Virus record (IMG/VR): IMGVR_UViG_3300045591_000029
Coordinates: 64,001-128,000 of that record
Strand: one strand, 5' to 3'
Length of the DNA stretch: 64,000 nt
DNA from: a virus
Lineage: Duplodnaviria > Heunggongvirae > Uroviricota > Caudoviricetes
How positions within the stretch are numbered: the stretch's first letter is position 1; the number at the start of each line of letters is the position of its first letter. This document shows positions 1 through 64,000 of this stretch, piece after piece. The notes beneath the pieces were generated by a model that saw only the letters and a program-made list of their open reading frames with translations, searched no databases and was not told where the DNA came from. The position numbers and the translations under genes are program-made.

Positions 1-536
1 TAAGCTAGAACCGAGGCGTTTTTATATCTTTTTTTAATATAATAACATATTTTATTATAAAAATCAAGGGGAATAGAAGCTAGGAGAGGGGTTTTAATTG
101 CGGGCCCGATCGGATTAACTGGGTCTCCGCTCTTCTTATTTAGTTTCTAATCGTTTTCCTCTTGTTTTGATACAATGAATTGGACCCGATCGGCAACGCA
201 GGAGGTTCGCTATGAGCAACTAAAATTTTGTTAGCTACACGGAAGTGGAGTGGGCTATATGCCAAATGAAATTAGAAATATGAGTCAATGGTGGAATGAA
301 AATAAAATTGGACTAGAATGTCAAACTTTCGGGAAAATGAGAAACCATATGAAAGTCGGCTAGATTGAACAAAAATTTTGCATATGCTTCCGATCGGTAA
401 AACTCGGGCCGAGTCGCCCGCGACCGGCCCGCCATTATACCACATTTCCGTCCGGTTGTCAATAGGCAATTTATATAAAAATTTCGTTTGATTTTTGGTG
501 AAAATGTCTTTGTGAAAAATGCACAAAAAATCCCGC

Positions 537-887
537 TCAATCGAGCGGGATTTCGTAGGTTTTGCGTATCGTCACTTTGACGGTTTTGGGTTTCTTTTTG
601 CAATAAAATCTGTCATTTCTGACAAACTCGCCTATGCCCTCGTCCTGCCATCTTTGGCGGGTCTTATCCTCATATCTCAAGGTGTTATACTTTGAGAGAG
701 GGAGCGAAAAGTCATAGACGAACTCACCGCCCGGCGGCATGGTGTAGTTGGGACTTTTCTTATAGTTGCGGTTATGCTCTTTGCGGCGGCGCTCAAGGTC
801 ATTTGTAGTGCCTACCTTGAGAATGAAATTACCGTCCCTGTCGATATAATGACCGACATATAAAAACTCTTTAGGTCGCTTTGCCGT
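537..887 (-). CDS. GIY-YIG-like (T5orf172/MUG113-type) protein, apparent ACG start
   Basis: Frame of track ORF 537..740 stays open upstream: AKRPKEFLYVGHYIDRDGNFILKVGTTNDLERRRKEH (KVGxTxDLxRRxxEH motif). GAGGGG SD lies 7 nt before ACG at 887-885. Confidence 0.55.
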   Translation of the reverse strand, partial: TAKRPKEFLYVGHYIDRDGNFILKVGTTNDLERRRKEHNRNYKKSPNYTMPPGGEFVYDFSLPLSKYNTLRYEDKTRQRWQDEGIGEFVRNDRFYCKKKPKTVKVTIRKTYEIPLD

Positions 888-942
888 ATGCTTTCCCCTC
901 TTTCTGGAAGGGGCGGATAGGGGTTATCCGCCCCTATCCTTA

Positions 943-1350
943 TTAGCTTTTCGGCTTGCGCTTTTGTACAAGCGTCAACTCGAAAGTTTCACCGCCTACC
1001 ATAAAGGAAATCTGTCTTTCCTTGTTCGTGATAGCAAGGTTAGAAACATCAAAGTTACTGTTGTGTTCCATGAACTCCGCAAGCTCCGCAATAATGCCCC
1101 CCTTAGTTGCGTTAGGCTTGCGTTCTCGCTTGGTGAACTTGTACGCCGTGGGCGCTTTCCGCGTTCCTGCATGGGCATACTTTTGTGCGGCTTTCAGCTT
1201 ATCCGGCGGCAGGTCATATTCCGTTTTTTCGCCTGCTTCTACCGCCTTATCATAGGCGAGAATGTCTTGCGCTTCTTTCTCGTCTGGAAACACTCGCTTG
1301 ATACGCTCAAGGCGTTCAGCGTCTGTCACTCGCTGGGCGATAATAACCAC
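943..1350 (-). CDS. hypothetical early protein
   Basis: 135-aa ORF with AAGGAAG SD and TAA stop, followed by a hairpin terminator at ~910-940. Confidence 0.7.
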   Translation of the reverse strand: MVIIAQRVTDAERLERIKRVFPDEKEAQDILAYDKAVEAGEKTEYDLPPDKLKAAQKYAHAGTRKAPTAYKFTKRERKPNATKGGIIAELAEFMEHNSNFDVSNLAITNKERQISFMVGGETFELTLVQKRKPKS

Positions 1351-1410
1351 TTCCTTTCTGTTGGCGGGGAGAGGGTTTTGCCCCTCTCCCCTATAAGCGG
1401 TAACAACCGC

Positions 1411-1812
1411 TTAGGCGAGACGGAACAGAGCCTTGCCCTTGACCTCGGTCTTAATGACCTTATCAGCCGCCATGAGCTGACGCACCAGAGGGGAAATCTT
1501 CTGAGTGCTGAAGCCCTCGAACTCCGCCACGCCCTTGATAATCTCGGTGCAGGTCACACCAGCCGAAGTATCAGACAGAGTGGCGAGGAACTCCAGAATG
1601 AGCGCCTTATAGCCCTCGTTCTCCTGCTGGGCCTTGGTCTGCTTCTTGTTCTCGCCGCTGTTCTTCTTGGCGAGCAGAGCCACCTCATGCTCGATGAAGT
1701 CCACGGCGTCCTCGGTGGTCGTGCCGTAGGTCACGGGCTGACCGTTCAGCATAGCCTTAATGTCCTCGAAACGCATAGCCTTGGTGATACGAGTCTTGTT
1801 GGTCTTTTCCAT
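1411..1812 (-). CDS. putative winged-helix DNA-binding protein
   Basis: C-terminus TCTEIIK...STQKISPLVRQL...VIKTEVKGKALFRLA has a wHTH-like helix-helix-wing pattern; AAAGGA SD; downstream of four tandem promoters. Confidence 0.55.
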   Translation of the reverse strand: MEKTNKTRITKAMRFEDIKAMLNGQPVTYGTTTEDAVDFIEHEVALLAKKNSGENKKQTKAQQENEGYKALILEFLATLSDTSAGVTCTEIIKGVAEFEGFSTQKISPLVRQLMAADKVIKTEVKGKALFRLA

Positions 1813-1862
1813 GTTCAAATCCTTTCTGGTTTTTAGGACTGTCCTTGTCCTTTTGTGATTTT

Positions 1863-2222
1863 ATTATATCATACTTTCGGCGGTTTGTCAAGAGGTTTTT
1901 TGAACTTCTTTTCAAACTTTCGGAAGTTTGATACCGAAGTGAGATATTGACTTTTTAAGGTTCATTGGGTTTCCTTGTGCTTTCATTATAGCACTTTTCG
2001 CTTGGCTTGTCAAGAGGTTTTTTGAAGTTTTTCGGAAGTTTCTTGACTGTCGCTTTTCGCCGTTTCAAGAACCGCTTTCCCTTAACTTCTGTACCTATTA
2101 TATCATGCCTTGCGGAGTTTGTCAAGAGGTTTTTTCGATTTTTTTCAAAATCTTTTTGGAGCCTTTCGGCGCCCTCTCTTAACTTCTGTAAACAGTATAC
2201 CACCACCGGCCCCGGAAGTCAA
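1863..2222 (-). promoter_or_regulatory. array of four tandem sigmaA-type promoters
   Basis: TTGACA/TTGACT-17 bp-TATAAT/TATACT on the minus strand at 1863-1891, 1985-2013, 2097-2125 and 2194-2222. Confidence 0.85.
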
Positions 2223-2290
2223 GAACTTTTTGCTGAAAAGTTGCACAATTTCGGGAGATCCGAAGTATGATTTTTTGTGCAGTTTGCCGA

Positions 2291-2319
2291 TTGACTTTTT
2301 GCTGGCGGTGGTGTATAAT
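2291..2319 (+). promoter_or_regulatory. rightward sigmaA-type promoter with no downstream + strand gene
   Basis: TTGACT-17-TATAAT with TG extension, followed by a GC hairpin (~2326-2352) and a terminator (~2384-2407). Confidence 0.65.
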
Positions 2320-2405
2320 GAAAATTCGGCCCGCTGCGTGCGCCAGCGGGCCGACGAAGAGGGCATTGTGCATTTTGACGAAAAAAAAGAGGGGCAACGC
2401 CCCTC

Positions 2406-2588
2406 TTAGCTCCAGCACATCTCCAAAAACTCGAACAGATTTTCGTCCTTATCCGGAAATGTAACCAGATGTCCGCCGTCATCCGTCAAATGTTCGGCGT
2501 CAATGTTCCATCCCATGCGCTTGATAACTTCAATCGCGGCGGCTTTGCTGTCGGCGTTCATAAACTCAAACCATACGGTCTTTTTCAT
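2406..2588 (-). CDS. small hypothetical protein
   Basis: MKKTVWFEFMNADS..., 60 aa, AAGGAAA SD, TAA stop followed by a terminator. Confidence 0.6.
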   Translation of the reverse strand: MKKTVWFEFMNADSKAAAIEVIKRMGWNIDAEHLTDDGGHLVTFPDKDENLFEFLEMCWS

Positions 2589-2613
2589 TCTATTTTCCTT
2601 TCTGCCTTTCCGC

Positions 2614-3066
2614 TCAATCAAGAGCGGAAAGGACTTCAAGCAGATTGACTTCTGTGGGGTCGATTGACTCGCCCAAATGCCACCCATCCCGCACCTTTTT
2701 GTTATCGTCAATCAGAACTGCGGGAGCGTCTGCAATGCGGCGAATACAGTCAGCCTTAGTTCTGCCATAGGCGATAAAGTGGCATTTATCAGCAGGGAAG
2801 TTATACTTCTCAAGCCACTCTCTTTTTGCCTTGCGGACGGCGGTTTTATATTCCTCGGTGCTGTCCTTGCTCAACCAACTGATAATGCGGATTTCATATC
2901 CCTTATCAATCAACTTCAAGAGGACTTCTCGCAGAGCTTTCATATCCCACATGGGAGCGGCTTCTGCATAGGGGCTTGCGTCCTCTGCCCGCAGTTTATC
3001 TAACCAGTTAGGAACGGCGTACAGATCAGCAATCGTGCCGTCCATATCGAAGCAAATCATTTTCAT
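2614..3066 (-). CDS. HAD-superfamily hydrolase (nucleotidase/phosphatase-like)
   Basis: Motif I ICFDMDGTIAD, motif II IISW, motif IV LIDDN. Confidence 0.8.
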   Translation of the reverse strand: MKMICFDMDGTIADLYAVPNWLDKLRAEDASPYAEAAPMWDMKALREVLLKLIDKGYEIRIISWLSKDSTEEYKTAVRKAKREWLEKYNFPADKCHFIAYGRTKADCIRRIADAPAVLIDDNKKVRDGWHLGESIDPTEVNLLEVLSALD

Positions 3067-3147
3067 CTTATCGCTTCCTTTCTTTTGATACATTCATTAT
3101 AGCAGGTTTCTTTTCGTTTGTCAACCCCTTTTTCAAGTTTGGGGAGA

Positions 3148-3933
3148 TTAAATCTCCCCAAACCTAATTACCGGCGTTTCTCGCAAACTTGCGGAAAACT
3201 CTCGCTGAAAGTCAGTCATAGGCGGATATTTTCTCTTGTTCTCAAAGAGGGCTTTCCGCATGGGCTTATGCTGTCGGAAGCAATAGAACATAATCTCCGC
3301 TTCAATCAGCACATCTTCAAGTCCAGTGTGGCTTTCCTCAAACTCGTTATCACCGGAGATAAAACGCCACAGGATTTCAGCGGTCTTGCGGCAAGCGCCA
3401 TTTTTCAGCACATAGCCGTTCTCTTGACAGAACGCCTTATAGGTGGGCATTTTGCAGATAACATCTTGTGCCATCTTCATCGTGTCCCAAATCTCCACGC
3501 TATCGAACGGGAACCAGTAGCGGAAACGGCTTGCGGTGGTGTAACGCTGTGTTACATTCAAAGCGTTATAGTCAAAGCGGGCGTTATGGGCGGCAACTTC
3601 TTTAATGCCCCACTTCTCGATAGTGTCAAGCATAGCCTTGCGGATTTCGTAGGTGCTTGCCATCTTGCGGCTACCTGCCCGCAGTTCCTCGACATAGCGG
3701 GGAATTTTCCAGTTATAGTAAGCCGTCCGCATAAGGTCGCGTTCCTCGCAGAAAATGTCACGGTTGATATAACTTGTGGTTTCGTAGATATTGCCCTTAG
3801 TGTCCACAACCGCCCAACCGCAGTCATATACAAGGACATTAGACATATCCAGACTATCGCCGTCTTGGATAGTGTTGGCAGTTTCGGTATCAACCACCAA
3901 AACATAGTGTTTGCGCTTATCAATTTTTTCCAT
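3148..3933 (-). CDS. DEDDh 3'-5' exonuclease family protein
   Basis: ExoI VVDTETAN, ExoII AHNARFD, ExoIII HTGLEDV. Confidence 0.8.
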   Translation of the reverse strand: MEKIDKRKHYVLVVDTETANTIQDGDSLDMSNVLVYDCGWAVVDTKGNIYETTSYINRDIFCEERDLMRTAYYNWKIPRYVEELRAGSRKMASTYEIRKAMLDTIEKWGIKEVAAHNARFDYNALNVTQRYTTASRFRYWFPFDSVEIWDTMKMAQDVICKMPTYKAFCQENGYVLKNGACRKTAEILWRFISGDNEFEESHTGLEDVLIEAEIMFYCFRQHKPMRKALFENKRKYPPMTDFQREFSASLRETPVIRFGEI

Positions 3934-3991
3934 CTTGTCAAATCCTTTCTATTGATTGAGGTTTACCATCGTTCCCTCAACTTCTGTACTT

Positions 3992-4119
3992 AGTATAGCA
4001 CACTTTGCGCTTGCTGTCAAGAGTTTTTTTTTCGATTTTTTCAAATCTTTTTTTCAAGGTTCAAAGGACGTTTCCCTTAACTCTGTAAACAGTATAGCAC
4101 TTTTCGGGAAAGCTGTCAA
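3992..4119 (-). promoter_or_regulatory. two tandem sigmaA-type promoters
   Basis: TTGACA-17-TATACT at 3992-4020 and 4091-4119. Confidence 0.8.
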
Positions 4120-4271
4120 TCGTCAGATTGCACAAAGATTGGCCGAGAAATTTGTGCAACTTGTATATTGACAAAAACTCGGTCCGCGCCGAGCGTGCGC
4201 GGACCGCCCAAGAAGCGTTTGTGAAAATTGCACAAAAAACTCGGTGGATTTCTCCACCGAGTTTCTGTTGC

Positions 4272-4535
4272 TTAACTCCGCAGGAAACGGAGCAGGTCGC
4301 CGAGGTCAATTCCCGGCTCGTCCTCCTCTTCCTGCGGCTCCTCTGCCAGCTTCAGCGCATGGGGCTTGATGTTGTGAAGCACATACAGCGCCATCTCGTC
4401 CTTGCCATCACGCGCCATCTGGACAACGGTTGCCAGCATAGCGGCGTCAGAAACGGTCGGGCTCAGCAGGTGAGAAATCATCTCGTGAGAAGCCAGCAGA
4501 CCATCCAGCTCATTCTTGTTCTCAGCAGTCAACAT
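4272..4535 (-). CDS. hypothetical early protein
   Basis: 87-aa ORF, AGAGG SD, TAA stop followed by hairpin 4237-4265. Confidence 0.65.
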   Translation of the reverse strand: MLTAENKNELDGLLASHEMISHLLSPTVSDAAMLATVVQMARDGKDEMALYVLHNIKPHALKLAEEPQEEEDEPGIDLGDLLRFLRS

Positions 4536-4792
4536 AACTAAGTACCTCTTTCCTTGTTTTTTTCGTTCCCTTGGAACGATTTTATTGTATCATAGTTTTA
4601 GGGGTTTGTCAAGAGGTTTCGCAAACTTTTCACACGATTTACAACCTTGGAAACACTCGCAAGGATTTACCACGTGGTGTATTGCATTTACTTCCTTTAC
4701 TTTCTCGAAGTTGCGCACCTTCGGATTTCTTGGGCTACTCCCTCTTGACAATTATATTGTATCACAAGACTTTCATCTTGTCAATACCTTTT

Positions 4793-5254
4793 TCAAAGAT
4801 TTTTGCTTTCCGCAACAAAATATTTTGCTTCGTACTGGTTAGCAATAGCCTTGACCTTTGCGCTTTCGTCTTGTGTAGCGCAGTAGAAATTGAAAAGCGT
4901 GTGTTTGTCGCTTAATTCAATGTAGGAATGGGGAACGCCCAATTCATCAATAGCATCTTTGTACTTGGTGGGAACGGTCAATTCCACTTTCCACAGCTTA
5001 TCTTTTCTCGCCTTGGCTTCCCCATACTTCACGATGAAAACGCCGACCAGGTTACAGCCCGCAGTTACTACCACTTTTTGCCACAGAGGAAAATCTGCCA
5101 CAGTGTAAATCAACACAATGTTGTAATAGCCGTAGTACAGAGCGGAAACAATGCTTGCGACCCATGGGCCGGACTTAATAGTTGCGATACTCTTGATTGT
5201 GGAGAAGATAACATTTACAATCGAGAGCAGAATAAAAACAATCAACAGGTTCAT
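4793..5254 (-). CDS. small multi-pass membrane protein (DUF5698-like)
   Basis: Three hydrophobic segments (LSIVNVIFSTIKS..., ASIVSALYYGYY...) plus a soluble C-terminal domain; GAGGGAG SD. Confidence 0.6.
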   Translation of the reverse strand: MNLLIVFILLSIVNVIFSTIKSIATIKSGPWVASIVSALYYGYYNIVLIYTVADFPLWQKVVVTAGCNLVGVFIVKYGEAKARKDKLWKVELTVPTKYKDAIDELGVPHSYIELSDKHTLFNFYCATQDESAKVKAIANQYEAKYFVAESKNL

Positions 5255-5351
5255 TTACTATCTCCCTCACTTTCTATAATTATTATAACACAAAATTGCC
5301 AAAATGTCAATAGGCAATTTTAATCAGTAGAGAATAAGACGGTTGCCCGTC

Positions 5352-5555
5352 TTAACTCTCATCGGCACAAGTAGGGCAGTAGAGATAATCTTTCTCATCA
5401 ATAAATGCAGAGGGCAGAGCCATAGTTGACCCACAGCAAGTGCATTCAACAATCATCGGTAAGCCTCGCTCGGCGAACCACTCACCGGAAAAGGTTTTCT
5501 GTTTGGAAATGTCCTTGCCGGAGACTTCTTTGTACCACTGATAGAAAGTTTTCAT
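5352..5555 (-). CDS. small zinc-ribbon protein
   Basis: MKTFYQWYKEV...CTCCG...CPTC; AAAGAGG SD. Confidence 0.6.
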   Translation of the reverse strand: MKTFYQWYKEVSGKDISKQKTFSGEWFAERGLPMIVECTCCGSTMALPSAFIDEKDYLYCPTCADES

Positions 5556-5763
5556 AGTGTCTACCTCTTTCCTTTTGTTGTACTCATTGTACCACCATTT
5601 CGGGAGAAAGTCAAGCTGGCAATTTGCACAAAAATGCGACGAAAAATTTGTGTAATAATACTCTTGCGTAAACTCGGCGCGTGGTGACCCACAACGCGCC
5701 GCCGAAGTTAAAGGAAACTTCGTCAAATTGCACAAAAAAGCGGCTCGGTTTGAGCCGCTTTTC

Positions 5764-6223
5764 TTACGTAAAATCAATTTCTTGCAGGCAGAAGCAGGGC
5801 GGATTACCGGAATCAATTTTTACACTGGTAGCGCCTTCCATTCCATCTGCATCTTCATACCTGAAAGTTACTTCAATCGGGCCGACATTCTCGAAATAGT
5901 CCTCAAATGCTTTGCGGATTGCTCCCATGGAGTTTGCCTGTTGATTTTCTTTTATCTGTTGAATACGCTGTTGAGCAAGAACAATGATGTTCTGCAAATT
6001 GTCAATGCTTTGAGTTTCCAAAAACTCTTTAGCGGCTTGAATGTCCATTTCCTCTCCCCTCTCAATCTGCAAGCCATTTCTTTAGCAGTTCTGCGCACTC
6101 GTAGCAGTCAATTCCCGCATTGTCTCTTTCACAATCAAAAGTCAAAGGACAGCAAGCGCAGTCATTGAATGTTTCCACAAAGTCTTGCAGAATAGTATCA
6201 AGTCTGTTTTCGTTTACCTGCAT
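5764..6223 (-). CDS. two small hypothetical proteins (5764..6048; 6062..6223)
   Basis: Both have GAGG-type SDs; the second has a CxxCPxxxxC pattern. Confidence 0.55.
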
Positions 6224-6299
6224 ACCATCAAATCTCCTTCTTGATAGTTTTATTATAGCACAAGGGGCTTTATTTGTCAAGCCCCTTGTGTTACTTTTT

Positions 6300-6740
6300 T
6301 TAGTTAGAAAGTGCGGCGGCAATGTACCGAGCAATCATCGTAATTTCTGCGGTCAGGGTATTGTGGGAGCAAACAAAGCCATAGCGTTCGCCATCACAAA
6401 GAATGGGATAAACAGTGTAATTGTCAAACTGCATCGGCTTGTAAAAGTTGTCCCACGCTTCCGGGGTGTTAACCGGATAGGACGGGCCACCCGTTAACTT
6501 GCAATCCGTATCATAGATTGCAATTTCGACCCCAGCAAATTTTGCCATGAGCTTCGCCGTGCGGAGAACATCGTCACTCATGCCGAGCAGGGAATACTTG
6601 CGGAACACTACACCGCCCTGACCATCAATGAAGATTTCCAGCGCGTCACCCTCTCGAATATTCAGAGTGCGGCGGATTTCCTTGGGGATGACCACACGGC
6701 CGAGGTCATCAATGCGGCGAACGATACCAGTAGCTTTCAT
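6300..6740 (-). CDS. spoVT: SpoVT/AbrB-family transcriptional regulator
   Basis: MKATGIVRRIDDLGRVVIPKEIRRTLNIREGDALEIF is nearly identical to the SpoVT N-terminal AbrB-fold domain; followed by a shortened GAF-like C-terminal part. Confidence 0.85.
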   Translation of the reverse strand: MKATGIVRRIDDLGRVVIPKEIRRTLNIREGDALEIFIDGQGGVVFRKYSLLGMSDDVLRTAKLMAKFAGVEIAIYDTDCKLTGGPSYPVNTPEAWDNFYKPMQFDNYTVYPILCDGERYGFVCSHNTLTAEITMIARYIAAALSN

Positions 6741-6825
6741 AATATCAAATCCTTTCTGACTGTTTAGGTTGTCAACCTCTTTCTATGGTCTTATTGTATC
6801 ATATAAAGGACTGTTTGTCAACCCC

Positions 6826-7143
6826 TTATTTCATAATTGAAGAAAATTCTTCGGTGTGTCCGCATTTATCACAAGTGTAATAGAAAGATTCTGATGTTCT
6901 CCATTTGGTAGCGCCAGAAAACTGATACTCACCGCCGCAATCAATGTGAATACCATCATTCCAGCGGTCAGAGTCGTTTTTCTGTTCGGCATATATACCG
7001 CACATGAGCGCGAAAGCGGCAACGAGAACGCACACAGAAGCAATGATTTTATAGCGGACTTTCTGCGGAGCAGCAATAGCCACAGTGAGCGGAAGTAAAG
7101 CGATGATAACCCAGCCAATATAGAACATGGGAGTAGTAAACAT
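6826..7143 (-). CDS. membrane-anchored protein with C-terminal Zn-ribbon-like motif
   Basis: Two hydrophobic helices, then HIDCGG...YTCDKCGH. Confidence 0.55.
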   Translation of the reverse strand: MFTTPMFYIGWVIIALLPLTVAIAAPQKVRYKIIASVCVLVAAFALMCGIYAEQKNDSDRWNDGIHIDCGGEYQFSGATKWRTSESFYYTCDKCGHTEEFSSIMK

Positions 7144-7709
7144 TTCCTTTCCCTCCTTAAAACTGGCAGTTGCTCATAATGTAGGCGAAAAGGATAATCT
7201 CAACGCCAAACATAACCGCAAGGTTCATACAGTCTTTTTCGATAGCGGCTACGAACTGGAAGGACAGCAGGATAGTAATGATGATGATAGCGATTGTCAT
7301 TTTGGTTTCGCTCCTCTCTTTTGATGATACAAGTATACCACAGCCCACAAAGGAAGTCAAGGGATTTTGGGAAAATTTCTTTCGTCAAATCCACCAAAGA
7401 TGCGAAACAAAAATTGTGCAAATTGCCTATTGACACGAAAAACTGGCCGCGGCGTGCGCCAACGGCCAGCCGAGGGCATTAGAAAAAGCCTCCCGGATTT
7501 CGGGAGGTCATTTCTTTAATCAATGTATTCTTGGAATAAAATGGTTTCGATTTCATTCGCCGTTTTTGGATTGCGGCGCTTGGCGTCATCAAAGCTGTAA
7601 CCCCAAATGAAAGTGTGCTCGCCATTCTTTAACAAGACTTCAAACTCATACATAACATCAAACCTTCTTTCTTTTGATGGTTTAAATATACCACAGAAAG
7701 CATGGTTTG

Positions 7710-7940
7710 TCAATCGTCATTTTGAACAATTTTTAGTCCAGCATTTTGGACAAGTTTCATGGCTTCTTCTAATTCAGTATTCAAACCACAATCAATACAA
7801 ATGTAATTGCGGCCGTCGATCTAACGAACTTCAAATGAATACTCCCGGCCTGTAATAAGTCCGAGTTGATCACGAAGCCGAACAGGAATCATAATTCTTC
7901 CCATTGCGTCCAATTTTCTAGAGTAAGTAGATTCAGCCAT
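7710..7940 (-). CDS. AbrB/MazE-fold DNA-binding protein (one in-frame TAG)
   Basis: MAESTYSRKLDAMGRIMIPVRLRDQLGL...; TAG at 7821-7823 read as Gln gives 76 aa ending in TGA. Absent from the ORF track. Confidence 0.7.
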
Positions 7941-8025
7941 TTTGCTTTTTTATTTCTAGTGACCTAGCCTGTGCGAAAATTCGATTCCAGACGGGAGCCG
8001 CGGCATTTTGCCGAAAAGAATTAGA

Positions 8026-8142
8026 TTACCATTCACATGGCATTTTCTAACAGAACTGGGCCATTGGGCAATTCTTGCAAGAATCTTGGTTCATGCAGAA
8101 CTCCAAAATGACAGCCAGCGCTTTCAGCACTTCTAGCGTCAT
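8026..8142 (-). CDS. small Cys-rich protein (one in-frame TAG)
   Basis: AAGGAG SD; MTLEVLKALAVILEFCMNQDSCKNCPMAQFC[TAG]KMPCEW-TAA. Confidence 0.55.
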
Positions 8143-8417
8143 TAGAAAATTCTCCTTTCTCATTTCTTCTATAATTATTATAACAAAATTTTTCCCAAAA
8201 ATCAAAAAAGAGCCGGCTTAGAAAGTCGGCTCTTTCTTTTCCCAAATGATTAGATGGTATAAGCCAATCCGAAAGAGAATTGTACCTATCCGCCATCCGA
8301 TGCGGACTGTGCATCCAATCGGATATTTATGCGGGAGACGTTCAATGCTCATGATTTGCAACTCCTTTCGTCTTGGGGAAGGGCGTTCCAAAGCGCCCTT
8401 CCCGCAGTTCCCTTATT

Positions 8418-8585
8418 TTAGTAGGTGTCGTATCCGTACATCTCAGCCTCTGCGTCACTCATGGAACACTTGTAAAAGGGACGCTGAAAGAAGAGATGCG
8501 CAGTCTAGTTAGCTTTCCACAGGTTGACCTCTTGAACGAAGAAATGCTCGCCGGTTTCTTCATCATAGAACAGGTAGTTCTTCAT
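8418..8585 (-). CDS. small hypothetical protein (one in-frame TAG)
   Basis: MKNYLFYDEETGEHFFVQEVNLWKAN[TAG]TAHLFF...EAEMYGYDTY-TAA; its ATG overlaps the upstream gene's TGA (ATGA), indicating coupling. Confidence 0.65.
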
Positions 8586-10738
8586 CTGGTAGGCGCTCCT
8601 TTCTCAATCCACTTCTTGCCGAAGTCGTGGCAGAACCGCCACTGTCCGGCAACTCCGAACATTTCCTTATTGACTCTCTTAGTCAGGGCAACCGAACGCT
8701 TGAGGTGATTTCCGCGGTCACAGCAGAGGATTTCGCCGGTGGTAATGTCGTATGCGCAATGTCTTCTCGGTAACATAATCTCAAATCCTTTCTCTTGATG
8801 GGTCAAAGGGCTTAGCGCCCCTTGACCGATATAACACAGTGGTCATTCTCATATTCCACACAGGTAACTTCCAGTTTAAGCAACTCAGATCTGTCAAATC
8901 CGCAAGGGTCACCGCCCAATAGGAGCACGCCAGACTTGACGCGATAATGAGCCCCGGTATCACTATCCACGATCTGGATGAAGTTATCTTCTTCCAATTC
9001 AAAAAGACCGACATAGGGCATAAGTGTAAGCAAAGCGAGCAGAGAAATCATCTTTTGTCAACCTCTTTCATTTTGATGTTGTTCCCCTTGGAACAATTAT
9101 AGTATAGCACAGGGCATAGCAGAAGTCAACTGTCAGATTGCACAAAGATTTCGGGATTGATTGTGCAACTTGCCTATACCAAAATTTCGCTTCCAAATTT
9201 GTGCAACTTGCACAAACTCAAAACTCGGCGCGCCGCGGTCGCCAGCGCGCCGCCGACTTAAGGCGAAAATGTCTTTATAAAAAATGCACAAAAATATAGG
9301 GTGGATTTCTCCACCCTATATTTACCAGACCTCTTTCCAGAGTTTGGCAACCTCGTCATCATAGATTGAGTCAGTTCCCATGGTATCGAAGAACACGCAC
9401 AGGTAATCATCTGTTGAGAAGTCCTCGCCATATCCGACTTCGACTGTCCACTCCGCGCCATCCTCAAGCGTAACAAGAGTAAGCGTGTTACCGTCAATAC
9501 TGGTTATGACTGCGGTTGCCAGCCTTGTCTGATCGGTAAGCGGACTTCCGCAAGTCCCCTCTATTGCGGTAGGCTCTTCTGTCTTTTCCTCTTGTTGCGT
9601 CATAAGGACAAAGACATTATACGGACTGTGGTGCGGATTAGGTTCGCAGTTATCCGCTACTATGTCAAGCCATGAGAGGAAAAACCACAACAGGACTGCC
9701 AGACATACGCTGTATAGCGTCACCTTTGCTACTTTACGCATTATCCCGCACCTCTTTCCACAGTTTCTCAAGCTCTGGCGTCATGCACTTGTCGCACATA
9801 CAGCCATTATCACAAGGCCGATTGCCTACCTCATCCTCGTGGCAACCGCAGAAGCGGCTTAGAAATTCATTATAAGTCATAGTAATACTCCCTTCTTTTG
9901 TTTGCGGGTTGGGCGCTCCACGCTCCCGCAGAGCGCCCGTTATGTCTTATTCTGCCCTGTGCATGATTTCGCCAGTGTTATTATCAATGACTACCACGCC
10001 AGAGAAACCTTCCTCTTTACGCCAGTGGCCAGCCACCACATCTGCCTGTTCGCTGATGTACTCAAGTCCGTCTGCCTGCTCAAGCTGGCAAGCGTCCTTG
10101 TCATCGAACACTATGGCAAGCAAGTAGCGATAGGCATGGGTCAGCTCCGGCCACTCCGCAGGCTCTGCGGGTCTTGTGTGCAGAGGACTATTGATGCTCT
10201 GCTTGTTCAGCCATGCCCAATTAGGCATAAGAGCGGCACTCGTGGCGTTAAAAGCGTCACGGTCAAGGATGACGCCATCCTCTACTGCCTTGGCACGCAC
10301 ATTCATGCGCAGGCGCAGCATATCTGCGAACTTGGCGTTATCGAACTGCGGGTTAGTGAAATACTTGACGAACTCCATAATATATACCTCTTTCTTTTGT
10401 TCTAAGGTTAGGACTGCCTGCCTATACAGGCAGTCCTATGGTGGTTGAGTAGCTGTTGCTACTCACTTCACGGTCAGTCTTGCGGTAGTGCTGGCTACCA
10501 CATACTTGTCATAGGTAGCCTTGTCCTCTGCCTTTAGCGCAGAGCTGTTAAAGCGGTTACTGGTGACTTCCTGATAGGTGGCGATACAGCCGCCAGCCTC
10601 TACCTTGTGTTCGCCAGTCGCTACCATTTCCGCCTTTACGGTGTCCTTGAGTTCGTCCAGTTCACGCTTGAGGGCGTCCATGTCGTTCTGCACCTTGCGG
10701 ATACGCTGAAGGGTACGAGCCATTTCTACTTTTGTCAT
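8582..10738 (-). CDS. series of small early genes (8582..8776, 8812..9051, 9322..9741, 9734..9880, 9947..10378, 10463..10738)
   Basis: Consecutive minus-strand ORFs with SD sequences and TAA/TGA stops. 10463..10738 is coiled-coil with an RFNSSALK...YDKY motif; 9734..9880 is Cys-rich. Confidence 0.6.
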
Positions 10739-11363
10739 TTTGATACACTCACTTTCTTTTGATTGACTGTTTTTGTGTTTCCCTCTTGGATTGTCTTTAG
10801 TTTACCACACCTTGTCTTGCTTGTCAAGACTTTTTTTTTATTTTTTTTTCGGTGTGTTTGGCAAGGCGTTTTGTGTGTTTCCCTTGCCTGTGACTACATG
10901 ATAGCACCGCCTTGCTTGCTTGTCAACAACTTTTTGCAAGTTTTTGCGTTTCGTCAATCTGCACAAGTGAGTGCCGATCCTGTTGTGCAGATTGACCAAT
11001 TCCTCTTTACGCGCGCGCGATACATAATAATAGCGACAGACGCTTTAGCTGACTAAAGTAGGGGTGGCTGTTCAACTGTAGTGCTTTAGCGTGGTGAAGT
11101 GCGACAGTACGGGGGCGTGTATTTCGGGAAAAAGCGTGAAAATTTTCACAAACTCGTTCTCCCACGCCCTTAAAATCTCGAAAACCATTTTTGATTTCAG
11201 ATTACGATTCTCTTATATGATAAGGATACGTACCCTCTATCCTCGTGCAACATCTATCGTTCGATATAAACCTCTCCATTCCTATATACCGAAAATTCTT
11301 CTGCCTCTAAGACTCTTGCAAATAGGGCACTATTTGGCTAATAGTTATTTTTAATAATTCTTT

Positions 11364-11588
11364 TCATGGCTGTTCCTCCACAAAATGAAGAATAAGGTCA
11401 TAACCATCCTCGGTTTCCACAATATCATAGCTATGGCCACCATCTAATACATAGCCATCATCTAAAACAATAGTACGATTATACTCGTCAAATCTGTAAC
11501 TAGTATTTTGATAAATAATTCTAGGCCATTTCTCCGTACATCCAGTCAACATCAAAAGAGAAAGAACTAAGATGTTAATACAAATGAA
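11364..11588 (-). CDS. putative lipoprotein
   Basis: Signal-like N-terminus ending in lipobox-like LMLTGC. Confidence 0.5.
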   Translation of the reverse strand, partial: FICINILVLSLLMLTGCTEKWPRIIYQNTSYRFDEYNRTIVLDDGYVLDGGHSYDIVETEDGYDLILHFVEEQP

Positions 11589-12006
11589 AATCTTTCCCAA
11601 TTTCATCAATCTTCTCTGCCTCCATAGGTCTAAATCCTACACACGTCAAAGTCCCCTGCGGGGACTCTGGAATCAACTCAGTTCTGCAAGCATCAACAAT
11701 AGGAAAGTAATCTACACCTTCAATCATGCCTAATTCTTTAGCTTTCTCAATGGCTTTTTCTAATTTTCCTCTATTGCGGGCGCCACATACTACCTTGGTT
11801 ACTCCGTCGTTGATCCAGTTGTCATAAATATCTTCGTCCAGTCTATAATTTACTTGATAAAAACCTTGCGCTTTCTCTGGCCAAGAATCTCTAATCATCT
11901 CAATGAGGAAAGCAGAAGATGCATGAGATACTTGCGCAGCTAACTTGCCAAGTGACATATTCAAATCACGTCTTGCGATAATCAACTGCTTGAAATGCTT
12001 TTCCAT
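11575..12006 (-). CDS. peptidyl-tRNA hydrolase, PTH2 family
   Basis: KQLIIARRDLNMSLGKLAAQVSHAS, KVVC, and IVDACRTEL...GTLTCVGFRP match PTH2 motifs. Confidence 0.85.
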   Translation of the reverse strand: MEKHFKQLIIARRDLNMSLGKLAAQVSHASSAFLIEMIRDSWPEKAQGFYQVNYRLDEDIYDNWINDGVTKVVCGARNRGKLEKAIEKAKELGMIEGVDYFPIVDACRTELIPESPQGTLTCVGFRPMEAEKIDEIGKDFHLY

Positions 12007-12392
12007 TTTATTGCGGCCTCCTTAGAATGAAATGATGTTGGGCAGAACTGGATATTGGTTCTGCCCTATTTTTCAAATATAGTGTGTAAACTTTTATTGT
12101 CAGCATTTTCCAAACTTCTTGCAATATAGATTACATTGCCCATCTGCTCCCATGCAGGGAATAAAATCTTGCACATAATTTGGCTTATACTTTTGAGCGA
12201 TTTCAAATCCATAGATTTCAAAGAGCCTTTTGGCTACATATTGAGATTGTTTATCTCGATAAATAGCCATTTTTTCTTTATACTCTTGACGAGAAATTTT
12301 ATTATGTAACCAATCACCAAGAGGATATCTCATAATTTTCGCTCGTTCAAATTCTGTTTCTAGGTCTAAAATAGTTGCTCCTATATTACCAA

Positions 12393-13178
12393 TTATAATA
12401 CTTTGAGATCTAGACAATTTTTCATCAGCCCCAATCTTGTCAATAGACCAACACCACCTGGAACTGGAGTAGACCAAGCTTCTCCAACGATGTTATTTTC
12501 ATCTTCTACGAAATCTCCAACGATCTTGCCATTAAGTCGACTAATTCCGACATCAACAACAATAGCAGATTCGCATTGTTCTCTATAAATAGACTGCGGT
12601 TGTCCGGTAGCACAGATTACTAGGTCTGCGTTGTGAAGAAGATATTCTTTATCTCCGTAGCTTGTTTTACTATGGCAAATCGAGACTGTCATATCTCTAT
12701 TCAGTAGAGCTTTCGCCATAGGTTTGCCAACAATGTCACTTCTACCAAGAACAACAGCAGTTTTACCTGTATAATTAAAACCGCAATCATCAAGATAATC
12801 AATAATACCTCGAACAGTAGCAGGGAGAACAAGAGCATTCTTAGTCAAACCATCACAGTCAAAGTAAGATGGAATATCTTCAATGTCGAAGTTAAATCTT
12901 TCCGCCGTTGGCATCTGAACAATTACACAATCTGTTTCAAGACCATAGCTTAATAGATAATGTAAATCAAACTTGTCTTTCGGTCTAATAATCTTTATAG
13001 GCCAGCCTACAGATTCAAAATCTTCAATCTTCTTCTTAATATAAATCTGATTGCCGACATCGCCATCTGTGGCATCTACAATCATAAGAGAAGGAGGCTC
13101 ATAACTATGCTCGATGACGGCCAGCCGCAGTTTCTCCTTCTCAGTTTTAAAATATTCTTTAATATTAAGCTGTTCCAT
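12393..13178 (-). CDS. folD: methylenetetrahydrofolate dehydrogenase/cyclohydrolase (FolD-like)
   Basis: VVLGRSDIVGKP, TVSICHSKT, VVDVGI, GDF and TPVPGGVGLLT motifs. Confidence 0.85.
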   Translation of the reverse strand: MEQLNIKEYFKTEKEKLRLAVIEHSYEPPSLMIVDATDGDVGNQIYIKKKIEDFESVGWPIKIIRPKDKFDLHYLLSYGLETDCVIVQMPTAERFNFDIEDIPSYFDCDGLTKNALVLPATVRGIIDYLDDCGFNYTGKTAVVLGRSDIVGKPMAKALLNRDMTVSICHSKTSYGDKEYLLHNADLVICATGQPQSIYREQCESAIVVDVGISRLNGKIVGDFVEDENNIVGEAWSTPVPGGVGLLTRLGLMKNCLDLKVL

Positions 13179-13501
13179 TAATATTCTCCTCTATACCATG
13201 AAATAGATTGATCTGAGTCGATTTGAATTACACAATCATCAAATTGATCTATAACCCAGTCGCATTCTTCCTCTTGTTCAATATCATCGTCATCTTTTCC
13301 ATAGCTATTGATGTATTCACGCTCTTCTTTGTAGATATGAATAACATAGGGTCTTGGACCAGTTAATTGCTCCATATACCAAATAGAGTCAAAATCTTCG
13401 TCCCATATATCTTCAGCAACAGCAACTGTAATGACGGATACGCCATGATAGAACTAAGCTCCTTCGGGCAATCTCTCTGGAGGGATGCTATAAAAATTCA
13501 T
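13178..13501 (-). CDS. hypothetical protein (one in-frame TAG)
   Basis: AAGGAAGG SD and ATG at 13501; TAG at codon 16; continues into track ORF 13178..13375. Confidence 0.6.
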
Positions 13502-13529
13502 ATAATATACCTTCCTTATATTTCTAAAT

Positions 13530-13595
13530 ATATTATAGCAAAATAATTTAATTTGGTCAAACAGATTTGACAAACCAGTTTTTTTTTGTTATTAT
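13530..13595. promoter_or_regulatory. divergent sigmaA promoters separating leftward and rightward blocks
   Basis: Minus: TTGACC-17-TATAAT (~13530-13558). Plus: TTGACA(13567)-17-TATTAT(13590). Confidence 0.75.
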
Positions 13596-13610
13596 ATAAG
13601 CATAAAGGAG

Positions 13611-14663
13611 ATGACAAGTGTGATTAAATTAGATTATACTCTAGAGTCTCCAGAAGAGCGTAAAGCGCTAGTTGAAAAGATAATTGCGGAAACGCCGGAT
13701 ATTAGTCCCGCGTATCTTGAAATTTTAGGTAATTATCTTGTTCTCTGTATGGAAAAGCAAGAGCGAAAAGAACGCAATATACTGACAGATAACCGTATGA
13801 CTACGGTAAACAAGAGAGAATGTTCTTTCGAGGGTCTTGTTAGTTAGTTAGAGAACGGCGAAGATGGTATTTATAATTTAGTTAATGAAAATAAGAATGT
13901 AATTTTTCAACCGAAGATTTCGATTACAGATAAAGATTTAGAGACAATCCCCTGTTTGAAACAACTGCGAGATACTATAAACGCTTGGGAAGCAGCAGCG
14001 AAGCACGCCTCTGGTAAGACTGCTTTTATGATGAAGAAAGCGTTAATTGAGATGCGGAAAGACCAATATATTATTAAGCAGGCTTATTAGAAGCCAATCA
14101 TTCCATGCCGATTAACGAGATCTGCTAGAACATCGCTACCTCTTGATGATAAGAGTTATTTAGATGGTTCTGAAATCGTTGTAGATGGCATTTCATTAAT
14201 GGATACTAAAGTAGTATCTGCTATTTTATGTAATTATTCTAAGCTCAAGGAAGATAGTTGGGATTAGTTTGAGGGAGATACTTGGTATTTAATGCAAGAC
14301 TTTGATAACTTATGTACTAAGGCTCTTGCTGATTATCCTATCTATGATAGAATTGTTGAGTGGAAGATTGATGGTAAACCAAATAGCGAGATTCAAAAAT
14401 TACTTGATGAAGAATTTCATCAAACCTATAGTGTAGAATATATTTCTAGCCTATGGCGCAATAAGATTCCGAAGGTAATCGCAGAATAGGCTAAAGAAGA
14501 TTTCTTAATTTGGGAGTACACCAAGCGTGGATACCCCATGAAAAAATGCTCTAAATGTGGGCAAATTAAGCCAGCGAACAATCTTTTCTTTTCAAAGAAT
14601 AAGACAAGTAAAGATAATTGGTATTCTATTTGTAAGAAATGCCGTAATAAGAAAAGAGGTTGA
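13611..14663 (+). CDS. HTH- and zinc-finger-containing protein (recoded)
   Basis: Track fragments 13611 and 14292 join through TAGs into a 350-aa frame ending TGA; C-terminal CSKC...CKKC. Confidence 0.65.
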
Positions 14664-14668
14664 TTCGT

Positions 14669-15844
14669 ATGGCTGGACAGCATTTTTGCAAGAAGTGCGG
14701 AAAGACTATGAATGATAGTGAATTCTACACTTCTAAGAATGTAGAGAAATATCCACCTGATGGAAAGATGGATATTTGCAAGAAATGTTTAACCATGCAC
14801 GTCGATAACTGGGACCCAGAAACATATAAATGGATTTTACAAGAAATTGATGTGCCTTATATTAAAGAAGAATGGGATGCTTTACTTGAGAAATATGGTA
14901 AAGACCCAAAGAAGGTAACTGGATTAACTATTATTGGCCGTTACCTATCGAAGATGAAGCTAAAGCAATGGAGCCAGTATTCTTGGGCAGATACAGAATC
15001 TCTTGAAGAAGAGCAACGTATGCGCAAGATTAATCAAATGAAAGCGCAAGGTATGACTGGTGAAGAGATTGAGACTGAGCTTGCGACAGACAGAACTCCT
15101 CCTAAGCCCAAAATTTTAACTGAGCCACAAGAAGCTGTAGGTACTCCTGAATATTATGACCCTTCAGAAGCCGATGATGATTTCTCAGATGAACTTACTG
15201 AGGAAGATAAAGTAATGTTGAGACTTAAGTGGGGTCGAGGATACCGCCCAGAGGAATGGGTGCGGTTGGAGCAATTATATAATGATATGATGGCTTCATA
15301 TGATATTCAAGGTGCTGGCATGAAAGATACCCTTATCATGATTTGTAAGACTTCCTTGAAATCTAATTAGCTTCTAGATTGCGGCGATGTCGATGGTGCG
15401 CAGAAGATGATCAAGATGTATGATAGCTTGATGAAGAGCGCTAAACTCACAGCCGCGCAGAATAAAGCTGAATCTGGCGAGTTTGTAGATTCCATTGGCG
15501 AATTAGTTACAATTTGCGAACGCGAAGGATTTATTCCTCGCTATTACACTGATGGACCGATGGATAAGGTAGATAAAGTTTTACAAGACCTTCAACATTA
15601 CACTTACTCTCTTGTTACAGAAGAAATGAATCTCGGTAACATGATTGATGCATCTGTTAGAGCTATTGCTCAAGATAAAGAAAGAGAAGCTAAGATTGAT
15701 GTTGATGGTGGTGATGAAGAAGATAATGAGATTTACGATTATCCAGAAGATAAAGTATTGACTGATGCTGACTATGAAGAATTTGAAGAAATGAAACAAT
15801 AGGAAGCTGAGAAGGATAAGGAATATCTGCGGGAGGTGGAGTAA
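14669..15844 (+). CDS. zinc-finger protein, possible terminase small subunit (recoded)
   Basis: Fragments 14660 and 15407 join via TAG; N-terminal CKKC...CKKC; its TAA abuts the terminase ATG. Confidence 0.55.
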
Positions 15845-17584
15845 ATGGCATTAGCTGATTTATTAAACCTCTCCAATAAAAATAAGAAGATTGGTTTATC
15901 TGAAGAACGCGTGCGGGCAATCATTCCTGCGGCACGTCAATATATTGCTTTTTGGAGAGAATATCCTGATATCTTCGTCGATTTCCTTCAAACTGGCGGA
16001 GATCCTACTCGTAAGAAGGAGCTAAACTTCTTCTTCTATCAAAGAGTATTCTTGCGAGCTGCCATGCGCTACAAGTATGTATACATGGTATTCCCGCGTG
16101 CTTATTCTAAGTCTTTCTTATCTATCATGGTACTAATGTGTAGATGTATTTTGTATCCGAGAAGTAAATTGTTCGTTACTTCTGGTGGTAAGGAACAGGC
16201 TGCTGGCATTGCTAAAGAAAAGGTTTAGGAAATTTGTTAGAAGATTCCTGCGTTTGAAAGAGAGATTGATTGGCGAAGAGGTAAGACTCAAGAAGGTAAA
16301 GACTATTGTAAGTATATCTTTAAGAATGGTTCTTACTTTGATAACGTTGCTGCAAGAGAGAGTTCTCGTGGTAAGCGTCGTCATGGTGGTCTAATTGAGG
16401 AATGTGTTGGTGTTGATGGTACTATTTTGAACGAAGTTCTTATTCCTCTGATGAACATTGACCGTGAGTGTATGGATGGTACTGTTCAAGAGGCAGAAAC
16501 TTTGAATAAGAGTCAAATCTATGTCACCACCGCAGGCTGGAAGAATACTTTCCCATACAATAAGTTGATTCAGCTCTTGATTCGTATGGTTCTTGATCCA
16601 GAGAAAGCGATTGTTATGGGCGGTACTTGGCGTATCCCTGTATTAGTTGGTCTACAAAGTAAAAACTTTGTTCAAGAACTAAAGCAGGATGGTACCTTTA
16701 ATGAGGCTTCTTTTGATCGAGAGTATGAATCTCGTTGGAGTGGTACGGTTGAGGATGCATTCTTCAATGGCGAAGTATTTGACCGTAATCGTAAATTACA
16801 ACAACCAGAATATGAAGCTTCTGGTCGCTCTTCTGATAGAGCTTATTATGTCTTGTCTGTGGACGTTGGACGTAAAAAATGTCAAAGTGTAATTTGCGTT
16901 TTCAAAGTTACACCACAGTCCTAGGGACCTGCAATTAAGTCATTAGTTAATATGTTTACAATGGATGACGAACACTTTGAAGATTAGGCAATTAAAATTA
17001 AAAAGTTATATTATTAGTTTAAGGCTAAGACCGTTGTTATCGACGGTAATGGTTTGGGTGCCGGTCTAATGGACTATATGGTTAAGTCTCAAGTTGACCC
17101 TGAGACAGATGATTTTTTCCCTGATTTTGGCGTATAGAATGATGATGATGGAGAGTATAAGAAGTATAGAACTGATAGAACGGAATATGATGCTATTTAT
17201 GAGATTAAAGCTAATGCGCCAATTAACACCGAAGCTCACAGCAATGCATAGACGCAAATGCGGGCTGGCAAGGTGAAATTCTTAATTGACGAAAGAATTG
17301 CGAAGAACAAGTTGTTAGGAACTAAAAAGGGTCAAGCAATGAAACCAGAAGAGAGAGCGGCATATTTACAACCTTTCACTTATACTTCTATTCTGCGAGA
17401 TGAAATGCTGAATTTGCGCGAGGAAAATGAAGGCGTTAATATTATCTTGAAGCAAGCTAATAAATCTATTACAAAGGATAAATTCTCAGCTTTTGAATAC
17501 GGTCTATATTATATCAAGCAAGAAGAAGATAGTAAGCGCAAGAGAAAGAAAGGTCGCTTCGCTGATTTTATGTTTATTAGTTAA
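15845..17584 (+). CDS. terminase large subunit (recoded)
   Basis: 579 aa through at least 7 TAGs; PRAYSKSF (Walker A-like), RGKRRHGGLIEE (Walker B), YVTTAG coupling motif, LSVDVG and VIDGNGLG nuclease motifs. Confidence 0.9.
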
Positions 17585-17650
17585 GTGGGCATAGTTAAAT
17601 AATAGCCCTATTAGATTTTTTAATAATAGATAGAGGATGTGATTTAATCT

Positions 17651-18007
17651 ATGCGAGCATCAAGAGGAGAAATTAAGATACATGAGATCCTAGAAGCGAA
17701 TGATATTAACTTTAAAGAAGAGTATGAATTCGCGGGATTGAAAGCCCCTAGTGGACGTCCTCTACGATTTGATTTTGCCGTCTTTGATGATGATGGTAAT
17801 CTAGATTTCTTGATTGAGTATCAAGGAAAATAGCATTATCAAGCAGTCAGTAAATTTGGCGGCAATAGAGGATTGTATCAATAGAAATATAATGATAATC
17901 AAAAGAGGAGATTCTGCGCATTGAAAGGTCTTACTTTAATAGAGATTCCATATACGGATGAAAATATATTAACGTATGACTATATAATGCAGAAGGCCGG
18001 GTATTAA
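17651..18007 (+). CDS. PD-(D/E)XK endonuclease-like protein (recoded)
   Basis: LRFDFAV...LIEYQGK[TAG]HY restores the IEYxGxQH motif; TAA stop. Confidence 0.75.
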
Positions 18008-18021
18008 GGAGGTGACAGACC

Positions 18022-19626
18022 TTGCTTAAGCGCAGACAACAAGATATACGAGATAAAGGCTTTAATCTAATGGGCGAAGAAGATATGGCTCCACGTGATT
18101 ATGCTAAAATGCGGGTGGGCATTCGTACTGTGGATAATGCACTCGTAAATCTTGGCACTTACAAGAAGGTCAACCCAAACTACGGCGATAAGGGCTTTGT
18201 TCTCAATGCTATTTACCGACATGATTATAAGACACTAAGAGAGATTTCTGAATATTTCTTTGAGTCTAGTGGTATTTATTACAGATTGTGTAAATACTTA
18301 GCTACTCTTTATAGATATGACTGGTATGTAACTCCTTACTTTACAGATGTATCTAAGGAAAAAGAAAATAAGATTCTTGGTGACTTCTCAAAGGTACTAC
18401 TGTACCTTGATAGATCTGACGTTAAGCGACTATGCGGAAATATTGCTCTCGATATTATGAAAGATGGTGTCTACTATGGCATCTTCGTAGATTTCGGGGA
18501 TAGATTTGGTATCCAAAAACTTCCCGCTTCATATTGTCGTAATCGCTACTACTCTGGAGTTGATCCAATCGTAGAACTGAATCTTTAGTTCTTTGACGCC
18601 TATTTCTCTAATATTCAATAGAGAATGGCAATTCTAAAAACATTCCCCAAGGATGTTTAGCAAGGCTATGTCTTATACAAACAAGGCAAGCTTAAGGGGG
18701 ATTATCCAGGAGACTTAAGTTGCTGGTATCCTCTCGACCCCGCAGTTTCGGTGAAGCTGGGATTGAATGATAGTTGTTTTCCACCTCTTGTTGGAGTTAT
18801 TCCCTCTATCATTGACCTTGACCAAGCTCAAGAGTTAGATAGATAGAAGACAATGCAACAGCTATTAAAAATTATTATCCAGAAATTACCGCTTGATAAG
18901 AATGGTGACTTAATCTTTGACGTAGATGAAGCAAGAGACATCCATAATAACGCGGTCGCGATGCTTAAGCGCGCGGTTGGTGTAGATGTGCTTACTACTT
19001 TTGCTGATATTGAGAAGATTGATACCAAGGATAGTAATTCCAATACTACGACAGATGACCTTGAAAAAGTTGAGCGTACAGTATTTAACAATGCTGGTAT
19101 TTCTCGTAACTTATTCAATGCGGACGGCAATTTAGCTGTAACTAACGCTATCTTAACAGATGAAGCCAGTATTAGAGAACTACCTTTACAGTTTGCTAAT
19201 TTGTTGAATAAGATAGTGGAAAAATTTAATCGCAAGGGTCATTACGAGTTTAGAGTATCCATGCTAGAAACAACGCAATTTAACTATAAAGAACTAGCTA
19301 AGTTGTATAAAGAACACGCGCAAATGGGCTATCCTAAGATGTTGCCACAAATTGCTCTTGGTCATTCTCAATCTAGTATTCTGGCTACTTTAACATTCGA
19401 AAATGAGATTCTACATCTATCTGAGATTATGATTCCGCCCATGATGAGTAGCACAATGAGTGGAAGCGTGGTCAAAAAAGATTAGAATGATTAGAATAAC
19501 TCTTAGAATAAGTAGACAAGTTCAAGCACAACAAAAGTAACGGAACAGAAATAGTCTGGTCGTCCTGAAAAGTCCGACGAGGCAAAGAGCGATAAGACGA
19601 TTGCTAACCGTGAAAGCATGTCATAA
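18022..19626 (+). CDS. portal protein (recoded)
   Basis: 534-aa continuous frame between terminase and protease, ending in a GRPE...KSDKT tail. Confidence 0.75.
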
Positions 19627-19639
19627 GGAGGGATAGAAC

Positions 19640-20920
19640 TTGCATATTAGTATTCCTATTGCTAACACATTGGAATTCATCAATGCGACTGAAATATCTC
19701 CTTTAATCAGCAAGTGTTAGGTGAAGGTCTGCTATGTAGGACAAAATCCCAACAGAAACGGAACTGTTATCACTAAGAAAGTTGCAACAGAGATGGGTAG
19801 AAAACTGCCAGGTTCTCCCGTTGTTGGCTATTTTAATCAAGCAACAAACGATTTTGAAGGACACAACAAAGAGATTTCTCTGCGGGGTGGCGGAAATATC
19901 GAGGTTCTTGACACCACTAAACCATACGGTTTCGTCCCTACGGACGCGAAAGTTTGGTTCCAGAAGTTTGATGACGAAGGCGTTGAGCGTGAGTATCTTG
20001 TAACTGAATGTTACATCTGGACGAGCGCTTACCCTGAATCTCAGCGGCTATTCGAGCATGGCAACAATCAGTCTATGGAACTGAATAAAGAAACTCAAAA
20101 AGGTTTTTGGGCAAAAGATAATAATTCGGGTAGTAGATTTTTCATTTACAATGAAGCATTGATTGAAAAACTTTGTATTCTCGGAGAATCAGTTGAGCCA
20201 TGTTTTGAGGGCGCACAATTCAAGACTGAATTCTCCCTAGAGAACATGGAAGAACTTAGAACTACGATGTTCTCTATGCTAACTGAATTACAGAAAACTT
20301 TGAATAAAGGAGGCTCTCACGAGACTATGGACGAGAATAAAAAGACTCTCGGCAACCCCGAGGATCCTAACTTCGAAGCAAAGAAGCAGCCTGAGGACGA
20401 GAACAAGAAGAAACCAGAAGGCAATCCTGCTCCAGAAGATAACAAGCCAAAGGACGGCGACAATAAGCCTGCCGATAATAACAAGGAAGAGCCTAAGAAG
20501 AAGTACAATCTTGATGAAGTAACTGAGTATACTGAGTTACTTGGTAAGTATGAGACTCTTCAGGGCGAATTTGAGACTCTTAAGCAGGAGAAGAGCGACC
20601 TTGAGACAGAGGTAACTTCTCTCAGAGAGTTCAAGCTAACTGCGGACCGCAAGGAAAAGCAGAGCATGATTGATGGTTTCTATATGCTGAGCGACGACGA
20701 CAAGAAGGATGTCGTTGAGCATATTGATACTTATTCTTTAGATGACATTGAAGCGAAGCTGTCTATTCTCTGCGTTCGCAACAAGGTCAACTTTAACCTT
20801 AATAACAACAATGAATAGGACGATAACCAGCCCAAGGGATTGTTTAATCTTGAAAATCCCGCTGATGATAATGTCCCAGAGTGGATTAAGGCAGTTCGCG
20901 AAACCGCGAAAAAGCTATAA
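19640..20920 (+). CDS. prohead protease/scaffold protein (recoded)
   Basis: TTG start after GGAGGG; SPLISKC[TAG]VKVCY...NRNGT; C-terminal low-complexity and coiled-coil scaffold region; upstream of capsid genes. Confidence 0.7.
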
Positions 20921-20935
20921 GGAGGATTAAATAAT

Positions 20936-21616
20936 ATGGCTAAGAGTGCAAAGCGTTTAGGCAACGCTACTTTTGTAACTTACGGATATGGCCAGGTTGA
21001 ACCTAACCATATGTCCGCTAAGCGCAATGGCCAGGTGTACGCTCAGCTTCCCGCAGCGGCAAGCATCGAGCTACTTGAGAATGGCCAGTTCGTAAAATAC
21101 GATTATGCCAAGGGTGTCTGTGACTTTGATGGTGCAGGTCCATGGCGCATGGTTTTCAATGAAGTAAAAATTTATGAGGATCGCGAGACTGATGCTGATT
21201 TCGCTATGATTAAGGACCGCTACAATGCTCGTGTCTATAGCCCAATCGGTCAGACTAAGTCCGATCTTAAGACCGTTCTTGATTATACTGGTGAGGCTGT
21301 CCGCGAGGGTAGCAACGCTGCTTTCAAGAAGGAAGTTGAGACTTTTAACTATCCTCAGCTAATGCCAGATGGCACTAAGATGGTTCCTCGTGTTATCGCT
21401 GTCCCTAACGGCGACATTTGGACTACTAATACAATTAAGGCTGAAGCTGGCTCTCTAAGTGTTGGCGATCAGCTCAAAATTGATACTGATGGTTATCTGA
21501 CTAAGGATGAAGGTAAAACCGCAACAGGCGGAGACGAAGATCCTAAGTTCGTGGTTGTAAAGGTTTACACCATGCCTGACTTACAGCCTGGCGTTAAAGT
21601 TCAGCGCATTGGTTGA
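20936..21616 (+). CDS. capsid-associated (decoration-like) protein
   Basis: 226 aa directly before the MCP, strong SD, no TAG. Confidence 0.55.
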   Translation: MAKSAKRLGNATFVTYGYGQVEPNHMSAKRNGQVYAQLPAAASIELLENGQFVKYDYAKGVCDFDGAGPWRMVFNEVKIYEDRETDADFAMIKDRYNARVYSPIGQTKSDLKTVLDYTGEAVREGSNAAFKKEVETFNYPQLMPDGTKMVPRVIAVPNGDIWTTNTIKAEAGSLSVGDQLKIDTDGYLTKDEGKTATGGDEDPKFVVVKVYTMPDLQPGVKVQRIG

Positions 21617-21634
21617 TAAAGGAGGGTTAAAATA

Positions 21635-22663
21635 ATGGATAAGGCTAATTTACTACAGTTAATGAAGAATGTAGCTAACGCTACTCCTTCTACTAACTTC
21701 TCTTATAATAACGAGAATCTCTCTTACAGCGCTATGAACGAGACTCTTCGTAGTGAACTCAACGCTCTCGTTGGTACTGAAGAGCTTTATGAGCAGAATA
21801 AGCGTTTGGTATTCTCTCTCATGGAGCAGACTATGGACGATATCGTTCCTAATCGTCTGATCAACGCTTATGGTCAGTTCGCTGAGATTCAGACATTCGC
21901 TCAGGGTGATCGCCCCGTCTTTAAGCGTAGAACTGGTAAGACTCGCGCTAAGCAGTTCATCACTCGTGTCGGTCTTGCCGGCGTATACGAGACCTTCAAG
22001 CTCGGTTCTGAGAGTTTCGAAGTTGGTACCAGTGCTATCGGCGGAGCCGCTCAGATCGGCTTCGAAGAGTTCCTTGACGGTCGTGTGAACTTCGCTGAAC
22101 TCACTCAGATCATTATGGATGGCATGGACGAACTCATTTATCGTGAGATCGCTCAGGCTCTTATGGGCGCAGTTGATCAGCTTCCCGCTGCTAACCGTGT
22201 AAGCGCTGCTGGTTTCGATGAAACTGGTCTTGACCGTCTTGTTACTACCGCAAGTGCTTATGGCACTCCTACTATTTACTGCACTCGTGAGTTCGCAGTA
22301 AAGATTGTTCCTGCTGAGGGCTGGATCTCTGATGAAATTCGTAACGAGCGTTGGAACACCGGTTATCTTGCTAACTATAAGGGTGTTCGTGTTGTAATTC
22401 TTCCTCAGACTCTTGAGGATGAAACCAACAGCCGTAAGGTAATCGATCCTGGCTATGCTTGGGTTATTCCTTCTGGCGCTGGCGAGAAGCCTGTTAAGGT
22501 TGCTTTCGAGGGTACCACTCACGTTCGTGAGCGTAATGATAATGATGACTGGTCTCGTGACATCCAGGTCTACCGCAAGGTTGGCGTTGGTGTTATGATG
22601 ACTAACAACATCTTCTCTTACGTTGATACTCAGCTTCAGGGCAAGCTTGACGTAATTCAATAA
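21635..22663 (+). CDS. major capsid protein
   Basis: 342 aa, strongly biased codon usage, position after protease/decoration genes, followed by terminator ~22672-22700. Confidence 0.8.
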   Translation: MDKANLLQLMKNVANATPSTNFSYNNENLSYSAMNETLRSELNALVGTEELYEQNKRLVFSLMEQTMDDIVPNRLINAYGQFAEIQTFAQGDRPVFKRRTGKTRAKQFITRVGLAGVYETFKLGSESFEVGTSAIGGAAQIGFEEFLDGRVNFAELTQIIMDGMDELIYREIAQALMGAVDQLPAANRVSAAGFDETGLDRLVTTASAYGTPTIYCTREFAVKIVPAEGWISDEIRNERWNTGYLANYKGVRVVILPQTLEDETNSRKVIDPGYAWVIPSGAGEKPVKVAFEGTTHVRERNDNDDWSRDIQVYRKVGVGVMMTNNIFSYVDTQLQGKLDVIQ

Positions 22664-22734
22664 ACTATTCGAGGGGATAGGGATATATCCCTATCCCCTT
22701 TAATTCATTATTTGAGAAAAAGGAGTTTTTAATT

Positions 22735-25700
22735 ATGAAAGACCAGTGTAATGTCACTAACAAGAGCGCAGGCTTTGTTATTTATAATATCCCCGAATTG
22801 GGCGTCCGCAGAGAGTTCGCTCCTCATGAAACTAAGCATATCAAGGTTGATGAGTTAGATTCTCTGTCTATGATGGGCGGCGGAAAAGAGCTTATCTATA
22901 ATTATCTCTTTATTAACGATGATGAAATTCTTCGTCATTTACTTAATAAGGATGTAGAACCAGAGTATTATCTGACTGAGGAACAGATTCCCAGCTGGAT
23001 GGAATCTTGTTCTATTGATGAATTTAAGGATGCTCTTGATTTCGCTCCTAATGGCACAAAAGATCTTATTAAGCAGTACGCTGTTAGTAAACCATTAAAT
23101 GACTACGATAAGAGAGAGGCTATTAAAGCCCAGCTTGGTTTTGATGTGAGCAAAGCTATCGAAAATATGAAGCCTGACGAGAACGAGAAGAAGAGCGAAA
23201 AGGTTATCAGCACTCCTGCGGCAACCGGACGTCGTTCTTCTACCACTACAATTAAAAAGCCCGTGGAGGCTAAAGAATAAGGGAGGTAATCCCCATGGAT
23301 GAAAAATATCCAATTCAAGGGGATCCTACACCCTTTGAAGATATATACAATCGTTTCTTCGGTAAGATTACAGACGATATGTATATGGAGTGGACTGAGG
23401 AAGACACCAAGAAAGATTTGCTAAATATCTTACTTGATGCCATCCCAGGATTTGAATTTCCGCGTTTTCCACTCTATGATTATGACGTGAATGGTGAGAC
23501 TTTTAATTGCCATTTAACTTCCGAAGAAATTAACATTCTTGCGCTACTAATGTATAATACTTGGCTTCAGCGTCAAGTGGCGTCTGTTGAACAGATGAGA
23601 ATGAAATACTCTGGTAGCGATTTCAAAATGACCTCTCAAGCAAACCATCTCGCTAAATTAATGGAACTTAAGAAAGAGGCTGAGCGTTAGGCGCATCATA
23701 TGCAACGCCTCTATAAACGCAGAAAGATGATTGATAATAACGGCTCTATTAAGTCTAACTGGTCTACTCTTAGAGAAACGAGTACCTTCGATGGATAAGT
23801 ATAATATTAACTTTCCAATGAGTACTATCGACCAAGATATGAAGAGACTTATCAATCAACTATGGAAGTTAATTCCTATGCGTGAAAATGGAGAAGATTG
23901 GGAGACACATCTAAAAACTATGCTAGAAGAAATTTCTGGTTTGGTGCATATTTACAAGGATAAAGTAGAAGGATTAATTTTATTATCAAAGTTAGAGGGC
24001 TTAACCTCAGATGCTTGTAATGATTTTATGATTTATAGAAAGACTGTATTTAGATGTATCGATCTATTAACTCAGGTGATTCGCAATGATTAATTTAGAA
24101 TTAATGCGGAAGAGATTCGAGTGGCAAGGCGGTATTCATCAGGAAGACCGCATGATTAAGGATAAACAACGCACTTTACATAGAGCTTTGTTATATTCTT
24201 ATCAAGCTGCTTCGATTGAGATGGTTTAGAGAAATACAGAAGTGCTTGAGATTGAACCCTCCGGTGTAGATGCGGACATGGGGGTTTATGGAGAGATTCG
24301 CGCTCTTATCAATCCAGATAAGGTAAAGCAGGATTACGACGACAAGATCGTTTCTATTGATTACGAGCATGGTTATGAACCTGGTGATGTATTTGAATGG
24401 AAGAAAACAAATACATATTGGCTGATCTATACTCAAGAGATTACTGAAGATGCCTACTTTAGAGGAGAAATAAGACGCTGTAGATATAAGATTCGTTTCA
24501 AGGATTAGGACGGAAATTGGTGTTCTACTTATGCGGCCATTCGAGGTCCAGTAGAGACACAAATCAATTCTATTCAAAAGAATCAATAGAGAATTGATAC
24601 TCCTAATCTAAGTTTGAATATTCTTATGCCGCGTAATGAAAAGACACTTCATGCTTTTGATAGATATTCAGAATTTATCTTTGCGGGGAAGTGCTGGAGA
24701 GTTGAAGCTCCAGATTCGATTAGTATGAAAAATATTATCGAAGTCAATGCGGAAGAGAATTACTGGAATGATACCACTGATGACCTTGAGAAAGAGATGA
24801 AGGATGGTTTGGTTTTTGAACCTACTAATCCTACTCCTGATAGCAAGATTATCGGTGAGACTTTTATAAAGCCGAAAATTGCGGCTACTTACTCCGTCGA
24901 TATTGCGGACGGAGAATGGAAGATACTTGAAAATGTACCTGCCTGTTTACAGGTAACTGGAAATTAGACAGCTACAGTGATTTGGAATAAAACTACAAGT
25001 GGTCAATTCACATTACAATGGACAAAGGGTAATGATGTAAGAGAAAAGGTCGTTGTAGTTGAATCATTGTATTGAGGTGATCGCGCATGAAACATAATTC
25101 ATATGAGTACCCCAAGTCTAGTTTATTGGGTATGCCTAAAGACGCGGCGATTATTATCGACCGTATTCTATCAAATCCTAATCTCTTGAGATTATTAGTT
25201 TATGAAACAAGAGACTGGCAATCTCAACCTTTACCAAACGGAGAACAGATTAAGGAACTATTTACTAGTCATCAGATTTCATCTGTCCCAAAGATTAAGA
25301 TTGATAGTAAAGAAAAAACCTATATTAGATTGACTTATGGCACTGTCATTAGAAACGCTTCGAATCCAGAATATCGAGATAATACATTTGGTATTGATAT
25401 TATTTGTCACTATGACAACTGGGATTTAGGAGACTTTGAGCTACGCCCTTATAGGGTCGCGGGAGAGATAGATGCCATGCTTGATAAAACTCACTTAACC
25501 GGCATCGGTGAACTTGAGTTTGTATCTGCTACCCCCTATGTATATAACGAAGAATTTGCGGGAGTGTCTCTGACCTATCTAGCTGTTAGAGGTCATGAGG
25601 ACTAGAAAAATCCTGTAAATGGCTGACTATAGACTAGCTTTAATGGCCGGGATTGATATTCCTATTCCTGAATTACAATTAACTGTCCATGTCCCGACCA

Positions 25701-26365
25701 TTAAAGATATAGCTTACATGGGTGAGTAGCAGTTTTTTATGGCTGTTCAATATATCTGTTTAGAGAAAGAGTCATTAGTATAGGACGAAACTCTTTTAGC
25801 GTCTTTGACTAATTTTCAAGTATTGATGAAAGTATTAGAGCAATCGTAGGATAAAGAAAAAAAGATTGCTTTGATTACTCTGCTTAAGTTACTTTTTCCT
25901 GAGTATACAGCAATGATTACCAAGAATAGTATTATTCTTACTATCGTTGGTGAATCCGCTAAAACAGTAATGATAGATGATAGTAACTTTACTGTTTTTC
26001 AGAGCGTAATACGCGAGATTTTATGCGTAAATAGCTTATTTCAAGGCGAAAATGTTATTTACAATCCGGCGAACGATAGAGCTAAAAAAATTGCGGATAA
26101 AATCATGCGGAATCGCCGCAAAGTTGCTGAATAGAAAGGAACAAGTAATGAGAGCGTTCTAACTCGCTATATCTCTGTTTTAACAGTAGCTAAAGTAATT
26201 TCATTAAGTGAATGTGGAGCATTAAATATGTTTCAGCTATTTGATTTGATGGAGAGATATACGGGTTATGTTGAATGGGATACCGACCTTAAAGTTAGAC
26301 TTGCGGGCGGGAAGCCCGATAAACAAGTTGAATCTTGGATGAAAGAATTACATCCCAATAAATAA
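22735..26365 (+). CDS. head-tail joining/neck cluster (22735..23280, 23295..23798, 23791..24093, 24086..25075, 25087..25626, 25619..26365)
   Basis: Six coupled ORFs with overlapping stops/starts when TAG=Gln, located between MCP and major tail protein. Confidence 0.65.
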
Positions 26366-26379
26366 GGAGGAAATATACT

Positions 26380-27318
26380 ATGAGATTTGGCGTACGCGAA
26401 ATTTGCGACGTAGCATTCCGTGCTAAGTCTAAGATGACTCTCGGCGGCCGCACTTTCTATAAGAATGAGCCTGTCATTTATTTCGACTCTCTAAAGACTT
26501 CTAGCCTTGAGGGCGCTTCTACCACAGTTTATGCAACTGGTGGACGCGGTAACACTCGTTTGATCGCATGGGAAGGCGAGCGTACTCTCACCTTCAATAT
26601 GGAAGATGCTCTTATTAGTCCTGAGAGCCTGGCCATTCTTTCTGGTGCCGGTTTAGCTACTGCTACTGCCGAAAAGCCTGTTTATGTTCACATGACTTCT
26701 CAGGTTCAGGTAACTGCTAAGAATACTATTGAAATTCCAGAGATTGCTTGCTGGAATGGTACTGCAACTGGTACTCCTAGTACTGGCACTGCAGCTGATT
26801 ACAAGCATGCTAATGCAGATATCTTCTGCATGGTATTAAGCGATTCTGGTACTGTTGATGTTGAACCTTGTGTTCCTGCCGCAGTTGTTTATGGCGATGG
26901 TAAGACCACTATTACCTGCTATGCTGATGGCGCAGCTGGACATAAGGATCTTGAAGTTGGCAAGGTTGTTCTTGTTGACTATTACATCAAGAAGGTTTCC
27001 AACACCATGCTAATTGAAATCACCCCAGAGATTAAGGGTCAGAACTTCTATATTGAAGCTTCCACTCTGTTCCGCGATGAGAATACTGGTCTTGATATGC
27101 CTGCGGAATTTGTAATTCCTAATGGTAAAGTTCAGTCTAACTTCACCTTCTCTATGGCATCTAGCGGTGATCCTTCTACTTTCAGCTTCGTGGTTGACGC
27201 ATTCCCTGGCTATACCAAGTTCGATCTTACCAAGAAAGTTCTTGCTGCTATCCAGGTCGTTATGGATGATGTAGCCGCTGCTGAAGAGAAGAGAGAAGCC
27301 TGCACAGCGGGGGAATAA
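26380..27318 (+). CDS. major tail (tube) protein
   Basis: 312 aa, T/A-rich beta protein, high-expression codon bias, no TAG, upstream of the tape measure gene. Confidence 0.75.
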   Translation: MRFGVREICDVAFRAKSKMTLGGRTFYKNEPVIYFDSLKTSSLEGASTTVYATGGRGNTRLIAWEGERTLTFNMEDALISPESLAILSGAGLATATAEKPVYVHMTSQVQVTAKNTIEIPEIACWNGTATGTPSTGTAADYKHANADIFCMVLSDSGTVDVEPCVPAAVVYGDGKTTITCYADGAAGHKDLEVGKVVLVDYYIKKVSNTMLIEITPEIKGQNFYIEASTLFRDENTGLDMPAEFVIPNGKVQSNFTFSMASSGDPSTFSFVVDAFPGYTKFDLTKKVLAAIQVVMDDVAAAEEKREACTAGE

Positions 27319-27483
27319 ATACTCTGGAGGCCAATGACGCGGAATCTAAATATACAGAACCAGTCCAGACCCAATCTGCTGCTAAACGACTAAGCTTTAT
27401 AGCGGATGAAGATGAGGACTTAATCTGAGTTTAAGGGAGGACTTAATGTCCTCCCTTTTTCTTTTTATCTGGAGGTAAAGGAG

Positions 27484-28992
27484 ATGCCTAAAAAACATTA
27501 TCTCGGTGATTAGAGCATGGCGATTGATGTTGATGCCTATGTTGATCACTTTTATATACACTATAAAACTGAAACTGCTAAAAATTTAATTCCGGGAGCG
27601 ATTGGATATTTTGATGCTAAGAGAAATGAAGTGCTTGCTAAAATGCCTGAGCAAGCAATAGAAGATTAGCTCAATGCAACCTTGACTAAGATGAACGGAT
27701 AGGTAGCATCTGCGCGGTCTGTTAAGAAGATTTTAGATAGCTTAGATCAAGGTTCTCTATTAGACGAGACATTAGAATTAATAGCTTAGAAGATGAATAC
27801 GTCAATCGAAACGGCTTATTCTAATGCAATTAACGGATAGGATTATACCTCTGCGGTGTCTACTGTTTAGTCTAAATTTAATTCATCCTTAGCAAATGGA
27901 CCAATGACCAAAGAAGCGGGATTAGAATTTTTTAATTATATAGAGAAAGCGTTAAATCTTATCGGAGAGAGTATGTCTTCTGCATAGCTTTCATCATTTA
28001 AGGCACTACAGCAAGTATTTACAGGCTAGGCATCTTGGTCTAATGAACTCGTTGCTGTATCTAAAGATTCCGTCTCGATCGCGGCAGATGTGCTTAGATA
28101 TTTAAATTCTGCGGCCGAGAAATTAACCACTACAGGTGGAGTTAGTAAAGCTTCCTTTTCATCCACTATATCGAATATTTTTTCTAGAGCCATTGGCGAA
28201 GAACTGGCTCGATAGATGGTATAGACTGCGTTATGGGATATTGAACAAGAGGCAGATAGAATTATGGATGGACTTGTTACCAGTTCCAGCGGAAAGCTAA
28301 AATGGGCTGGTGGACAAAGTGATGTGCGGACTTCTGGCACAAATAAGACTTCTCAAAACAGAACGGCTAAAGTTGACTTATTAACTAATAATGTATTTGA
28401 ACTGTCTACTACGGTAAATGGTAGTAATATTACCATTGAGGTCGCTGCTAATACATCGGTAAAATGGTAGTAGAAAACATCTAGAGCTATCCACATCGTT
28501 AGTAGAATGCCTTTAGCTTCTATTCTTGAAAGTGAATCTGCTAATGGCTAGCACTATGCATACAATATTATCGCGCAGAGATTAAGCCCAAACGGACCTA
28601 ATGGGAATTTCTATCAAGCTTATAATTCTATTCGAGCTAGTGTTGCAGGATCTTTCTTTACTCAATGGCTGACGGGCTCTGGTAATGCATTAACTCAAGC
28701 AGGTGGCATTGATAGAGCACAATTCCTAATGTGTAACGGTCGTATTTATTCTGTTATGAGTATTATTCGAAAAGTTTGTGAGAATACTCTCAAAGGAGTA
28801 AATGCAGATATCCGAGGTTTTATGGTTGATGGCGAGAAGAAAGTCAGCAACAAGTTTATTCAACCTTTTATGGGCGATAATTGGGTTTAGGATGCGACTT
28901 TAGCAAATGTCCGTAGCGAGATGGTCAAAAATGCCATTAATACTCTTACTATTTCTGGCAGTCTAAATCCTAATATATTAAAAGGATTATAA
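27484..28992 (+). CDS. hypothetical protein, TAG-rich (502 aa)
   Basis: GGAGG SD and ATG at 27484; frame read as open to TAA 28990-28992 only with TAG=Gln. Confidence 0.6.
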
Positions 28993-29056
28993 ACTTGACA
29001 AAAGATTTCTTTTCTAGTATAATTAAAATATAAATGAGTTAAAGGAGTTAATACCT

Positions 29057-29590
29057 ATGAAAATGACTTTTACTAAGCTGGGGCTAAAGGCTAAGAAAAT
29101 TACCACCAATTGCCCGCTTACTGACGATATTACGCTTGAAATCCGCAATTATCTTCCTGTTGATGAAAAAGCGGAATTTATTCAATTCATTGTTAATCAT
29201 GCTCTTGATGACATGACCGGTTGTTTTAGCCCTGTAAGAATCGAGGTTTATTTTTCTATTGCTGTATGTAAGTGGTATGCAAATATTACCTTTACAGAGA
29301 AACAAATGACAGAAGTTTCTAAGACTTACGACCTTTTGGAAGAGAATGGCGTGATTGATCAGATTATTTCTACTATTCCAGAGGATGAAATCGAGTTTAT
29401 GAAAGAACTCGTAAATGATACAGTTAGCGATATTGCTAGATATAATTCTTCTGCGGCTGGCATTATTCAGGCTATGACAGCAAATGCAGGTGGATTAGAT
29501 TCACAGATTACTGAAATTTTAGACAAGATTAAGAATGGTGAGAATCTAGAGACTCTGGCCGTAATCAAAGATGTGGTTGGAAAAGATTAA
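29057..29590 (+). CDS. hypothetical protein (possible tail assembly chaperone)
   Basis: Own promoter TTGACA-17-TATAAT at ~28996-29024; lies immediately before the TMP. Confidence 0.55.
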   Translation: MKMTFTKLGLKAKKITTNCPLTDDITLEIRNYLPVDEKAEFIQFIVNHALDDMTGCFSPVRIEVYFSIAVCKWYANITFTEKQMTEVSKTYDLLEENGVIDQIISTIPEDEIEFMKELVNDTVSDIARYNSSAAGIIQAMTANAGGLDSQITEILDKIKNGENLETLAVIKDVVGKD

Positions 29591-29699
29591 GTAATCTAAT
29601 TAAATTCTCAGATTAAGTAGAGAATTAAAAGGCTCTTGAGGATACTAATTCTCAAGAGCCTTTATTTTGTTATATAGGTGTTAAAGGAGGAAAAGGACT

Positions 29700-32600
29700 A
29701 TGGCAAAGCGTCTAAATTATACGATTGGCGTTAATGCTGATACTAGTAAGTTTGAAGCATCTTTGCAAGAGGCTGTCACTAGTCTATAGGCAGTAGGAAC
29801 TAAATCTCAAGTTGTTCCTACTCTATAGAAAGCTTCTACTGCCGCTTTAGATTTAGCTAAGAATCTATAGTCAGCAGTAAATACTAACACTGGTAAATTA
29901 GATTTATCTGTTTTTAATAAAAAATTAGAAGATAGTGGACAAAGTTTAAGGTCATATTATAATCAGATGGTCTAGCTCGGTCCAGCTGGTACAGAGGCAT
30001 TTTTGAAAGTAGCTTCATCTATTACTTAGGCTGAATTACCGTTGCGTAGAACCAATACCCTGATGAACGAATTATGGGTAACTATGAAGAACACAATGCG
30101 TTGGTAGTTAACATCTAGCGTACTGCATGGATTTGTTGGTTCTTTAGAGCAAGCCTATGGGTATTCTAAAAATTTAGATAGATCACTTAATGAAATTCGT
30201 ATTGTAAGTGAGAAATCTGCGGAAGATATGGCCCGTTTTGCTGAATAGGCAAATAAAGCAGCTAAAGCATTAAGTACGACTACGACTAACTATACTGATG
30301 CTTCTTTAATTTACTATCAGCAAGGTTTAACAGATCAAGAGGTACTTGATCGTACAGAAACCACGATCAAGATGGCTAATGTAGCTGGCACAACCGCGGA
30401 AACCGCGTCTCAGCAGTTAACTGCTATTTGGAACAACTTCTATGATGGAAGTTAGAGCCTTGAGCATTATGCTGATGTCATGGTTAAATTAGGTGCGGCG
30501 ACTGCATCTAGTTCTGACGAAATCTCTGAAGGTATCTAGAAGTTTGCAGCTGTGGCTAATACAGTAGGATTAAGCTATGAGTATGCTGCGTCTGCTCTTG
30601 CTACCGTTACTGCACAAACTCGTGAGAGTGCTAGTGTTGTTGGTACTGCATTTAGAACCTTGTTCTCTCGTATTCAGGGTTTGAATCAAGGAGAAACTCT
30701 TGATGACGGAACTACCTTGAATAAGTATTCTCAGGCTCTTGCTACTGTTGGTGTTCAAATTAAGGATACCAATGGAGAACTTAAAGGTATGGACGAAATC
30801 CTCGATGATCTTGGTAGTAGATGGAATACTCTTGCTCAAGATCAGAAGATTGCTCTAGCCGAGACAGTTGCAGGCGTACGCCAATGGACACAGTTAATCG
30901 CATTGATGGATAACTGGAATTTCTTCAAAGAGAATCTAGCTATGGCACAAGATGCAGATGGTACGTTAGAGCAACAAGCCGAGATTTACGCTGAATCTTG
31001 GGAAGCTGCTAGAGATAGAACCAAGGCTGCCGCGGAAGATATTTATGACAGTTTAATCAATCCAGATTTCTACATTAAAGTAGATGATTTGATTACTCCT
31101 TTATTGAGCGGTACAGCTGATGTTATTGATGCTATGGGTGGTATGAATGGCGTATTAGCGGCATCTGTGCTACTAATTAACAAGGTCTATGGAGATAAGA
31201 TTGCTGAAAGCTTGCGAGAGAGTGCTATTCAGATTGGCTTCTTAACTAATCAAGAGTAGGAGAGAGCAAGAGCGCTTCAACAACAAGCTGCTACGCTTGC
31301 CAAAAGCATTTCTATCGAAAAGATGGGTGTTGAAGGTCCTGCAAGAGAGGCTCTAGATATTACACAAAAATAGGTTGAATTGCGTGGGTTAGTTAATTCT
31401 AAGATTGATGAATTAAATGAACGCCAAAAGAGTGTCCTTTAGGCAGACCTTAATCATTTACAGTCTTTGCAAGAACAGTCTAAAGAGTATGCCCGCTAGA
31501 TCACATTAAATGAAGAATTGGCGGCGCAGTATAAGCAAGATATTAAGGATAATATCTCTGTTGATAGTAAAAGTGATATTAACAGATATTTAGGCGGAAG
31601 AAAAGGCAGCGCTAGCAGTGATGTAGTAAAAAATGCAGTTACTGGAGTTCAGGACCTTATTTCTAAGAGTCGTTCTGCGGATGAAGCTATTGCTAGAATA
31701 ATTACCAGATTAGAATCTGTATCTAAGAAGCAAGTGGATTTACGTGCCATCTCTAATAGAATTAAATCTTTAAGCAATGATAGCGATGAGCTAAGCCCTA
31801 AATTAAAAAAAGTTGCTTATGAGATGGGCGGAATTAAACCGGGCGCTTCGGAGCAAGAGATTTTAGATTATTTTACAGACGTTGACAGACAATTAGATGA
31901 TCTAAATGCTCAGTCAACTATCTTGAAAGATACTTTAACTAATTTCTTACCAGAACGTTAGGTTAATCTTGTCGTTAGATTTACAGCCGCTCTTAAAGAA
32001 GGTAAAAGCGCTACAGAAGCTATGGCTTATGTCACCAAAGAGTATGAAGCGGCAAATAAGAAAGTAACAAATAGCCTAGAAACAAACGCTTATGCAACAA
32101 AAGATTGGGCTGATAAGATTGTTTCCGCAGGCACTTATCTTTCTCAATTAGCTATGGCTATGCAAGCATTTAAGAGTATTGGAAATGTTTTCCAAGACTC
32201 TGATATGACTGCAGGAGAGCGTTTAATTACCATCTTCACAAGTTTAGGAATGCTATTACCTACTGTCATTACTTTGACGAAAGCAATGACTGGAGCGACT
32301 CAGCTTGTAACTATTAGTGAAGCTAAGGAAGTTACTGTTAAAGGACTTGGTATCATCGCATCTCTTGCTAAGGCTGCAGCGGATAAAATTCTTGCTAAGG
32401 CTGAAGGCGAAGTAGCAACTGCAACCGCGATAGCGAATGCAGAAATTGTAGCTGGATTAATTGCTTTAGCCTCGTATATTGCTCTTGTTGCCGCTCTCGG
32501 TGTTGCTATTTATGCTTTAGTAAAAGCTTATAATGCTGATGCGGATGCTGCTAAAGAGGCTGCTGCGGGAGTTGAAGTATTAAACAAAGCATATGATGAT

Positions 32601-35600
32601 GCAAAAAATGCTGCTACAGAACTTAAAAATACCATCAATGATTGGGATTCTGCGGTACAGAGCATTGATGATTTAACTGAAGGTACTAAAGAGTATGCAG
32701 ATGCTATTAAAACCGCAAATGATAAAGCTAAAGAGTTAATCGAATCTCAGGGTTTATTTGATCGTTCTAAGTGGTATTATGATGATAAGGGTATTATTCA
32801 ATTCGCGGATGGCGTACTCGAAGAACTATAGTCACAAGCGGACGCACGCGAAAGACAGACTGAAAGCTCCCTTTATACTGGTCAGATTTATTCTGGTAGT
32901 GCGAATATTAAGAGTGAGCGTACAAATGCTAAGAGAAGTTTAATTGGAGACTTTAGATCGCTAAGTGATAATGAACTAGACGCTGCAATGAGTATCCTTG
33001 ATACTCAAGAGCCTCTTTCTCTAGACGAATTTGAGACTGAACTTAAGCGAGTTTTACCTGGATTAGAATTAAGCACAACAAAGCTTGAAGATTTTAGAAC
33101 AGAGCTAGAAACTCTTATTACCTCTACTAAAGATGCTAGTGATGCGAATGACTACTATGCAAAAGAAATTCTCAAGAATAATATTGAAGAAAATCGTAGT
33201 GATGCATTGAAGGATATCGCAGGAGATAGTGAAGGTATCTATAATGGTTTACTTGATGTCTACGCAGCGCGAGAAGCATAGGCACTAGAAGAAAGAGATT
33301 AGGCGCTTTCTAATGTAACGGTTGCAAAAAATAAATATTCTTCCAATAGCGCATTAGGTAGTTATATCGGTCAGTCTATTAATGGAGACGAAGAACTAGC
33401 TAGATTATATGCTAGTATGGTTTTAGGCCGCACCGATGTTGACCAGTTAAACTATAAAGGCGGATGGAATAAGGGCCAACTTCAAACCTCTAGCGGCGAA
33501 AATCTTTTCGATGAAGCACTAAGTGATGATTACATGCGCAAGATGATTGCGCAAACCTATGCTCAATAGGAGCTAATTGACTCACTAGGAGAAGGTTTAG
33601 ATAATTTTGATCAAGATGCTTATGAAGCAAGTCTACAAAAATTAGTGGATGGAGCAAACTCTCTTAGCGATGCATTTGGCGAAGCTGATTTTGCTACAAC
33701 AATTCTTAATCAACTGGCACAAGGCACCGAGTCTATTGATTTAAGCTCTTTATTTGCTCAATTATCTCCTGACGATATTGCTCAACTTACCGGAATGTCA
33801 CAAGAAGAGCTATATGCCACTCTTGGTCTTAATGAAGAAGATTTAGCTAATCTTGGTGTTACAGATGCAGAAGCATGGTATAATAGTTTTATTGCTAGTT
33901 TAAATTCTTACGACCCATCTAGCTTTTATGAGCGTTTAAGTCAAGCTGCGACTTCTGGTGAAAAGAGTGCTAGATCGTTAATTGATAGTATCCAGTCTGG
34001 TGATACTACTTATGAAAATATTAGCGATAATGAAGAATATCAAAATCTAATTGATTAGCTAGATACCCTTAAGAGCCAATACCCGGAACTTCAAGCTGAT
34101 GCAATCGAACTTTCTAATACATGGGAAGTGGGAACATAGAAATTCGCAGAAGCACTTGAAGATGTGTAGGATCGATTAGCGCAAATTAAACTTGACGATT
34201 TAACTAATAATGCAAAAGAAGCTAGCGATAAACTTAAAGATTTCTTAGGCGAGCAAGAGAGTGATTGGGAAGTAAATATTGAAGCCAATCCAGAAGAGTT
34301 TACCACTACAATGGATGAACTATTAGATGCTAACTATGCAGTCGATGTAGAAATCCATACACAAGCTGAATAGGAATTTGATAGCATTAAAAGTGCTATG
34401 CAAAATATCCAAGATGAAGCTTCTAAAATTGGAGAAAACTTTGTAATTGCCGCAACCGATATACGAGAGCTAAATAACACATTCCCCGGTATTATCTAGG
34501 GTATGGAAGATATAGGTGATGGTTCAGTTCGTTTGAACCAGACTATGGTTGAAAGTGCTATTGCCGCAGCACGTGGAGAGGTTGCTGCTGATGGAGAAGC
34601 AACTGTTTCTCGTCTTGAAAATCAAGCAACTTTATTACGTGCTAAACAGCAAGTGTATCAGTAGATGGCAACTGCCGCGGCAGTTCTAGCAGGAGCAGAA
34701 ACAGATTCTGCAATGACTTCTTCTGAGGCATAGGCTACGCTATCTGGTGGTCTATCAGATTTAGAGCAATTAAATAGTAAAGCATCTACTACTGTTAAAT
34801 TAGATAACCAAGAGAAAACAGCGGATTCTGCATATGACAATGGTTTAGTTACTGCTCAAAACTGGGATTCTGCTTTCAGTTCTGCGGCACAGTCTTCTGC
34901 CGAGTTTGCTCGCACCGCTATTGCAAATATGCAAGCTGTTGCTAATAACGACGCTGGAGCTGTTACTGGTGGCAATAATTTTGGCGTTAAATACACTGGT
35001 TCTTCTGGTGTAAGTCAAGAAGCGGCTGTCCTGCAAGACACCTAGAAAATGCTTGATGAAGCTGATACTGTAAGCGAATAGGCTTGGGCAGATCTTGCAG
35101 CGAAGTATCAAAATCTTGCTGATTCCGCAGGTGCCTCTGCTAATGATATTGAGGGTATGATTGCTCAAATTGGTGCTTCTACCACTAATTTGGATAATTT
35201 ATTTGGCAATATTTCTAGCGGAAAAGGATCAAAGGGTTCTGGCGATAGCAAGGGTAAAACTTACGACAAAGAGGACTTAAAGACTCTTCAAGAAGTTGAA
35301 GACCGCTACCACGAGATCAATCGAGAAATCCAGAGACAAGATGACTTGCTTGATGATTTAAGTAACACTACAGATAGGGCTTGGGGAACCGATGCTCTTG
35401 ATGGTTACGAGAATGAAATCAAGGCTCTTGAGAAGCAACAAGAACTTTATAATCAAAAGCTGAAAGAAGCACAAGATTATCTGGTTCAAGACTCTGCCCT
35501 AGTTAAGAAGTATTTTGCAGACGCGCAAATCGGCGCAGATGGCGAAATCACTAACTATGAGGATCTATTAAGAGAGAACCTTAATCTCTATAATGCTGCA

Positions 35601-38417
35601 GTTGAGCGTTATAATCTTGCTGTTGCTGGTAAGACTTTAAGCGAAGAAGAGCATACAGCTCTTAAGAATCAGCTTGATGCAGAGAAGAAACTCTTTGAAC
35701 AGCGCCAGAAAGCACTTGAGCAATATGAAAGCACTCTAGATGTAGTTCGTGATACCACAGATAATATTCAAGAAAATGCTCGTTCTATTGCTGACAAGAA
35801 ACTTGAGGAAATCAAGTTTAAGATGGAGATTGTTCTAGACGTGAAGTCTATGAAAGATGCCGTCAGAGACTTGTCTAAAGAAATTGCTGAAATGTTTGGT
35901 GATGCTTTAACTCATGGTTTTGAAAGTGCTAAATTATCCGCGGAAGGCGCGCAAGCTGAGGCAGCATTACTGCCAAGCTATCAAGAAGAGTGGAATTCTC
36001 TTAAAGAGCTTTACGAAAGCACTACAGATGATGCAGATAGACGAGCCATCATGGATGAAATCAAGAGCTTGCAAGGTAATATCGTGGATTCTGCAAAAGC
36101 TATCGCGGAATGGGCAAACTCTATTGAGGATATTGTTCCAGATGCTGTTGATGCGGCTTCTGAGAGATTTGCAGCATTTACTGATCAGTTAGAGCATAAT
36201 ACTTCTGTACTAGATACTATTAAAGAGCTTTATACTTTACAAGGTGTAACTTATAAGACCGCGGAAGGATTTAATCGTCTCCAAAAGAATAGCCAAGAAA
36301 AGCTAAACGCTTAGTTAGCATCCGCTAAACTGCAAAGAGGTTGGTACGAATAGGCTGCTCAGAGATTAGAGGAAGCGCAAGCAAAACTCGATTCTCTTGG
36401 TGGAGATGAGACCGATTTGCGCTACGATGCTTATAAGAAAGCAAGAGACGCATATCTAGAAGAGTTTAATAAAGCTCAAGAAGCTTATCTATCTTCTGCT
36501 CAAGAGGCAATGGAAACAGCACAAGATATGTATCTCCAGCAAATCGAGAAAGCTGTCTATGAATTTGGTCAAGCGGTATCTAATGGTGTTGGTCTTGACT
36601 TGCTACAAGATAAGTACGATCATTATATTGAGCAAAATGAACGTTACTTTGATAAAGTAAATGAAGCATATCAAGTATCTGCTTGGTATAACAAGCTTCA
36701 ACAAGACATCGACAACACTACCAATTCTGCGCACAAGGAAAGATTAAAAGCTCTCCAAGAGGAAATTAATCAACGCAGAGAAGGCAATAAGCTATCTCAG
36801 TATGACCTTGATATTCTCAATGCTAAATATCAAGTATTACAGGCTCAGATGGCTCTTGAAGATGCTCAAAATGCTAAGAATCAAATTCAGTTAGTAAGAG
36901 ATAGCCAAGGTAACTGGAACTATCAATATACTGCTAACCAAGATGATATTGCTAATGCTCAGCAAAATCTTCTTGACGCAGAGAATGATTGGTATAATAT
37001 CGCTAAACAACAGGTAACTGATGTAACTGGCGAGATTGTTTCTACTTGGAAAGAGTGCTAGGATAAGATTAAAGACATCTATTCTGATATGACACTTACC
37101 GACGAAGAGCGTTCAGCATAGGCCCAAGAAATCTATAAGTATTATAGCGAGAAGATTAAGTACCTCGAAGAGGAAAAACAAAACGCAATCGCTGATATGA
37201 CAGAAGCGGGTAATAAGAACTTAATTGATAATGCAATTATCACAGGCGATACTATTACCGACTTAACTGGTATTACCACAGAAGAATTGAAGCAATTAGT
37301 AGCCGATTCTGGTGAAAGTATTGCTGATATTTTGATGAAGAATAGCGAACAGCTAAAAGAGATTGCGGGCAACAACACCGATCTTATCGACAAGTTCAAT
37401 AATACTTATGCCAAGGATCTTGACGACATGACTCAAAATACAACGAATTTTGAGGATGAACTCCGCAAGTTATTAGATCAAGCACAACGAGATTTTGATA
37501 ACTATAAGGATAAAGTTCAAAATGTCGCCTCTGAAACTGGTACTACTCTTGATAATTTGGCACAAGAAACTGATAAGGTTTCCGAAGCTACGGATCAATT
37601 AAGAGAACGCGGCGATGAAGCTAAGGATACTCTGTGGGATATGATTGATGCAGCTCAAAACGCTTCCGACGGCTATTTAGAGTTAGCGTAGTCTATCTGG
37701 GACACGGTCGAAGCGCTGCAAGCCTTAGCATCTGCGCAGGCCAGTTACGCTGGTTCTAAATCTGGTATGAGTGGCTCTTCTTCTAAGGGCTATGATAAAA
37801 ATACAGATTATGCGGCTATGATTGAACAAGGCTTAATCAATGGTTGGATTGATTATGGTGATGATACCTTTAATAGACTGCTTAATCAGCGTGGCGATAA
37901 GATTACTGGCGAAGGTATGGGTTATACTAACGAAAAAGAACAATTCAGCGGATACCATAAGGGCGATTCCGCGCAAGGTTGGGCTGTTGGTTAGTATGAC
38001 ACCGAGGACGAATGGCGTAAACATCTTGAGAATCTCAAGAAGAATTACGGCTTAAACACTGGTGGATATACTGGTTTGTTTGACGATGCAAAGCTTGCTT
38101 TCCTTCATCAAAAGGAATTGGTGCTAAATCAAAGTGATACCGAGAATATTCTTGCAGCAGTCCAAGCTGTAAGAACTATCGGCACTGATTTGTTTAAGTC
38201 TATTGAGAAATCTCTTGACGGTAATGCGATTGCGGCAATGGCTCTTATGGGTTAGAAGCTCAATCCAGTCGCTACTACACCAATTCAAGATTCTATTGAG
38301 CAAACTGTTCATATTGATAAAGTAGAGTTCCCGAACGTGACTAGCCGCACTGAAATTGAGGAAGCATTTATTAGTCTTACTAATGATGCTGCACAGTGGG
38401 CCAGAAGAAAGACTTAA
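29700..38417 (+). CDS. tail tape measure protein, ~2905 aa (recoded)
   Basis: Nine track fragments (30552-37767) share one frame separated by TAG; TP901-type N-terminal segment (LNEIRIVS...ANKAAKAL); Ala-rich helical body; ends TAA. Confidence 0.85.
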
Positions 38418-38467
38418 TAAGGAGAGCTTTTTAGCTCTCCTTATTAAAGGAGTGAAAGGAGATAGAC

Positions 38468-41400
38468 ATGAATAATATATCTGAACAGCTATTACAGGCT
38501 ATGGATATTATTACGGAAGAAAAGGTAAGATAGTTAAAATATGATAAAACTATCCAAGCCACCGTTTATTCTATTGTAGATGTAGATACTGGAGAATACA
38601 AAGTTAGATATAACGGGAATATCTTTTCCGCATTTAGTGAGAATACTAGTAAAAGCTATTCTATTAAAGACGTGGTTTATGTCAAGGTGCCAGAAGGTAA
38701 TTTTTCTAATAAGAAGTTGATTACTTCCTTGGTGACTGCGAAGTCTTTATCTAATGCTTAGTTATCTGATTTAACCAATTCTGTATTTGAAGTATCTCCT
38801 ACTTTTGATGCATTGTATGATGGAGCTTATGACGCTTCACAAAGTTACGGAGTAATTGCGGGAACGCCAGTTGGAGAGATCGGAAGTTCTATTTATATTT
38901 TTCAAAATAGTGAGGAATATGAGTAGAATGGATATCACGGTTTATTCCAATAGTATTCTAATAATTATGAATATATTCGCTTGAAAGCGTCTTTTTTAAC
39001 TTAGTTCCATAATGTCCATAATCAAGGTAATTATGGTATTGAAGTTGAGTTTTATACCAAGGATAATAGTAGTGTAAAATATAGATTAGATCTCTAGAAC
39101 TTTAATGGCAATCCTTATGGATTCTCAGTCTATTCTCCGCAGTAGATTATCCTTAAGGCGCAGAAGAACTATTTAATGGGACTTAAATCTATTAGACTCT
39201 TTGAAGAAGACTTTGTCTATGATAAAATTGTTAAGAATGGCATAGTTACAGATGAAGAGAATAGAACTGTTGCTAATATTTTTGTAAAAGATATTTCCCT
39301 TTAGTATGTTGATATGCAGGATTTAAGTGATACGATTTATTATCTCACGATTTCTGCCCCCAAAGGTATTGCCTTTACGGATAAAGTATCTAGCTTGAAT
39401 TTAGTTGGACGCTTAATTTATAATGGCGAAGATATTATGGATAGCAAGAAATGTGTTTGTCAATGGTATGAGAGAGATTTAAGCGTGGTTGTTGGCAGCG
39501 ATGAATATAGCAAGTCCGCAGGTTTCGGATGGAAGAAGATTGATGGACAGACATCTAGTTCTCTTACTCTTGATGCAACGGATATTCTATATCAATAGAA
39601 GTATAAGCTAGTAGTCGTCTATAATGATAGCATTACTCTAACTGCGGAAATCGCTGTATGGAATCGTAATGCAAGTTATGATTATTCTATTGAGCAAGTT
39701 ACTGATGGTGCTGATATTAAACTACAGATTAGAAATAATGTTGATAGCGAGTCTTTGGTGGGAGATTGGTATTTATCTTATCCAGACAATAGTTACAGCT
39801 CTGTGCCGGAAGGAAAAAAGAAGTCCGAGATTGTCGTAAGTTCTTATTTGCAATACAGTTCTGTGACTTTCTATTGCATGGTGTATAATTCTGCAGGATA
39901 GTTTATTGGAACTTTAGAACATACTATTGTGAATAGCGAAAGCGAAGATGATGTAACTATTAGTTATATCGGTGAAGATTCCTTTAGATATGATGCTAAT
40001 GGCGATATTTCTATTGAAGATGCAGAGAAAGAAAGAACTCTATAGGTTAATTTAGCATGGAAGGAAGGATTCGGAACCTCTTACTTCGTGTCTTGGTTAA
40101 TGAAAGATGCGAATAATAAAGAGTATGAGATTCCCACCTCTAAAGAGCTTGCTTATAGTCCGGATAACTCCATGCTTGAGAATATTTGGGTTGACAAATA
40201 TAATATTTTACACTACAATATTAGATAGAAGTATAGAGTTAATTTCAGTAATAATACAGTTATTGTAAAAATAAGAACAATTACAGAATCTATTTATCTA
40301 TTTAATAAAGAGATTCTTTGTTTGAAAGATGGCGACTAGGGAACCAATGGTACTACTTATATTACCGCAATTCGTCCATGTAATTCAGACGGCGTAAAGT
40401 TAAGTGGACTACAGCCTTTAAGATATAATAATGGATGGACTAATGATATTAGGGTTCGTTGTTATGTTTATAAAGATGGAGAATTGATTAACGGTAATAG
40501 TAAATATTCTATTACCTATAAGTGGTAGGGAACAAACGTTACAGTAGAAAACAAAGAAGTAGTTACTGATTCCGTTGATCGAGTTTTAGTGCGCGGTATA
40601 CCTACGATTTCCGCGGATACCCCTAATGCAGAATTGGCTTTCTATGTGAGAGTTCAAGTTACTATTAGAGACGATAATAGCTCGGTTGATATCTACGCTT
40701 CTTATCCTCTTGATGTTATCGTTGGTTCTACATTAGCGAGTGCTATTGATATTGATACTATTCCGTCTTATATCAAGTATAATTCTTCCGGTCTGACTCC
40801 ATCATTTTATAGTAATGATATTAACTTCTATTATAATGATGTAGCTTATAATGATAACATTACTTCGTTAAACACCAATATCCTTACTATTAAGACAGAT
40901 AATGGTAAGAAATACTTAGAGCCAGCTTCTAGTTTTATCTTTGAGAATATTAAGGATAATGATTAGAGCAATATCGGAGTATTAAATCTTGCTATTCCAA
41001 ATAGTAACGATAGATTAATTCATCCAATTATCATGTATCTCGATACTTATGGTAATGAAGCTATTAATGGCTGGGATGGAACTGCTCTTGATACTGGCGA
41101 TGGAGAGTATGTATTTGCTCCACAAGTTGGTGCAGGAACAAAAGATAGCCAAAATAGATTTACTGGCGTGGTCATGGGTAAAGATAGTGGCCAAGATAAA
41201 GTAGGTTTATATGGTTATCAGGCGGGTGTTAATACTTTCGGTCTAATGGAAGATGGTATCGCGTTCTTCGGAGCTTCTAGTGGAGGCGGCCGCATTGAGA
41301 TTAACGGTAAATCCGGTTCTATCAAAGGCGGCGGTGGAGGAGATAACTCCACTGGTATGACAATCAATTTTGCCGATCTTAATCCTGGCAATAATACTAC

Positions 41401-42358
41401 TGCTATTAAAATAGGTGGAGGAGTTTTTGAAGTTACCTATAATGGTGCTTTAAAAGCAACATCTGCAACTATTGAAGGTTAGATTTTTGCACAATCTGGT
41501 AAGATTGGCTGCACTAGTAGAAATAGTAATGATGGTTGGACTATCGAGAAGAATAAATTATATAGCGGAAGCGGAGCAACAAGAGTAGAACTAAATAGTG
41601 ATAAGGATGAAGAATTTGCTATTTGGGCAGGTGCTACAAGTTCGACTTCTGCACGAGATAGCTATTTTGCAGTTTCTAAAAAAGGTTCTCTCTACGCTAA
41701 GGAAGGCAATATTGGCGGATGGACTCTCAAGAGTAGATCTCTATCTAGCAATAACAATAAAATTGGTATGGCTAGCTCTGGCTCCTATGTATTCTGGTCT
41801 GGCGCAGATACCGGTAATCCCGGTGATACTCCAGATTTTAGTAAGAGTGGTACTTACTTCTATGTTACCAATGGTGGAAAACTTTCTTGTAAGAACGCAG
41901 AAGTTCGAGGTAATATTACCGCGGACAGACTTGAATGTGATAATGGCGAGATCGGTGGATGGACCATTAGTAGTAGTTCTCTACGAGGCGGAAGTACTTA
42001 TCTATATTCTAGTGGCCGAATTGTTTGCGATGACCTTAACTGTGATGGTGGTAGTATCGGCGGATGGACGATTGGAGAAGATTCAATCTCTGCTAGTGGT
42101 ACTATTTTGCAAAGTGATGGTAATATTTATACCAGATTAGGTAGAGTTGGTATGGTCGAAGGAGAAGATAGCCAAGGTACTACTTATAACTTTGGATTGT
42201 AGGCAACTGGCGGTAATGGAAGTGTTATCATTCAAGCGACATATGGCAATGGTAACGTAGCTCTACGTGCCGCGAATTATATTATCTTAAATGGTAATAG
42301 ACTTACTTGCACAGTGCCAGCAGCTAATCAGTCTGGTATTTATGCAAGATTCGCTTAA
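38468..42358 (+). CDS. baseplate hub/tail tip protein with beta-helix repeats (recoded)
   Basis: 1296-aa frame joining fragments 39314, 40589, 41033 and 41768; repeated GxIGGWT(I/L). Confidence 0.65.
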
Positions 42359-42371
42359 GGAGGAATAAATA

Positions 42372-43584
42372 ATGCCGAGTGTTTCTCTTACTTTTGTCAG
42401 TGCAAGTCGTTCTAGTGTGCGAATTAGTTATGATGGAAGTGAGTGGTATATCCCTGCCAATGAGCCTGAACACAGTTCTGGATGGTCTACTATAACAAGC
42501 ACTGATACTAGACAAGTTCAGTAGAAAACCGTCACTTAGGTAGTTTATGATGTTGCTGGTTGTACTACTACTTGGCATTGGAGTTTTAGTGGTGGCAATG
42601 GTGGTTCTAGTTCTGTTAAGACTGGAACCATTACCATTGGTGGAATGGCAGCAGGATCGAGAGGTAGTGTCACAGGAAGGCTCTCAGCTACAAGAAGTGC
42701 AAAACAAAAAAAAGAAGTTTATACACGCACCCAAACTCGTACTAAAACGACAGAAAAAGATGATAAAGGAAATACTACTACTAAGTATGGAGAGTGGAGT
42801 GATTGGAGTGAATCGGGTCCAAGAACAACATATAGCTCTGCTAGCAGTAAAAATTTAGGCTCTGCATCTGATACTTTGGTATTTTATACTAAGCCAGCTG
42901 AGTTTTCATGGGGTAGTGGTGTAGACACTGATAAAACTATTTAGGTATCTGGTGGACTTTCAGCTAGTAAGTGGAATACCTTGGTTGCTAGAGTAGAATA
43001 GCGGAAGAACTGGGAAAATTAGTCTGGCGGAGCTGATTATAGTGATGCGGAAGCTAGCTCTGGTGAATTAGTAACAGCCGCCAAATATAATATTTTAGCT
43101 AAAGCATTAAGTGTAAGCCAAGTAACAGCTCATACGGATAGGACAACCGGCACTCTTATTACCGCCGATGTGTTTATTGCATTATAGACTGCTGTTAATG
43201 CGTGAGTTAAAGGAGATAACCATGTTAAATAAAGATATTGTTACAATGTATCGCGGGTTAACAAGCTTGGCTTCCGATCTGGAAACCAAACTTCCCGCGA
43301 AGGTATCATTTGCTATTGTTAGGAATATTAAGCTTTTAACTCCTATTGTTGAAGATATTGATTTTGCTCGTCAATCAGTTGCAGCAACTTATGGAGTAGA
43401 AGTCGAGGGTGGATACAGTATTCCTGAATAGCAAATAGATACAGTTAATTAGGAGTTAACTGCGATTGCGGAAACAGAAGTTGATGTCCCTATTGTTAAA
43501 GTTAAAATGTCAGATATTGAGAACTTGAATATCTCTGTTAGTATCGCAGAAGCTCTTGAGTTTATGATAGAGGAAGAGATTTAA
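42372..43584 (+). CDS. two tail-region proteins (42372..43205; 43222..43584) (recoded)
   Basis: SD-preceded frames continuous with TAG=Gln. Confidence 0.55.
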
Positions 43585-43681
43585 GTCTCTTCCTCTTTTC
43601 TTTTTGCTTGGACGGATTTAATTATCTTAACCAAAGCAATTTTTATAATATATAGAGTTAGAGAAAAAGGAGGCGCGGAAT

Positions 43682-46423
43682 ATGCCAATTAGTATTTATC
43701 CGCCTACTTTATAGAGTACATAGCCTGCATTTTTAGCCACTACACCAGACTATGAAATCAAGTATACTCTATAGAAGGTGACGAGTGCTGAGACTATTAA
43801 ACATATTCAAATTCGAGTAGTTGAATAGCGCTCAAATTCTAGCATTGTAAATACTTCGAAATACCCAGACAATATTATCTATAAGAATGTGGATTTAACT
43901 AAAGAGTCTAGTCCTTATGGAATTAAAATCCTAACTGCGGATTTGCGGAAATCTTGGTCACCGGGCGTGTGTTATAAGATTCAGTTACGCTTTGGATCTA
44001 CTAGCTTTCCTACTGACTTAAGTTCTTTTGCCGCATGGAAGAAAGAATAGATTAACAATCAGACTTTCTCTGAGTGGTCCACTGTCATGATTATTAAAGC
44101 TATCGCGCAACCAGAAATTTATATCGAGAATGCCGGTACTTTAAGAACAGATGTTATTGCTAGTAGGTAGACAGAGGCTAGTTTAACTCCATTATTTGTA
44201 GGAGATTATATTGATAATGCTTCTGAGGAACCGTTGGAGAAATATAAGTTTGATCTATATGATGAAACTGGAACAGATTTAATCGAGTCCTCAGATTGGA
44301 TTCAAGCAGTTAGCGGTAAGAATAACTCTTATCGGTTTAAGACTATGTTGACAAATAACGAGTCTTATAAAGTTTATTTTTCTATTGTAACGCGCAACGG
44401 ATATGAAGCAAGAGTATTCTATGACTTCCAAGCTGTTAAAGTATATTTAGAAGCATTAGAAGGCGTAACAATGCGTATAGATGATACAGATGTCTATTGT
44501 CGCGAAAACGGTTGTATGCGAGTTTATCTAACCGCAAAGAATCCATTAACTGGATGTTATGTACTTACTCGTGCATCTGAGGAGAGTAATTATCAAGTAT
44601 ATGAGGATTTAAAGTATTTTAATTACTTTGAAGAAACTCTTAATGATAGTTTGATTTATACAGATTTTATTATCGAGAGTGGTATCAAATATAAGTATGC
44701 TTTCTAGTATCAAAACTCTCAAGGATTACGGAGCGCACCTTTGCAAGAAAGTGGCTCTCCTATTCCAGCGAGAAGTGTTGACTTTGAATACTCTTATCTA
44801 TATAGAGACGGAGTGTAGCTGCGCTTAAAGTATAACCAAAAACTCAGTAGCTTTAAGCATACGGTACTAGCGAGCAAGCAAGATACCCTCGGAGACCAAT
44901 TCCCGCATTTAGCGAAGAATGGTTATGCTTATTATGCCGAGTTTCCAATTAGTGGTTTAATTAGCTTCTAGATGGATGAAGACTAGACCTTCTTTACTTT
45001 AGGGACAGATGGTTATTATTATAATAATGAGTTGGTAATCCCTAAAGATAAGTTTAGTATGTCTACTGCGGCGAGAGGAGAGATTACAGCTCCTTCTTAT
45101 CTTGCTATTGATACTAATATTACTGATGATAATATTTTTGTAGAGCGTAAGTTTAGAGAGAAAGCTGAATAGTTCCTTAATGACTTTACTTATAAACTCT
45201 ATAAATCTCCTACTGAGGGGAACATTATTGTTGGCTTAATGAATGTATCAATGACACCTAATGCATCTCTAGGGCGCATGATTTTTGAGTTCTCTGCTAC
45301 TGCTTATGAAGTTTTGGAGAATACGCTTGAAAATCTTAATGAGATTGGTATTACGGATGTTGGAGTCTTTAGTAATGAAGTATCTACCGAAGAACAATCC
45401 GCGTTTGGTCAGATTAGTGGTATTTATTCAGGCTGTCCTGAAGGAAATGATATTTATACTTTAATTAAGCAATAGGAAGAGATTGCAGTTGGCGATGGTC
45501 GATATAAGTTGTCTCTTATTAACGTCGATTCCTTCTGGATTGAGAGATATCCAACCATAGACTTTGATGGTAAGATTTACGAGTTAGAAGCAAAGAAAGC
45601 TGAACAAGAGCAAGCTGGAGAAGATACTAAAGAGACAGAGGCTGAACTCACTCGTTGGGCGGCTCTAAAAGAAGCCGCCGGTAATGCTCCATCTTCTGCG
45701 GTTAAACTTACTGTTAATGGAACAGATATTATAGTTGCGCCAAATAGGTTATATAGCGTCAGAGAGGGTGTTAGCTCTTTAAGTATGAAATCTGTTAAAT
45801 ATCCTATTATTGTGAATTATGTCTGCTCTTTAACAAGAGAAAGAAACGATGAAGTTGGCGAAGTAGAATCTATTGATACTTCTCGTATTTGGGGTTAGAT
45901 TTCTGGCGTCTTTAGCGGAACTGATAAAGTTTTGAAGAATTATAAGTATTACTATGGGCCTGGCGAGACTCCATATCGCATCTATAGCGATTCAACTGTG
46001 GAGGAAGATAAGCTAGGTCGTATCTTAGTAGATAATACAAATTATAATGTCTATAAGACTGTCAACCTATACGATATTATAGAAGAAGAAACTCGCAAGC
46101 AGGTAGAGTTTATTTATAATATTCAAGGTGGATTTGAGCAAGATGAAAATGGTAAATGGACGAATGGAATTATTTATTATTCTTTCTCTGATATTACTTC
46201 CTTCGACATTGAAGCAGACCCCCAGACTATCTTATATATTGGTCAAAAGAAAGATGGTAGCGATAAACATCCAGTCATGCTTGGTCCAACGGGCCGATAT
46301 ACTCTTAGCCCGATGGATGGTATGATTAAGTATATTGCTTTATAGAAACCTCAATTTGCGGTTATTAACTACAAATGTTTAACCGCGCAAACAACAATGA
46401 AGTATAGCAAAGAAAGGAGTTAA
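43682..46423 (+). CDS. minor tail/baseplate protein with fibronectin-like segments (recoded)
   Basis: 913-aa frame joining fragments 44234, 45239, 45509 and 45932. Confidence 0.6.
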
Positions 46424-46428
46424 TATTC

Positions 46429-48333
46429 ATGTTTGAGTATCTTAATGACATGGATTTTCTAACCTAGTTAGATAAACTGCATATGCGAGTATAGTATGCA
46501 AAGATTATCCTCCTTTCTTTTAAGGATGAAGAACCCATTAAAGAGATTTAGGGTTCTATCACTAGTGGTAATTTGAGCGTTAATGGTTCTTCCGCAATTA
46601 GAAGAACCATTAACCTTACTATGCTTGCTTCTATTGATAATAGTAATCTTGAGGATATTGATAATGAGATTTCTATTAACAAGAAGATTAAAGTTTTAAT
46701 TGGTTATGATAATCCATTAAAGTCTTATAAGAACTATGGAGATATTATTTGGTTTCCTTGCGGCTTGTTTGTTTTATCCTCTGCTAATATTAGTCGCTCT
46801 ACTAGTGGTTGGAATATTTCTATCACTGGTAAAGATAAGATGTGTCTATTAGACGGAACCGCAGGTGGCACTTTGCCGGCATCAATAACCTTTCATGAAA
46901 GTCTTGTTTAGCTTGATAATGGAGACGTAGAGATTCAATATCCTACTATCTTCCAAATTATTTATGAAGCGGTAAATCACTGGGGTGGAGAAGCTATTGA
47001 GAATATTATCATTACTGACATTGATGAAGAGATTAAGATGTTAGTAAGATATATGGGAGATAAGCCAGTATATTTCTCCAATGACTACTAGAGTTTAAGT
47101 TTTGAAGCGCAAGAAGATTATCCGCATATGTTTAGTTATGGACAAGATGCTGGATATAAGTATACTGACTTTACTTATCCAGGAGAGTTGGTATTAAATG
47201 CGGGAGACACGGTAGTAACTCTATTAGACAAGATTGTTAGCACTCTTGGCAATTATGAATATTTCTATAATATAGATGGTAAGTTCGTATTTCAAGAGAT
47301 TAAGAATTATCTTAATACCGGTAGTCCTCTATTAGAGTTAAGTCCAGAAGACTATGTACGTTCATATAATAATGCAAAGTTTTTATACTCGCTTACCGAT
47401 CTTGACACGACAACCGCGATTACCCGCAATCCTAAGTATGATAATGTGAAGAATGACTTTTATGTTTGGGGTAAGCGTAAGACTTCAACCGGCGTAGAGG
47501 TATCTATCCGTTATCATCTTGCTATTGATGATAAACCAGACATTGATCTAGCTATGTAGAATATGTGGGAAGTAAAGGATAAAAAATCTAATCTTATTGT
47601 TCGCTATGATTTTAATACTCTTGATGAATACAGCGTGGATGGTTATGTAGTTACCTTAGTAGGTACTCCATGCGACGAGTGGAGAGAAGAGCTATACCGT
47701 CGTGCTCTTAATGCTTAGGTATCTAATAGTGTCTATGATAACTATTATGATTCAGAGCTAATTGCGGAGTGGCGTAATTTATATAATCCAATGAACAAGA
47801 ATTGGGATGCTACAAATCATTGGAACCCCGATGTATTTAATGACCCAGGTTCTATTAACTTCTGGCTAGATTTTATAGATACTAGTTCCGCCCTCGGTAA
47901 GTATTCTATTAAGAATATTGGCCGTAGGACTAAAGTCGTTAATAATAATGACATAAAAACCGTATATAATAGCGAAGTTCCTGATGTTGTATTTATTGAA
48001 GGATTAGATTAGGACTTGATTGTTAAATATCAAGGGATTGGTTAGAGATTCTTTATTCTAACCAATGAATACTATGATATGTTTTCAATAAGCACTACTG
48101 GAACTAGTTGCTTTGACCAAATTCGAGAAATGATGTATTAGAACTTATGTTATAATACTACTATTTCTTTAACCTGTTTGCCGAAATATTATATAGAGCC
48201 TAATAATATAATTAGGGTTGAAGATAAAGATAGCAATATCTATGGTAATTATCAAATTACTCAATATTCTCTACCTCTTACTTATAATGGCACTATGAGT
48301 ATTACTGCAACAGAAGTTTTAACACGAGTATAA
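46429..48333 (+). CDS. tail protein (Tal/hub-like) (recoded)
   Basis: 634-aa frame; NLSVNGSSAIRRT and GNYEYFYNIDGKFVFQEIKNY segments typical of phage tail hub proteins. Confidence 0.6.
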
Positions 48334-48346
48334 GGAGGAGAGGGCG

Positions 48347-48925
48347 ATGTCTGCTATTGGACAAATCTACTATCGTGTAGTAGATACAAGTAGCACTGGC
48401 GATGGAAAACATTATATTTCCTCTGGAATTGATATTTACAATGATATTGTAAGTGCTTCTAGTGCCAAATAGTTTACCAAAGTTGGTATTCAGGCTCCAC
48501 CGGGAGCGCAAGTTGTCATGAATGCTAGCAAGACTATCATGATCGGCCGCACTGGTATTTATGAGCTTGATGAAGATATTGTTATTACAAGCATGAAATT
48601 CGTTCGTCCTACGGTTTATATTAAAGACGAGGAAGAATCAGAAAGTAAGAAACAAGAAGGGGAGAAGATTATCAAGGAGGCTAAGGCGGCTCTTGAGGCC
48701 GCTATCGCTGCATTGGGAGAAGAGCCTACTGATCCAACTTCTGATGCTTATAAAACCTATTGGAATGGATATAATGAAGCCAATGAGACTTACATTGCTG
48801 CATTTCAAAAAGGTAGCGCAATTTTAAATCAAGGTCTAAATGGAGTTTACAAGGAAGATAAAACTGTTATTGGCGAGTTAGATAACGTGATTGTAGACTT
48901 TATTTACGATCCACTCTAGGGATAA
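48347..48925 (+). CDS. hypothetical virion protein (recoded)
   Basis: 192-aa frame containing track ORF 48518. Confidence 0.55.
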
Positions 48926-48937
48926 GGAGGTATAGAC

Positions 48938-50857
48938 ATGCAATCTTTCTACGGAGGTCCTGCTGGACAGAGCTTCGAGATTAAAAAGATATTTGAGTCT
49001 TATTACGGTCCTGATGGAGCGCAAGTTGACTTAGATAAAGGATGGGCATCTCCTATCTCTGTGGGCGAATTTGTTATGGTGTCTTATGGCTTGCCATCTG
49101 ACGCTACATACATGACTCGCATGAACTATGACTTAAATGCGGGTGACAAGAAAAACTTAAACTCTACTTTATGGTAGAAAGTATATGACGAGTCTGCGGG
49201 AGAGGGAAGCGGTCTTAGCTATAAGCTCATTTCTTCTTGCACTGGTAATACTCCAAAGATTAGTATTACAAAACCCGCAATCGTGCTTCATGCGAATGAA
49301 CAGCCAGACATTGAAACTGATTTATCTAACCAAGATATGCCAGTTATTCAATTTAAGTTGCCAAGAGCATAGGTATTGTCAATGCCGCAAGAAGCAACCG
49401 TTCTAAATGCGGATGAAAAGCCAAGTGTTGAGTATAACGATGATGATATTGACAATCCAACCTTGCATTTCAATATTCCGCAATCTCAAGTAATTGATTA
49501 GGTTACAGTCGATGTAATTAGTGTTGGAGAAGAACCTAAAGTCAGACTTGACTTAACTGATATTAACCGACCTGTACTTAAATTCCAACTACCTGTAGCT
49601 CAGGAATTTTTAGACAGTAACATTCTTCACGAAGTATTAAATGCTAATGCTGAGCCAACTGTAAGTTTTAGTTATAGCGAAGAAGATACTCTTCACAAGC
49701 ATCCTATCTTGACATTCTCTCTACCTCGTAGCCAAGTAATGGCTGTACCAGAGACGATTACTAGAGCGCCAGACTTTGAGCCTAAAGTAACTGATGTTGG
49801 AACGGTCAATGAACCTAAATTACATTTTGAATTGCCTCGTGCGGTTAAGTTCTATTATGGTAGCTTGTTAGGGCAAAGAACCAATAAAACATATACTCTT
49901 ACCGATCCACTTTTCGCCAATTATGGAGTTGGAGATTACTATATCAATGAAGCTACTGGTTTTATTTATAAAGTAACTAGTAAGACAGATGATACTACTT
50001 GTGTCTTTGAATATCAAGCAAGTATTCAGCAACCGCTACCAGTGGTCAACGCTAGTGCTATCGCTCCTTATATCGAAGGTGACGAAGGATTTAAACCTGC
50101 GGTTCCGCAAGTTGAAAGGACACTAACAAACGCGGAAGGTACCGAATGGCAGCTGGAATTTAAGCTCCCATAGGCTCCGAAGCCCGCAGTTTCTTCTACT
50201 TTTGTTGGTTCGACAGAACAAGGGTCTGTCACTTCTGCTATTACTAGCGAAGATACAGTAACCTTTACTTTTAAGATTCCAACTGGTAGCAAGTTATTCG
50301 CAGGTCTTGAGATTACAGCCGATGGAGCAACTACTACTATTGATGGCGCGAGAATCGGAGATATTTATCTCAATAGTGAGACCGGTGTTTTGTATACTTT
50401 AACCACCAATGGATGGAAAGCTAGTGAGAAGAGTATTAAAGGTCCTGTTGGTGATGCTCTTAATATTGAAGCTGAATACCATTTAACTGAAACTGCGGAG
50501 TTTGCTGCTAGTTTAGCCAATGGTGTCACTTATATTCAGGAACACTATTCTGGTACTATTGATTCTCATAAAATCTTTGCTATTACTTGGGCTTTGCTTG
50601 ATAATGGCGGAGATGTATCTTACTGGTATTATAAAACTAATGCTGGTGAGTGGGATAGAGCGCAATTAACTGGTGGCGTTTCTAGTTTAATTGAGCAGTC
50701 TTACAAGGAAAATGTTGACAATAAGACTTACTCAATCAATTATATTAACTCGCTAATTGGCGGCGATGGAGATACATCAAAAACGGCTTATTCTAAAGAT
50801 TAGGTATAGAGCCTTGTTTCATGGGGATCTTTCCAAGACCTTATAGAAAAGCCTTGA
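48938..50857 (+). CDS. tail fibre-like protein with repeated PxLxFx(I/L)P modules (recoded)
   Basis: About 7 repeats (PVIQFKLP, PTLHFNIP, PVLKFQLP, PILTFSLP, PKLHFELP, QLEFKLP, TFTFKIP); ends TGA. Confidence 0.6.
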
Positions 50858-50876
50858 TTAAAGGGAGGATTTAATA

Positions 50877-51659
50877 ATGGCTTTATTTAAGATTTATAAA
50901 GGTGAGGAAGAACTTCTCACTCAAATTCCCATGCATGAGGGATATGCCTATTTCTGTGAAGATACAGGTAATCTGTTCATTGATATTTCTAATACTACTG
51001 GTGGACGTGTTCAAGTTAACGCATATGCGGCTTCTATTTTGAAGAAAGACACCAAAGAGATTGACATTGATGATATCTTTCTTACTAATATGACTGCTAC
51101 TGTTGCACAGGGTGGCACTGGACAGAAAATTTTAACAGTTAATGCTTTACTGCTCGGTAATGGTACTGATGCAGTTAAGATGGTATCTATCGAGGAAGGT
51201 GCTATTGTAACTGGAAATTCTACTGATGGTGTCTCTGGTCTGTTAGGTACTGGAGCATTATTCGCAGAGGTTTCTGGTGTTCCAAAGTTCGGTACTCTAC
51301 CTATTAAAGCTGGTGGTACCGGTGCTACGACTGCGGCGGCCGCGAGAGCTAACTTAGATGTGTATGGTAAAAGCGAGACAGACAATAAGATGGATGAAGT
51401 AACTACCGTCTCTTATACAGTTACTCTTGCTCAAGCCAACTGGGTACATTCTGGAGATACTTATACCTATTCTTATAGTAATACTAATTTGAAGTGTGGT
51501 AAGAATGGCAATGTGCCTCCAATCATCTCTTGGATTAGTAATCATGATGACTATAACAAGATTGATGATGCACAGGCAACTGTTGGATCTGGTATTACCT
51601 TCACGGCTAGCAAGGCCATTGAGGGAGATATTGAAATCGTCATTATCGACGTAAAATAA
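50877..51659 (+). CDS. tail fibre-associated protein
   Basis: 260 aa, GGTG motifs (VAQGGTG, PIKAGGTGATT), no TAG. Confidence 0.6.
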   Translation: MALFKIYKGEEELLTQIPMHEGYAYFCEDTGNLFIDISNTTGGRVQVNAYAASILKKDTKEIDIDDIFLTNMTATVAQGGTGQKILTVNALLLGNGTDAVKMVSIEEGAIVTGNSTDGVSGLLGTGALFAEVSGVPKFGTLPIKAGGTGATTAAAARANLDVYGKSETDNKMDEVTTVSYTVTLAQANWVHSGDTYTYSYSNTNLKCGKNGNVPPIISWISNHDDYNKIDDAQATVGSGITFTASKAIEGDIEIVIIDVK

Positions 51660-51667
51660 ATAAAAAA

Positions 51668-51710
51668 AAATAGGGGAGAACCTTTTAATTAAGGTTCTCC
51701 CCTATTTTTT
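51668..51710. terminator. bidirectional intrinsic terminator
   Basis: A9-TAGGGGAGAACC-ttttaattaa-GGTTCTCCCCTA-T6 between convergent genes. Confidence 0.85.
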
Positions 51711-51713
51711 GTT

Positions 51714-52163
51714 TTAACGGCAAACTTTGTCTTTAAGATGGTAGTGCGGGATTTCCTCATTAAACCACTTCCAACGAAGATAGTCGTCGAGGAAGATAGC
51801 TATAAGAGCTAATCCGAACCACGCGAATGAGAAAGGAAGACAAATCTGCCCCAATATATTGAAAGGTAAGTTTGAATAGTCCCAAATTCCTAGCTTTAGG
51901 ACTAGATTCAAAATTACGCCGAATACAAATTCAAGTGAGGTAACTATCGCGGCTCCAATAGCCCCTTGTTTAATGATAGACATTTCCCAAGGTATAACCT
52001 CATTTATTTCTCCAATAAGAACGAAACAAAGTCCGCCCAAGAGAAACATTGACCAATGTATCATACCACCACTAATGAAGGTCTTAAACAAGAACTCTAT
52101 AATAAAATAGAGAGAACCTCCAACAGTGAATAAGGTAAGAAACTTATTTAGTTTGGTCTGCAT
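51714..52163 (-). CDS. putative ABC-transporter-permease-like (CmpB/TmpB-type) membrane protein
   Basis: Four TM segments with GGxxYxxIE, HWSMF, WDYSNLPFNILGQIC and W motifs. Confidence 0.65.
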   Translation of the reverse strand: MQTKLNKFLTLFTVGGSLYFIIEFLFKTFISGGMIHWSMFLLGGLCFVLIGEINEVIPWEMSIIKQGAIGAAIVTSLEFVFGVILNLVLKLGIWDYSNLPFNILGQICLPFSFAWFGLALIAIFLDDYLRWKWFNEEIPHYHLKDKVCR

Positions 52164-52809
52164 AATCAAGCTCTACCTGTTCTAGCTCCTCTAAAGAAGC
52201 TGCTCCATAAATAGAGATTTTATACTACTGCATTTGACGATACATTGGATATACAGCCGCAGAGATGGACATAGACAATGCAACAAGATTTTCTAATGTC
52301 CAAGGCTAGCACTCTTCGTGTCGAGCGTGCCATTCCAGAGTTGGAGATTCAATACCTGCCTGAACGGCGATCTGATATTGACTTAAGTTAAGACTAATCT
52401 CAGATTGATCCTCCATTGTAACTCCATATTCTTTTCCATCTGTCCATGTTAATGGATGAGAAGCAAGATACTCTGCGAAAAGTAGCTTGTTCTTCTCTTG
52501 CTTAAGCTCTTTAGCTTCATCTAAACTATAGCGATAAACAAAACTCTGAGTTTCATTATCGAACTTATATAGGTTAGGCGTAACAGTAGATGGAATTTCT
52601 TCAACCTCGATAACGCGAACTGCGTTAGGAGAGTTAATTGTATCAGCTTGGATTAAGACATAATGAGTATCACAATCAGAGCCAATAACCCCAGTGCCTT
52701 CTTCTTCTGAGCAGGCAACGACAATACCATTAGAAGATTGTAGTTTAATGTAACGAAGATTGTCGAGAATATCAACTACAATATTCTCACGATTTAATAA
52801 TACATACAT
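52144..52809 (-). CDS. DUF4376-like tail fibre assembly protein (recoded)
   Basis: Track ORF extends through two TAGs to TAA (221 aa); EDQSEISLNL...WHARHEEC...LEELEQVELDY pattern. Confidence 0.6.
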
Positions 52810-54023
52810 TACTTTATTTCAACTCCTTTGAATAATGAACGAAAATAATTATCCATATCTTGGATAATATAGAAGCTTGAACCTTTAGCGATATGTGCTC
52901 TCCAACCTTGATAAGATTTCTGAATTTCTTCAGTAGGAATTTTACCTTGTTGCCATAGAGCAGCCATTTTACGCAATTTTCTGCGCTAATGCACAATCTT
53001 TTTCTTAAAAGGTATCTAGATTACATGATTTGTAGTAGTTAGATAGAAATTCCATTTAAGATACTTAAATGGAGTACCATGAACCCTATCTTTAGATGCG
53101 ATAGGGGTAATACGCGAGATAGTGGTTTTCTTCTAGTTAAGAGTAAGACCTATATCTTTTAATTTCTTCTCTATCTTAGCTTTACATTCTGCTAAGTATT
53201 TGCTATCGTTACATAGAAGATAAGAGTCATCCATGTAGCGTCCATAATACTTAATATGTAATTCTTCTTTAATGAAATGGTCAACTTCGTTCAAGGCTAG
53301 CAATGCAAACAACTGTGATGTCTGACTTCCTAATCCAAGACTTTTAGCTTCACACTCATAATATTGATGATGCGGTCGGAAAGACTGGATATCCGCAGGT
53401 ATATATTTTCTACCTTTAGCAATATAATACTATTTGCCCGGAATTGGATGCTTATCTTTTGTTAGCTTAAAAGAAAATGTATCAATTAAGTATGAGCATA
53501 ATTCATAGATTTGAGGATCTTTAATAACACGCTTAGCGATTTCTTTAAGAGCCTCATGGTCGATAGAATCAAAGTATTTACGAATATCAATTCGTAAAGT
53601 AAAGAAATCATTTCCTAACCCGTATTCTCTATGAGCCATCTATAAATGTTTCTTTGCTCTTGTTAAAGCAAAATCTATACCTCTATTTTTAAGTGTTGCA
53701 CAGTTATCATAAATAAACTTAGGAGTTAATTCTGGTAATAAGCTCTATTCACATAAAGCATTTTGTACCAGTCTGTCGTTGATATGGCACGCTCTTATAT
53801 CTCGTGGCTTGCCTCGTTCAATGATTGAGAAACAACTAAACACAAGCTACTTGTATTCACAAGCTCGCAAATCAGCTTCTGTTTGTAAGATTGTTTCAAT
53901 TCTATTCTCTTCAAAATTGATTGTACTATCTTTCCATCGAACATTTCGACAAACTCGATAAGAGGAATCATATAATGCGTCAAAACTACAAAAACGCTCG
54001 AAAGATGTCTACTACTAACTCAA
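52809..54023 (-). CDS. DGR reverse transcriptase (404 aa, 10 in-frame TAG)
   Basis: DRLVQ, RGIDFA, IDIRKYFDSIDH, GLGSQTSQ and RYMDD (53226-53237) motifs; TTG start after AAGGAG; adjacent to TR. Confidence 0.92.
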
Positions 54024-54327
54024 CTTCTTTCTCCTTATCATACAGTAATAGCGGTTACTTCGCGAGCTCCGCATCTGTAATCGTATTCATTTATCCGTCG
54101 CAGAGACGAAATAGTCAAGTTCTCCTTAGATGAAAAGGCATCTACCTATAATATACTATTTAATAATATGTTCTATTCCTTCTCCTTCTTAGTCCACAAG
54201 AGTGAACCAATGCATCCAGAATAAACCATAATTAGATGGACAATAATATATTCTGGGGTACTATTCTAGGTGTTGCTCGTCTGCGCTGCTTCGCAGCTTG
54301 ACTTGCAACGTGATAGCTCCATCTAAT

Positions 54328-54427
54328 CCGGCGCGAGGCCATTGCTGTTGTTGTAGTTGTTGTTGTTCGCGTTCCCGTTGTTGTTAACATTGCACACGTT
54401 GTTCGAGTTGTTGTAGTTGCGCGAGCG
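54328..54427 (-). repeat. DGR template repeat (TR)
   Basis: 100 nt, AAC-rich (37 adenines on the coding strand), identical to VR except at adenines. Confidence 0.95.
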
Positions 54428-54459
54428 AAAAATACAGAACTTGACATCTTGTAAAATCA

Positions 54460-54954
54460 TTACCGACCTCTTCTATAACTCTTTGGCTTCTAGTAGGAAT
54501 GCTCGTAGATTAAATAATCTCGATTAACTCTATCCTATAAAGTTTCTTTCATAGCCTTTGTTAAACGAGCAAGATGCTCAAAAGAGCGCCGTTTCTTCTG
54601 GTTAGTCTATGCGTATTCGAAGATACAGAGATCGATTTGACGAAAGATACTGTCGCAATAAGCGATAGCCTAATTCCAATATTTCTTTCGTGCAATTAAA
54701 GTTTCCTAACTATTCAAGTAGATCTCGCTAGCTTGATAGCAGGCGGCATGTATGCCCTTTCCGCATTTGATAATATCTAGCCCGAACGCTTGGAAAGGTT
54801 GTCCCTCTCCAAGCAATCCAGGTTTTTTAATTTGTTTTCCAGATTCGTCAAACTCTCTAGGACGAGTTAAGACTAAAATGTAATTTACCAGTTCGCGTGA
54901 TTTCTAGAGACACTCACGCTTGGATTTATGTCGATCTTTTGTTTTTACAGACAA
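54460..54954 (-). CDS. avd: DGR accessory variability determinant-like protein (164 aa, 6 TAG)
   Basis: TTG start after AAGGAAGG; MSVKTKDRHKS..., basic and helical, located between VR and TR. Confidence 0.7.
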
Positions 54955-55035
54955 AATTAACGCCTTCCTTTCTCATTATTTATATGAGAAAACTGGCTAA
55001 CATTTTAATCTATACTGTCCCACTTTTGAAAGTTT

Positions 55036-56814
55036 TTAATTACCAATGACGAAAGCCGGCGCGAGGCCATAGCTGTTGCTGTAGCTGCCGCGGTTCGCGG
55101 TCCCGTTGCTGTTAACACGGCACACGCGGCTCGAGTTGTTGCAGTAGCGCGAGCGCTCCCATGGATAACCGTAACTACTCGTGGATATATCACCTAAATA
55201 CATGATACGCGTAGCATTACTAGTATAGTAACTATAAGCAAAATTCTTGCCTTGGGTACATTCTGCTTTACTAGTAGAGCTATTAGCAACAGATAATGGA
55301 GAATCAGAATCAAGACCAAATTCTCTTTCTGAAAGTAAGAATACGGTTTCATCATTATAAGTTACATCGCCATTACGAGAACTATTAGTAGATGGACAAG
55401 TGCCTTTTTTAATAGTCTTAATAGAGGCTTTACCGGGAAAAGCGTTATAATAGTTTTGACATAGACTTCTAGCAGTAGAACCAATCCAAACTGCGTTGCT
55501 ACCAAACGCAGTATACTGAGATAAACAGTTTTTAGTCTGGAATGTAACTGTATTATTAGCATCTTGATCTACACCAATAACTCTAATTAAGTGAGTAGTA
55601 GTTCCTAAAACTGCGCTTGAAAGTGTTACAGATTTAGTAGTACCAAGAATAGCACCACCACTACTAGTTTTAATAGACGCGCCACTATGAGATGCAAGAT
55701 AGTTCTTTAATCCGGCAAACCATGCTGCATCAACAGTATCACCATCAGCGCCCCAAGACCAATATTCTGCACTAACAGTAATTGTTTTGTTAGAGGGTGC
55801 AGTATGGTTAGTGCCAGCCGCGACTTTAATCGTAATAGTAGTAGCAGAAACTGGAGTAGAACCATTACCCTTAATAGTAAGAGTATTGCCACTAAGAGAT
55901 AAAGTCAAACCAGAAATACTGGTAGGACTATAACTAATAGCACCATCACCTGCGCGAGTAATAGTAACAGCTACACCGGAACTATAGTTATTACCATTAA
56001 TGGCCACTGTTGTTGGGCTTACATTCAAACTACCTGTTGCTTTATTGATTGTCCAGTTGACATTGATCGCGCTGGTCGTTCCGTCCGCCCAGCGATAATT
56101 GCTTCCTGGTGTAAAGGTAGCAATATAAGTGCCAGCATTAGTTGCAGATGTTGTGTCACCGATAGTCATGTAACTGGTGTTATAGTTATTCCAGTAGCTG
56201 GTGCTACTAACTGACTGCGCGCTTCCAGTATATGTAAGATTACTTTTCCACGTAGGTTTGGCTATAGACTTACGATTGACTGTGACATTAAAAGTCGCAG
56301 TTTGAGTAACTCCATTTTCTGTGTAGCTAATTGTAACTACTTGATTTCCAATAGTTGAAAAAGTTGTTGGAGAACAAGAGTAATCAGTTACAGTTTTAGT
56401 TTGAGAATCGGAATAACTAGCTGTCACTACCATACCCGCGGTAGCAAGAGTATCTCCATACTCATAAGTCAACTTATTGGGTTTAGTAGTTACAGTAATC
56501 GCGGAGAGCCTATGCGTGACTGTGACTGCTAAAGTCGTAGTGCAAGTTTCTCCGCCCTCAGAGTAAGTGATGGTTACGGAAGTAGTACCATCAGCTAAGA
56601 CGCTAGGGGATACAGAATATCCACTAACTTCTGCGGTTGCTAGAACCGCTTGCCCAGTACCATAAGATGCAGTAACGACCATGCCGGCGCTATTGAAGCT
56701 GTCGCCCGCAAGATAGCTGGTCTTAGTAGGCTTAGTGGTGACTTCGATCTTCATAAGAACGATGCCGCTTCCTCCACCTTTTCCGCCTTGCTCAGCTAAA
56801 ATACACTTAGGCAA
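55036..56814 (-). CDS. DGR target: Ig-like-domain adhesin/receptor-binding protein with C-terminal C-type-lectin-like variable domain
   Basis: TTG start after AAGGAGG (592 aa); two TTKPxKxxY...AGMVVTASY Ig-like repeats; C-terminal WERSR..VR..YGLAPAF. Confidence 0.85.
   Translation of the reverse strand: MPKCILAEQGGKGGGSGIVLMKIEVTTKPTKTSYLAGDSFNSAGMVVTASYGTGQAVLATAEVSGYSVSPSVLADGTTSVTITYSEGGETCTTTLAVTVTHRLSAITVTTKPNKLTYEYGDTLATAGMVVTASYSDSQTKTVTDYSCSPTTFSTIGNQVVTISYTENGVTQTATFNVTVNRKSIAKPTWKSNLTYTGSAQSVSSTSYWNNYNTSYMTIGDTTSATNAGTYIATFTPGSNYRWADGTTSAINVNWTINKATGSLNVSPTTVAINGNNYSSGVAVTITRAGDGAISYSPTSISGLTLSLSGNTLTIKGNGSTPVSATTITIKVAAGTNHTAPSNKTITVSAEYWSWGADGDTVDAAWFAGLKNYLASHSGASIKTSSGGAILGTTKSVTLSSAVLGTTTHLIRVIGVDQDANNTVTFQTKNCLSQYTAFGSNAVWIGSTARSLCQNYYNAFPGKASIKTIKKGTCPSTNSSRNGDVTYNDETVFLLSEREFGLDSDSPLSVANSSTSKAECTQGKNFAYSYYTSNATRIMYLGDISTSSYGYPWERSRYCNNSSRVCRVNSNGTANRGSYSNSYGLAPAFVIGN
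55056..55155 (-). repeat. DGR variable repeat (VR)
   Basis: 3' end of the target gene; 16 mismatches to TR, all at TR adenines; shared GC-rich 3' end GGCCTCGCGCCGG. Confidence 0.95.
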
Positions 56815-56869
56815 GATTATAACCTCCTTCGTATCTAGCTCTTTTAAAAATACCAAAAGATTTTCCGAG

Positions 56870-57046
56870 AAAAAGTACACTTTTTTATGGGAAAAATACT
56901 CCCAGAAACTAGATAATAAAAAATTGGGAAAAAGGTATAGAAACCCTTTTCCCTTCAAGTAGGTATCTTACCTTTTCAGATATACATAAAAAACAAGCTA
57001 AGAAAATTATTTATGATTGACCAAAGCCCAGTTAAGTGTACTTTTT
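56870..57046. promoter_or_regulatory. putative invertible segment bounded by 13-bp inverted repeats
   Basis: AAAAAGTACACTT (56870-56882) and AAGTGTACTTTTT (57034-57046); the left site is a palindrome around an asymmetric AC core. Confidence 0.6.
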
Positions 57047-57068
57047 AGAAGATGAAAGGAGAATTAAA

Positions 57069-58354
57069 GTGAGCTTAAAATGTATTTTGCAAGGTCAAGT
57101 AAAAATTACTCCAAATGATTTTGGCCTAGGTACAGAGAATGTTCTATTATGCTTGGATGCGAATGATGCTATATTAAGTGGGTGGTATAGGACAGATAGT
57201 GGCACAGTGAATTTACCTAGTAACCTTAGTACATCTGGAGTTTTATTAGTATCTAGAAGACAAGACAAACGTATATTCCAATAGTATATAGTAATTAACG
57301 GTGGAATAGAGACTGGGACTATGGCGGTACGGACTTCTAGTGGATAGGATGCTATCGTTTGGGACGAATGGGAATTTTTTAATCCTCTTATGAATCAGGG
57401 AGTTGAATATAAGACTATTGAGAGATATCAATCGGCATCATTATATAAAAAAGTAGATGGGGTATTCTTAAATGGCGCCCCGAAGGAGAATCTAATTGGA
57501 AGGCTGTCGCTGAATATATTGGGGCTGTTCGGTATGACGCTAATTAGGAATTATCTGCATCCTCAAAATAGCAAGTACGGAAAAATATGAGTGCGTAGGG
57601 TGGATCATATCTTCATACAGCTCTTTCAAAAATAGGGTGGTATTGTATTATTACTACTACTTCTGACGCTGCTGGATTATTTACTATATATCATCATTAT
57701 GGCAGTGGAGGACCATCATCGCTTAAACTTTTAGTGACTTTTGATTATCACTCTCCTGCTTTAAAGTGTATAGAATGCACTGGAGAAAAATATAATTCAC
57801 AAATCACTAATGTTCGTATGATAAAAACAAGTGATGACAAATATTGTCTTGATGTTTTTTACAATATTAACTATGACCATGATGTAGCTATTGATTTTAT
57901 CAATACTGGCCGATACGAAGTAATTTTACAAGAACCAATATATCTATCGGAGACAGATGATTTATCTGAAGGAGAGACTCTTTTAACTCCAATGGAGTAT
58001 CTCAATCCTCCCATGGAGCTGGGCGTAGAGTATCGCACTACGGAGAGGTATCTTGGTAAGCCGGTGTATGTCAAACTGATAAATTGCGGGAACTTACCCA
58101 ATGGCACAACAAAAGAAGTTGCCCATGGAATTACAAATCTTGATTTTATGGTAGGCGCCCAGGCAATCGCTTCCAATTCAACTAGTGGCTTTAATGGGCA
58201 CACATATCTGCCGGAAATTTATAACGGGTCCTTGACAGATAGATGGACAGACTATCTTGCTGGTATAGACACTAAAAACATCCGCATATTCTGCGGCGGA
58301 TTGGCTGGGTGTCTGGTTTATGTCACATTCAAATATACTAAAACCACAGACTGA
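57069..58354 (+). CDS. second tail fibre/receptor-binding protein, interrupted by a -1 frameshift near 57447-57462
   Basis: GTG start after AAAGGAG; duplicated NPxMxxGVEYxTxERY modules; downstream half lies in the -1 frame. Confidence 0.6.
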
Positions 58355-58366
58355 GGAGGAAACACC

Positions 58367-58966
58367 ATGAAAGTTATCAAGTATCAGCTGTGCACCGAGA
58401 TTAATCACGGCACGGAGGATGAGCCAAATATCGAGCAGGTTTTCTCCGCTGTCACGCTAGGATGGAGCGAGGCAAACGAGACCATCGCCAAGGCCGAAGC
58501 CTACAATGGCGAATATACTGTTGAAGAAGAACTAGATAATCGTCCATTCGAAGAGATTCAAGCTGAAAAATTATCTAATCTCTCAGCAGCTTGCAATCAA
58601 ATCATCGTTGCTGGCATGGATGTAGAAACAACAGAGGGCGTAGAACACTTTAGCCTCGAAGAGACAGACCAAATTAACTTAACGACAGCATTATCCGCAA
58701 TTGAACAAGGAGCCAAGGGATATCCCTACCATGCAGATAAGAAGTTATGCCGTATGTTTACAGCAGTAGAACTCAAGGCAATCGCCGAAAAAGCTACCGC
58801 GCATAAACTATACCACACGACTCTTTGTAATCACCTCTTAATCTTAACAAGACGTGCAACTACAACTGCGGAATTAGATAAAATTACTTATTCTGCGGAT
58901 TGCCTTCCTCCTGATCTCGTGGAGAACATGAAGAAGATTCTAGTCGCGGCGGGGATTACTGAATAA
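58367..58966 (+). CDS. DUF4376-like tail fibre assembly protein
   Basis: AEKLSNLSAACNQII...FSLEETDQINL...YHADKKLC...AELDKITY. Confidence 0.65.
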   Translation: MKVIKYQLCTEINHGTEDEPNIEQVFSAVTLGWSEANETIAKAEAYNGEYTVEEELDNRPFEEIQAEKLSNLSAACNQIIVAGMDVETTEGVEHFSLEETDQINLTTALSAIEQGAKGYPYHADKKLCRMFTAVELKAIAEKATAHKLYHTTLCNHLLILTRRATTTAELDKITYSADCLPPDLVENMKKILVAAGITE

Positions 58967-59038
58967 TTTTACCAAAAAATTTGGCAAAGTTGTTAAATCA
59001 ACTTTGCCAAATTTTCATTATATAATGAGGTGATAAAG

Positions 59039-59644
<606 letters not shown>

Positions 59645-59693
59645 TCAATCTTCCTTTTGTTTGATATATTATATACAATAAGGAGGAATTATT

Positions 59694-60077
59694 ATGCCAG
59701 AAATTGTGATTCAGATTATCCAGGTATGTGTTATTCCTTTGCTCGGTATCTTGACTAAATATCTCGTTGACTACTTGACTGCTAAGCGCAATGAGATTAA
59801 CTCTAAGACCGATAATGAGACTGCTCAGAAGTACACTAATATGATTTATCAGACTGTTGTTGATTGCGTTATTGCAACCAATCAGACCTATGTAGATAGC
59901 TTGAAGAAATCTGGAAGCTTCGATGAAGCAGCTCAGAAGGAAGCATTTAACCGCACAATGAACGCTATTATGACTATTCTAAGTGACGATGCCAAGGAAT
60001 ATATTACCGAGGCTACAGGTGACTTGAATACTTATCTCACTCAGTTAATTGAGTCTGAGGTCAATAAGCGCAAATAA
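59694..60077 (+). CDS. putative holin (LL-H-like)
   Basis: Single N-terminal TM segment plus helical domain ending LIESEVNKRK; followed by a terminator at ~60085-60108. Confidence 0.6.
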   Translation: MPEIVIQIIQVCVIPLLGILTKYLVDYLTAKRNEINSKTDNETAQKYTNMIYQTVVDCVIATNQTYVDSLKKSGSFDEAAQKEAFNRTMNAIMTILSDDAKEYITEATGDLNTYLTQLIESEVNKRK

Positions 60078-60223
60078 CAAGAAAAAGGGAGCCTATTAGG
60101 CTCCCTATATTTTTTTTCAAAAAAATTGGCAAAATTTTTGGCAAAAATGTAAAATCGTCCATAGACGATTTTCATATACTAATGAAAGGTCAAAGGAAAT
60201 ATTTTTTTAGGAGGTAAAAAGTT

Positions 60224-60869
60224 TTGGCAACTAATTATCCATACTATCCACAGCAACCTATGTATCCAAGACCAGGTATTCAATATGTGGATCAGACCTA
60301 GCCGCAAATGGGTATTAAAGGCCGGCCTGTATCTTCTATTGAAGAGGCCCGCGCCATTAGCATTGATTTCGATGGCTCTGTATTTTATTTTCCCGACTTA
60401 GCAAATAGACGCATTTATACTAAGCAAATAAACATGGATGGCACAGCCAGTCTTAATGTTTATGAGCTAAAGAATGAGCCAGTCGTCAGCTCTCCTCAGT
60501 ATGTTACTAGAGAAGAGTTTGAGACTACATTAGCGCAATTAAAACAAGCTATGTTAGGAAAGGAGCCAGAATCTCAGTCCGCATCGGCATAGCCGCAGTA
60601 GACTGAGAAATTTAAGTTTTAAGGAGACATGAATTATGAACCCAATGCAACTTATCCAAATGCTTAGGAGTGGACAGAATCCTTAGCAACTCGCTATGAA
60701 TCTGCTAGAAAGCTAGATGGGTGAGACCCCAATGGGTCAAAACCTTTTAAACCTAGCCAAGAATGGTCGATCCGCAGATATTGAGCAAATTGCTCGTAAC
60801 TTAGCTAAACAATAGGGAATAGATTTCGACAAAGAATTTGCCGCCTTTAAAGAGATGCTTGGCCTTTAA
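60224..60869 (+). CDS. two recoded hypothetical proteins (60224..60622; 60636..60869)
   Basis: First: Y/P/Q-rich N-terminus plus IDFDGSVFYF...RIYTKQIN core. Second: MNPMQLIQML..GQNP[TAG]QL. Confidence 0.7.
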
Positions 60870-60896
60870 TCATCTTATTAAAGGAGGAACATTTTT

Positions 60897-61757
60897 ATGT
60901 TCAATAATTCTAATGGCTATAGTCTAGCTGATATTGCGGCTGCTACTGGTGGTAATAACCGCAATGATGGTATGTGGGACAACGGTGCGTGGTGGATTAT
61001 TATCCTCTTCCTCTTCTGTTTCAACGGTGGTATGTGGGGTAATGGTTTCGGTCGCGGCATGGGCGGTCAAGGCGCTGGATCTCCTGCGTTCCAAGGAACT
61101 ACAACTCGTGAGGAAATCGCTTATGGTTTCGACATGAATGGTCTCCAGAATAGTGTTCGTGGCGTACAACAGGGTCTCTGTGACGGGCTCTATGCTATGA
61201 ATACTGGAATGTTGAATGGCTTTGCTGGTGTTAATAATGCAGTTTGCTCTCTCGGCTATCAAACCGCTCAGCTTGCTAACGGTTTAACTTCTGACATTGT
61301 TGCTAACCGCTTTGCCGCACAACAGGGTGTATGCCAGGTTGAAAATGCTATCAATCAGGCTCGTTATGATAATACTATTGGTCAGAATAGTATTGCTCGT
61401 GAGATTTCTGATTGCTGCTGCGAGAATGGTCGCGCTATGGAACGTGGTTTTGCTGATATTAACTATAATATGGCAACCAACACTTGCGCTATCCAGACCT
61501 CTATGGCAAATCACACCCGTGACATTATCGACAGTCAGAATGCTGGCACTCGTGCTATCCTTGATTATCTCTGCCAGGAGAAAATCTCTGATCTCCAGAG
61601 TGAGAACCAGGCTCTCCGCCTTGCTGCATCTCAGCAGGCTCAGAACAATTATCTGGTCAGCCAGCTCGGTACTAAGGCACCCGTTCCTGCTTATGTGGTT
61701 GCAAACCCATACTGCAACTGCGGGACCGCAGCTTATGGTTGCGGTTTAACTGCCTAA
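60897..61757 (+). CDS. Gly/Asn-rich, Cys-containing conserved hypothetical protein
   Basis: Hydrophobic WWIIILFLFCF segment, DCCC and NPYCNC motifs, high-expression codon bias. Confidence 0.75.
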   Translation: MFNNSNGYSLADIAAATGGNNRNDGMWDNGAWWIIILFLFCFNGGMWGNGFGRGMGGQGAGSPAFQGTTTREEIAYGFDMNGLQNSVRGVQQGLCDGLYAMNTGMLNGFAGVNNAVCSLGYQTAQLANGLTSDIVANRFAAQQGVCQVENAINQARYDNTIGQNSIAREISDCCCENGRAMERGFADINYNMATNTCAIQTSMANHTRDIIDSQNAGTRAILDYLCQEKISDLQSENQALRLAASQQAQNNYLVSQLGTKAPVPAYVVANPYCNCGTAAYGCGLTA

Positions 61758-61816
61758 ATTAACCTATAAGGGGAGAGTAATCTCCCCTTATATTAAAAAC
61801 AAGGAGGATTTGTATT

Positions 61817-62239
61817 ATGGAAATTACCGCTAATGCTGTGCAAACAGTCGCGGCTAATCAAGATGTTTTATTCACAAATGTTGCTATCGCAGGCAACTCT
61901 TCTACCGTTCATCGTAGCGGTAGCGGTCAAGTAACTTTAAGAGGTTTGACTAATTGCCAGTGTCGTGCGCGTTTTCGCGTGACATTTGGAGGTAATATTG
62001 CGGTTCCCGCAGATGGTACTGCTGGACCAATTTCATTAGCTATTGCTATTGATGGTGAACCTATCAATACCACTACCATGATTTATACGCCAACCGCGGT
62101 TAGCACTTATGGCAATATTTTTGGCGCTATTTTTATTGATATCCCACGTGGATGCTGTGGAAAAGTAAGCGTAAGAAATATTTCTACTATTCCAGTAAGC
62201 GTTCAAAACGCTAATCTAATTGTTGAAAGGGTGGCTTAA
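61817..62239 (+). CDS. beta-sandwich protein (BclA C-terminal/TNF-like, tentative)
   Basis: All-beta pattern, ISLAIAIDGEP, IPRGCC, VSVRNIS. Fold assignment is inference. Confidence 0.5.
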   Translation: MEITANAVQTVAANQDVLFTNVAIAGNSSTVHRSGSGQVTLRGLTNCQCRARFRVTFGGNIAVPADGTAGPISLAIAIDGEPINTTTMIYTPTAVSTYGNIFGAIFIDIPRGCCGKVSVRNISTIPVSVQNANLIVERVA

Positions 62240-62242
62240 TTT

Positions 62243-62803
62243 ATGGAACGACTAAAGCATATGGAAGAAGTCTTGATGGGCTGTGTTCAGGCACAGTTAA
62301 GTCATCTTGATACGGTAGATACTGAGGAATTAGGTCAGGCTATTGATATGATTAAAGACCTTGAGCAGGCTAAGTATTACTGCTCTATTGTCAAGGCAAT
62401 GGAAGAGGCTGAAGAGGACGAACCTAAAGAAAAGAGCCATCACCATAGAGATATGGATAGAGTATATGGAAGAATGTATTATGAAGGTCCAGACGGCCAT
62501 TATCCATGGAAAAAGCGCGATCGCGATGAAGATTATCCTTATTATCCTGAACGCGGACGTGAGATTGATATTCGCGATTCTCGCGAAGGCCGCAGTCCAG
62601 TAACTCGTCGTATGTATATGGAATCTAAACAACTCCATAAAGATAAGACAGAAAAGGTTAAGGAATTAGAGAAGTATATGCAGGAACTCTCTGAAGACAT
62701 CGTAGAAATGATTGATGGAGCTTCTCCAGAAGAGCGTCAAGTTCTAGAAAAGAAGATGACTAGCTTGACTAATAAAATCGCGCAGTTAAATCTCAATGCT
62801 TAA
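62243..62803 (+). CDS. helical hypothetical protein
   Basis: ELGQAIDMIKDL...KYY motif, charged central region, coiled-coil C-terminus. Confidence 0.7.
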   Translation: MERLKHMEEVLMGCVQAQLSHLDTVDTEELGQAIDMIKDLEQAKYYCSIVKAMEEAEEDEPKEKSHHHRDMDRVYGRMYYEGPDGHYPWKKRDRDEDYPYYPERGREIDIRDSREGRSPVTRRMYMESKQLHKDKTEKVKELEKYMQELSEDIVEMIDGASPEERQVLEKKMTSLTNKIAQLNLNA

Positions 62804-63128
62804 TATTAATGGGGTAAGTTGGAGGATATTGCTAGTACCTCCAACTTCCTCTACTCTTGCTAGGAGCGATGGGTCATTAGCTTCTGGTGTTTGTGATAAT
62901 GATACTAAATGTATCTATATCAATGAGAATCTTAATTCTTCTTTAATGAAGAGAGTGTTATGTCACGAAATAACTCATGCTGCTATGTTTAGCTATGAAA
63001 CTGATTTAACCGTTGAACAAGAGGAACTATTAGCGGATCTAATAGCTACCTATGGACAGGAAATAATTTCTAAAACCAATGATATATTTCAACGATTAAA
63101 AGCAAATAAAGGGGACTTGTCAAGTTAA
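62796..63128 (+). CDS. HExxH zinc metallopeptidase-like protein
   Basis: IYINENL...VLCHEITHA...EELLAD. Confidence 0.7.
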   Translation: MLNINGVSWRILLVPPTSSTLARSDGSLASGVCDNDTKCIYINENLNSSLMKRVLCHEITHAAMFSYETDLTVEQEELLADLIATYGQEIISKTNDIFQRLKANKGDLSS

Positions 63129-63152
63129 AGACAAGTCCCCTTTATTTTTTTG

Positions 63153-63584
63153 TTATTCGGGTTTAATTGGTAATTCCAATGCTAATTCATAATATTCTTT
63201 AGCTTGACCATTTCCGCCTAATCCAGAATATATTCGATAAAACTCACTTAATTGGTCATATTGTTCTTGTGCCATATAACCCTATTTAATATAAGCTTTA
63301 CAAAGCTAAACCAAACGGAATTTATAAGACGAAATAATTAGCTGCATATGACTTTTCTCAATATCTTTAGTTTCCATGATATATTTTCGAAGTTCTTCGA
63401 TCTCTTTCTGAATCGGTTCAATACGAGAATCTATAGTTTTTTCTAGCTCAGTGTCTTTATTCTCTTCAAGTAATTTTTTGTAATTCTTTAACTAGCTATG
63501 TAAGTATTTACAAAAAGCTAAGGCTCCCGCTGATACTAAGCCGAAAAAAATTTCAACTAAATGTTCAGCAATAAAAGTAAACAT
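63153..63584 (-). CDS. membrane-anchored protein with LGGNG motif (recoded, 3 TAG)
   Basis: AAGGAGG SD; N-terminal TM segment, coiled coil, FYRIYSGLGGNG; missing from the ORF track. Confidence 0.6.
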
Positions 63585-63659
63585 AAAATCCTCCTTCCTT
63601 AAACCTCTCAAAAAATTTAAGAGTTAAGAAAGGAGGATTATTTTATTTAGACCGCATTC

Positions 63660-63998
63660 TTACCAAGCGCATTTATTCTTCTTGATATGATGAGTTCCAA
63701 TACATACAGCATCCGCGATATCCTAGATAACATGGATACCATAATTCTATTCTACATATAGTTGAGCATTCTTTTTCTATTCTGCTCTTGTTCGACCCTT
63801 AATGCCTAAAGTAGATTTCCAAGATGCGGCGAGAACTGTTGAATGAGGAATCTGGATTTCTTGTAGTAACTCTGATACAACTCCATAAACCTCTGCCAAG
63901 ACCTTAAAGGTCTAAACATTATTAGCCACATTGTTCTATTGCTAAATATCTTCAAAGATTACTTCGTCGATATTATAATCTGCAACTAAAGTCTAAAT
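63660..63998 (-). CDS. RuvC-like Holliday junction resolvase, C-terminal part (recoded, 7 TAG)
   Basis: VIFEDI[TAG]Q[TAG]NN, WKSTLGI, AE[TAG]KK and DIADAVCIG; runs off the window edge. Confidence 0.7.
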
Positions 63999-64000
63999 GC

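Follow-up and report, generated by a model that had tools for sequence, protein, structure and literature searches.

The 64,000-nucleotide stretch analysed here (the window; positions 64,001 to 128,000 of IMG/VR virus record IMGVR_UViG_3300045591_000029) represents the late half of a siphovirus-like uncultivated gut phage of ~139 kb, and it raises the question of what TAG means in a genome whose essential genes are interrupted by this codon. A sequence-only reading had proposed that TAG encodes glutamine genome-wide. On the strength of sequence comparisons, we put the probability that TAG has changed from a stop to a glutamine codon (NCBI table 15) in this phage at about 93%. The features on which the argument draws are listed below in window coordinates.

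1–13573, minus strand: small genes, presumably early, nearly TAG-free; outside the finding region (13611–63998) and serving as the contrast class
13611–14663, plus strand: sigma-factor-like protein with an HNH tail (phrog_5767, 1.9e-43); 4 TAG, TGA end; opens the plus-strand late block
15845–17584, plus strand: terminase large subunit (TerL), 579 aa; 7 in-frame TAG, TAA end
17651–18007, plus strand: homing endonuclease in the TerL–portal interval (phrog_9084, 6.6e-29); 2 TAG; motif IEYQGK-TAG-HY at 17813–17839
18022–19626, plus strand: portal protein, 534 aa (phrog_2739, 4.8e-83, residues 61–532); 9 TAG; 42 related IMG/VR loci
21635–22663, plus strand: predicted major capsid protein (HK97 fold), 342 aa; 0 TAG; 15 CAG vs 1 CAA
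27484–28992, plus strand: late protein, 502 aa, without a match in family searches; 14 TAG, the densest in the head–tail block
29700–38417, plus strand: tail tape measure protein, 2905 aa; 34 TAG, TAA/TGA only at the end
38468–50857, plus strand: seven tail/baseplate genes (1296, 277, 120, 913, 634, 192 and 639 aa, with 17, 6, 2, 14, 10, 2 and 6 TAG, respectively)
38468–42358, plus strand: first of these seven genes; 17 TAG
46429–48333, plus strand: tail protein within this tail/baseplate block (phrog_1887/32343)
52809–54074, minus strand: DGR-type reverse transcriptase (RT), 421 aa (Pfam RVT_1, 1e-15; phrog_1423, 1.9e-83, residues 16–415); 10 TAG
54460–54954, minus strand: small ORF, flanked by the RT and its candidate target, Avd-like in position alone, without a match in the family search; 6 TAG
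55036–56958, minus strand: Big_3 and DUF6273 protein, 640 aa, candidate DGR target (Pfam Big_3, 3.9e-14; DUF6273, 1.5e-12); 0 TAG
59039–59644, plus strand: serine recombinase/DNA invertase, 201 aa (Pfam Resolvase, 1.3e-28; Sin recombinase PDB 2r0q, 1.4e-31); 6 TAG
59694–60077, plus strand: holin, 127 aa (phrog_13712, 8e-34); 0 TAG
63660–64139, minus strand, running past the window end: RuvC-like resolvase, 159 aa (Pfam PF02075, residues 5–150, 8e-5, 23.0 bits against a cut-off of 22.2); 9 TAG

TerL is 49.7% identical to the Enterococcus phage H1 terminase over 99% of its length, with all seven TAGs inside a single alignment, and 49.3% identical to TerL of Geobacillus virus E3. The tape measure protein matches phrog_4211 (5.3e-54) and ten more families, nine of the ten being tape-measure families. 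The capsid assignment draws on an AF2 model (pLDDT 73), for which Foldseek returned phage capsids and encapsulins (E ~1e-10, probability 1.0).

In the finding region, a curated list of 44 tightly packed genes covers 96.2% of the DNA. Their 16,246 codons include 190 in-frame TAGs, distributed across 30 of the 44 genes, and not one in-frame TAA or TGA. TerL, portal, tape measure, RT, invertase and RuvC-like genes are single frames interrupted only by TAG (7, 9, 34, 10, 6 and 9, respectively), as the sequence-only reading had stated, and the three motifs it quoted are present exactly as written at 17813–17839, 59072–59092 and 60672–60692. When genes of at least 150 aa were considered, the coding frame contained 212 TAGs and no TAA or TGA in 30,305 codons; because the +1 frame is full of both (605 TAA and 512 TGA), a chance origin of the long TAG-only frames is excluded. 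If the TAGs were real stops, the genes would be pseudogenes, split genes or products of assembly or sequencing artefacts, and the long frames accidental. Such a reading would accommodate the fragmentary public table 11 records of relatives (e.g., where phAss-1 TerL matches, three "hypothetical proteins" are annotated) and the PHROG families that correspond to TerL halves. However, off-frames are rich in all three stops, many TAG positions are conserved across independent assemblies while the remainder swap with Gln codons, and individual alignments with standard-code proteins run through the TAGs. The frame statistics refute the real-stop reading, which we regard as vanishingly improbable.

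Gene calling agreed with TAG being sense. Under table 11 the finding region is fragmented, and long frames appear when TAG is read through. Coding density rose from 0.674 to 0.819 for the whole genome and from 0.651 to 0.918 for the region, where the gene count fell from 81 to 40, in a home-made gene caller that somewhat favours code 15, having been trained on TAG-sense ORFs. With the same caller, controls in which TGA or TAA was made sense gave no gain in density (0.650 and 0.621 genome-wide vs 0.674). These controls and the raw stop-to-stop cover are independent of the training bias.

The 44 genes of the region end in TAA (36) or TGA (8), again in line with the earlier claim, and the 164 genes of the whole genome end in 127 TAA and 37 TGA while containing 239 sense TAGs. 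Plausible TAG-terminated genes number at most 5 of 164, compared with ~16% TAG ends in standard-code relatives. TAG is essentially never a terminator anywhere in this genome; it is an ordinary sense codon, evenly distributed within genes (KS p = 0.19). A dual meaning, in which TAG still ends a few genes or stops translation at early stages of infection and comes to mean Gln only once the suppressor is abundant, would amount to regulated read-through in place of full reassignment and is unlikely. It would explain five genes with TAG 10–41 codons ahead of TAA/TGA (e.g., genome positions 16663–17223, 11053–11259 and 52063–52407) and the avoidance of TAG by early genes. Host RF1 should also still compete at TAG, because neither RF2 nor an anti-RF1 function was found in the genome, which likewise gave no RF-1-domain match for a release-factor gene. 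On the other hand, no gene requires a TAG end, 239 uniformly placed TAGs would put ~24 in the last tenth of genes by chance, and proteins with 14–34 TAGs need near-complete read-through at each site for a useful yield.

Comparison with relatives indicated which amino acid TAG specifies. At loci with at least 85% identity, window TAG sites are occupied in relatives by CAG (12), CAA (10), GAG (3) and TAT, CTG and TTG (1 each), and by no Ser codon; alignment thus upheld the glutamine assignment of the sequence-only reading. Reciprocally, TAG sites of relatives correspond in the window to CAG (23) and CAA (17), with any other codon at two sites at most, including two Ser codons (TCG and AGC). The exchange between TAG and CAA is a two-base change. 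TAG is exchangeable with CAA and CAG in relatives, and it makes up about a quarter of the Gln codons of the late block. In whole-genome comparisons with relatives G001, G002 and G003, respectively, 64%, 46% and 41% of their TAG sites correspond to Gln in the window genome, where control Gln codons of the same relatives gave 94%, 71% and 54%. Gln is enriched 14- to 20-fold at these TAG sites and Ser and Glu ~1-fold; Ser, Leu and Tyr are never enriched there in the window genome. In-frame stops of relatives within alignments are ~99% TAG (1405 TAG, 7 TAA and 2 TGA), and those counted against whole relative genomes comprise 214, 220 and 329 TAGs with only 0–1 other stops. Conserved glutamines in more distant proteins coincide with TAG as well: Sin recombinase (2r0q) has Gln at three of the five alignable TAGs of the invertase, and the TAG at TerL residue 381 aligns with a Gln conserved in H1, E3 and phAss-1, standard-code phages among them.

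The check for a cognate tRNA was positive. ARAGORN found one tRNA(CUA) in the whole genome (Rfam tRNA, 54.5 bits), a 91-nt gene on the minus strand at genome positions 49146–49236, outside the window and 14.8 kb before it. It belongs to an array comprising 31 tRNA genes and a tmRNA and is oriented like the early and middle genes. Its acceptor end (unpaired U1/U72, G2:C71, C3:G70 and G73) matches that of the phage's own tRNA-Gln(UUG) and differs from those of tRNA-Ser and tRNA-Glu. G001 has the same tRNA without any difference, G002 one with 93% identity, and G003 a 76-nt version in which the U1/U72 mismatch and G73 are kept. However, the 20-nt variable region folds as a fifth arm, and a long variable arm characterises class II tRNAs, typically those for Ser, Leu and Tyr, and not tRNA-Gln. 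Because of this class II-like arm, charging through the Gln pathway is not assured. Escherichia coli supE (glnV), a tRNA-Gln body with a CUA anticodon that is charged by the host Gln pathway and inserts Gln at UAG, likewise has the weak or unpaired 1:72 and the G73 typical of tRNA-Gln. It lacks the fifth hairpin, and it suppresses only partially, in a cell where UAG remains a stop, whereas here a phage-encoded tRNA serves 239 sense TAGs.

TAG might be sense but specify another residue, either Ser, given that the length, variable region and G73 of tRNA(CUA) resemble those of the phage tRNA-Ser genes, or Glu, which TAG specifies in relatives at 47% portal identity. We consider this very unlikely. 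The swaps with CAA/CAG (22 sites, and 40 reciprocally) occur within the lineage having the long-armed tRNA (G001, G002 and loci with at least 85% identity), the exchanges with GAG and Ser codons are as few as stated above, Gln is enriched and Ser and Glu are not, and the acceptor end fits tRNA-Gln.

The distribution of TAG across genes qualified the claim of a genome-wide phenomenon: the loss of TAG as a terminator extends throughout, but sense TAGs are strongly biased by gene class. Their density is 2.1 per 1000 codons in the small-gene block (1–13573), where the rare TAGs lie near doubtful N-termini, and 11.4 in the late block; their share of Gln codons is 6% in small early genes and 25% in the late block (Fisher p = 3e-9). 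They are found chiefly in genes for structural proteins, lysis, the DGR, recombinase and homing endonucleases. No TAG occurs in the major capsid protein or other abundant virion proteins, and seven late genes without TAG contain 48 CAG/CAA codons (P = 1e-6). Outside the late block, TAG-rich genes comprise six homing endonucleases together with the endolysin and an initiator-like gene. Three observations contradict a strict late-gene timer: the TAG-free holin, the TAG-free capsid and other abundant virion proteins, and the 3–12 TAGs in the initiator-like gene and several endonucleases of the early/middle region; any timing role of TAG is partial, not a strict late-gene gate. Since the TAG share drops as CAG preference and GC3 increase (Spearman rho −0.72 for CAG preference), TAG acts like an AT-type Gln codon of low efficiency that is tolerated under weak translational selection.

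The same bias bears on whether the host bacterium itself reads TAG as Gln, with the phage code merely matching it. We know of no such bacterium. Contigs that span whole related phages have been binned with MAGs from several phyla. When one genome per bacterial species was scanned, relatives turned up solely as phage-sized contigs within MAG bins, which would be compatible with a recoded host. In contrast, the phage has its own tRNA(CUA), and its early and most abundant proteins are TAG-free, which is sensible only if TAG is unreadable at the start of infection. The hosts of TAG-recoded phages so far examined are standard-code (Borges et al. preprint, 10.1101/2021.08.26.457843; PMC10607447). 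A recoded host is thus highly improbable.

Reassignment of TAG to glutamine would therefore operate in a host on the standard code. A host enzyme may charge the suppressor with Gln, either directly by GlnRS or with Glu followed by amidation; no match to a GlnRS/GluRS gene was found in the phage genome. Accumulated suppressor tRNA would then outcompete host RF1 at TAG. TAG is shunned by the small early genes and by those of the most abundant virion proteins, which would therefore be readable, or efficiently so, without the suppressor. The genes for tail, tape measure, portal, terminase, endolysin, RT, invertase, RuvC and homing endonucleases would all require it.

The recoding had been called established for some gut phages. 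It is indeed published, but this understates the matter, as it is described for a broader group, namely phAss-1 and the proposed genus Phassvirus together with a wider "Caudoviricetes code 15 clade" (Babkin et al. 2023, PMC10607447). The phAss-1 group comprises human-gut phages of 133–138 kb with a ~3000-aa tape measure protein and TAG = Gln (PMC10607447). As in the present phage, TerL, portal, tape measure and numerous further genes contain TAG, and there is a large tRNA set including tRNA-Sup(CUA) with no dedicated aminoacyl-tRNA synthetase. They are nevertheless distant (37% portal and 44.5% TerL identity, without a megablast match), have two or three suppressor tRNAs instead of one with an extra arm, and have a GC content of 44.5% vs 39.9%. 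This phage is outside the proposed genus Phassvirus, but it is a further member of an already published kind of TAG-recoded phage.

Code 15 is also described in crAss-like, Lak and "gemstone" phages (Yutin 2021, PMC7886860; Borges et al. preprint, 10.1101/2021.08.26.457843; Peters 2022, PMC9523058), with metaproteomic proof (Peters 2022, PMC9523058). They share with this phage the reading of TAG as Gln in standard-code hosts (such a host code being inferred here), often a suppressor tRNA(CUA), and enrichment of recoded codons in genes for structure and lysis with rarity in early genes. These lineages are unrelated to it, however; Lak and crAss-like phages infect Bacteroidota, some members encode RF2, which was not found in this genome, and here the holin and capsid are TAG-free while the endolysin and many homing endonucleases have TAG.

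Rumen-type phages in which TAG specifies Glu share the portal/terminase family, a genome size of 110–142 kb, a tRNA(CUA) in the tRNA array and a nearly identical tRNA(CUA) T-arm. They differ in that their TAG swaps with GAA (20 sites) and GAG (4) instead of CAA (1) and CAG at identities of at least 85%, their TAG sites correspond in standard-code H1 to 24 E vs 4 Q, and their suppressor has a paired 1:72 (C1:G72) in place of unpaired U1/U72. In the portal tree, they fall in the sister clade. The family of this phage has a sister clade in which TAG is glutamate, and in other branches TGA is Trp.

The phage genome is recorded as a single IMG/VR entry of 138,828 bp, which is rated 95% complete and has a GC content of 39.9%; the window spans its positions 64001-128000. 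The sequence-only reading had proposed genome-wide recoding of TAG to Gln (genetic code 15), located at window positions 13611-63998. The genes in and before this region are arranged as follows.

Window 1-13573, minus strand, small genes
Window 13611 to about 51.7 kb, plus strand, late block

The late block encodes, in order, a sigma-factor-like protein, a protein of unknown function, the large terminase subunit (TerL), a homing endonuclease, the portal, head and tail proteins, a 2905-aa tape measure protein, and baseplate/fibre proteins. It is followed by a minus-strand cassette resembling a diversity-generating retroelement (DGR), and then by an invertase, a holin, and further genes. When TAG was read through, positions 13611-63998 resolved into 44 closely packed genes covering 96.2% of the region, which table 11 renders as short ORFs. 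Thirty of the 44 carry in-frame TAGs, 190 in total; all 44 together amount to 16,246 codons, have no in-frame TAA or TGA, and end with TAA (36) or TGA (8). The claim that essential genes are interrupted by TAG only was therefore borne out, and the three motifs quoted in its support were found letter for letter in the sequence.

The gene identities on which that claim rested (terminase, portal, tape measure, reverse transcriptase (RT), recombinase, and RuvC-like protein) were likewise upheld, and all six products gave full-length matches upon TAG read-through. TerL is 49.7% identical to the terminase of Enterococcus phage H1, with 99% of its length aligned; the portal matches phrog_2739 (4.8e-83), the RT matches phrog_1423 (1.9e-83), and the recombinase, an invertase, matches the serine recombinase Sin (PDB 2r0q, 1.4e-31). 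The identity of the tape measure protein was also confirmed, and the RuvC-like gene, which contains nine TAGs, has a Pfam RuvC match barely over the cut-off. A Pfam search of the structural genes gave almost no matches, and searching PDB sequences with TerL gave none; the structural genes were identified by means of PHROGs, a fold search, and tblastn against cultured phages. In the DGR-like cassette (window 52809-56958, minus strand), the RT gene carries 10 TAGs and the adjoining small ORF 6, whereas the gene of the candidate target, a Big_3/DUF6273 protein, carries none; the diversifying machinery needs the suppressor, but the candidate target does not.

Standard annotation misreads this region, as had been predicted: table 11 splits the 44 genes into approximately 81 pieces. 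The PHROG families 15503 and 24618 correspond to the N- and C-terminal halves of one terminase (window 15845-17584) and evidently stem from recoded relatives whose genes table 11 had fragmented. In the GenBank record of phAss-1, a human-gut phage of the proposed genus Phassvirus, three "hypothetical proteins" lie under TerL. Code-aware annotation is needed for phages of this family.

The effect is specific to TAG. Across the genome, genes encoding 150 aa or more have 212 TAGs and no TAA or TGA in their coding frame (30,305 codons), while their +1 frame has 605 TAAs and 512 TGAs. Chance cannot have produced a frame of 2905 codons that contains 34 TAGs but no other stop. We compared stop-codon readings with a coding-density gene caller, which combines a three-periodic Markov score with greedy selection of non-overlapping genes.

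Coding density and gene number under each reading of the stop codons (density in whole genome; density in window 13611-63998; genes called in window 13611-63998)
Table 11; 0.674; 0.651; 81
TAG sense; 0.819; 0.918; 40
TGA sense; 0.650; 0.635; 79
TAA sense; 0.621; 0.619; 74

Density in the region rose from 0.651 to 0.918 with TAG as a sense codon and did not rise with TGA or TAA; the caller was trained on TAG-sense ORFs, which introduces a mild circularity, and the controls and raw ORF cover agree in direction. The caller is home-made and crude: it truncated the RT gene and missed an Avd-like ORF, and coordinates from the ORF listing were substituted for both. Recoding of TGA or TAA was also considered, including in the poorly covered window 1-13600, where raw stop-to-stop cover increases whichever stop is removed. 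With the scoring caller, only the TAG-sense reading produced a gain, and window 1-13600 is no more than a run of small genes encoded on the minus strand. In addition, the in-frame stops of relatives within protein alignments comprise 1405 TAGs, 7 TAAs, and 2 TGAs.

The amino acid inserted at TAG was examined in 42 loci fetched via the portal protein (98, 92, 72, 65, and 47% identity) together with four whole relatives; the 98% relatives are contigs of IMG/VR 3300045988. At TAG sites of the window, relatives with at least 85% identity have CAG 12 times and CAA 10 times (22 sites), GAG 3 times, and TAT, CTG, and TTG once each. Reciprocally, at the TAG sites of these relatives, the window has CAG 23 times and CAA 17 times (40 sites), and any other codon at most twice. 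Given that an exchange between TAG and CAA takes two mutations, more than mutational proximity lies behind these swaps. Genome-wide, the window phage has Gln at 64, 46, and 41% of the TAG sites of relatives with 95, 78, and 64% identity, respectively, which corresponds to a 14- to 20-fold enrichment, with Glu and Lys next, as at ordinary Gln codons. Of five alignable TAGs in the invertase, three coincide with Gln residues of crystallised Sin, one of them the conserved Gln of the N-terminal catalytic motif. TerL residue 381, encoded by TAG in the window, is Gln in H1, Geobacillus virus E3, and phAss-1. Comparison with standard-code phages gave a weak Gln signal, with Gln the top residue at six TAG sites for H1 and one for E3; these phages are only about 28-50% identical to the window phage, and most TAGs occupy variable positions. 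Taken together, the swaps at 22 and 40 sites, the Gln enrichment, and the Sin alignment agree with the proposed assignment, and we consider it very probable (approximately 0.93) that TAG is read as Gln in this phage.

No tRNA gene is present within the 64-kb window. The genome carries an array of 31 tRNA genes and a tmRNA gene (35.5-53.8 kb, minus strand), and the search of the full genome for a CUA tRNA, suggested as a check on the recoding, found one.

Genome 49146-49236 (L044:14146-14236 in the fetched locus), minus strand, amber suppressor tRNA(CUA), 14.8 kb before the window, Rfam tRNA 54.5 bits

This tRNA is 91 nt long. Its variable region, 20 nt in length, forms a 4-bp hairpin that adds a fifth arm to the cloverleaf and departs from the short (4-5 nt) variable loop of the class I shape. 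As the sole genomic tRNA(CUA) resembles a class II tRNA at first sight, Ser was a live alternative for the residue at TAG. We considered Ser, Leu, and Tyr on account of G73 and the length of the variable arm, and rejected all three on the codon swaps within the lineage that carries the tRNA. The Gln assignment also fits the acceptor end. Work on E. coli defined a weak or unpaired 1:72 position and G73 as identity elements of tRNA-Gln, and this tRNA-Gln-type set is present in the suppressor, which has unpaired U1/U72, G2:C71, C3:G70, and G73; the tRNA-Gln(UUG) of the phage has A1:U72, G2:C71, C3:G70, and G73. The suppressor is identical in the 98% relative and 93% identical in the 92% relative, where a C-to-T change leaves the hairpin paired, while the 72% relative (G003) has a normal 76-nt form without the fifth hairpin and nearly equal acceptor stems in its suppressor and tRNA-Gln(UUG). 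In all three forms (window and 98%, 92%, and 72% relatives), position 1:72 is unpaired (U/U or U/C) and position 73 is G; G2:C71 and C3:G70 are common to them except for the U/C variant, found in the 92% relative (G002). Because its acceptor end matches that of the phages' own tRNA-Gln(UUG), the suppressor appears to be a tRNA-Gln derivative that gained the arm in this lineage with its meaning unchanged. As the lineage that carries it reads TAG as Gln, we infer that it is charged with Gln. Since no gene for a release-factor domain or a GlnRS/GluRS-family enzyme was found in the whole genome, we also infer that a host enzyme would charge the tRNA and that RF1 would simply be outcompeted, as in phAss-1.

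Other members of the array were recorded as well. The tmRNA gene (genome 45841-46181, L044:10841-11181, minus strand) is full length (RF00023, 76 bits, E 2.8e-28), and ARAGORN reported two tRNA-like genes whose anticodon loops are 8 nt long (taaa and tgtt) at genome 40913-40986 and 47955-48029, both on the minus strand.

The genome-wide part of the claim held for termination but not for the use of TAG as a sense codon. By our own caller, 55 of 164 genes contain 239 in-frame TAGs, and the 164 genes end with TAA (127) or TGA (37). At most five of them have a TAG 10-41 codons before the end, compared with approximately 16% of TAG-ended ORFs in standard-code relatives. A greedy ORF count listed five early ORFs terminated by TAG, which are mostly pieces of longer TAG-containing frames. 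TAG thus essentially never serves as a terminator anywhere in the genome. Sense TAGs, on the other hand, are distributed unevenly among gene classes.

In-frame TAG per 1000 codons by gene class
Late block; 11.4
RT/recombinase region; 9.9
Replication region; 3.8
Small early genes; 2.1
Far end; 0.9

TAG accounts for approximately 25% of Gln codons in the late block and 6% in small early genes (Fisher p = 3e-9), in agreement with the enrichment of recoding in structural and lysis genes described by Borges et al. The TAG-rich genes outside the late block encode six GIY-YIG/HNH homing endonucleases, an endolysin, and an initiator-like protein. Together with one in the late block, seven genes for homing endonucleases (GIY-YIG and HNH types) have between 2 and 12 in-frame TAGs each, and some of the six outer ones are the densest in TAG outside the late block; these selfish elements have adapted to the recoding.

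Genome 3273-4100, 20614-21348, 24589-25323, 26633-27382, 29075-29830, and 52898-53635, homing endonucleases outside the late block, 3-12 TAGs each
Window 17651-18007, homing endonuclease in the late block, 2 TAGs

Seven late-block genes lack TAG despite having 48 CAG/CAA codons (P = 1e-6). Among them is the gene of the major capsid protein (HK97 fold), which uses CAG and CAA at a ratio of 15:1, and the holin gene also has no TAG. The share of TAG declines with CAG preference (rho = -0.72) and GC3 (rho = -0.71), and TAG positions are uniform along genes. A strict gate on late genes fails as a full account, given that the holin and capsid genes are free of TAG while the initiator-like gene and several endonuclease genes carry it. 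The pattern is better suited by a low-efficiency Gln codon that early genes and those with very high expression avoid: TAG would be a slow, AT-type Gln codon, excluded from genes that are read before the suppressor builds up or that are read very efficiently. The phage is a well-resolved case for asking whether stop-codon recoding acts as a late-gene timer, and it serves a second question, namely how the Gln pathway of the host accepts an unusual five-armed tRNA.

Reading of TAG as Gln with a phage-encoded Sup-tRNA(CUA) is known in crAss-like, Lak, and other gut phages, with metaproteomic proof (PMC9523058), and has been described for phAss-1 and a wider group, for which the NCBI taxonomy name is now "Caudoviricetes code 15 clade". 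Many, though not all, phages with this code encode such a tRNA themselves. The window phage is another case of this recoding. It resembles the phAss-1 group in its genome of about 135 kb, its tape measure protein (about 3000 aa), a tRNA array that includes Sup-CTA, and the lack of aminoacyl-tRNA synthetases, but its portal and TerL are only 37 and 44.5% identical to those of phAss-1 at the protein level. Megablast of 19.4 kb of the window against a phage collection including phAss-1 gave no match, which places the phage outside Phassvirus, whose members (phAss-1, ctckW2, and ct6IQ4) share 80-86% nucleotide identity. Homologs also occur in Enterococcus, Lactococcus 949-type, and Geobacillus E3 phages. 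The phage is a new lineage within the broad phAss-1-type assemblage.

In a bacterial genome collection, relatives appeared as contigs the size of a phage genome, binned into MAGs of several phyla (Oscillospiraceae, Eubacterium, Lachnospiraceae, Bacteroidales, Treponema, and others). Four MAG contigs of 148-155 kb (L178, L179, L181, and L199; TerL 69-85% identical) are in bins of Oscillospiraceae, Eubacterium, and Lachnospiraceae, and contigs of lesser length occur in Bacteroidales, Treponema, and Gastranaerophilales bins. Since whole-phage contigs are binned across several phyla, bin membership is no guide to the host.

The more valuable lead is the family context, where Gln-, Glu-, and Trp-recoded branches adjoin standard-code ones. 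At the TAG sites of relatives with 47% portal identity, the window phage has Glu at 41%, Asp at 11%, Lys at 8%, and Gln at 5%; this profile equals that at the relatives' own Glu codons and is unlike that at their Gln codons. In 79 loci of this group, TAG is exchanged with GAA 20 times and GAG 4 times versus CAA once at 85% identity or more, and with GAA 62, GAG 38, and CAA 12 times at 65-85% identity. Standard-code H1 has Glu at 24 of these TAG sites and Gln at 4, and the tRNA(CUA) of the group has a paired C1:G72. These relatives, which belong to the sister clade, read TAG as Glu and not as Gln. Borges et al. observed solely TAG-to-Gln and TGA-to-Trp changes in phages whose code differs from that of the host, and we found no report of TAG read as Glu in phages in the literature searched. 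A blanket code 15 translation would introduce the wrong residue in the Glu-reading relatives.

Coding states among related loci
TAG=Glu sister clade; L042 (IMGVR_UViG_3300021399_000006), L039-L043, L085-L106, L108, L121-L157 in part
In-frame TGA aligned with Trp; L123, L130, L135-L141, L144, L146, L150, L153, L156, L158, L159
Standard code, no in-frame stops; L107, L109-L118, L120, L124, L147, L151, L154

In L135, TGA falls on Trp at 14 of 16 sites. At least four coding states lie side by side in one phage family, as delimited by the portal. In a quick, single-gene portal tree, in which recoding may have been missed in short loci, the window phage belongs to a monophyletic TAG=Gln clade (SH-aLRT 96), and its sister clade (SH-aLRT 95) combines two TAG=Glu groups with TGA=Trp and standard-code ones. 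Lineages that read TAG as Gln and lineages that read it as Glu form sister branches within a single family. Their suppressor tRNAs are approximately 75% identical and differ mainly at the acceptor end, where the Gln type has an unpaired 1:72 and G73 and the Glu type has C1:G72; this difference suggests that a few changes in the tRNA may decide which amino acid is given to the stop codon. If the hosts amidate Glu-tRNA to Gln-tRNA, such changes could let the suppressor escape or enter amidation. We lean slightly towards a joint reading in which one siphovirus-like gut/rumen family of about 110-150 kb has undergone repeated stop-codon shifts: TAG became Gln here and Glu in two or more of the sister lineages, and TGA became Trp elsewhere, with standard-code members between them, while the suppressor of the window lineage gained its fifth arm without a change of meaning.

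ARAGORN also reported a tRNA with anticodon UUA, of the ochre-suppressor type, in a TAG=Glu relative (L164:2853-2927, IMGVR_UViG_3300021399_000007); the locus of that genome contains only one in-frame TAA.

Follow-up and report, generated by a model that had tools for sequence, protein, structure and literature searches.

A 64,000-nucleotide stretch of phage DNA (the window) carries a DGR cassette that is very probably a complete, canonical, BPP-1-type system and currently active. Its host genome is that of a TAG-recoded, siphovirus-like phage of ~139 kb (138.8-kb genome) with a 2905-residue tape measure. All parts of the cassette are present, its genes are under purifying selection with low dN/dS, its VR is diverse in natural populations specifically at adenine sites, and VR follows TR. 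Target with VR, avd, TR and RT are co-oriented in this order on the minus strand, as an earlier reading made from the letters alone (the sequence-only reading) had described in likening them to BPP-1. The cassette is a fresh example of a DGR type already described, including in recoded phages; a megablast comparison with phage records gave no match. The 138.8-kb genome contains one VR, and a search across it for a second VR or a second target found none. The cassette and its repeats are laid out as follows.

55036-56814, minus strand: DGR target gene, 592 codons without TAG, with VR at its 3' end
55053-55155, minus strand: VR, 103 nt, the last 34 codons but six of the target
55070-55146: adenine-templated variable part of VR
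55056-55068: IMH-like, GC-only block of 13 nt in VR
54460-54954, minus strand: avd, 164 codons including six TAG, encoding a divergent four-helix bundle of the bAvd family
54325-54427, minus strand: TR, 103 nt with 38 A, non-coding, between avd and RT
54024-54324, minus strand: TR-RT spacer, ~300 nt, presumed part of the DGR RNA, with three conserved helices
52809-54023, minus strand: DGR RT, 404 codons including 10 in-frame TAG (RVT_1, 1e-15)

ORF coverage rose from 68% to 97% once TAG was read through. In alignments with relatives, TAG stood opposite Gln 46 times, including in the conserved SQ motif, and opposite any other residue at most 16 times. A tRNA with the anticodon CTA is present among the 31 tRNA genes of the genome. 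Judged from these codon comparisons, TAG is glutamine in this phage (genetic code 15). A serine assignment, raised by the long variable arm and G discriminator that ARAGORN reported for the tRNA(CUA), was rejected, as the comparison with relatives favours Gln. Both RT and avd are fragmented under code 11 by their 10 and six TAG codons, and the claim that they are invisible in the standard code was borne out.

TR and VR form a direct repeat on the minus strand at a distance of 728 nt. Over the 103 aligned nucleotides there are 17 mismatches, 17/17 at TR adenines (TR>VR: A>G 10, A>C 5 and A>T 2), with a chance probability of ~4e-8 (binomial) or 2.5e-9 (hypergeometric), and the adenine-only pattern also holds in relatives. 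The sequence-only reading had counted 16 differences in 100 nt, all at TR adenines, and 37 adenines in TR, mostly in AAC codons. The adenine specificity and the codon bias both stand (15 AAC and two AAT in the VR frame), while the counts become 17 in 103 nt and 38, the discrepancies lying at the 3' edge only. The 17th mismatch (TR A, VR C, directly after the GC-rich block) is a boundary difference rather than a product of mutagenesis, because the same base occurs in 9/9 VRs compared. The 13-nt GC-only block closes both repeats, and the sequence past it differs (A-T-T-A-G in TR, C-T-T-T-C in VR), a split that relatives share. The target stop codon lies 17 nt beyond the VR end. No hairpin or cruciform was found downstream of VR, where the fold of the 121 nt from the VR end was no better than shuffles (z -0.58); such a hairpin is not universal in DGRs.

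Activity was assessed with cross-sample contigs from nine near-identical genomes and, in a second comparison, with 115 target variants. Among the nine genomes TR was constant, whereas VR was variable at 35/38 adenine sites versus 1/65 other sites, and the lone non-adenine change co-varied with TR. TR of the present genome has a T where its 98%-identical sisters have C, and its own VR has the matching T; TR-to-VR transfer therefore postdates the split of these lineages in at least one of them. By entropy, the 115 target variants showed strong variation only at codons with an adenine in TR, and contig breaks fell inside VR. The apparent activity proposed earlier can thus be upgraded to activity in this lineage: between-sample differences in VR are confined to TR-adenine sites, and at the one non-adenine change VR tracks TR.

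The RT probably starts at a TTG at 54023, with AAGGAG 7 nt upstream, and the next codons are AGT and three TAG. Its motifs YFDSIDH, LGSQTSQ and YMDD are intact, and the latter two are invariant in nine relatives of 57–88% identity. Among solved structures its best relative is the BPP-1 bRT (8ub7_A, 1.3e-12), with group II intron RTs behind it, and the enzyme is DGR-type with intact catalytic motifs. Compared with the BPP-1 RT, ~40 extra residues lie between YFDSIDH and LGSQTSQ. Direct family searches with Avd gave nothing meaningful in Pfam, NCBIfam, PHROGs or PDB sequence profiles. Its hhalign comparison with the single Shimadzu Avd reached 15–33%, which is suggestive only, with a collinear alignment, and profile-profile comparison with bAvd-family proteins from distant DGRs reached 99%. 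Because of this profile match and the predicted four-helix fold, Avd is placed in the bAvd family (PF22296 / PF05635 fold), so that the Avd called earlier is indeed there, recognisable only through profile-profile and fold comparison. It has an insertion of ~25 residues (roughly 30–54) between helices 1 and 2, and its subfamily comprised only 26 cluster representatives in 1.84 billion.

The three helices of the spacer are located as follows.

54317-54326 with 54126-54135: P1, long-range helix starting at the last bases of TR
54272-54309: P2, hairpin
54042-54078: P3, hairpin directly before the RT ribosome-binding site

In these helices 90–99% of cells were paired, compared with 21–58% with slid partners, and compensatory changes occurred in 6, 10 and 8 pairs of P1, P2 and P3, respectively. 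No Rfam family was found for the spacer; an RNA model for this clade could be built from the three covarying helices.

Two features support TTG 56814 as the target start, an AAGGAGG site located 8 nt upstream and the conservation of the N-terminal peptide in relatives. From N- to C-terminus the protein comprises this short peptide (PKCIL...GGKGGGS), two Big_3 Ig-like domains (3.8e-14), further beta-rich domains and DUF6273 (1.3e-12, residues 424–590), which may resemble C-type lectin folds such as those of the DGR variable proteins Mtd, TvpA and TaqVP; the lectin-like C-terminal domain on an Ig-like stalk had been anticipated. The only Foldseek match of the target domain in the PDB was the DUF6273 domain of 9qa6, and the score for Mtd was poor. 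The lectin-like DUF6273 has already been described as a domain targeted by DGRs (PMC10743442; PMC11792537). The idea that the target is deliberately free of TAG was rejected, given just 10 Gln codons (P ~0.05) and targets with 1–6 TAG in relatives.

Downstream of RT, the minus-strand operon continues to a shared terminator.

52144-52809, minus strand: gene of 221 codons, its ATG overlapping the stop codon of RT (TAATG), with a weak DUF4376 (fibre-assembly-like) match
51714-52160, minus strand: membrane protein of 148 codons (PF06541; phrog_20274), the final gene of the operon
51665-51710: bidirectional terminator with a 20-bp stem, common to the DGR operon and the convergent tail-fibre gene 50877-51659

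In relatives with RT identity as low as 62%, the 221-codon gene stays adjacent to RT, and it may have a role in the DGR cassette. On the other side, the DGR operon lies directly downstream of a 177-bp segment (56870-57046) whose ends are perfect 13-nt inverted repeats, and a serine recombinase gene is nearby. The segment upstream of the target was in the inverted orientation in 0/35 loci.

It is very improbable that the cassette in this genome is a relic in which homing has been lost, with the VR diversity made earlier or in sister strains. The evidence of VR diversity does come from between-sample contigs, and one published recoded phage lost its DGR by a deletion within the RT (10.1101/2023.08.07.552389). 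Here, however, the RT, Avd and TR are intact, as are the spacer helices and the GC-rich block, dN/dS is low, and the T common to TR and VR, against C in the sisters, places a transfer after the split in at least one lineage. The earlier reading had named a VR uniform across samples together with a dead RT as the mark of a relic; VR is heterogeneous and the RT motifs are intact. The target protein could be a Hoc-like decoration or adhesin for mucus or glycans, its Ig-like domains carrying a lectin-like tip, rather than a receptor-binding fibre, with the DGR tuning adherence and not host range; we regard this as possible but rather doubtful. A match to phrog_10993 'Hoc-like head decoration' (3.4e-9) was obtained for the C-terminal domain, and published proteins combining DUF6273 with Ig-like domains have been likened to Hoc, with binding of host or intestinal glycans proposed (PMC10743442, PMC11792537, 10.64898/2026.05.08.723808). 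Against this, though not decisively, the target gene closes the tail and tail-fibre module, and its N-terminal KCIL peptide recurs in the gene that opens the divergent fibre-like operon, which suggests a shared docking site on the tail for the two proteins.

The TAG codons of RT and avd, in particular the RT start TTG-AGT-TAG-TAG-TAG, might be a selected gate that limits hypermutation to a suppressor-tRNA-rich phase, a reading we consider quite unlikely. TAG takes 45–50% of Gln positions in RT and avd compared with a window average of 25.5%, and the triple TAG is kept in 27/27 sequences of a near-identical sublineage. Nearly all genes in the window contain TAG, however, and relatives with RT identity of at most 77% start RT at ATG with 0–1 TAG near the N-terminus, carrying 3–13 TAG per whole RT and 1–3 per avd. 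Nor is the TAG-free target significant, with its 10 Gln codons and TAG-containing counterparts. A broader proposal, that hypermutation is under two phage-specific controls, the 177-bp segment switching adhesin and mutator and the triple-TAG RT start depending on suppressor tRNA, is likewise speculative and in our judgement unlikely. If true, adhesin and mutator would be switched on or off together, in alternation with a fibre operon that is fixed and has the same N-terminal docking peptide, and RT output would depend steeply on the suppressor-tRNA level.

For the active BPP-1-type cassette we propose the following mechanism. The operon (target, avd, TR with spacer, RT) would be transcribed from the minus strand, and Avd and RT would be made only while TAG is decoded as glutamine by the phage tRNA(CUA). 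The TR-spacer RNA would fold into the conserved helices, be bound by an RT-Avd complex and be reverse-transcribed with random misincorporation opposite adenines, the binding and the priming from the spacer being modelled on BPP-1. By the same model, the cDNA would replace VR at the target 3' end, with the GC-rich block and differing flank setting the TR-to-VR direction. Randomisation would affect 17 Asn-templated positions, and more weakly two Tyr and one Ser, across the final 34 residues of the DUF6273 domain, allowing ~6e21 possible protein variants. This domain would be borne on the Ig-like part of an adhesin at the virion surface, whose gene neighbours those for the tail fibres, and by analogy the VR surface is expected to bind a ligand.

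The cassette leaves knowledge of how DGRs work unchanged; it offers sequence evidence on a population scale for a working DGR, with sense TAG codons in its genes, in a large and widespread gut phage. Two of its three protein genes are overlooked by standard-code annotation and by family libraries; code 15 is advisable for DGR finders, and recognition of this Avd subfamily needs profile-profile comparison or fold evidence.

Gene order and orientation are the same as in the BPP-1 DGR (mtd-avd-TR-Sp-brt; bAvd 4DWL; RT-Avd-RNA particle 8UB7). Also shared are the VR at the target 3' end, adenine-specific TR/VR differences, the GC-rich block ending both repeats, a structured TR-RT spacer, an RT with GxxxSQ and YMDD, and an Avd four-helix bundle. 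By contrast, the RT here is only remotely similar in sequence and has the ~40 extra residues, and the 164-residue Avd carries an inserted hairpin. The spacer spans ~300 nt, folding downstream of VR revealed no hairpin, Ig-like domains plus DUF6273 take the place of Mtd as target, and sense TAG codons occur in both RT and avd.

Within the phage record collection, the RTs nearest to this one (26–35% identity) come from DGRs that target DUF6273 proteins in phages of gut Firmicutes (Faecalibacterium phages Lelie, Toutatis and Brigit, Roseburia phage Shimadzu, and phages nd4 and nd12 with their 'tentaclins'). They likewise have Ig-like repeats and VR at the C-terminal end of the DUF6273 lectin-like domain, and the Shimadzu Avd aligns collinearly with Avd here. 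Their RTs are at most 35% identical and their genomes are 33–60 kb, compared with the 139-kb TAG=Gln phage here; Shimadzu and the Faecalibacterium phages integrate as prophages, and in the tentaclins the lectin-like domain is N-terminal rather than C-terminal.

DGRs with TAG-bearing RT genes have been published for recoded gut phages, namely three persisting infant-gut phages (10.1101/2023.08.07.552389) and Zeta crAss-like phages (PMC12386605). As here, these have in-frame TAG in the RT gene, a cassette that standard-code annotation misses, and a tail-protein target whose C-terminal VR changes over time or between samples. The RT printed for the infant-gut phages is unrelated in detail to the present one. 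The lineage described here differs in being siphovirus-like, with its 2905-residue tape measure, rather than crAss-like, in having an Avd, and in activity documented over >100 variants.

Within 50000-59000, a repeat finder returned a single repeat family, comprising 54325-54427 and 55053-55155 with a spacing of 728 nt. The first copy is the template repeat (TR) of a diversity-generating retroelement (DGR) and the second its variable repeat (VR), which lies at the 3' end of the target gene, encoding Ig-like domains and a C-terminal DUF6273 domain. The cassette, read with TAG as Gln (code 15), comprises the following features.

Features of the DGR cassette
55036-56814, minus strand, target gene, 592 codons without TAG
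54460-54954, minus strand, avd, a 164-codon ORF with 6 TAG
54325-54427, minus strand, TR, the repeat copy between avd and RT
52809-54023, minus strand, reverse transcriptase (RT) gene with 10 TAG

Read on the minus strand, the TR is rich in adenine (38 of 103 nt) and, in the target-gene frame, contains 15 AAC and two AAT codons, as the sequence-only reading had stated in placing its adenines mostly in AAC codons. That reading had also found every TR/VR difference to lie at a TR adenine, which holds for 17/17 (A>G 10, A>C 5, A>T 2; chance of all falling on A, ~4e-8); its figures of 100 nt, 16 differences and 37 adenines describe the same repeat with the last three bases left off. The 17th difference lies directly past a 13-nt GC-only block and, because its base is identical in every VR compared, was assigned to the TR/VR boundary rather than to mutagenesis. 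At this boundary position the TR of one of the eight near-identical contigs described below (L007:4615-4717) has C, the VR state, instead of A; either a point mutation or a rare conversion of TR by VR may account for this. A search of the whole genome revealed one VR only, and no hairpin was found directly downstream of it.

Activity was assessed by comparing contigs from public assemblies of different samples. Eight contigs from different samples encoded one identical RT protein, 98% identical to that of the window, and shared a constant TR that differed from the window TR at one position (C for T). All nine VRs (eight contigs and the window) differed from one another, with variation at 35 of 38 adenine positions vs 1 of 65 other positions, bearing out the earlier view that the DGR is apparently active. 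The sole variable non-adenine position was the T/C site, and there the VR and TR of each genome carried the same base; the VR thus copies the TR, and TR-to-VR transfer has happened since the 98%-identical lineages split. Approximately half of the adenines were changed in the nine genomes (A>G 112, A>C 48, A>T 27). Across the 4.3-kb region, variable sites outside the VR numbered ≤12 per 100 nt and usually <8, vs 24 and 15 in the two bins holding the VR.

In a set of 115 target variants (114 protein-database sequences and the window's own), entropy was 1.9-3.2 bits at the 17 Asn-templated positions, 0.26-0.69 bits at two TAC and one AGC positions, and ~0 at the positions interleaved with templated ones. 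Relatives with 59-88% RT identity each had their own TR, from which the VR differed at adenines only. Of the 14 contigs ending within the upstream flank, six started within the 103-nt VR and one more started 21 nt before it; such breaks are expected from within-sample VR polymorphism and are indirect evidence of it.

The window is clearly recoded: with TAG read through, long ORFs covered 97% of it rather than 68%, and a tape-measure gene emerged (29700-38417, 2905 codons, 34 TAG). A tape measure of this length implies a very long non-contractile tail, and hence that the phage is not crAss-like. The window spans 64001-128000 of one 138,828-bp contig (G000:C1), among whose 31 tRNA genes is one with the anticodon CTA (G000:C1:49146-49236, 91 nt, 14.8 kb before the window). 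As drawn by ARAGORN, this tRNA had a G discriminator, a long variable arm and no pairing at position 1-72, a shape odd for a Gln acceptor; because of the arm and discriminator, the meaning of TAG was tested by codon comparison. Opposite TAG of the phage or a relative, other genomes showed Gln 46 times and any other residue ≤16 times, with CAA commoner than CAG, and both Gln of the invariant RT SQ motif were TAG in two relatives. TAG therefore stands for Gln, despite the tRNA shape.

Head/tail genes in 20936-23280, 26380-27318 and 29057-29590, including the likely major capsid gene (21635-22663), were free of TAG and wrote Gln nearly always as CAG (15 CAG, 1 CAA, 0 TAG), whereas the remaining window favours CAA and TAG; codons that depend on suppression may be avoided in highly expressed genes. 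TAG occupied 45-50% of Gln positions in RT and avd vs a window average of 25.5%. We considered TAG as a selected gate on the DGR and found no good evidence for it beyond the phage's general suppressor-tRNA dependence: the triple TAG at the RT start was kept only within the near-identical sublineage, lineages with ≤77% RT identity having an ATG start and 0-1 TAG at the same place, and the lack of TAG in the target was not significant, and relatives' targets do carry it.

The RT matched RVT_1 (1e-15) and phrog_1423 (1.9e-83). Among solved structures its best relative was the DGR RT (bRT) of Bordetella phage BPP-1 from the ribonucleoprotein 8UB7 (1.3e-12); RTs of group II introns and retrons ranked lower. 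LGSQTSQLFAL aligned on the corresponding bRT motif and YMDD on YMDD; LGSQTSQ, YMDD and YFDSIDH were invariant across nine relatives (57-88% RT identity), and dN/dS vs relatives was 0.07-0.11. Between YFDSIDH and LGSQTSQ (window 53280-53490, residues ~180-243), bRT has ~40 fewer residues than this RT, the extra residues being conserved across the clade. The nearest RTs among sequenced phage records were ≤35% identical and belonged to phage nd12, Roseburia phage Shimadzu and Faecalibacterium phages, all DGR carriers. The RT start is most likely TTG 54023, which has AAGGAG 7 nt upstream, lines up with the Met at which relatives begin and precedes an AGT codon and a run of three TAG codons; the alternative ATG 54074 sits within a conserved RNA hairpin. 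A 221-codon gene (52144-52809), whose start codon overlaps the RT stop codon (TAATG), adjoins RT in relatives with RT identities as low as 62%. Its only match, to DUF4376, was weak (E 0.05), and its product may help in fibre assembly or be a cassette component that has gone unrecognised.

The 164-codon Avd had no match in Pfam, NCBIfam or PHROGs, and its profile found nothing among PDB sequences. When 1.84 billion cluster representatives were searched exhaustively with the profile, 26 only were retrieved, many of them fragments broken at TAG. The protein was kept in relatives at 44-73% identity, with a dN/dS of 0.012 vs the 98% lineage, and by its conservation the ORF is judged a real gene. 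The AlphaFold model (14 sequences, pLDDT 88) was a bundle of four helices, the first two of which are separated by an inserted short beta hairpin. Foldseek ranked 2RLD and 2GSC at the top for this model, both of the 23S-rRNA-IVP/Avd fold family. As helical bundles easily score high in Foldseek, a sequence link was sought using Avd-position ORFs from 15 distant IMG/VR DGR cassettes (RT 31-38% identical), 9/15 of which matched the Pfam family of the BPP-1 Avd (bAvd, PF22296; best 3.6e-8). Their profile aligned with that of the window Avd over 136 columns (99.0% probability, E 6.8e-18), identifying the protein as a divergent bAvd with an insertion.

Aligning the spacer between the TR 3' end and the start of RT across 12 lineages supported three helices.

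Helices in the TR-RT spacer
54317-54326 with 54126-54135, minus strand, P1, long-range helix whose 5' strand starts at the last TR bases
54272-54309, minus strand, P2, hairpin
54042-54078, minus strand, P3, hairpin

In P1-P3, 90-99% of cells were paired vs 21-58% with partners slid by 1-3 columns, and compensatory changes were found at 6, 10 and 8 pairs, respectively. The spacer RNA matched no Rfam family. By analogy with BPP-1, this segment of the DGR RNA would both position and prime cDNA synthesis.

The target start is assigned to TTG 56814, which has AAGGAGG 8 nt upstream and adds an N-terminal peptide conserved in relatives, one of which lacks Met at the position picked by the gene callers for this phage. 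In Faecalibacterium phages and phages nd4 and nd12, DUF6273 has been described as a C-lectin-like DGR target whose C-terminal end holds the VR (PMC10743442, PMC11792537). The target gene ends the portal-to-tail-fibre module and is convergent with the tail-fibre gene, with a bidirectional terminator common to both; its product may be a receptor-binding fibre or a Hoc-like decoration. A K-C-I-L peptide opens both the target (56790-56814, M-P-K-C-I-L-A-E-Q) and the first gene of the divergent operon (57069-57095, M-S-L-K-C-I-L-Q-G-Q), and may be a docking motif for alternative fibres. Between the target gene and this fibre-like operon sits a 177-bp segment (56870-57046) flanked by perfect 13-nt inverted repeats (56870-56882 and 57034-57046), and a serine recombinase gene lies at 59030-59644 (Resolvase, 1.3e-28). 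The segment was in the window orientation in 35/35 related loci examined, and its inversion was not seen. Three metagenome-contig proteins (P0150, P0151 and P0156; 847-872 residues) carry two or three tandem domain copies 44-59% identical to the target DUF6273.

The cassette has every defining DGR feature tested except the optional VR-proximal hairpin. Its additions to DGR knowledge are modest: a divergent Avd subfamily, covarying spacer helices and population-scale proof of activity. DGRs whose RT genes contain in-frame TAG, as in this cassette, have been described in recoded phages of the infant gut, where the VR changed over three years (10.1101/2023.08.07.552389), and in Zeta crAss-like phages (PMC12386605).

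Follow-up and report, generated by a model that had tools for sequence, protein, structure and literature searches.

The reverse transcriptase (RT) gene of a DGR cassette in this gut phage opens with three consecutive in-frame TAG codons. Our preferred account is that these are probably ordinary glutamine codons whose clustering arose by drift within one lineage, rather than a conserved switch; it is an account in which we infer both the timing of suppression and the standard code of the host. The dependence of the RT and of the Avd-like accessory gene on a suppressor tRNA is, on this evidence, real, and it is shared by about half of the genes of the phage.

RT Gene and Start Codon

The genome is a single 138.8-kb viral contig (40% G+C, rated 95% complete), and the window, the whole stretch of 64,000 nucleotides analyzed here, corresponds to its bases 64001–128000; coordinates below are those of the window unless marked as genome. 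Read directly on the minus strand, positions 54023–54009 are TTG AGT TAG TAG TAG, codons 1–5 of the RT gene (52809–54023, minus strand, 404 aa), exactly the opening described in an earlier note on this DNA, and the TTG lies 7 nt after the Shine-Dalgarno sequence AAGGAG (54036–54031, minus strand). With TAG read through, the frame stays open for 404 codons, contains no TAA or TGA, and ends at the TAA at 52811–52809. Its ten in-frame TAGs occupy codons 3, 4, 5, 59, 93, 128, 198, 297, 336, and 346, such that 10 of the 22 Gln codons (45%) are TAG. The product carries YMDD and GxxxSQ (LGSQTSQ) motifs and matches Pfam RVT_1 (9.6e-16) and PHROG 1423 (6.7e-84). The best solved relative is PDB 8ub7 (1.3e-12), a 328-aa chain titled only “Reverse transcriptase,” which we take to be the Bordetella DGR RT (bRT); residues 9–162 of the phage protein align with residues 10–154 of this chain.

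Several features identify TTG 54023 as the true start of the RT, with the TAGs at codons 3–5. Relatives from several lineages begin with TTG or ATG at equal spacing from the same ribosome-binding site. This site is part of a longer element, CATGATAAGGAG (54031–54042, minus strand), which is conserved at the DNA level in relatives at 60–98% identity (L001–L039, L052–L098) and occupies different reading frames in different clades, and so is non-coding. In the 3′ direction, no other canonical in-frame start occurs before codon 52, which lies within the conserved RT core, and residue 9 already aligns with residue 10 of 8ub7. A downstream start is thereby ruled out, and the TTG start proposed earlier holds. 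In the 5′ direction, read-through of TAG leaves the frame uninterrupted as far as ATG 54074, and initiation there or at ATG 54041 would turn the TAGs into codons 20–22 or 9–11, respectively. We regard this as highly improbable: both ATGs lack a ribosome-binding site, the stretch before the TTG shows non-synonymous variation among 97% identical relatives, TGA TAA stops fall in that frame at CATGATAAGGAG in clades C and D (77% identity), and the tail length counted from the TTG agrees with that of the solved DGR RT. As a separate observation, CATGATAAGGAG is longer than a plain Shine-Dalgarno sequence and may be part of a DGR spacer RNA.

Assignment of TAG to Glutamine

A simple ORF map of the genome contains 336 in-frame TAGs, distributed over 90 of 169 ORFs. 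Four lines of sequence evidence indicate that TAG encodes Gln in this phage. When RTs of seven lineages are aligned, TAG occupies the invariant Gln columns of YKQLVF, LVQNALCE, HLQ.AH, IQIPF, and VHQRRK, and in the clade at 60% identity (clade G) both Gln of the GSQ.SQ motif are TAG. Among 18 distinct RTs that are 96–98% identical, TAG alternates with CAG at codons 59, 128, 234, and 368 and with CAA at codon 359. The CAG share of Gln codons is 26% in TAG-bearing genes versus 59% in TAG-free genes, and CAG and TAG together make up 0.54 of Gln codons in the former versus 0.59 for CAG in the latter; TAG has taken the place of CAG one for one. Finally, the 31 tRNA genes include one tRNA(CUA), the predicted suppressor, at genome 49146–49236 (minus strand; Rfam tRNA, 54.5 bits), about 14.8 kb before the start of the window.

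These observations also bear on a reading in which the TAGs are true stops and the RT is either a dead gene or begins further downstream. Translation with table 11 does break the RT frame into pieces, as that reading would have it. It is nevertheless almost certainly wrong, given a frame of 404 codons that lacks TAA and TGA, TAGs at invariant Gln positions, a next canonical start (codon 52) that falls within the conserved core, a suppressor tRNA in the genome, and differences between the template and variable repeats (see below) at adenines only, consistent with past retrohoming activity.

The tRNA(CUA) is itself atypical. At 91 nt it has the class-II shape, including a long variable arm, and it combines a U1.U72 mismatch with G73. 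In its D-arm it most resembles the phage's own tRNA-Leu(CAA), yet TAG aligns with Gln throughout. We found no phage-encoded release factor, GlnRS, or GluRS in the genome. The tRNA array also holds a full-length tmRNA gene (genome about 45841–46181, minus strand; L051:11842-12182; RF00023, 76 bits), a notable presence in a phage whose genes hold hundreds of in-frame stops, and ARAGORN predicts two tRNAs whose eight-membered anticodon loops contain anticodons of four bases, taaa and tgtt, at genome c[40913..40986] and c[47955..48029].

TAGs are unevenly distributed along the genome. The structural module has 11.5 per 1000 codons, as against 5.6 for the leftmost 64 kb (0–64 kb) and 2.4 for the right end. 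The DGR operon, at 14.5 per 1000 codons, is near the structural module in this respect. The fourth-base context of in-frame TAGs shows no bias, with T next in 18.9% of cases versus a 19.9% baseline.

DGR Cassette and Its Neighbors

The target gene (55036–56814, minus strand, 592 aa) encodes Big_3 repeats followed by a C-terminal DUF6273, starts with TTG after GAAGGAGG, and contains no TAG. Its 3′ end holds the variable repeat (VR; 55053–55155, minus strand), which aligns with a template repeat (TR; 54325–54427, minus strand) over about 100 nt, with 17 of 17 mismatches at TR adenines. An RT with YMDD and GxxxSQ motifs, together with an adenine-only TR/VR pair whose VR lies at the 3′ end of the target, identifies the cassette as a DGR. 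Between the target and the TR lies an Avd-like accessory gene (54460–54954, minus strand, 164 aa) with a TTG start and six TAGs; its location and length suit an Avd. Its product has no sequence match in Pfam, PHROG, or PDB; the N terminus, MSVK.(K/V/A)DRH, is conserved across all clades, and the model is a helical bundle (pLDDT 89.5) that matches 2gsc and 2rld best among PDB structures (TM 0.69–0.79, with weak E values of about 0.03–0.1). The title of 2rld is “S23 ribosomal protein family,” presumably the family that includes Avd.

Downstream of the RT is a 221-aa gene (52144–52809, minus strand) with two TAGs and no family match. Its ATG overlaps the RT stop (TAATG, 52807–52813), and the two genes are probably co-translated; premature termination within the RT could therefore also reduce translation of this gene. 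The DGR genes are not separated by a strong terminator, and a strong hairpin terminator is found at 51665–51710. A nucleotide search with the cassette against deposited phage genomes returned a single trivial match. A serine DNA invertase gene (59030–59644, plus strand; PHROG 125, 7e-51) with six TAGs lies 2 kb from the target start.

All three DGR genes start with TTG, so a weak start is not peculiar to the genes that were supposed to be gated. The earlier note had also set an Avd gene with a TTG start and six TAGs against a target with none, and proposed that hypermutation is restricted to the late lytic phase while the target remains expressible. The counts are correct for this genome, but the asymmetry is reversed in relatives, where the target may carry 4–8 TAGs and Avd 0–1. 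Clade A, to which this genome belongs, has 0–1 TAG in the target, 4–6 in Avd, and 8–11 in the RT (up to 12 in metagenome members). The corresponding numbers are 1–4, 3–4, and 8 in clade B; 6–8, 1, and 3–6 in clade D; 4, 1, and 7 in clade E; and 4, 0–1, and 19 in clade G. A TAG-poor target with TAG-rich accessories is thus confined to clade A and, trivially, to the almost TAG-free cassettes L021 and L032; the TAG-carrying cassettes of relatives have 1–8 TAGs in the target and, outside clade B, 0–1 in Avd. The target of this phage has few Gln codons (11), so few TAGs are expected there in any case.

RT Tail across Relatives

Relatives of the cassette were recovered at 50 IMG/VR loci and 54 metagenome loci. 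The triple TAG is limited to the 96–98% identical clade A, in which every member whose RT start is recorded, whether in IMG/VR or in metagenomes, opens with TTG, AGT or AAT, and TAG TAG TAG (AAT is found in L058, the opening being otherwise identical). Clade B, at 86–87% RT identity, has a double TAG, TTG AAT TAG TAG followed by AAA or GAA, such that the third tail codon encodes Lys or Glu. Five other lineages have CAA in the tail, among them the 77% identity clades and the L080/L088 group (70–71%), which start with TTG, ATG, or ATT. These include TAG-rich RTs: those of the L080 clade carry 7–8 TAGs, and the partial RT of L088 has 11 TAG to 3 CAA/CAG. The tails of L030/L031 (68%), L083 (66%), and L032/L086 (62%) contain no Gln, and the RTs carry 7, 0, and 0–1 TAGs, respectively. 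Only the 60% clade, in which 19 of 29 RT Gln codons are TAG, has early TAGs again, and these arose independently, at codons 2 and 5 (GTG TAG GAC TCC TAG). Of the seven lineages with a tail Gln, two use TAG, versus 2.5 predicted by a rough sum of overall TAG fractions. The anticipated conservation or enrichment of N-terminal TAGs in homologous RTs is therefore not seen: the triple is confined to near-identical genomes, and most other lineages use CAA.

The tail itself reads SQQQTS, NQQKTS, NQQETS, QDQNNT, EENQNT, SEINQDTA, ESQSS, ENLG, or KHTSA in different lineages, and the RT N terminus before the conserved core is, as judged by these sequences, short, variable, and unconstrained. Replication slippage was considered as the origin of the triple and rejected: about 45 clade A/B sequences show no length polymorphism, and the clade B difference is a same-length substitution (AAA/GAA).

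The tail could instead owe its codons to something other than decoding, with the choice serving an A/T-rich, unstructured initiation region after the weak TTG or a DGR spacer RNA 3′ of the TR. Conservation of the non-coding CATGATAAGGAG just upstream, across clades at 60–98% identity, would fit such a role, as would the TTG starts of all three genes. However, CAA, the codon found in other clades, would be just as A/T-rich, and a search of the region 52000–59000 against Rfam found no RNA family. We consider this explanation very unlikely.

Chance and the Position of TAGs in Other Genes

The triple is the only one among the 336 in-frame TAGs, which also include three double runs. Placing the TAGs of each gene at random among all its codons gives 0.11 expected triples per genome, and placing them at random among the Gln codons of each gene gives 0.47. 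For the three tail Gln codons of the RT, the probability of all being TAG is 0.078. The run is real and not clearly in excess of chance.

With starts chosen by ribosome-binding site, N-terminal enrichment of TAG is absent genome-wide: the first 5 codons hold 8 TAGs versus 8.7 expected, and the first 10 hold 14 versus 18. Crowding into early codons is likewise not seen in genes of this genome with one or two TAGs. In genes with at least three TAGs, the RT left out, the first 10 codons hold 5 TAGs versus 9.85 expected. This depletion elsewhere makes the RT an outlier, though a single one.

A Consequence of Recoding or a Gate

We favor the following account of the triple. The phage tRNA(CUA) would read the TAGs as Gln, giving a Met-Ser-Gln-Gln-Gln-Thr-Ser tail before the first conserved RT helix. 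C-to-T changes would have converted CAG to TAG by drift in about half of the genes of the lineage, and a polar, Gln-rich tail in a TAG-tolerant gene (45% of Gln as TAG) could then have become all-TAG in one recent clade. The RT (10 TAGs) and Avd (6 TAGs) would be completed only after the suppressor tRNA outcompetes host RF1, as a consequence of recoding and not as its purpose, and they would share this dependence with some 85 further genes besides those for the portal, terminase, and tape measure. In the absence of suppression, RT synthesis would stop after two residues. By arithmetic, the yield of full-length RT scales as s^10 for a per-TAG read-through s, wherever the TAGs sit, and the triple adds no steepness beyond that of the total; the early position mainly sets how soon translation aborts, not the yield.

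Three observations sit poorly with drift. Despite about 13% protein divergence, TAG TAG at codons 3–4 is kept in all clade A and B sequences in which the RT start is recorded, whereas other TAG sites have mostly turned over; early TAGs are otherwise depleted in TAG-rich genes, with the RT as the outlier; and the 60% lineage has acquired its own TAGs at codons 2 and 5. Consecutive rare codons near a start can depress translation more than internal ones, which makes a position-specific effect physically plausible. These points would fit an early-abort gate maintained by selection in clades A and B only, in which a dipeptide stop persists until the suppressor tRNA is abundant. Such a gate would tighten the off-state, avoid truncated RT fragments, and possibly restrain the coupled downstream gene, whose ATG overlaps the RT stop; the lack of a phage release factor, which makes competition with RF1 likely, is in keeping with it. 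We nevertheless consider a gate of this kind unlikely. It is absent from five other TAG-recoded lineages, most relatives have a TAG-bearing target, and 0.47 triples per genome are expected by chance. Retention of the clade A tail TAGs in clade B (2 of 3, as against about 4–5 of 15 other cassette TAGs; binomial p about 0.2) is not significantly above background, and the RT needs seven more read-through events regardless. A more elaborate version, in which the clade A/B TAG-TAG(-TAG) is a selected translational fuse on the RT and its overlapping gene, tied to the class-II-shaped tRNA and limiting retrohoming to a late window, seems to us quite unlikely.

The three codons are thus most likely Gln codons clustered by drift. 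The earlier note was right to expect that full-length RT needs amber suppression; the genome encodes a tRNA(CUA) and no release factor. Its further proposal, that the triple is a dedicated gate confining hypermutation to late infection, is not supported by comparison, and the outcome in homologs is one that the note itself named as refuting: there is no TAG enrichment at this position in homologs and none genome-wide, and the asymmetry between target and accessories is not conserved.

Discussion

Two general points follow from the comparison with relatives. Where a Gln-rich tail is unconstrained, drift can produce TAG runs in code-15 phages, and a pattern seen in a single genome, here a TAG-free target beside TAG-rich accessories, can look designed and then dissolve. 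If a gate were nonetheless real, it would be the first case of a genetic-code switch setting the timing of mutagenesis by a DGR and would offer a compact natural part for suppressor-dependent control. In part of the related phage population the DGR is probably broken; RT frames are shortened to 165, 322, and 379 codons in L038, L078, and L091, respectively.

The cassette resembles the DGR of Bordetella phage BPP-1 (mtd-avd-TR-brt) in its order, target-VR, avd, TR, spacer, and RT, and in its adenine-specific mismatches. It differs from BPP-1 in a target built of Big_3 and DUF6273, in an Avd-like protein of 164 aa that has no sequence match, and in being written in code 15. Mtd has a different fold from the Big_3/DUF6273 target.

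Amber codons in DGR RT genes are already on record for Zeta crAss-like phages, which belong to a different phage order and host phylum; the passages of that paper available to us do not mention clustered N-terminal TAGs (PMC12386605). For TAG-to-Gln (code 15) gut phages, a late-gene recoding model has been proposed in which TAG-bearing genes are made only after a code switch; that preprint does not mention reverse transcriptase, DGRs, N-terminal position, or consecutive stops (Borges et al., bioRxiv 10.1101/2021.08.26.457843). Our genome agrees with this model in having its own suppressor tRNA, with many early or replication-side genes TAG-free and structural or late genes TAG-rich, and departs from it in that high-copy virion genes are also TAG-free (10.1101/2021.08.26.457843).

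A distant relative is Phass-1 (OQ749652), a gut phage of 136 kb that is TAG-recoded and predicted to infect Clostridia (PMC10607447); the major capsid proteins of the two phages are 51% identical. Strong Shine-Dalgarno use, together with this kinship, suggests a Clostridia host here as well. With Phass-1 and the proposed Phassvirus group the genome shares a size of about 136–139 kb, a human gut origin, large tRNA arrays with tRNA-SUP-CTA, and TAG as Gln in virion genes (PMC10607447). Phass-1 has three suppressor tRNAs and no reported DGR (PMC10607447), whereas this genome has one suppressor tRNA and a DGR. It adds to the known systems a Phass-like lineage of TAG-recoded phages that carry a DGR and are common in metagenomes of the human gut.
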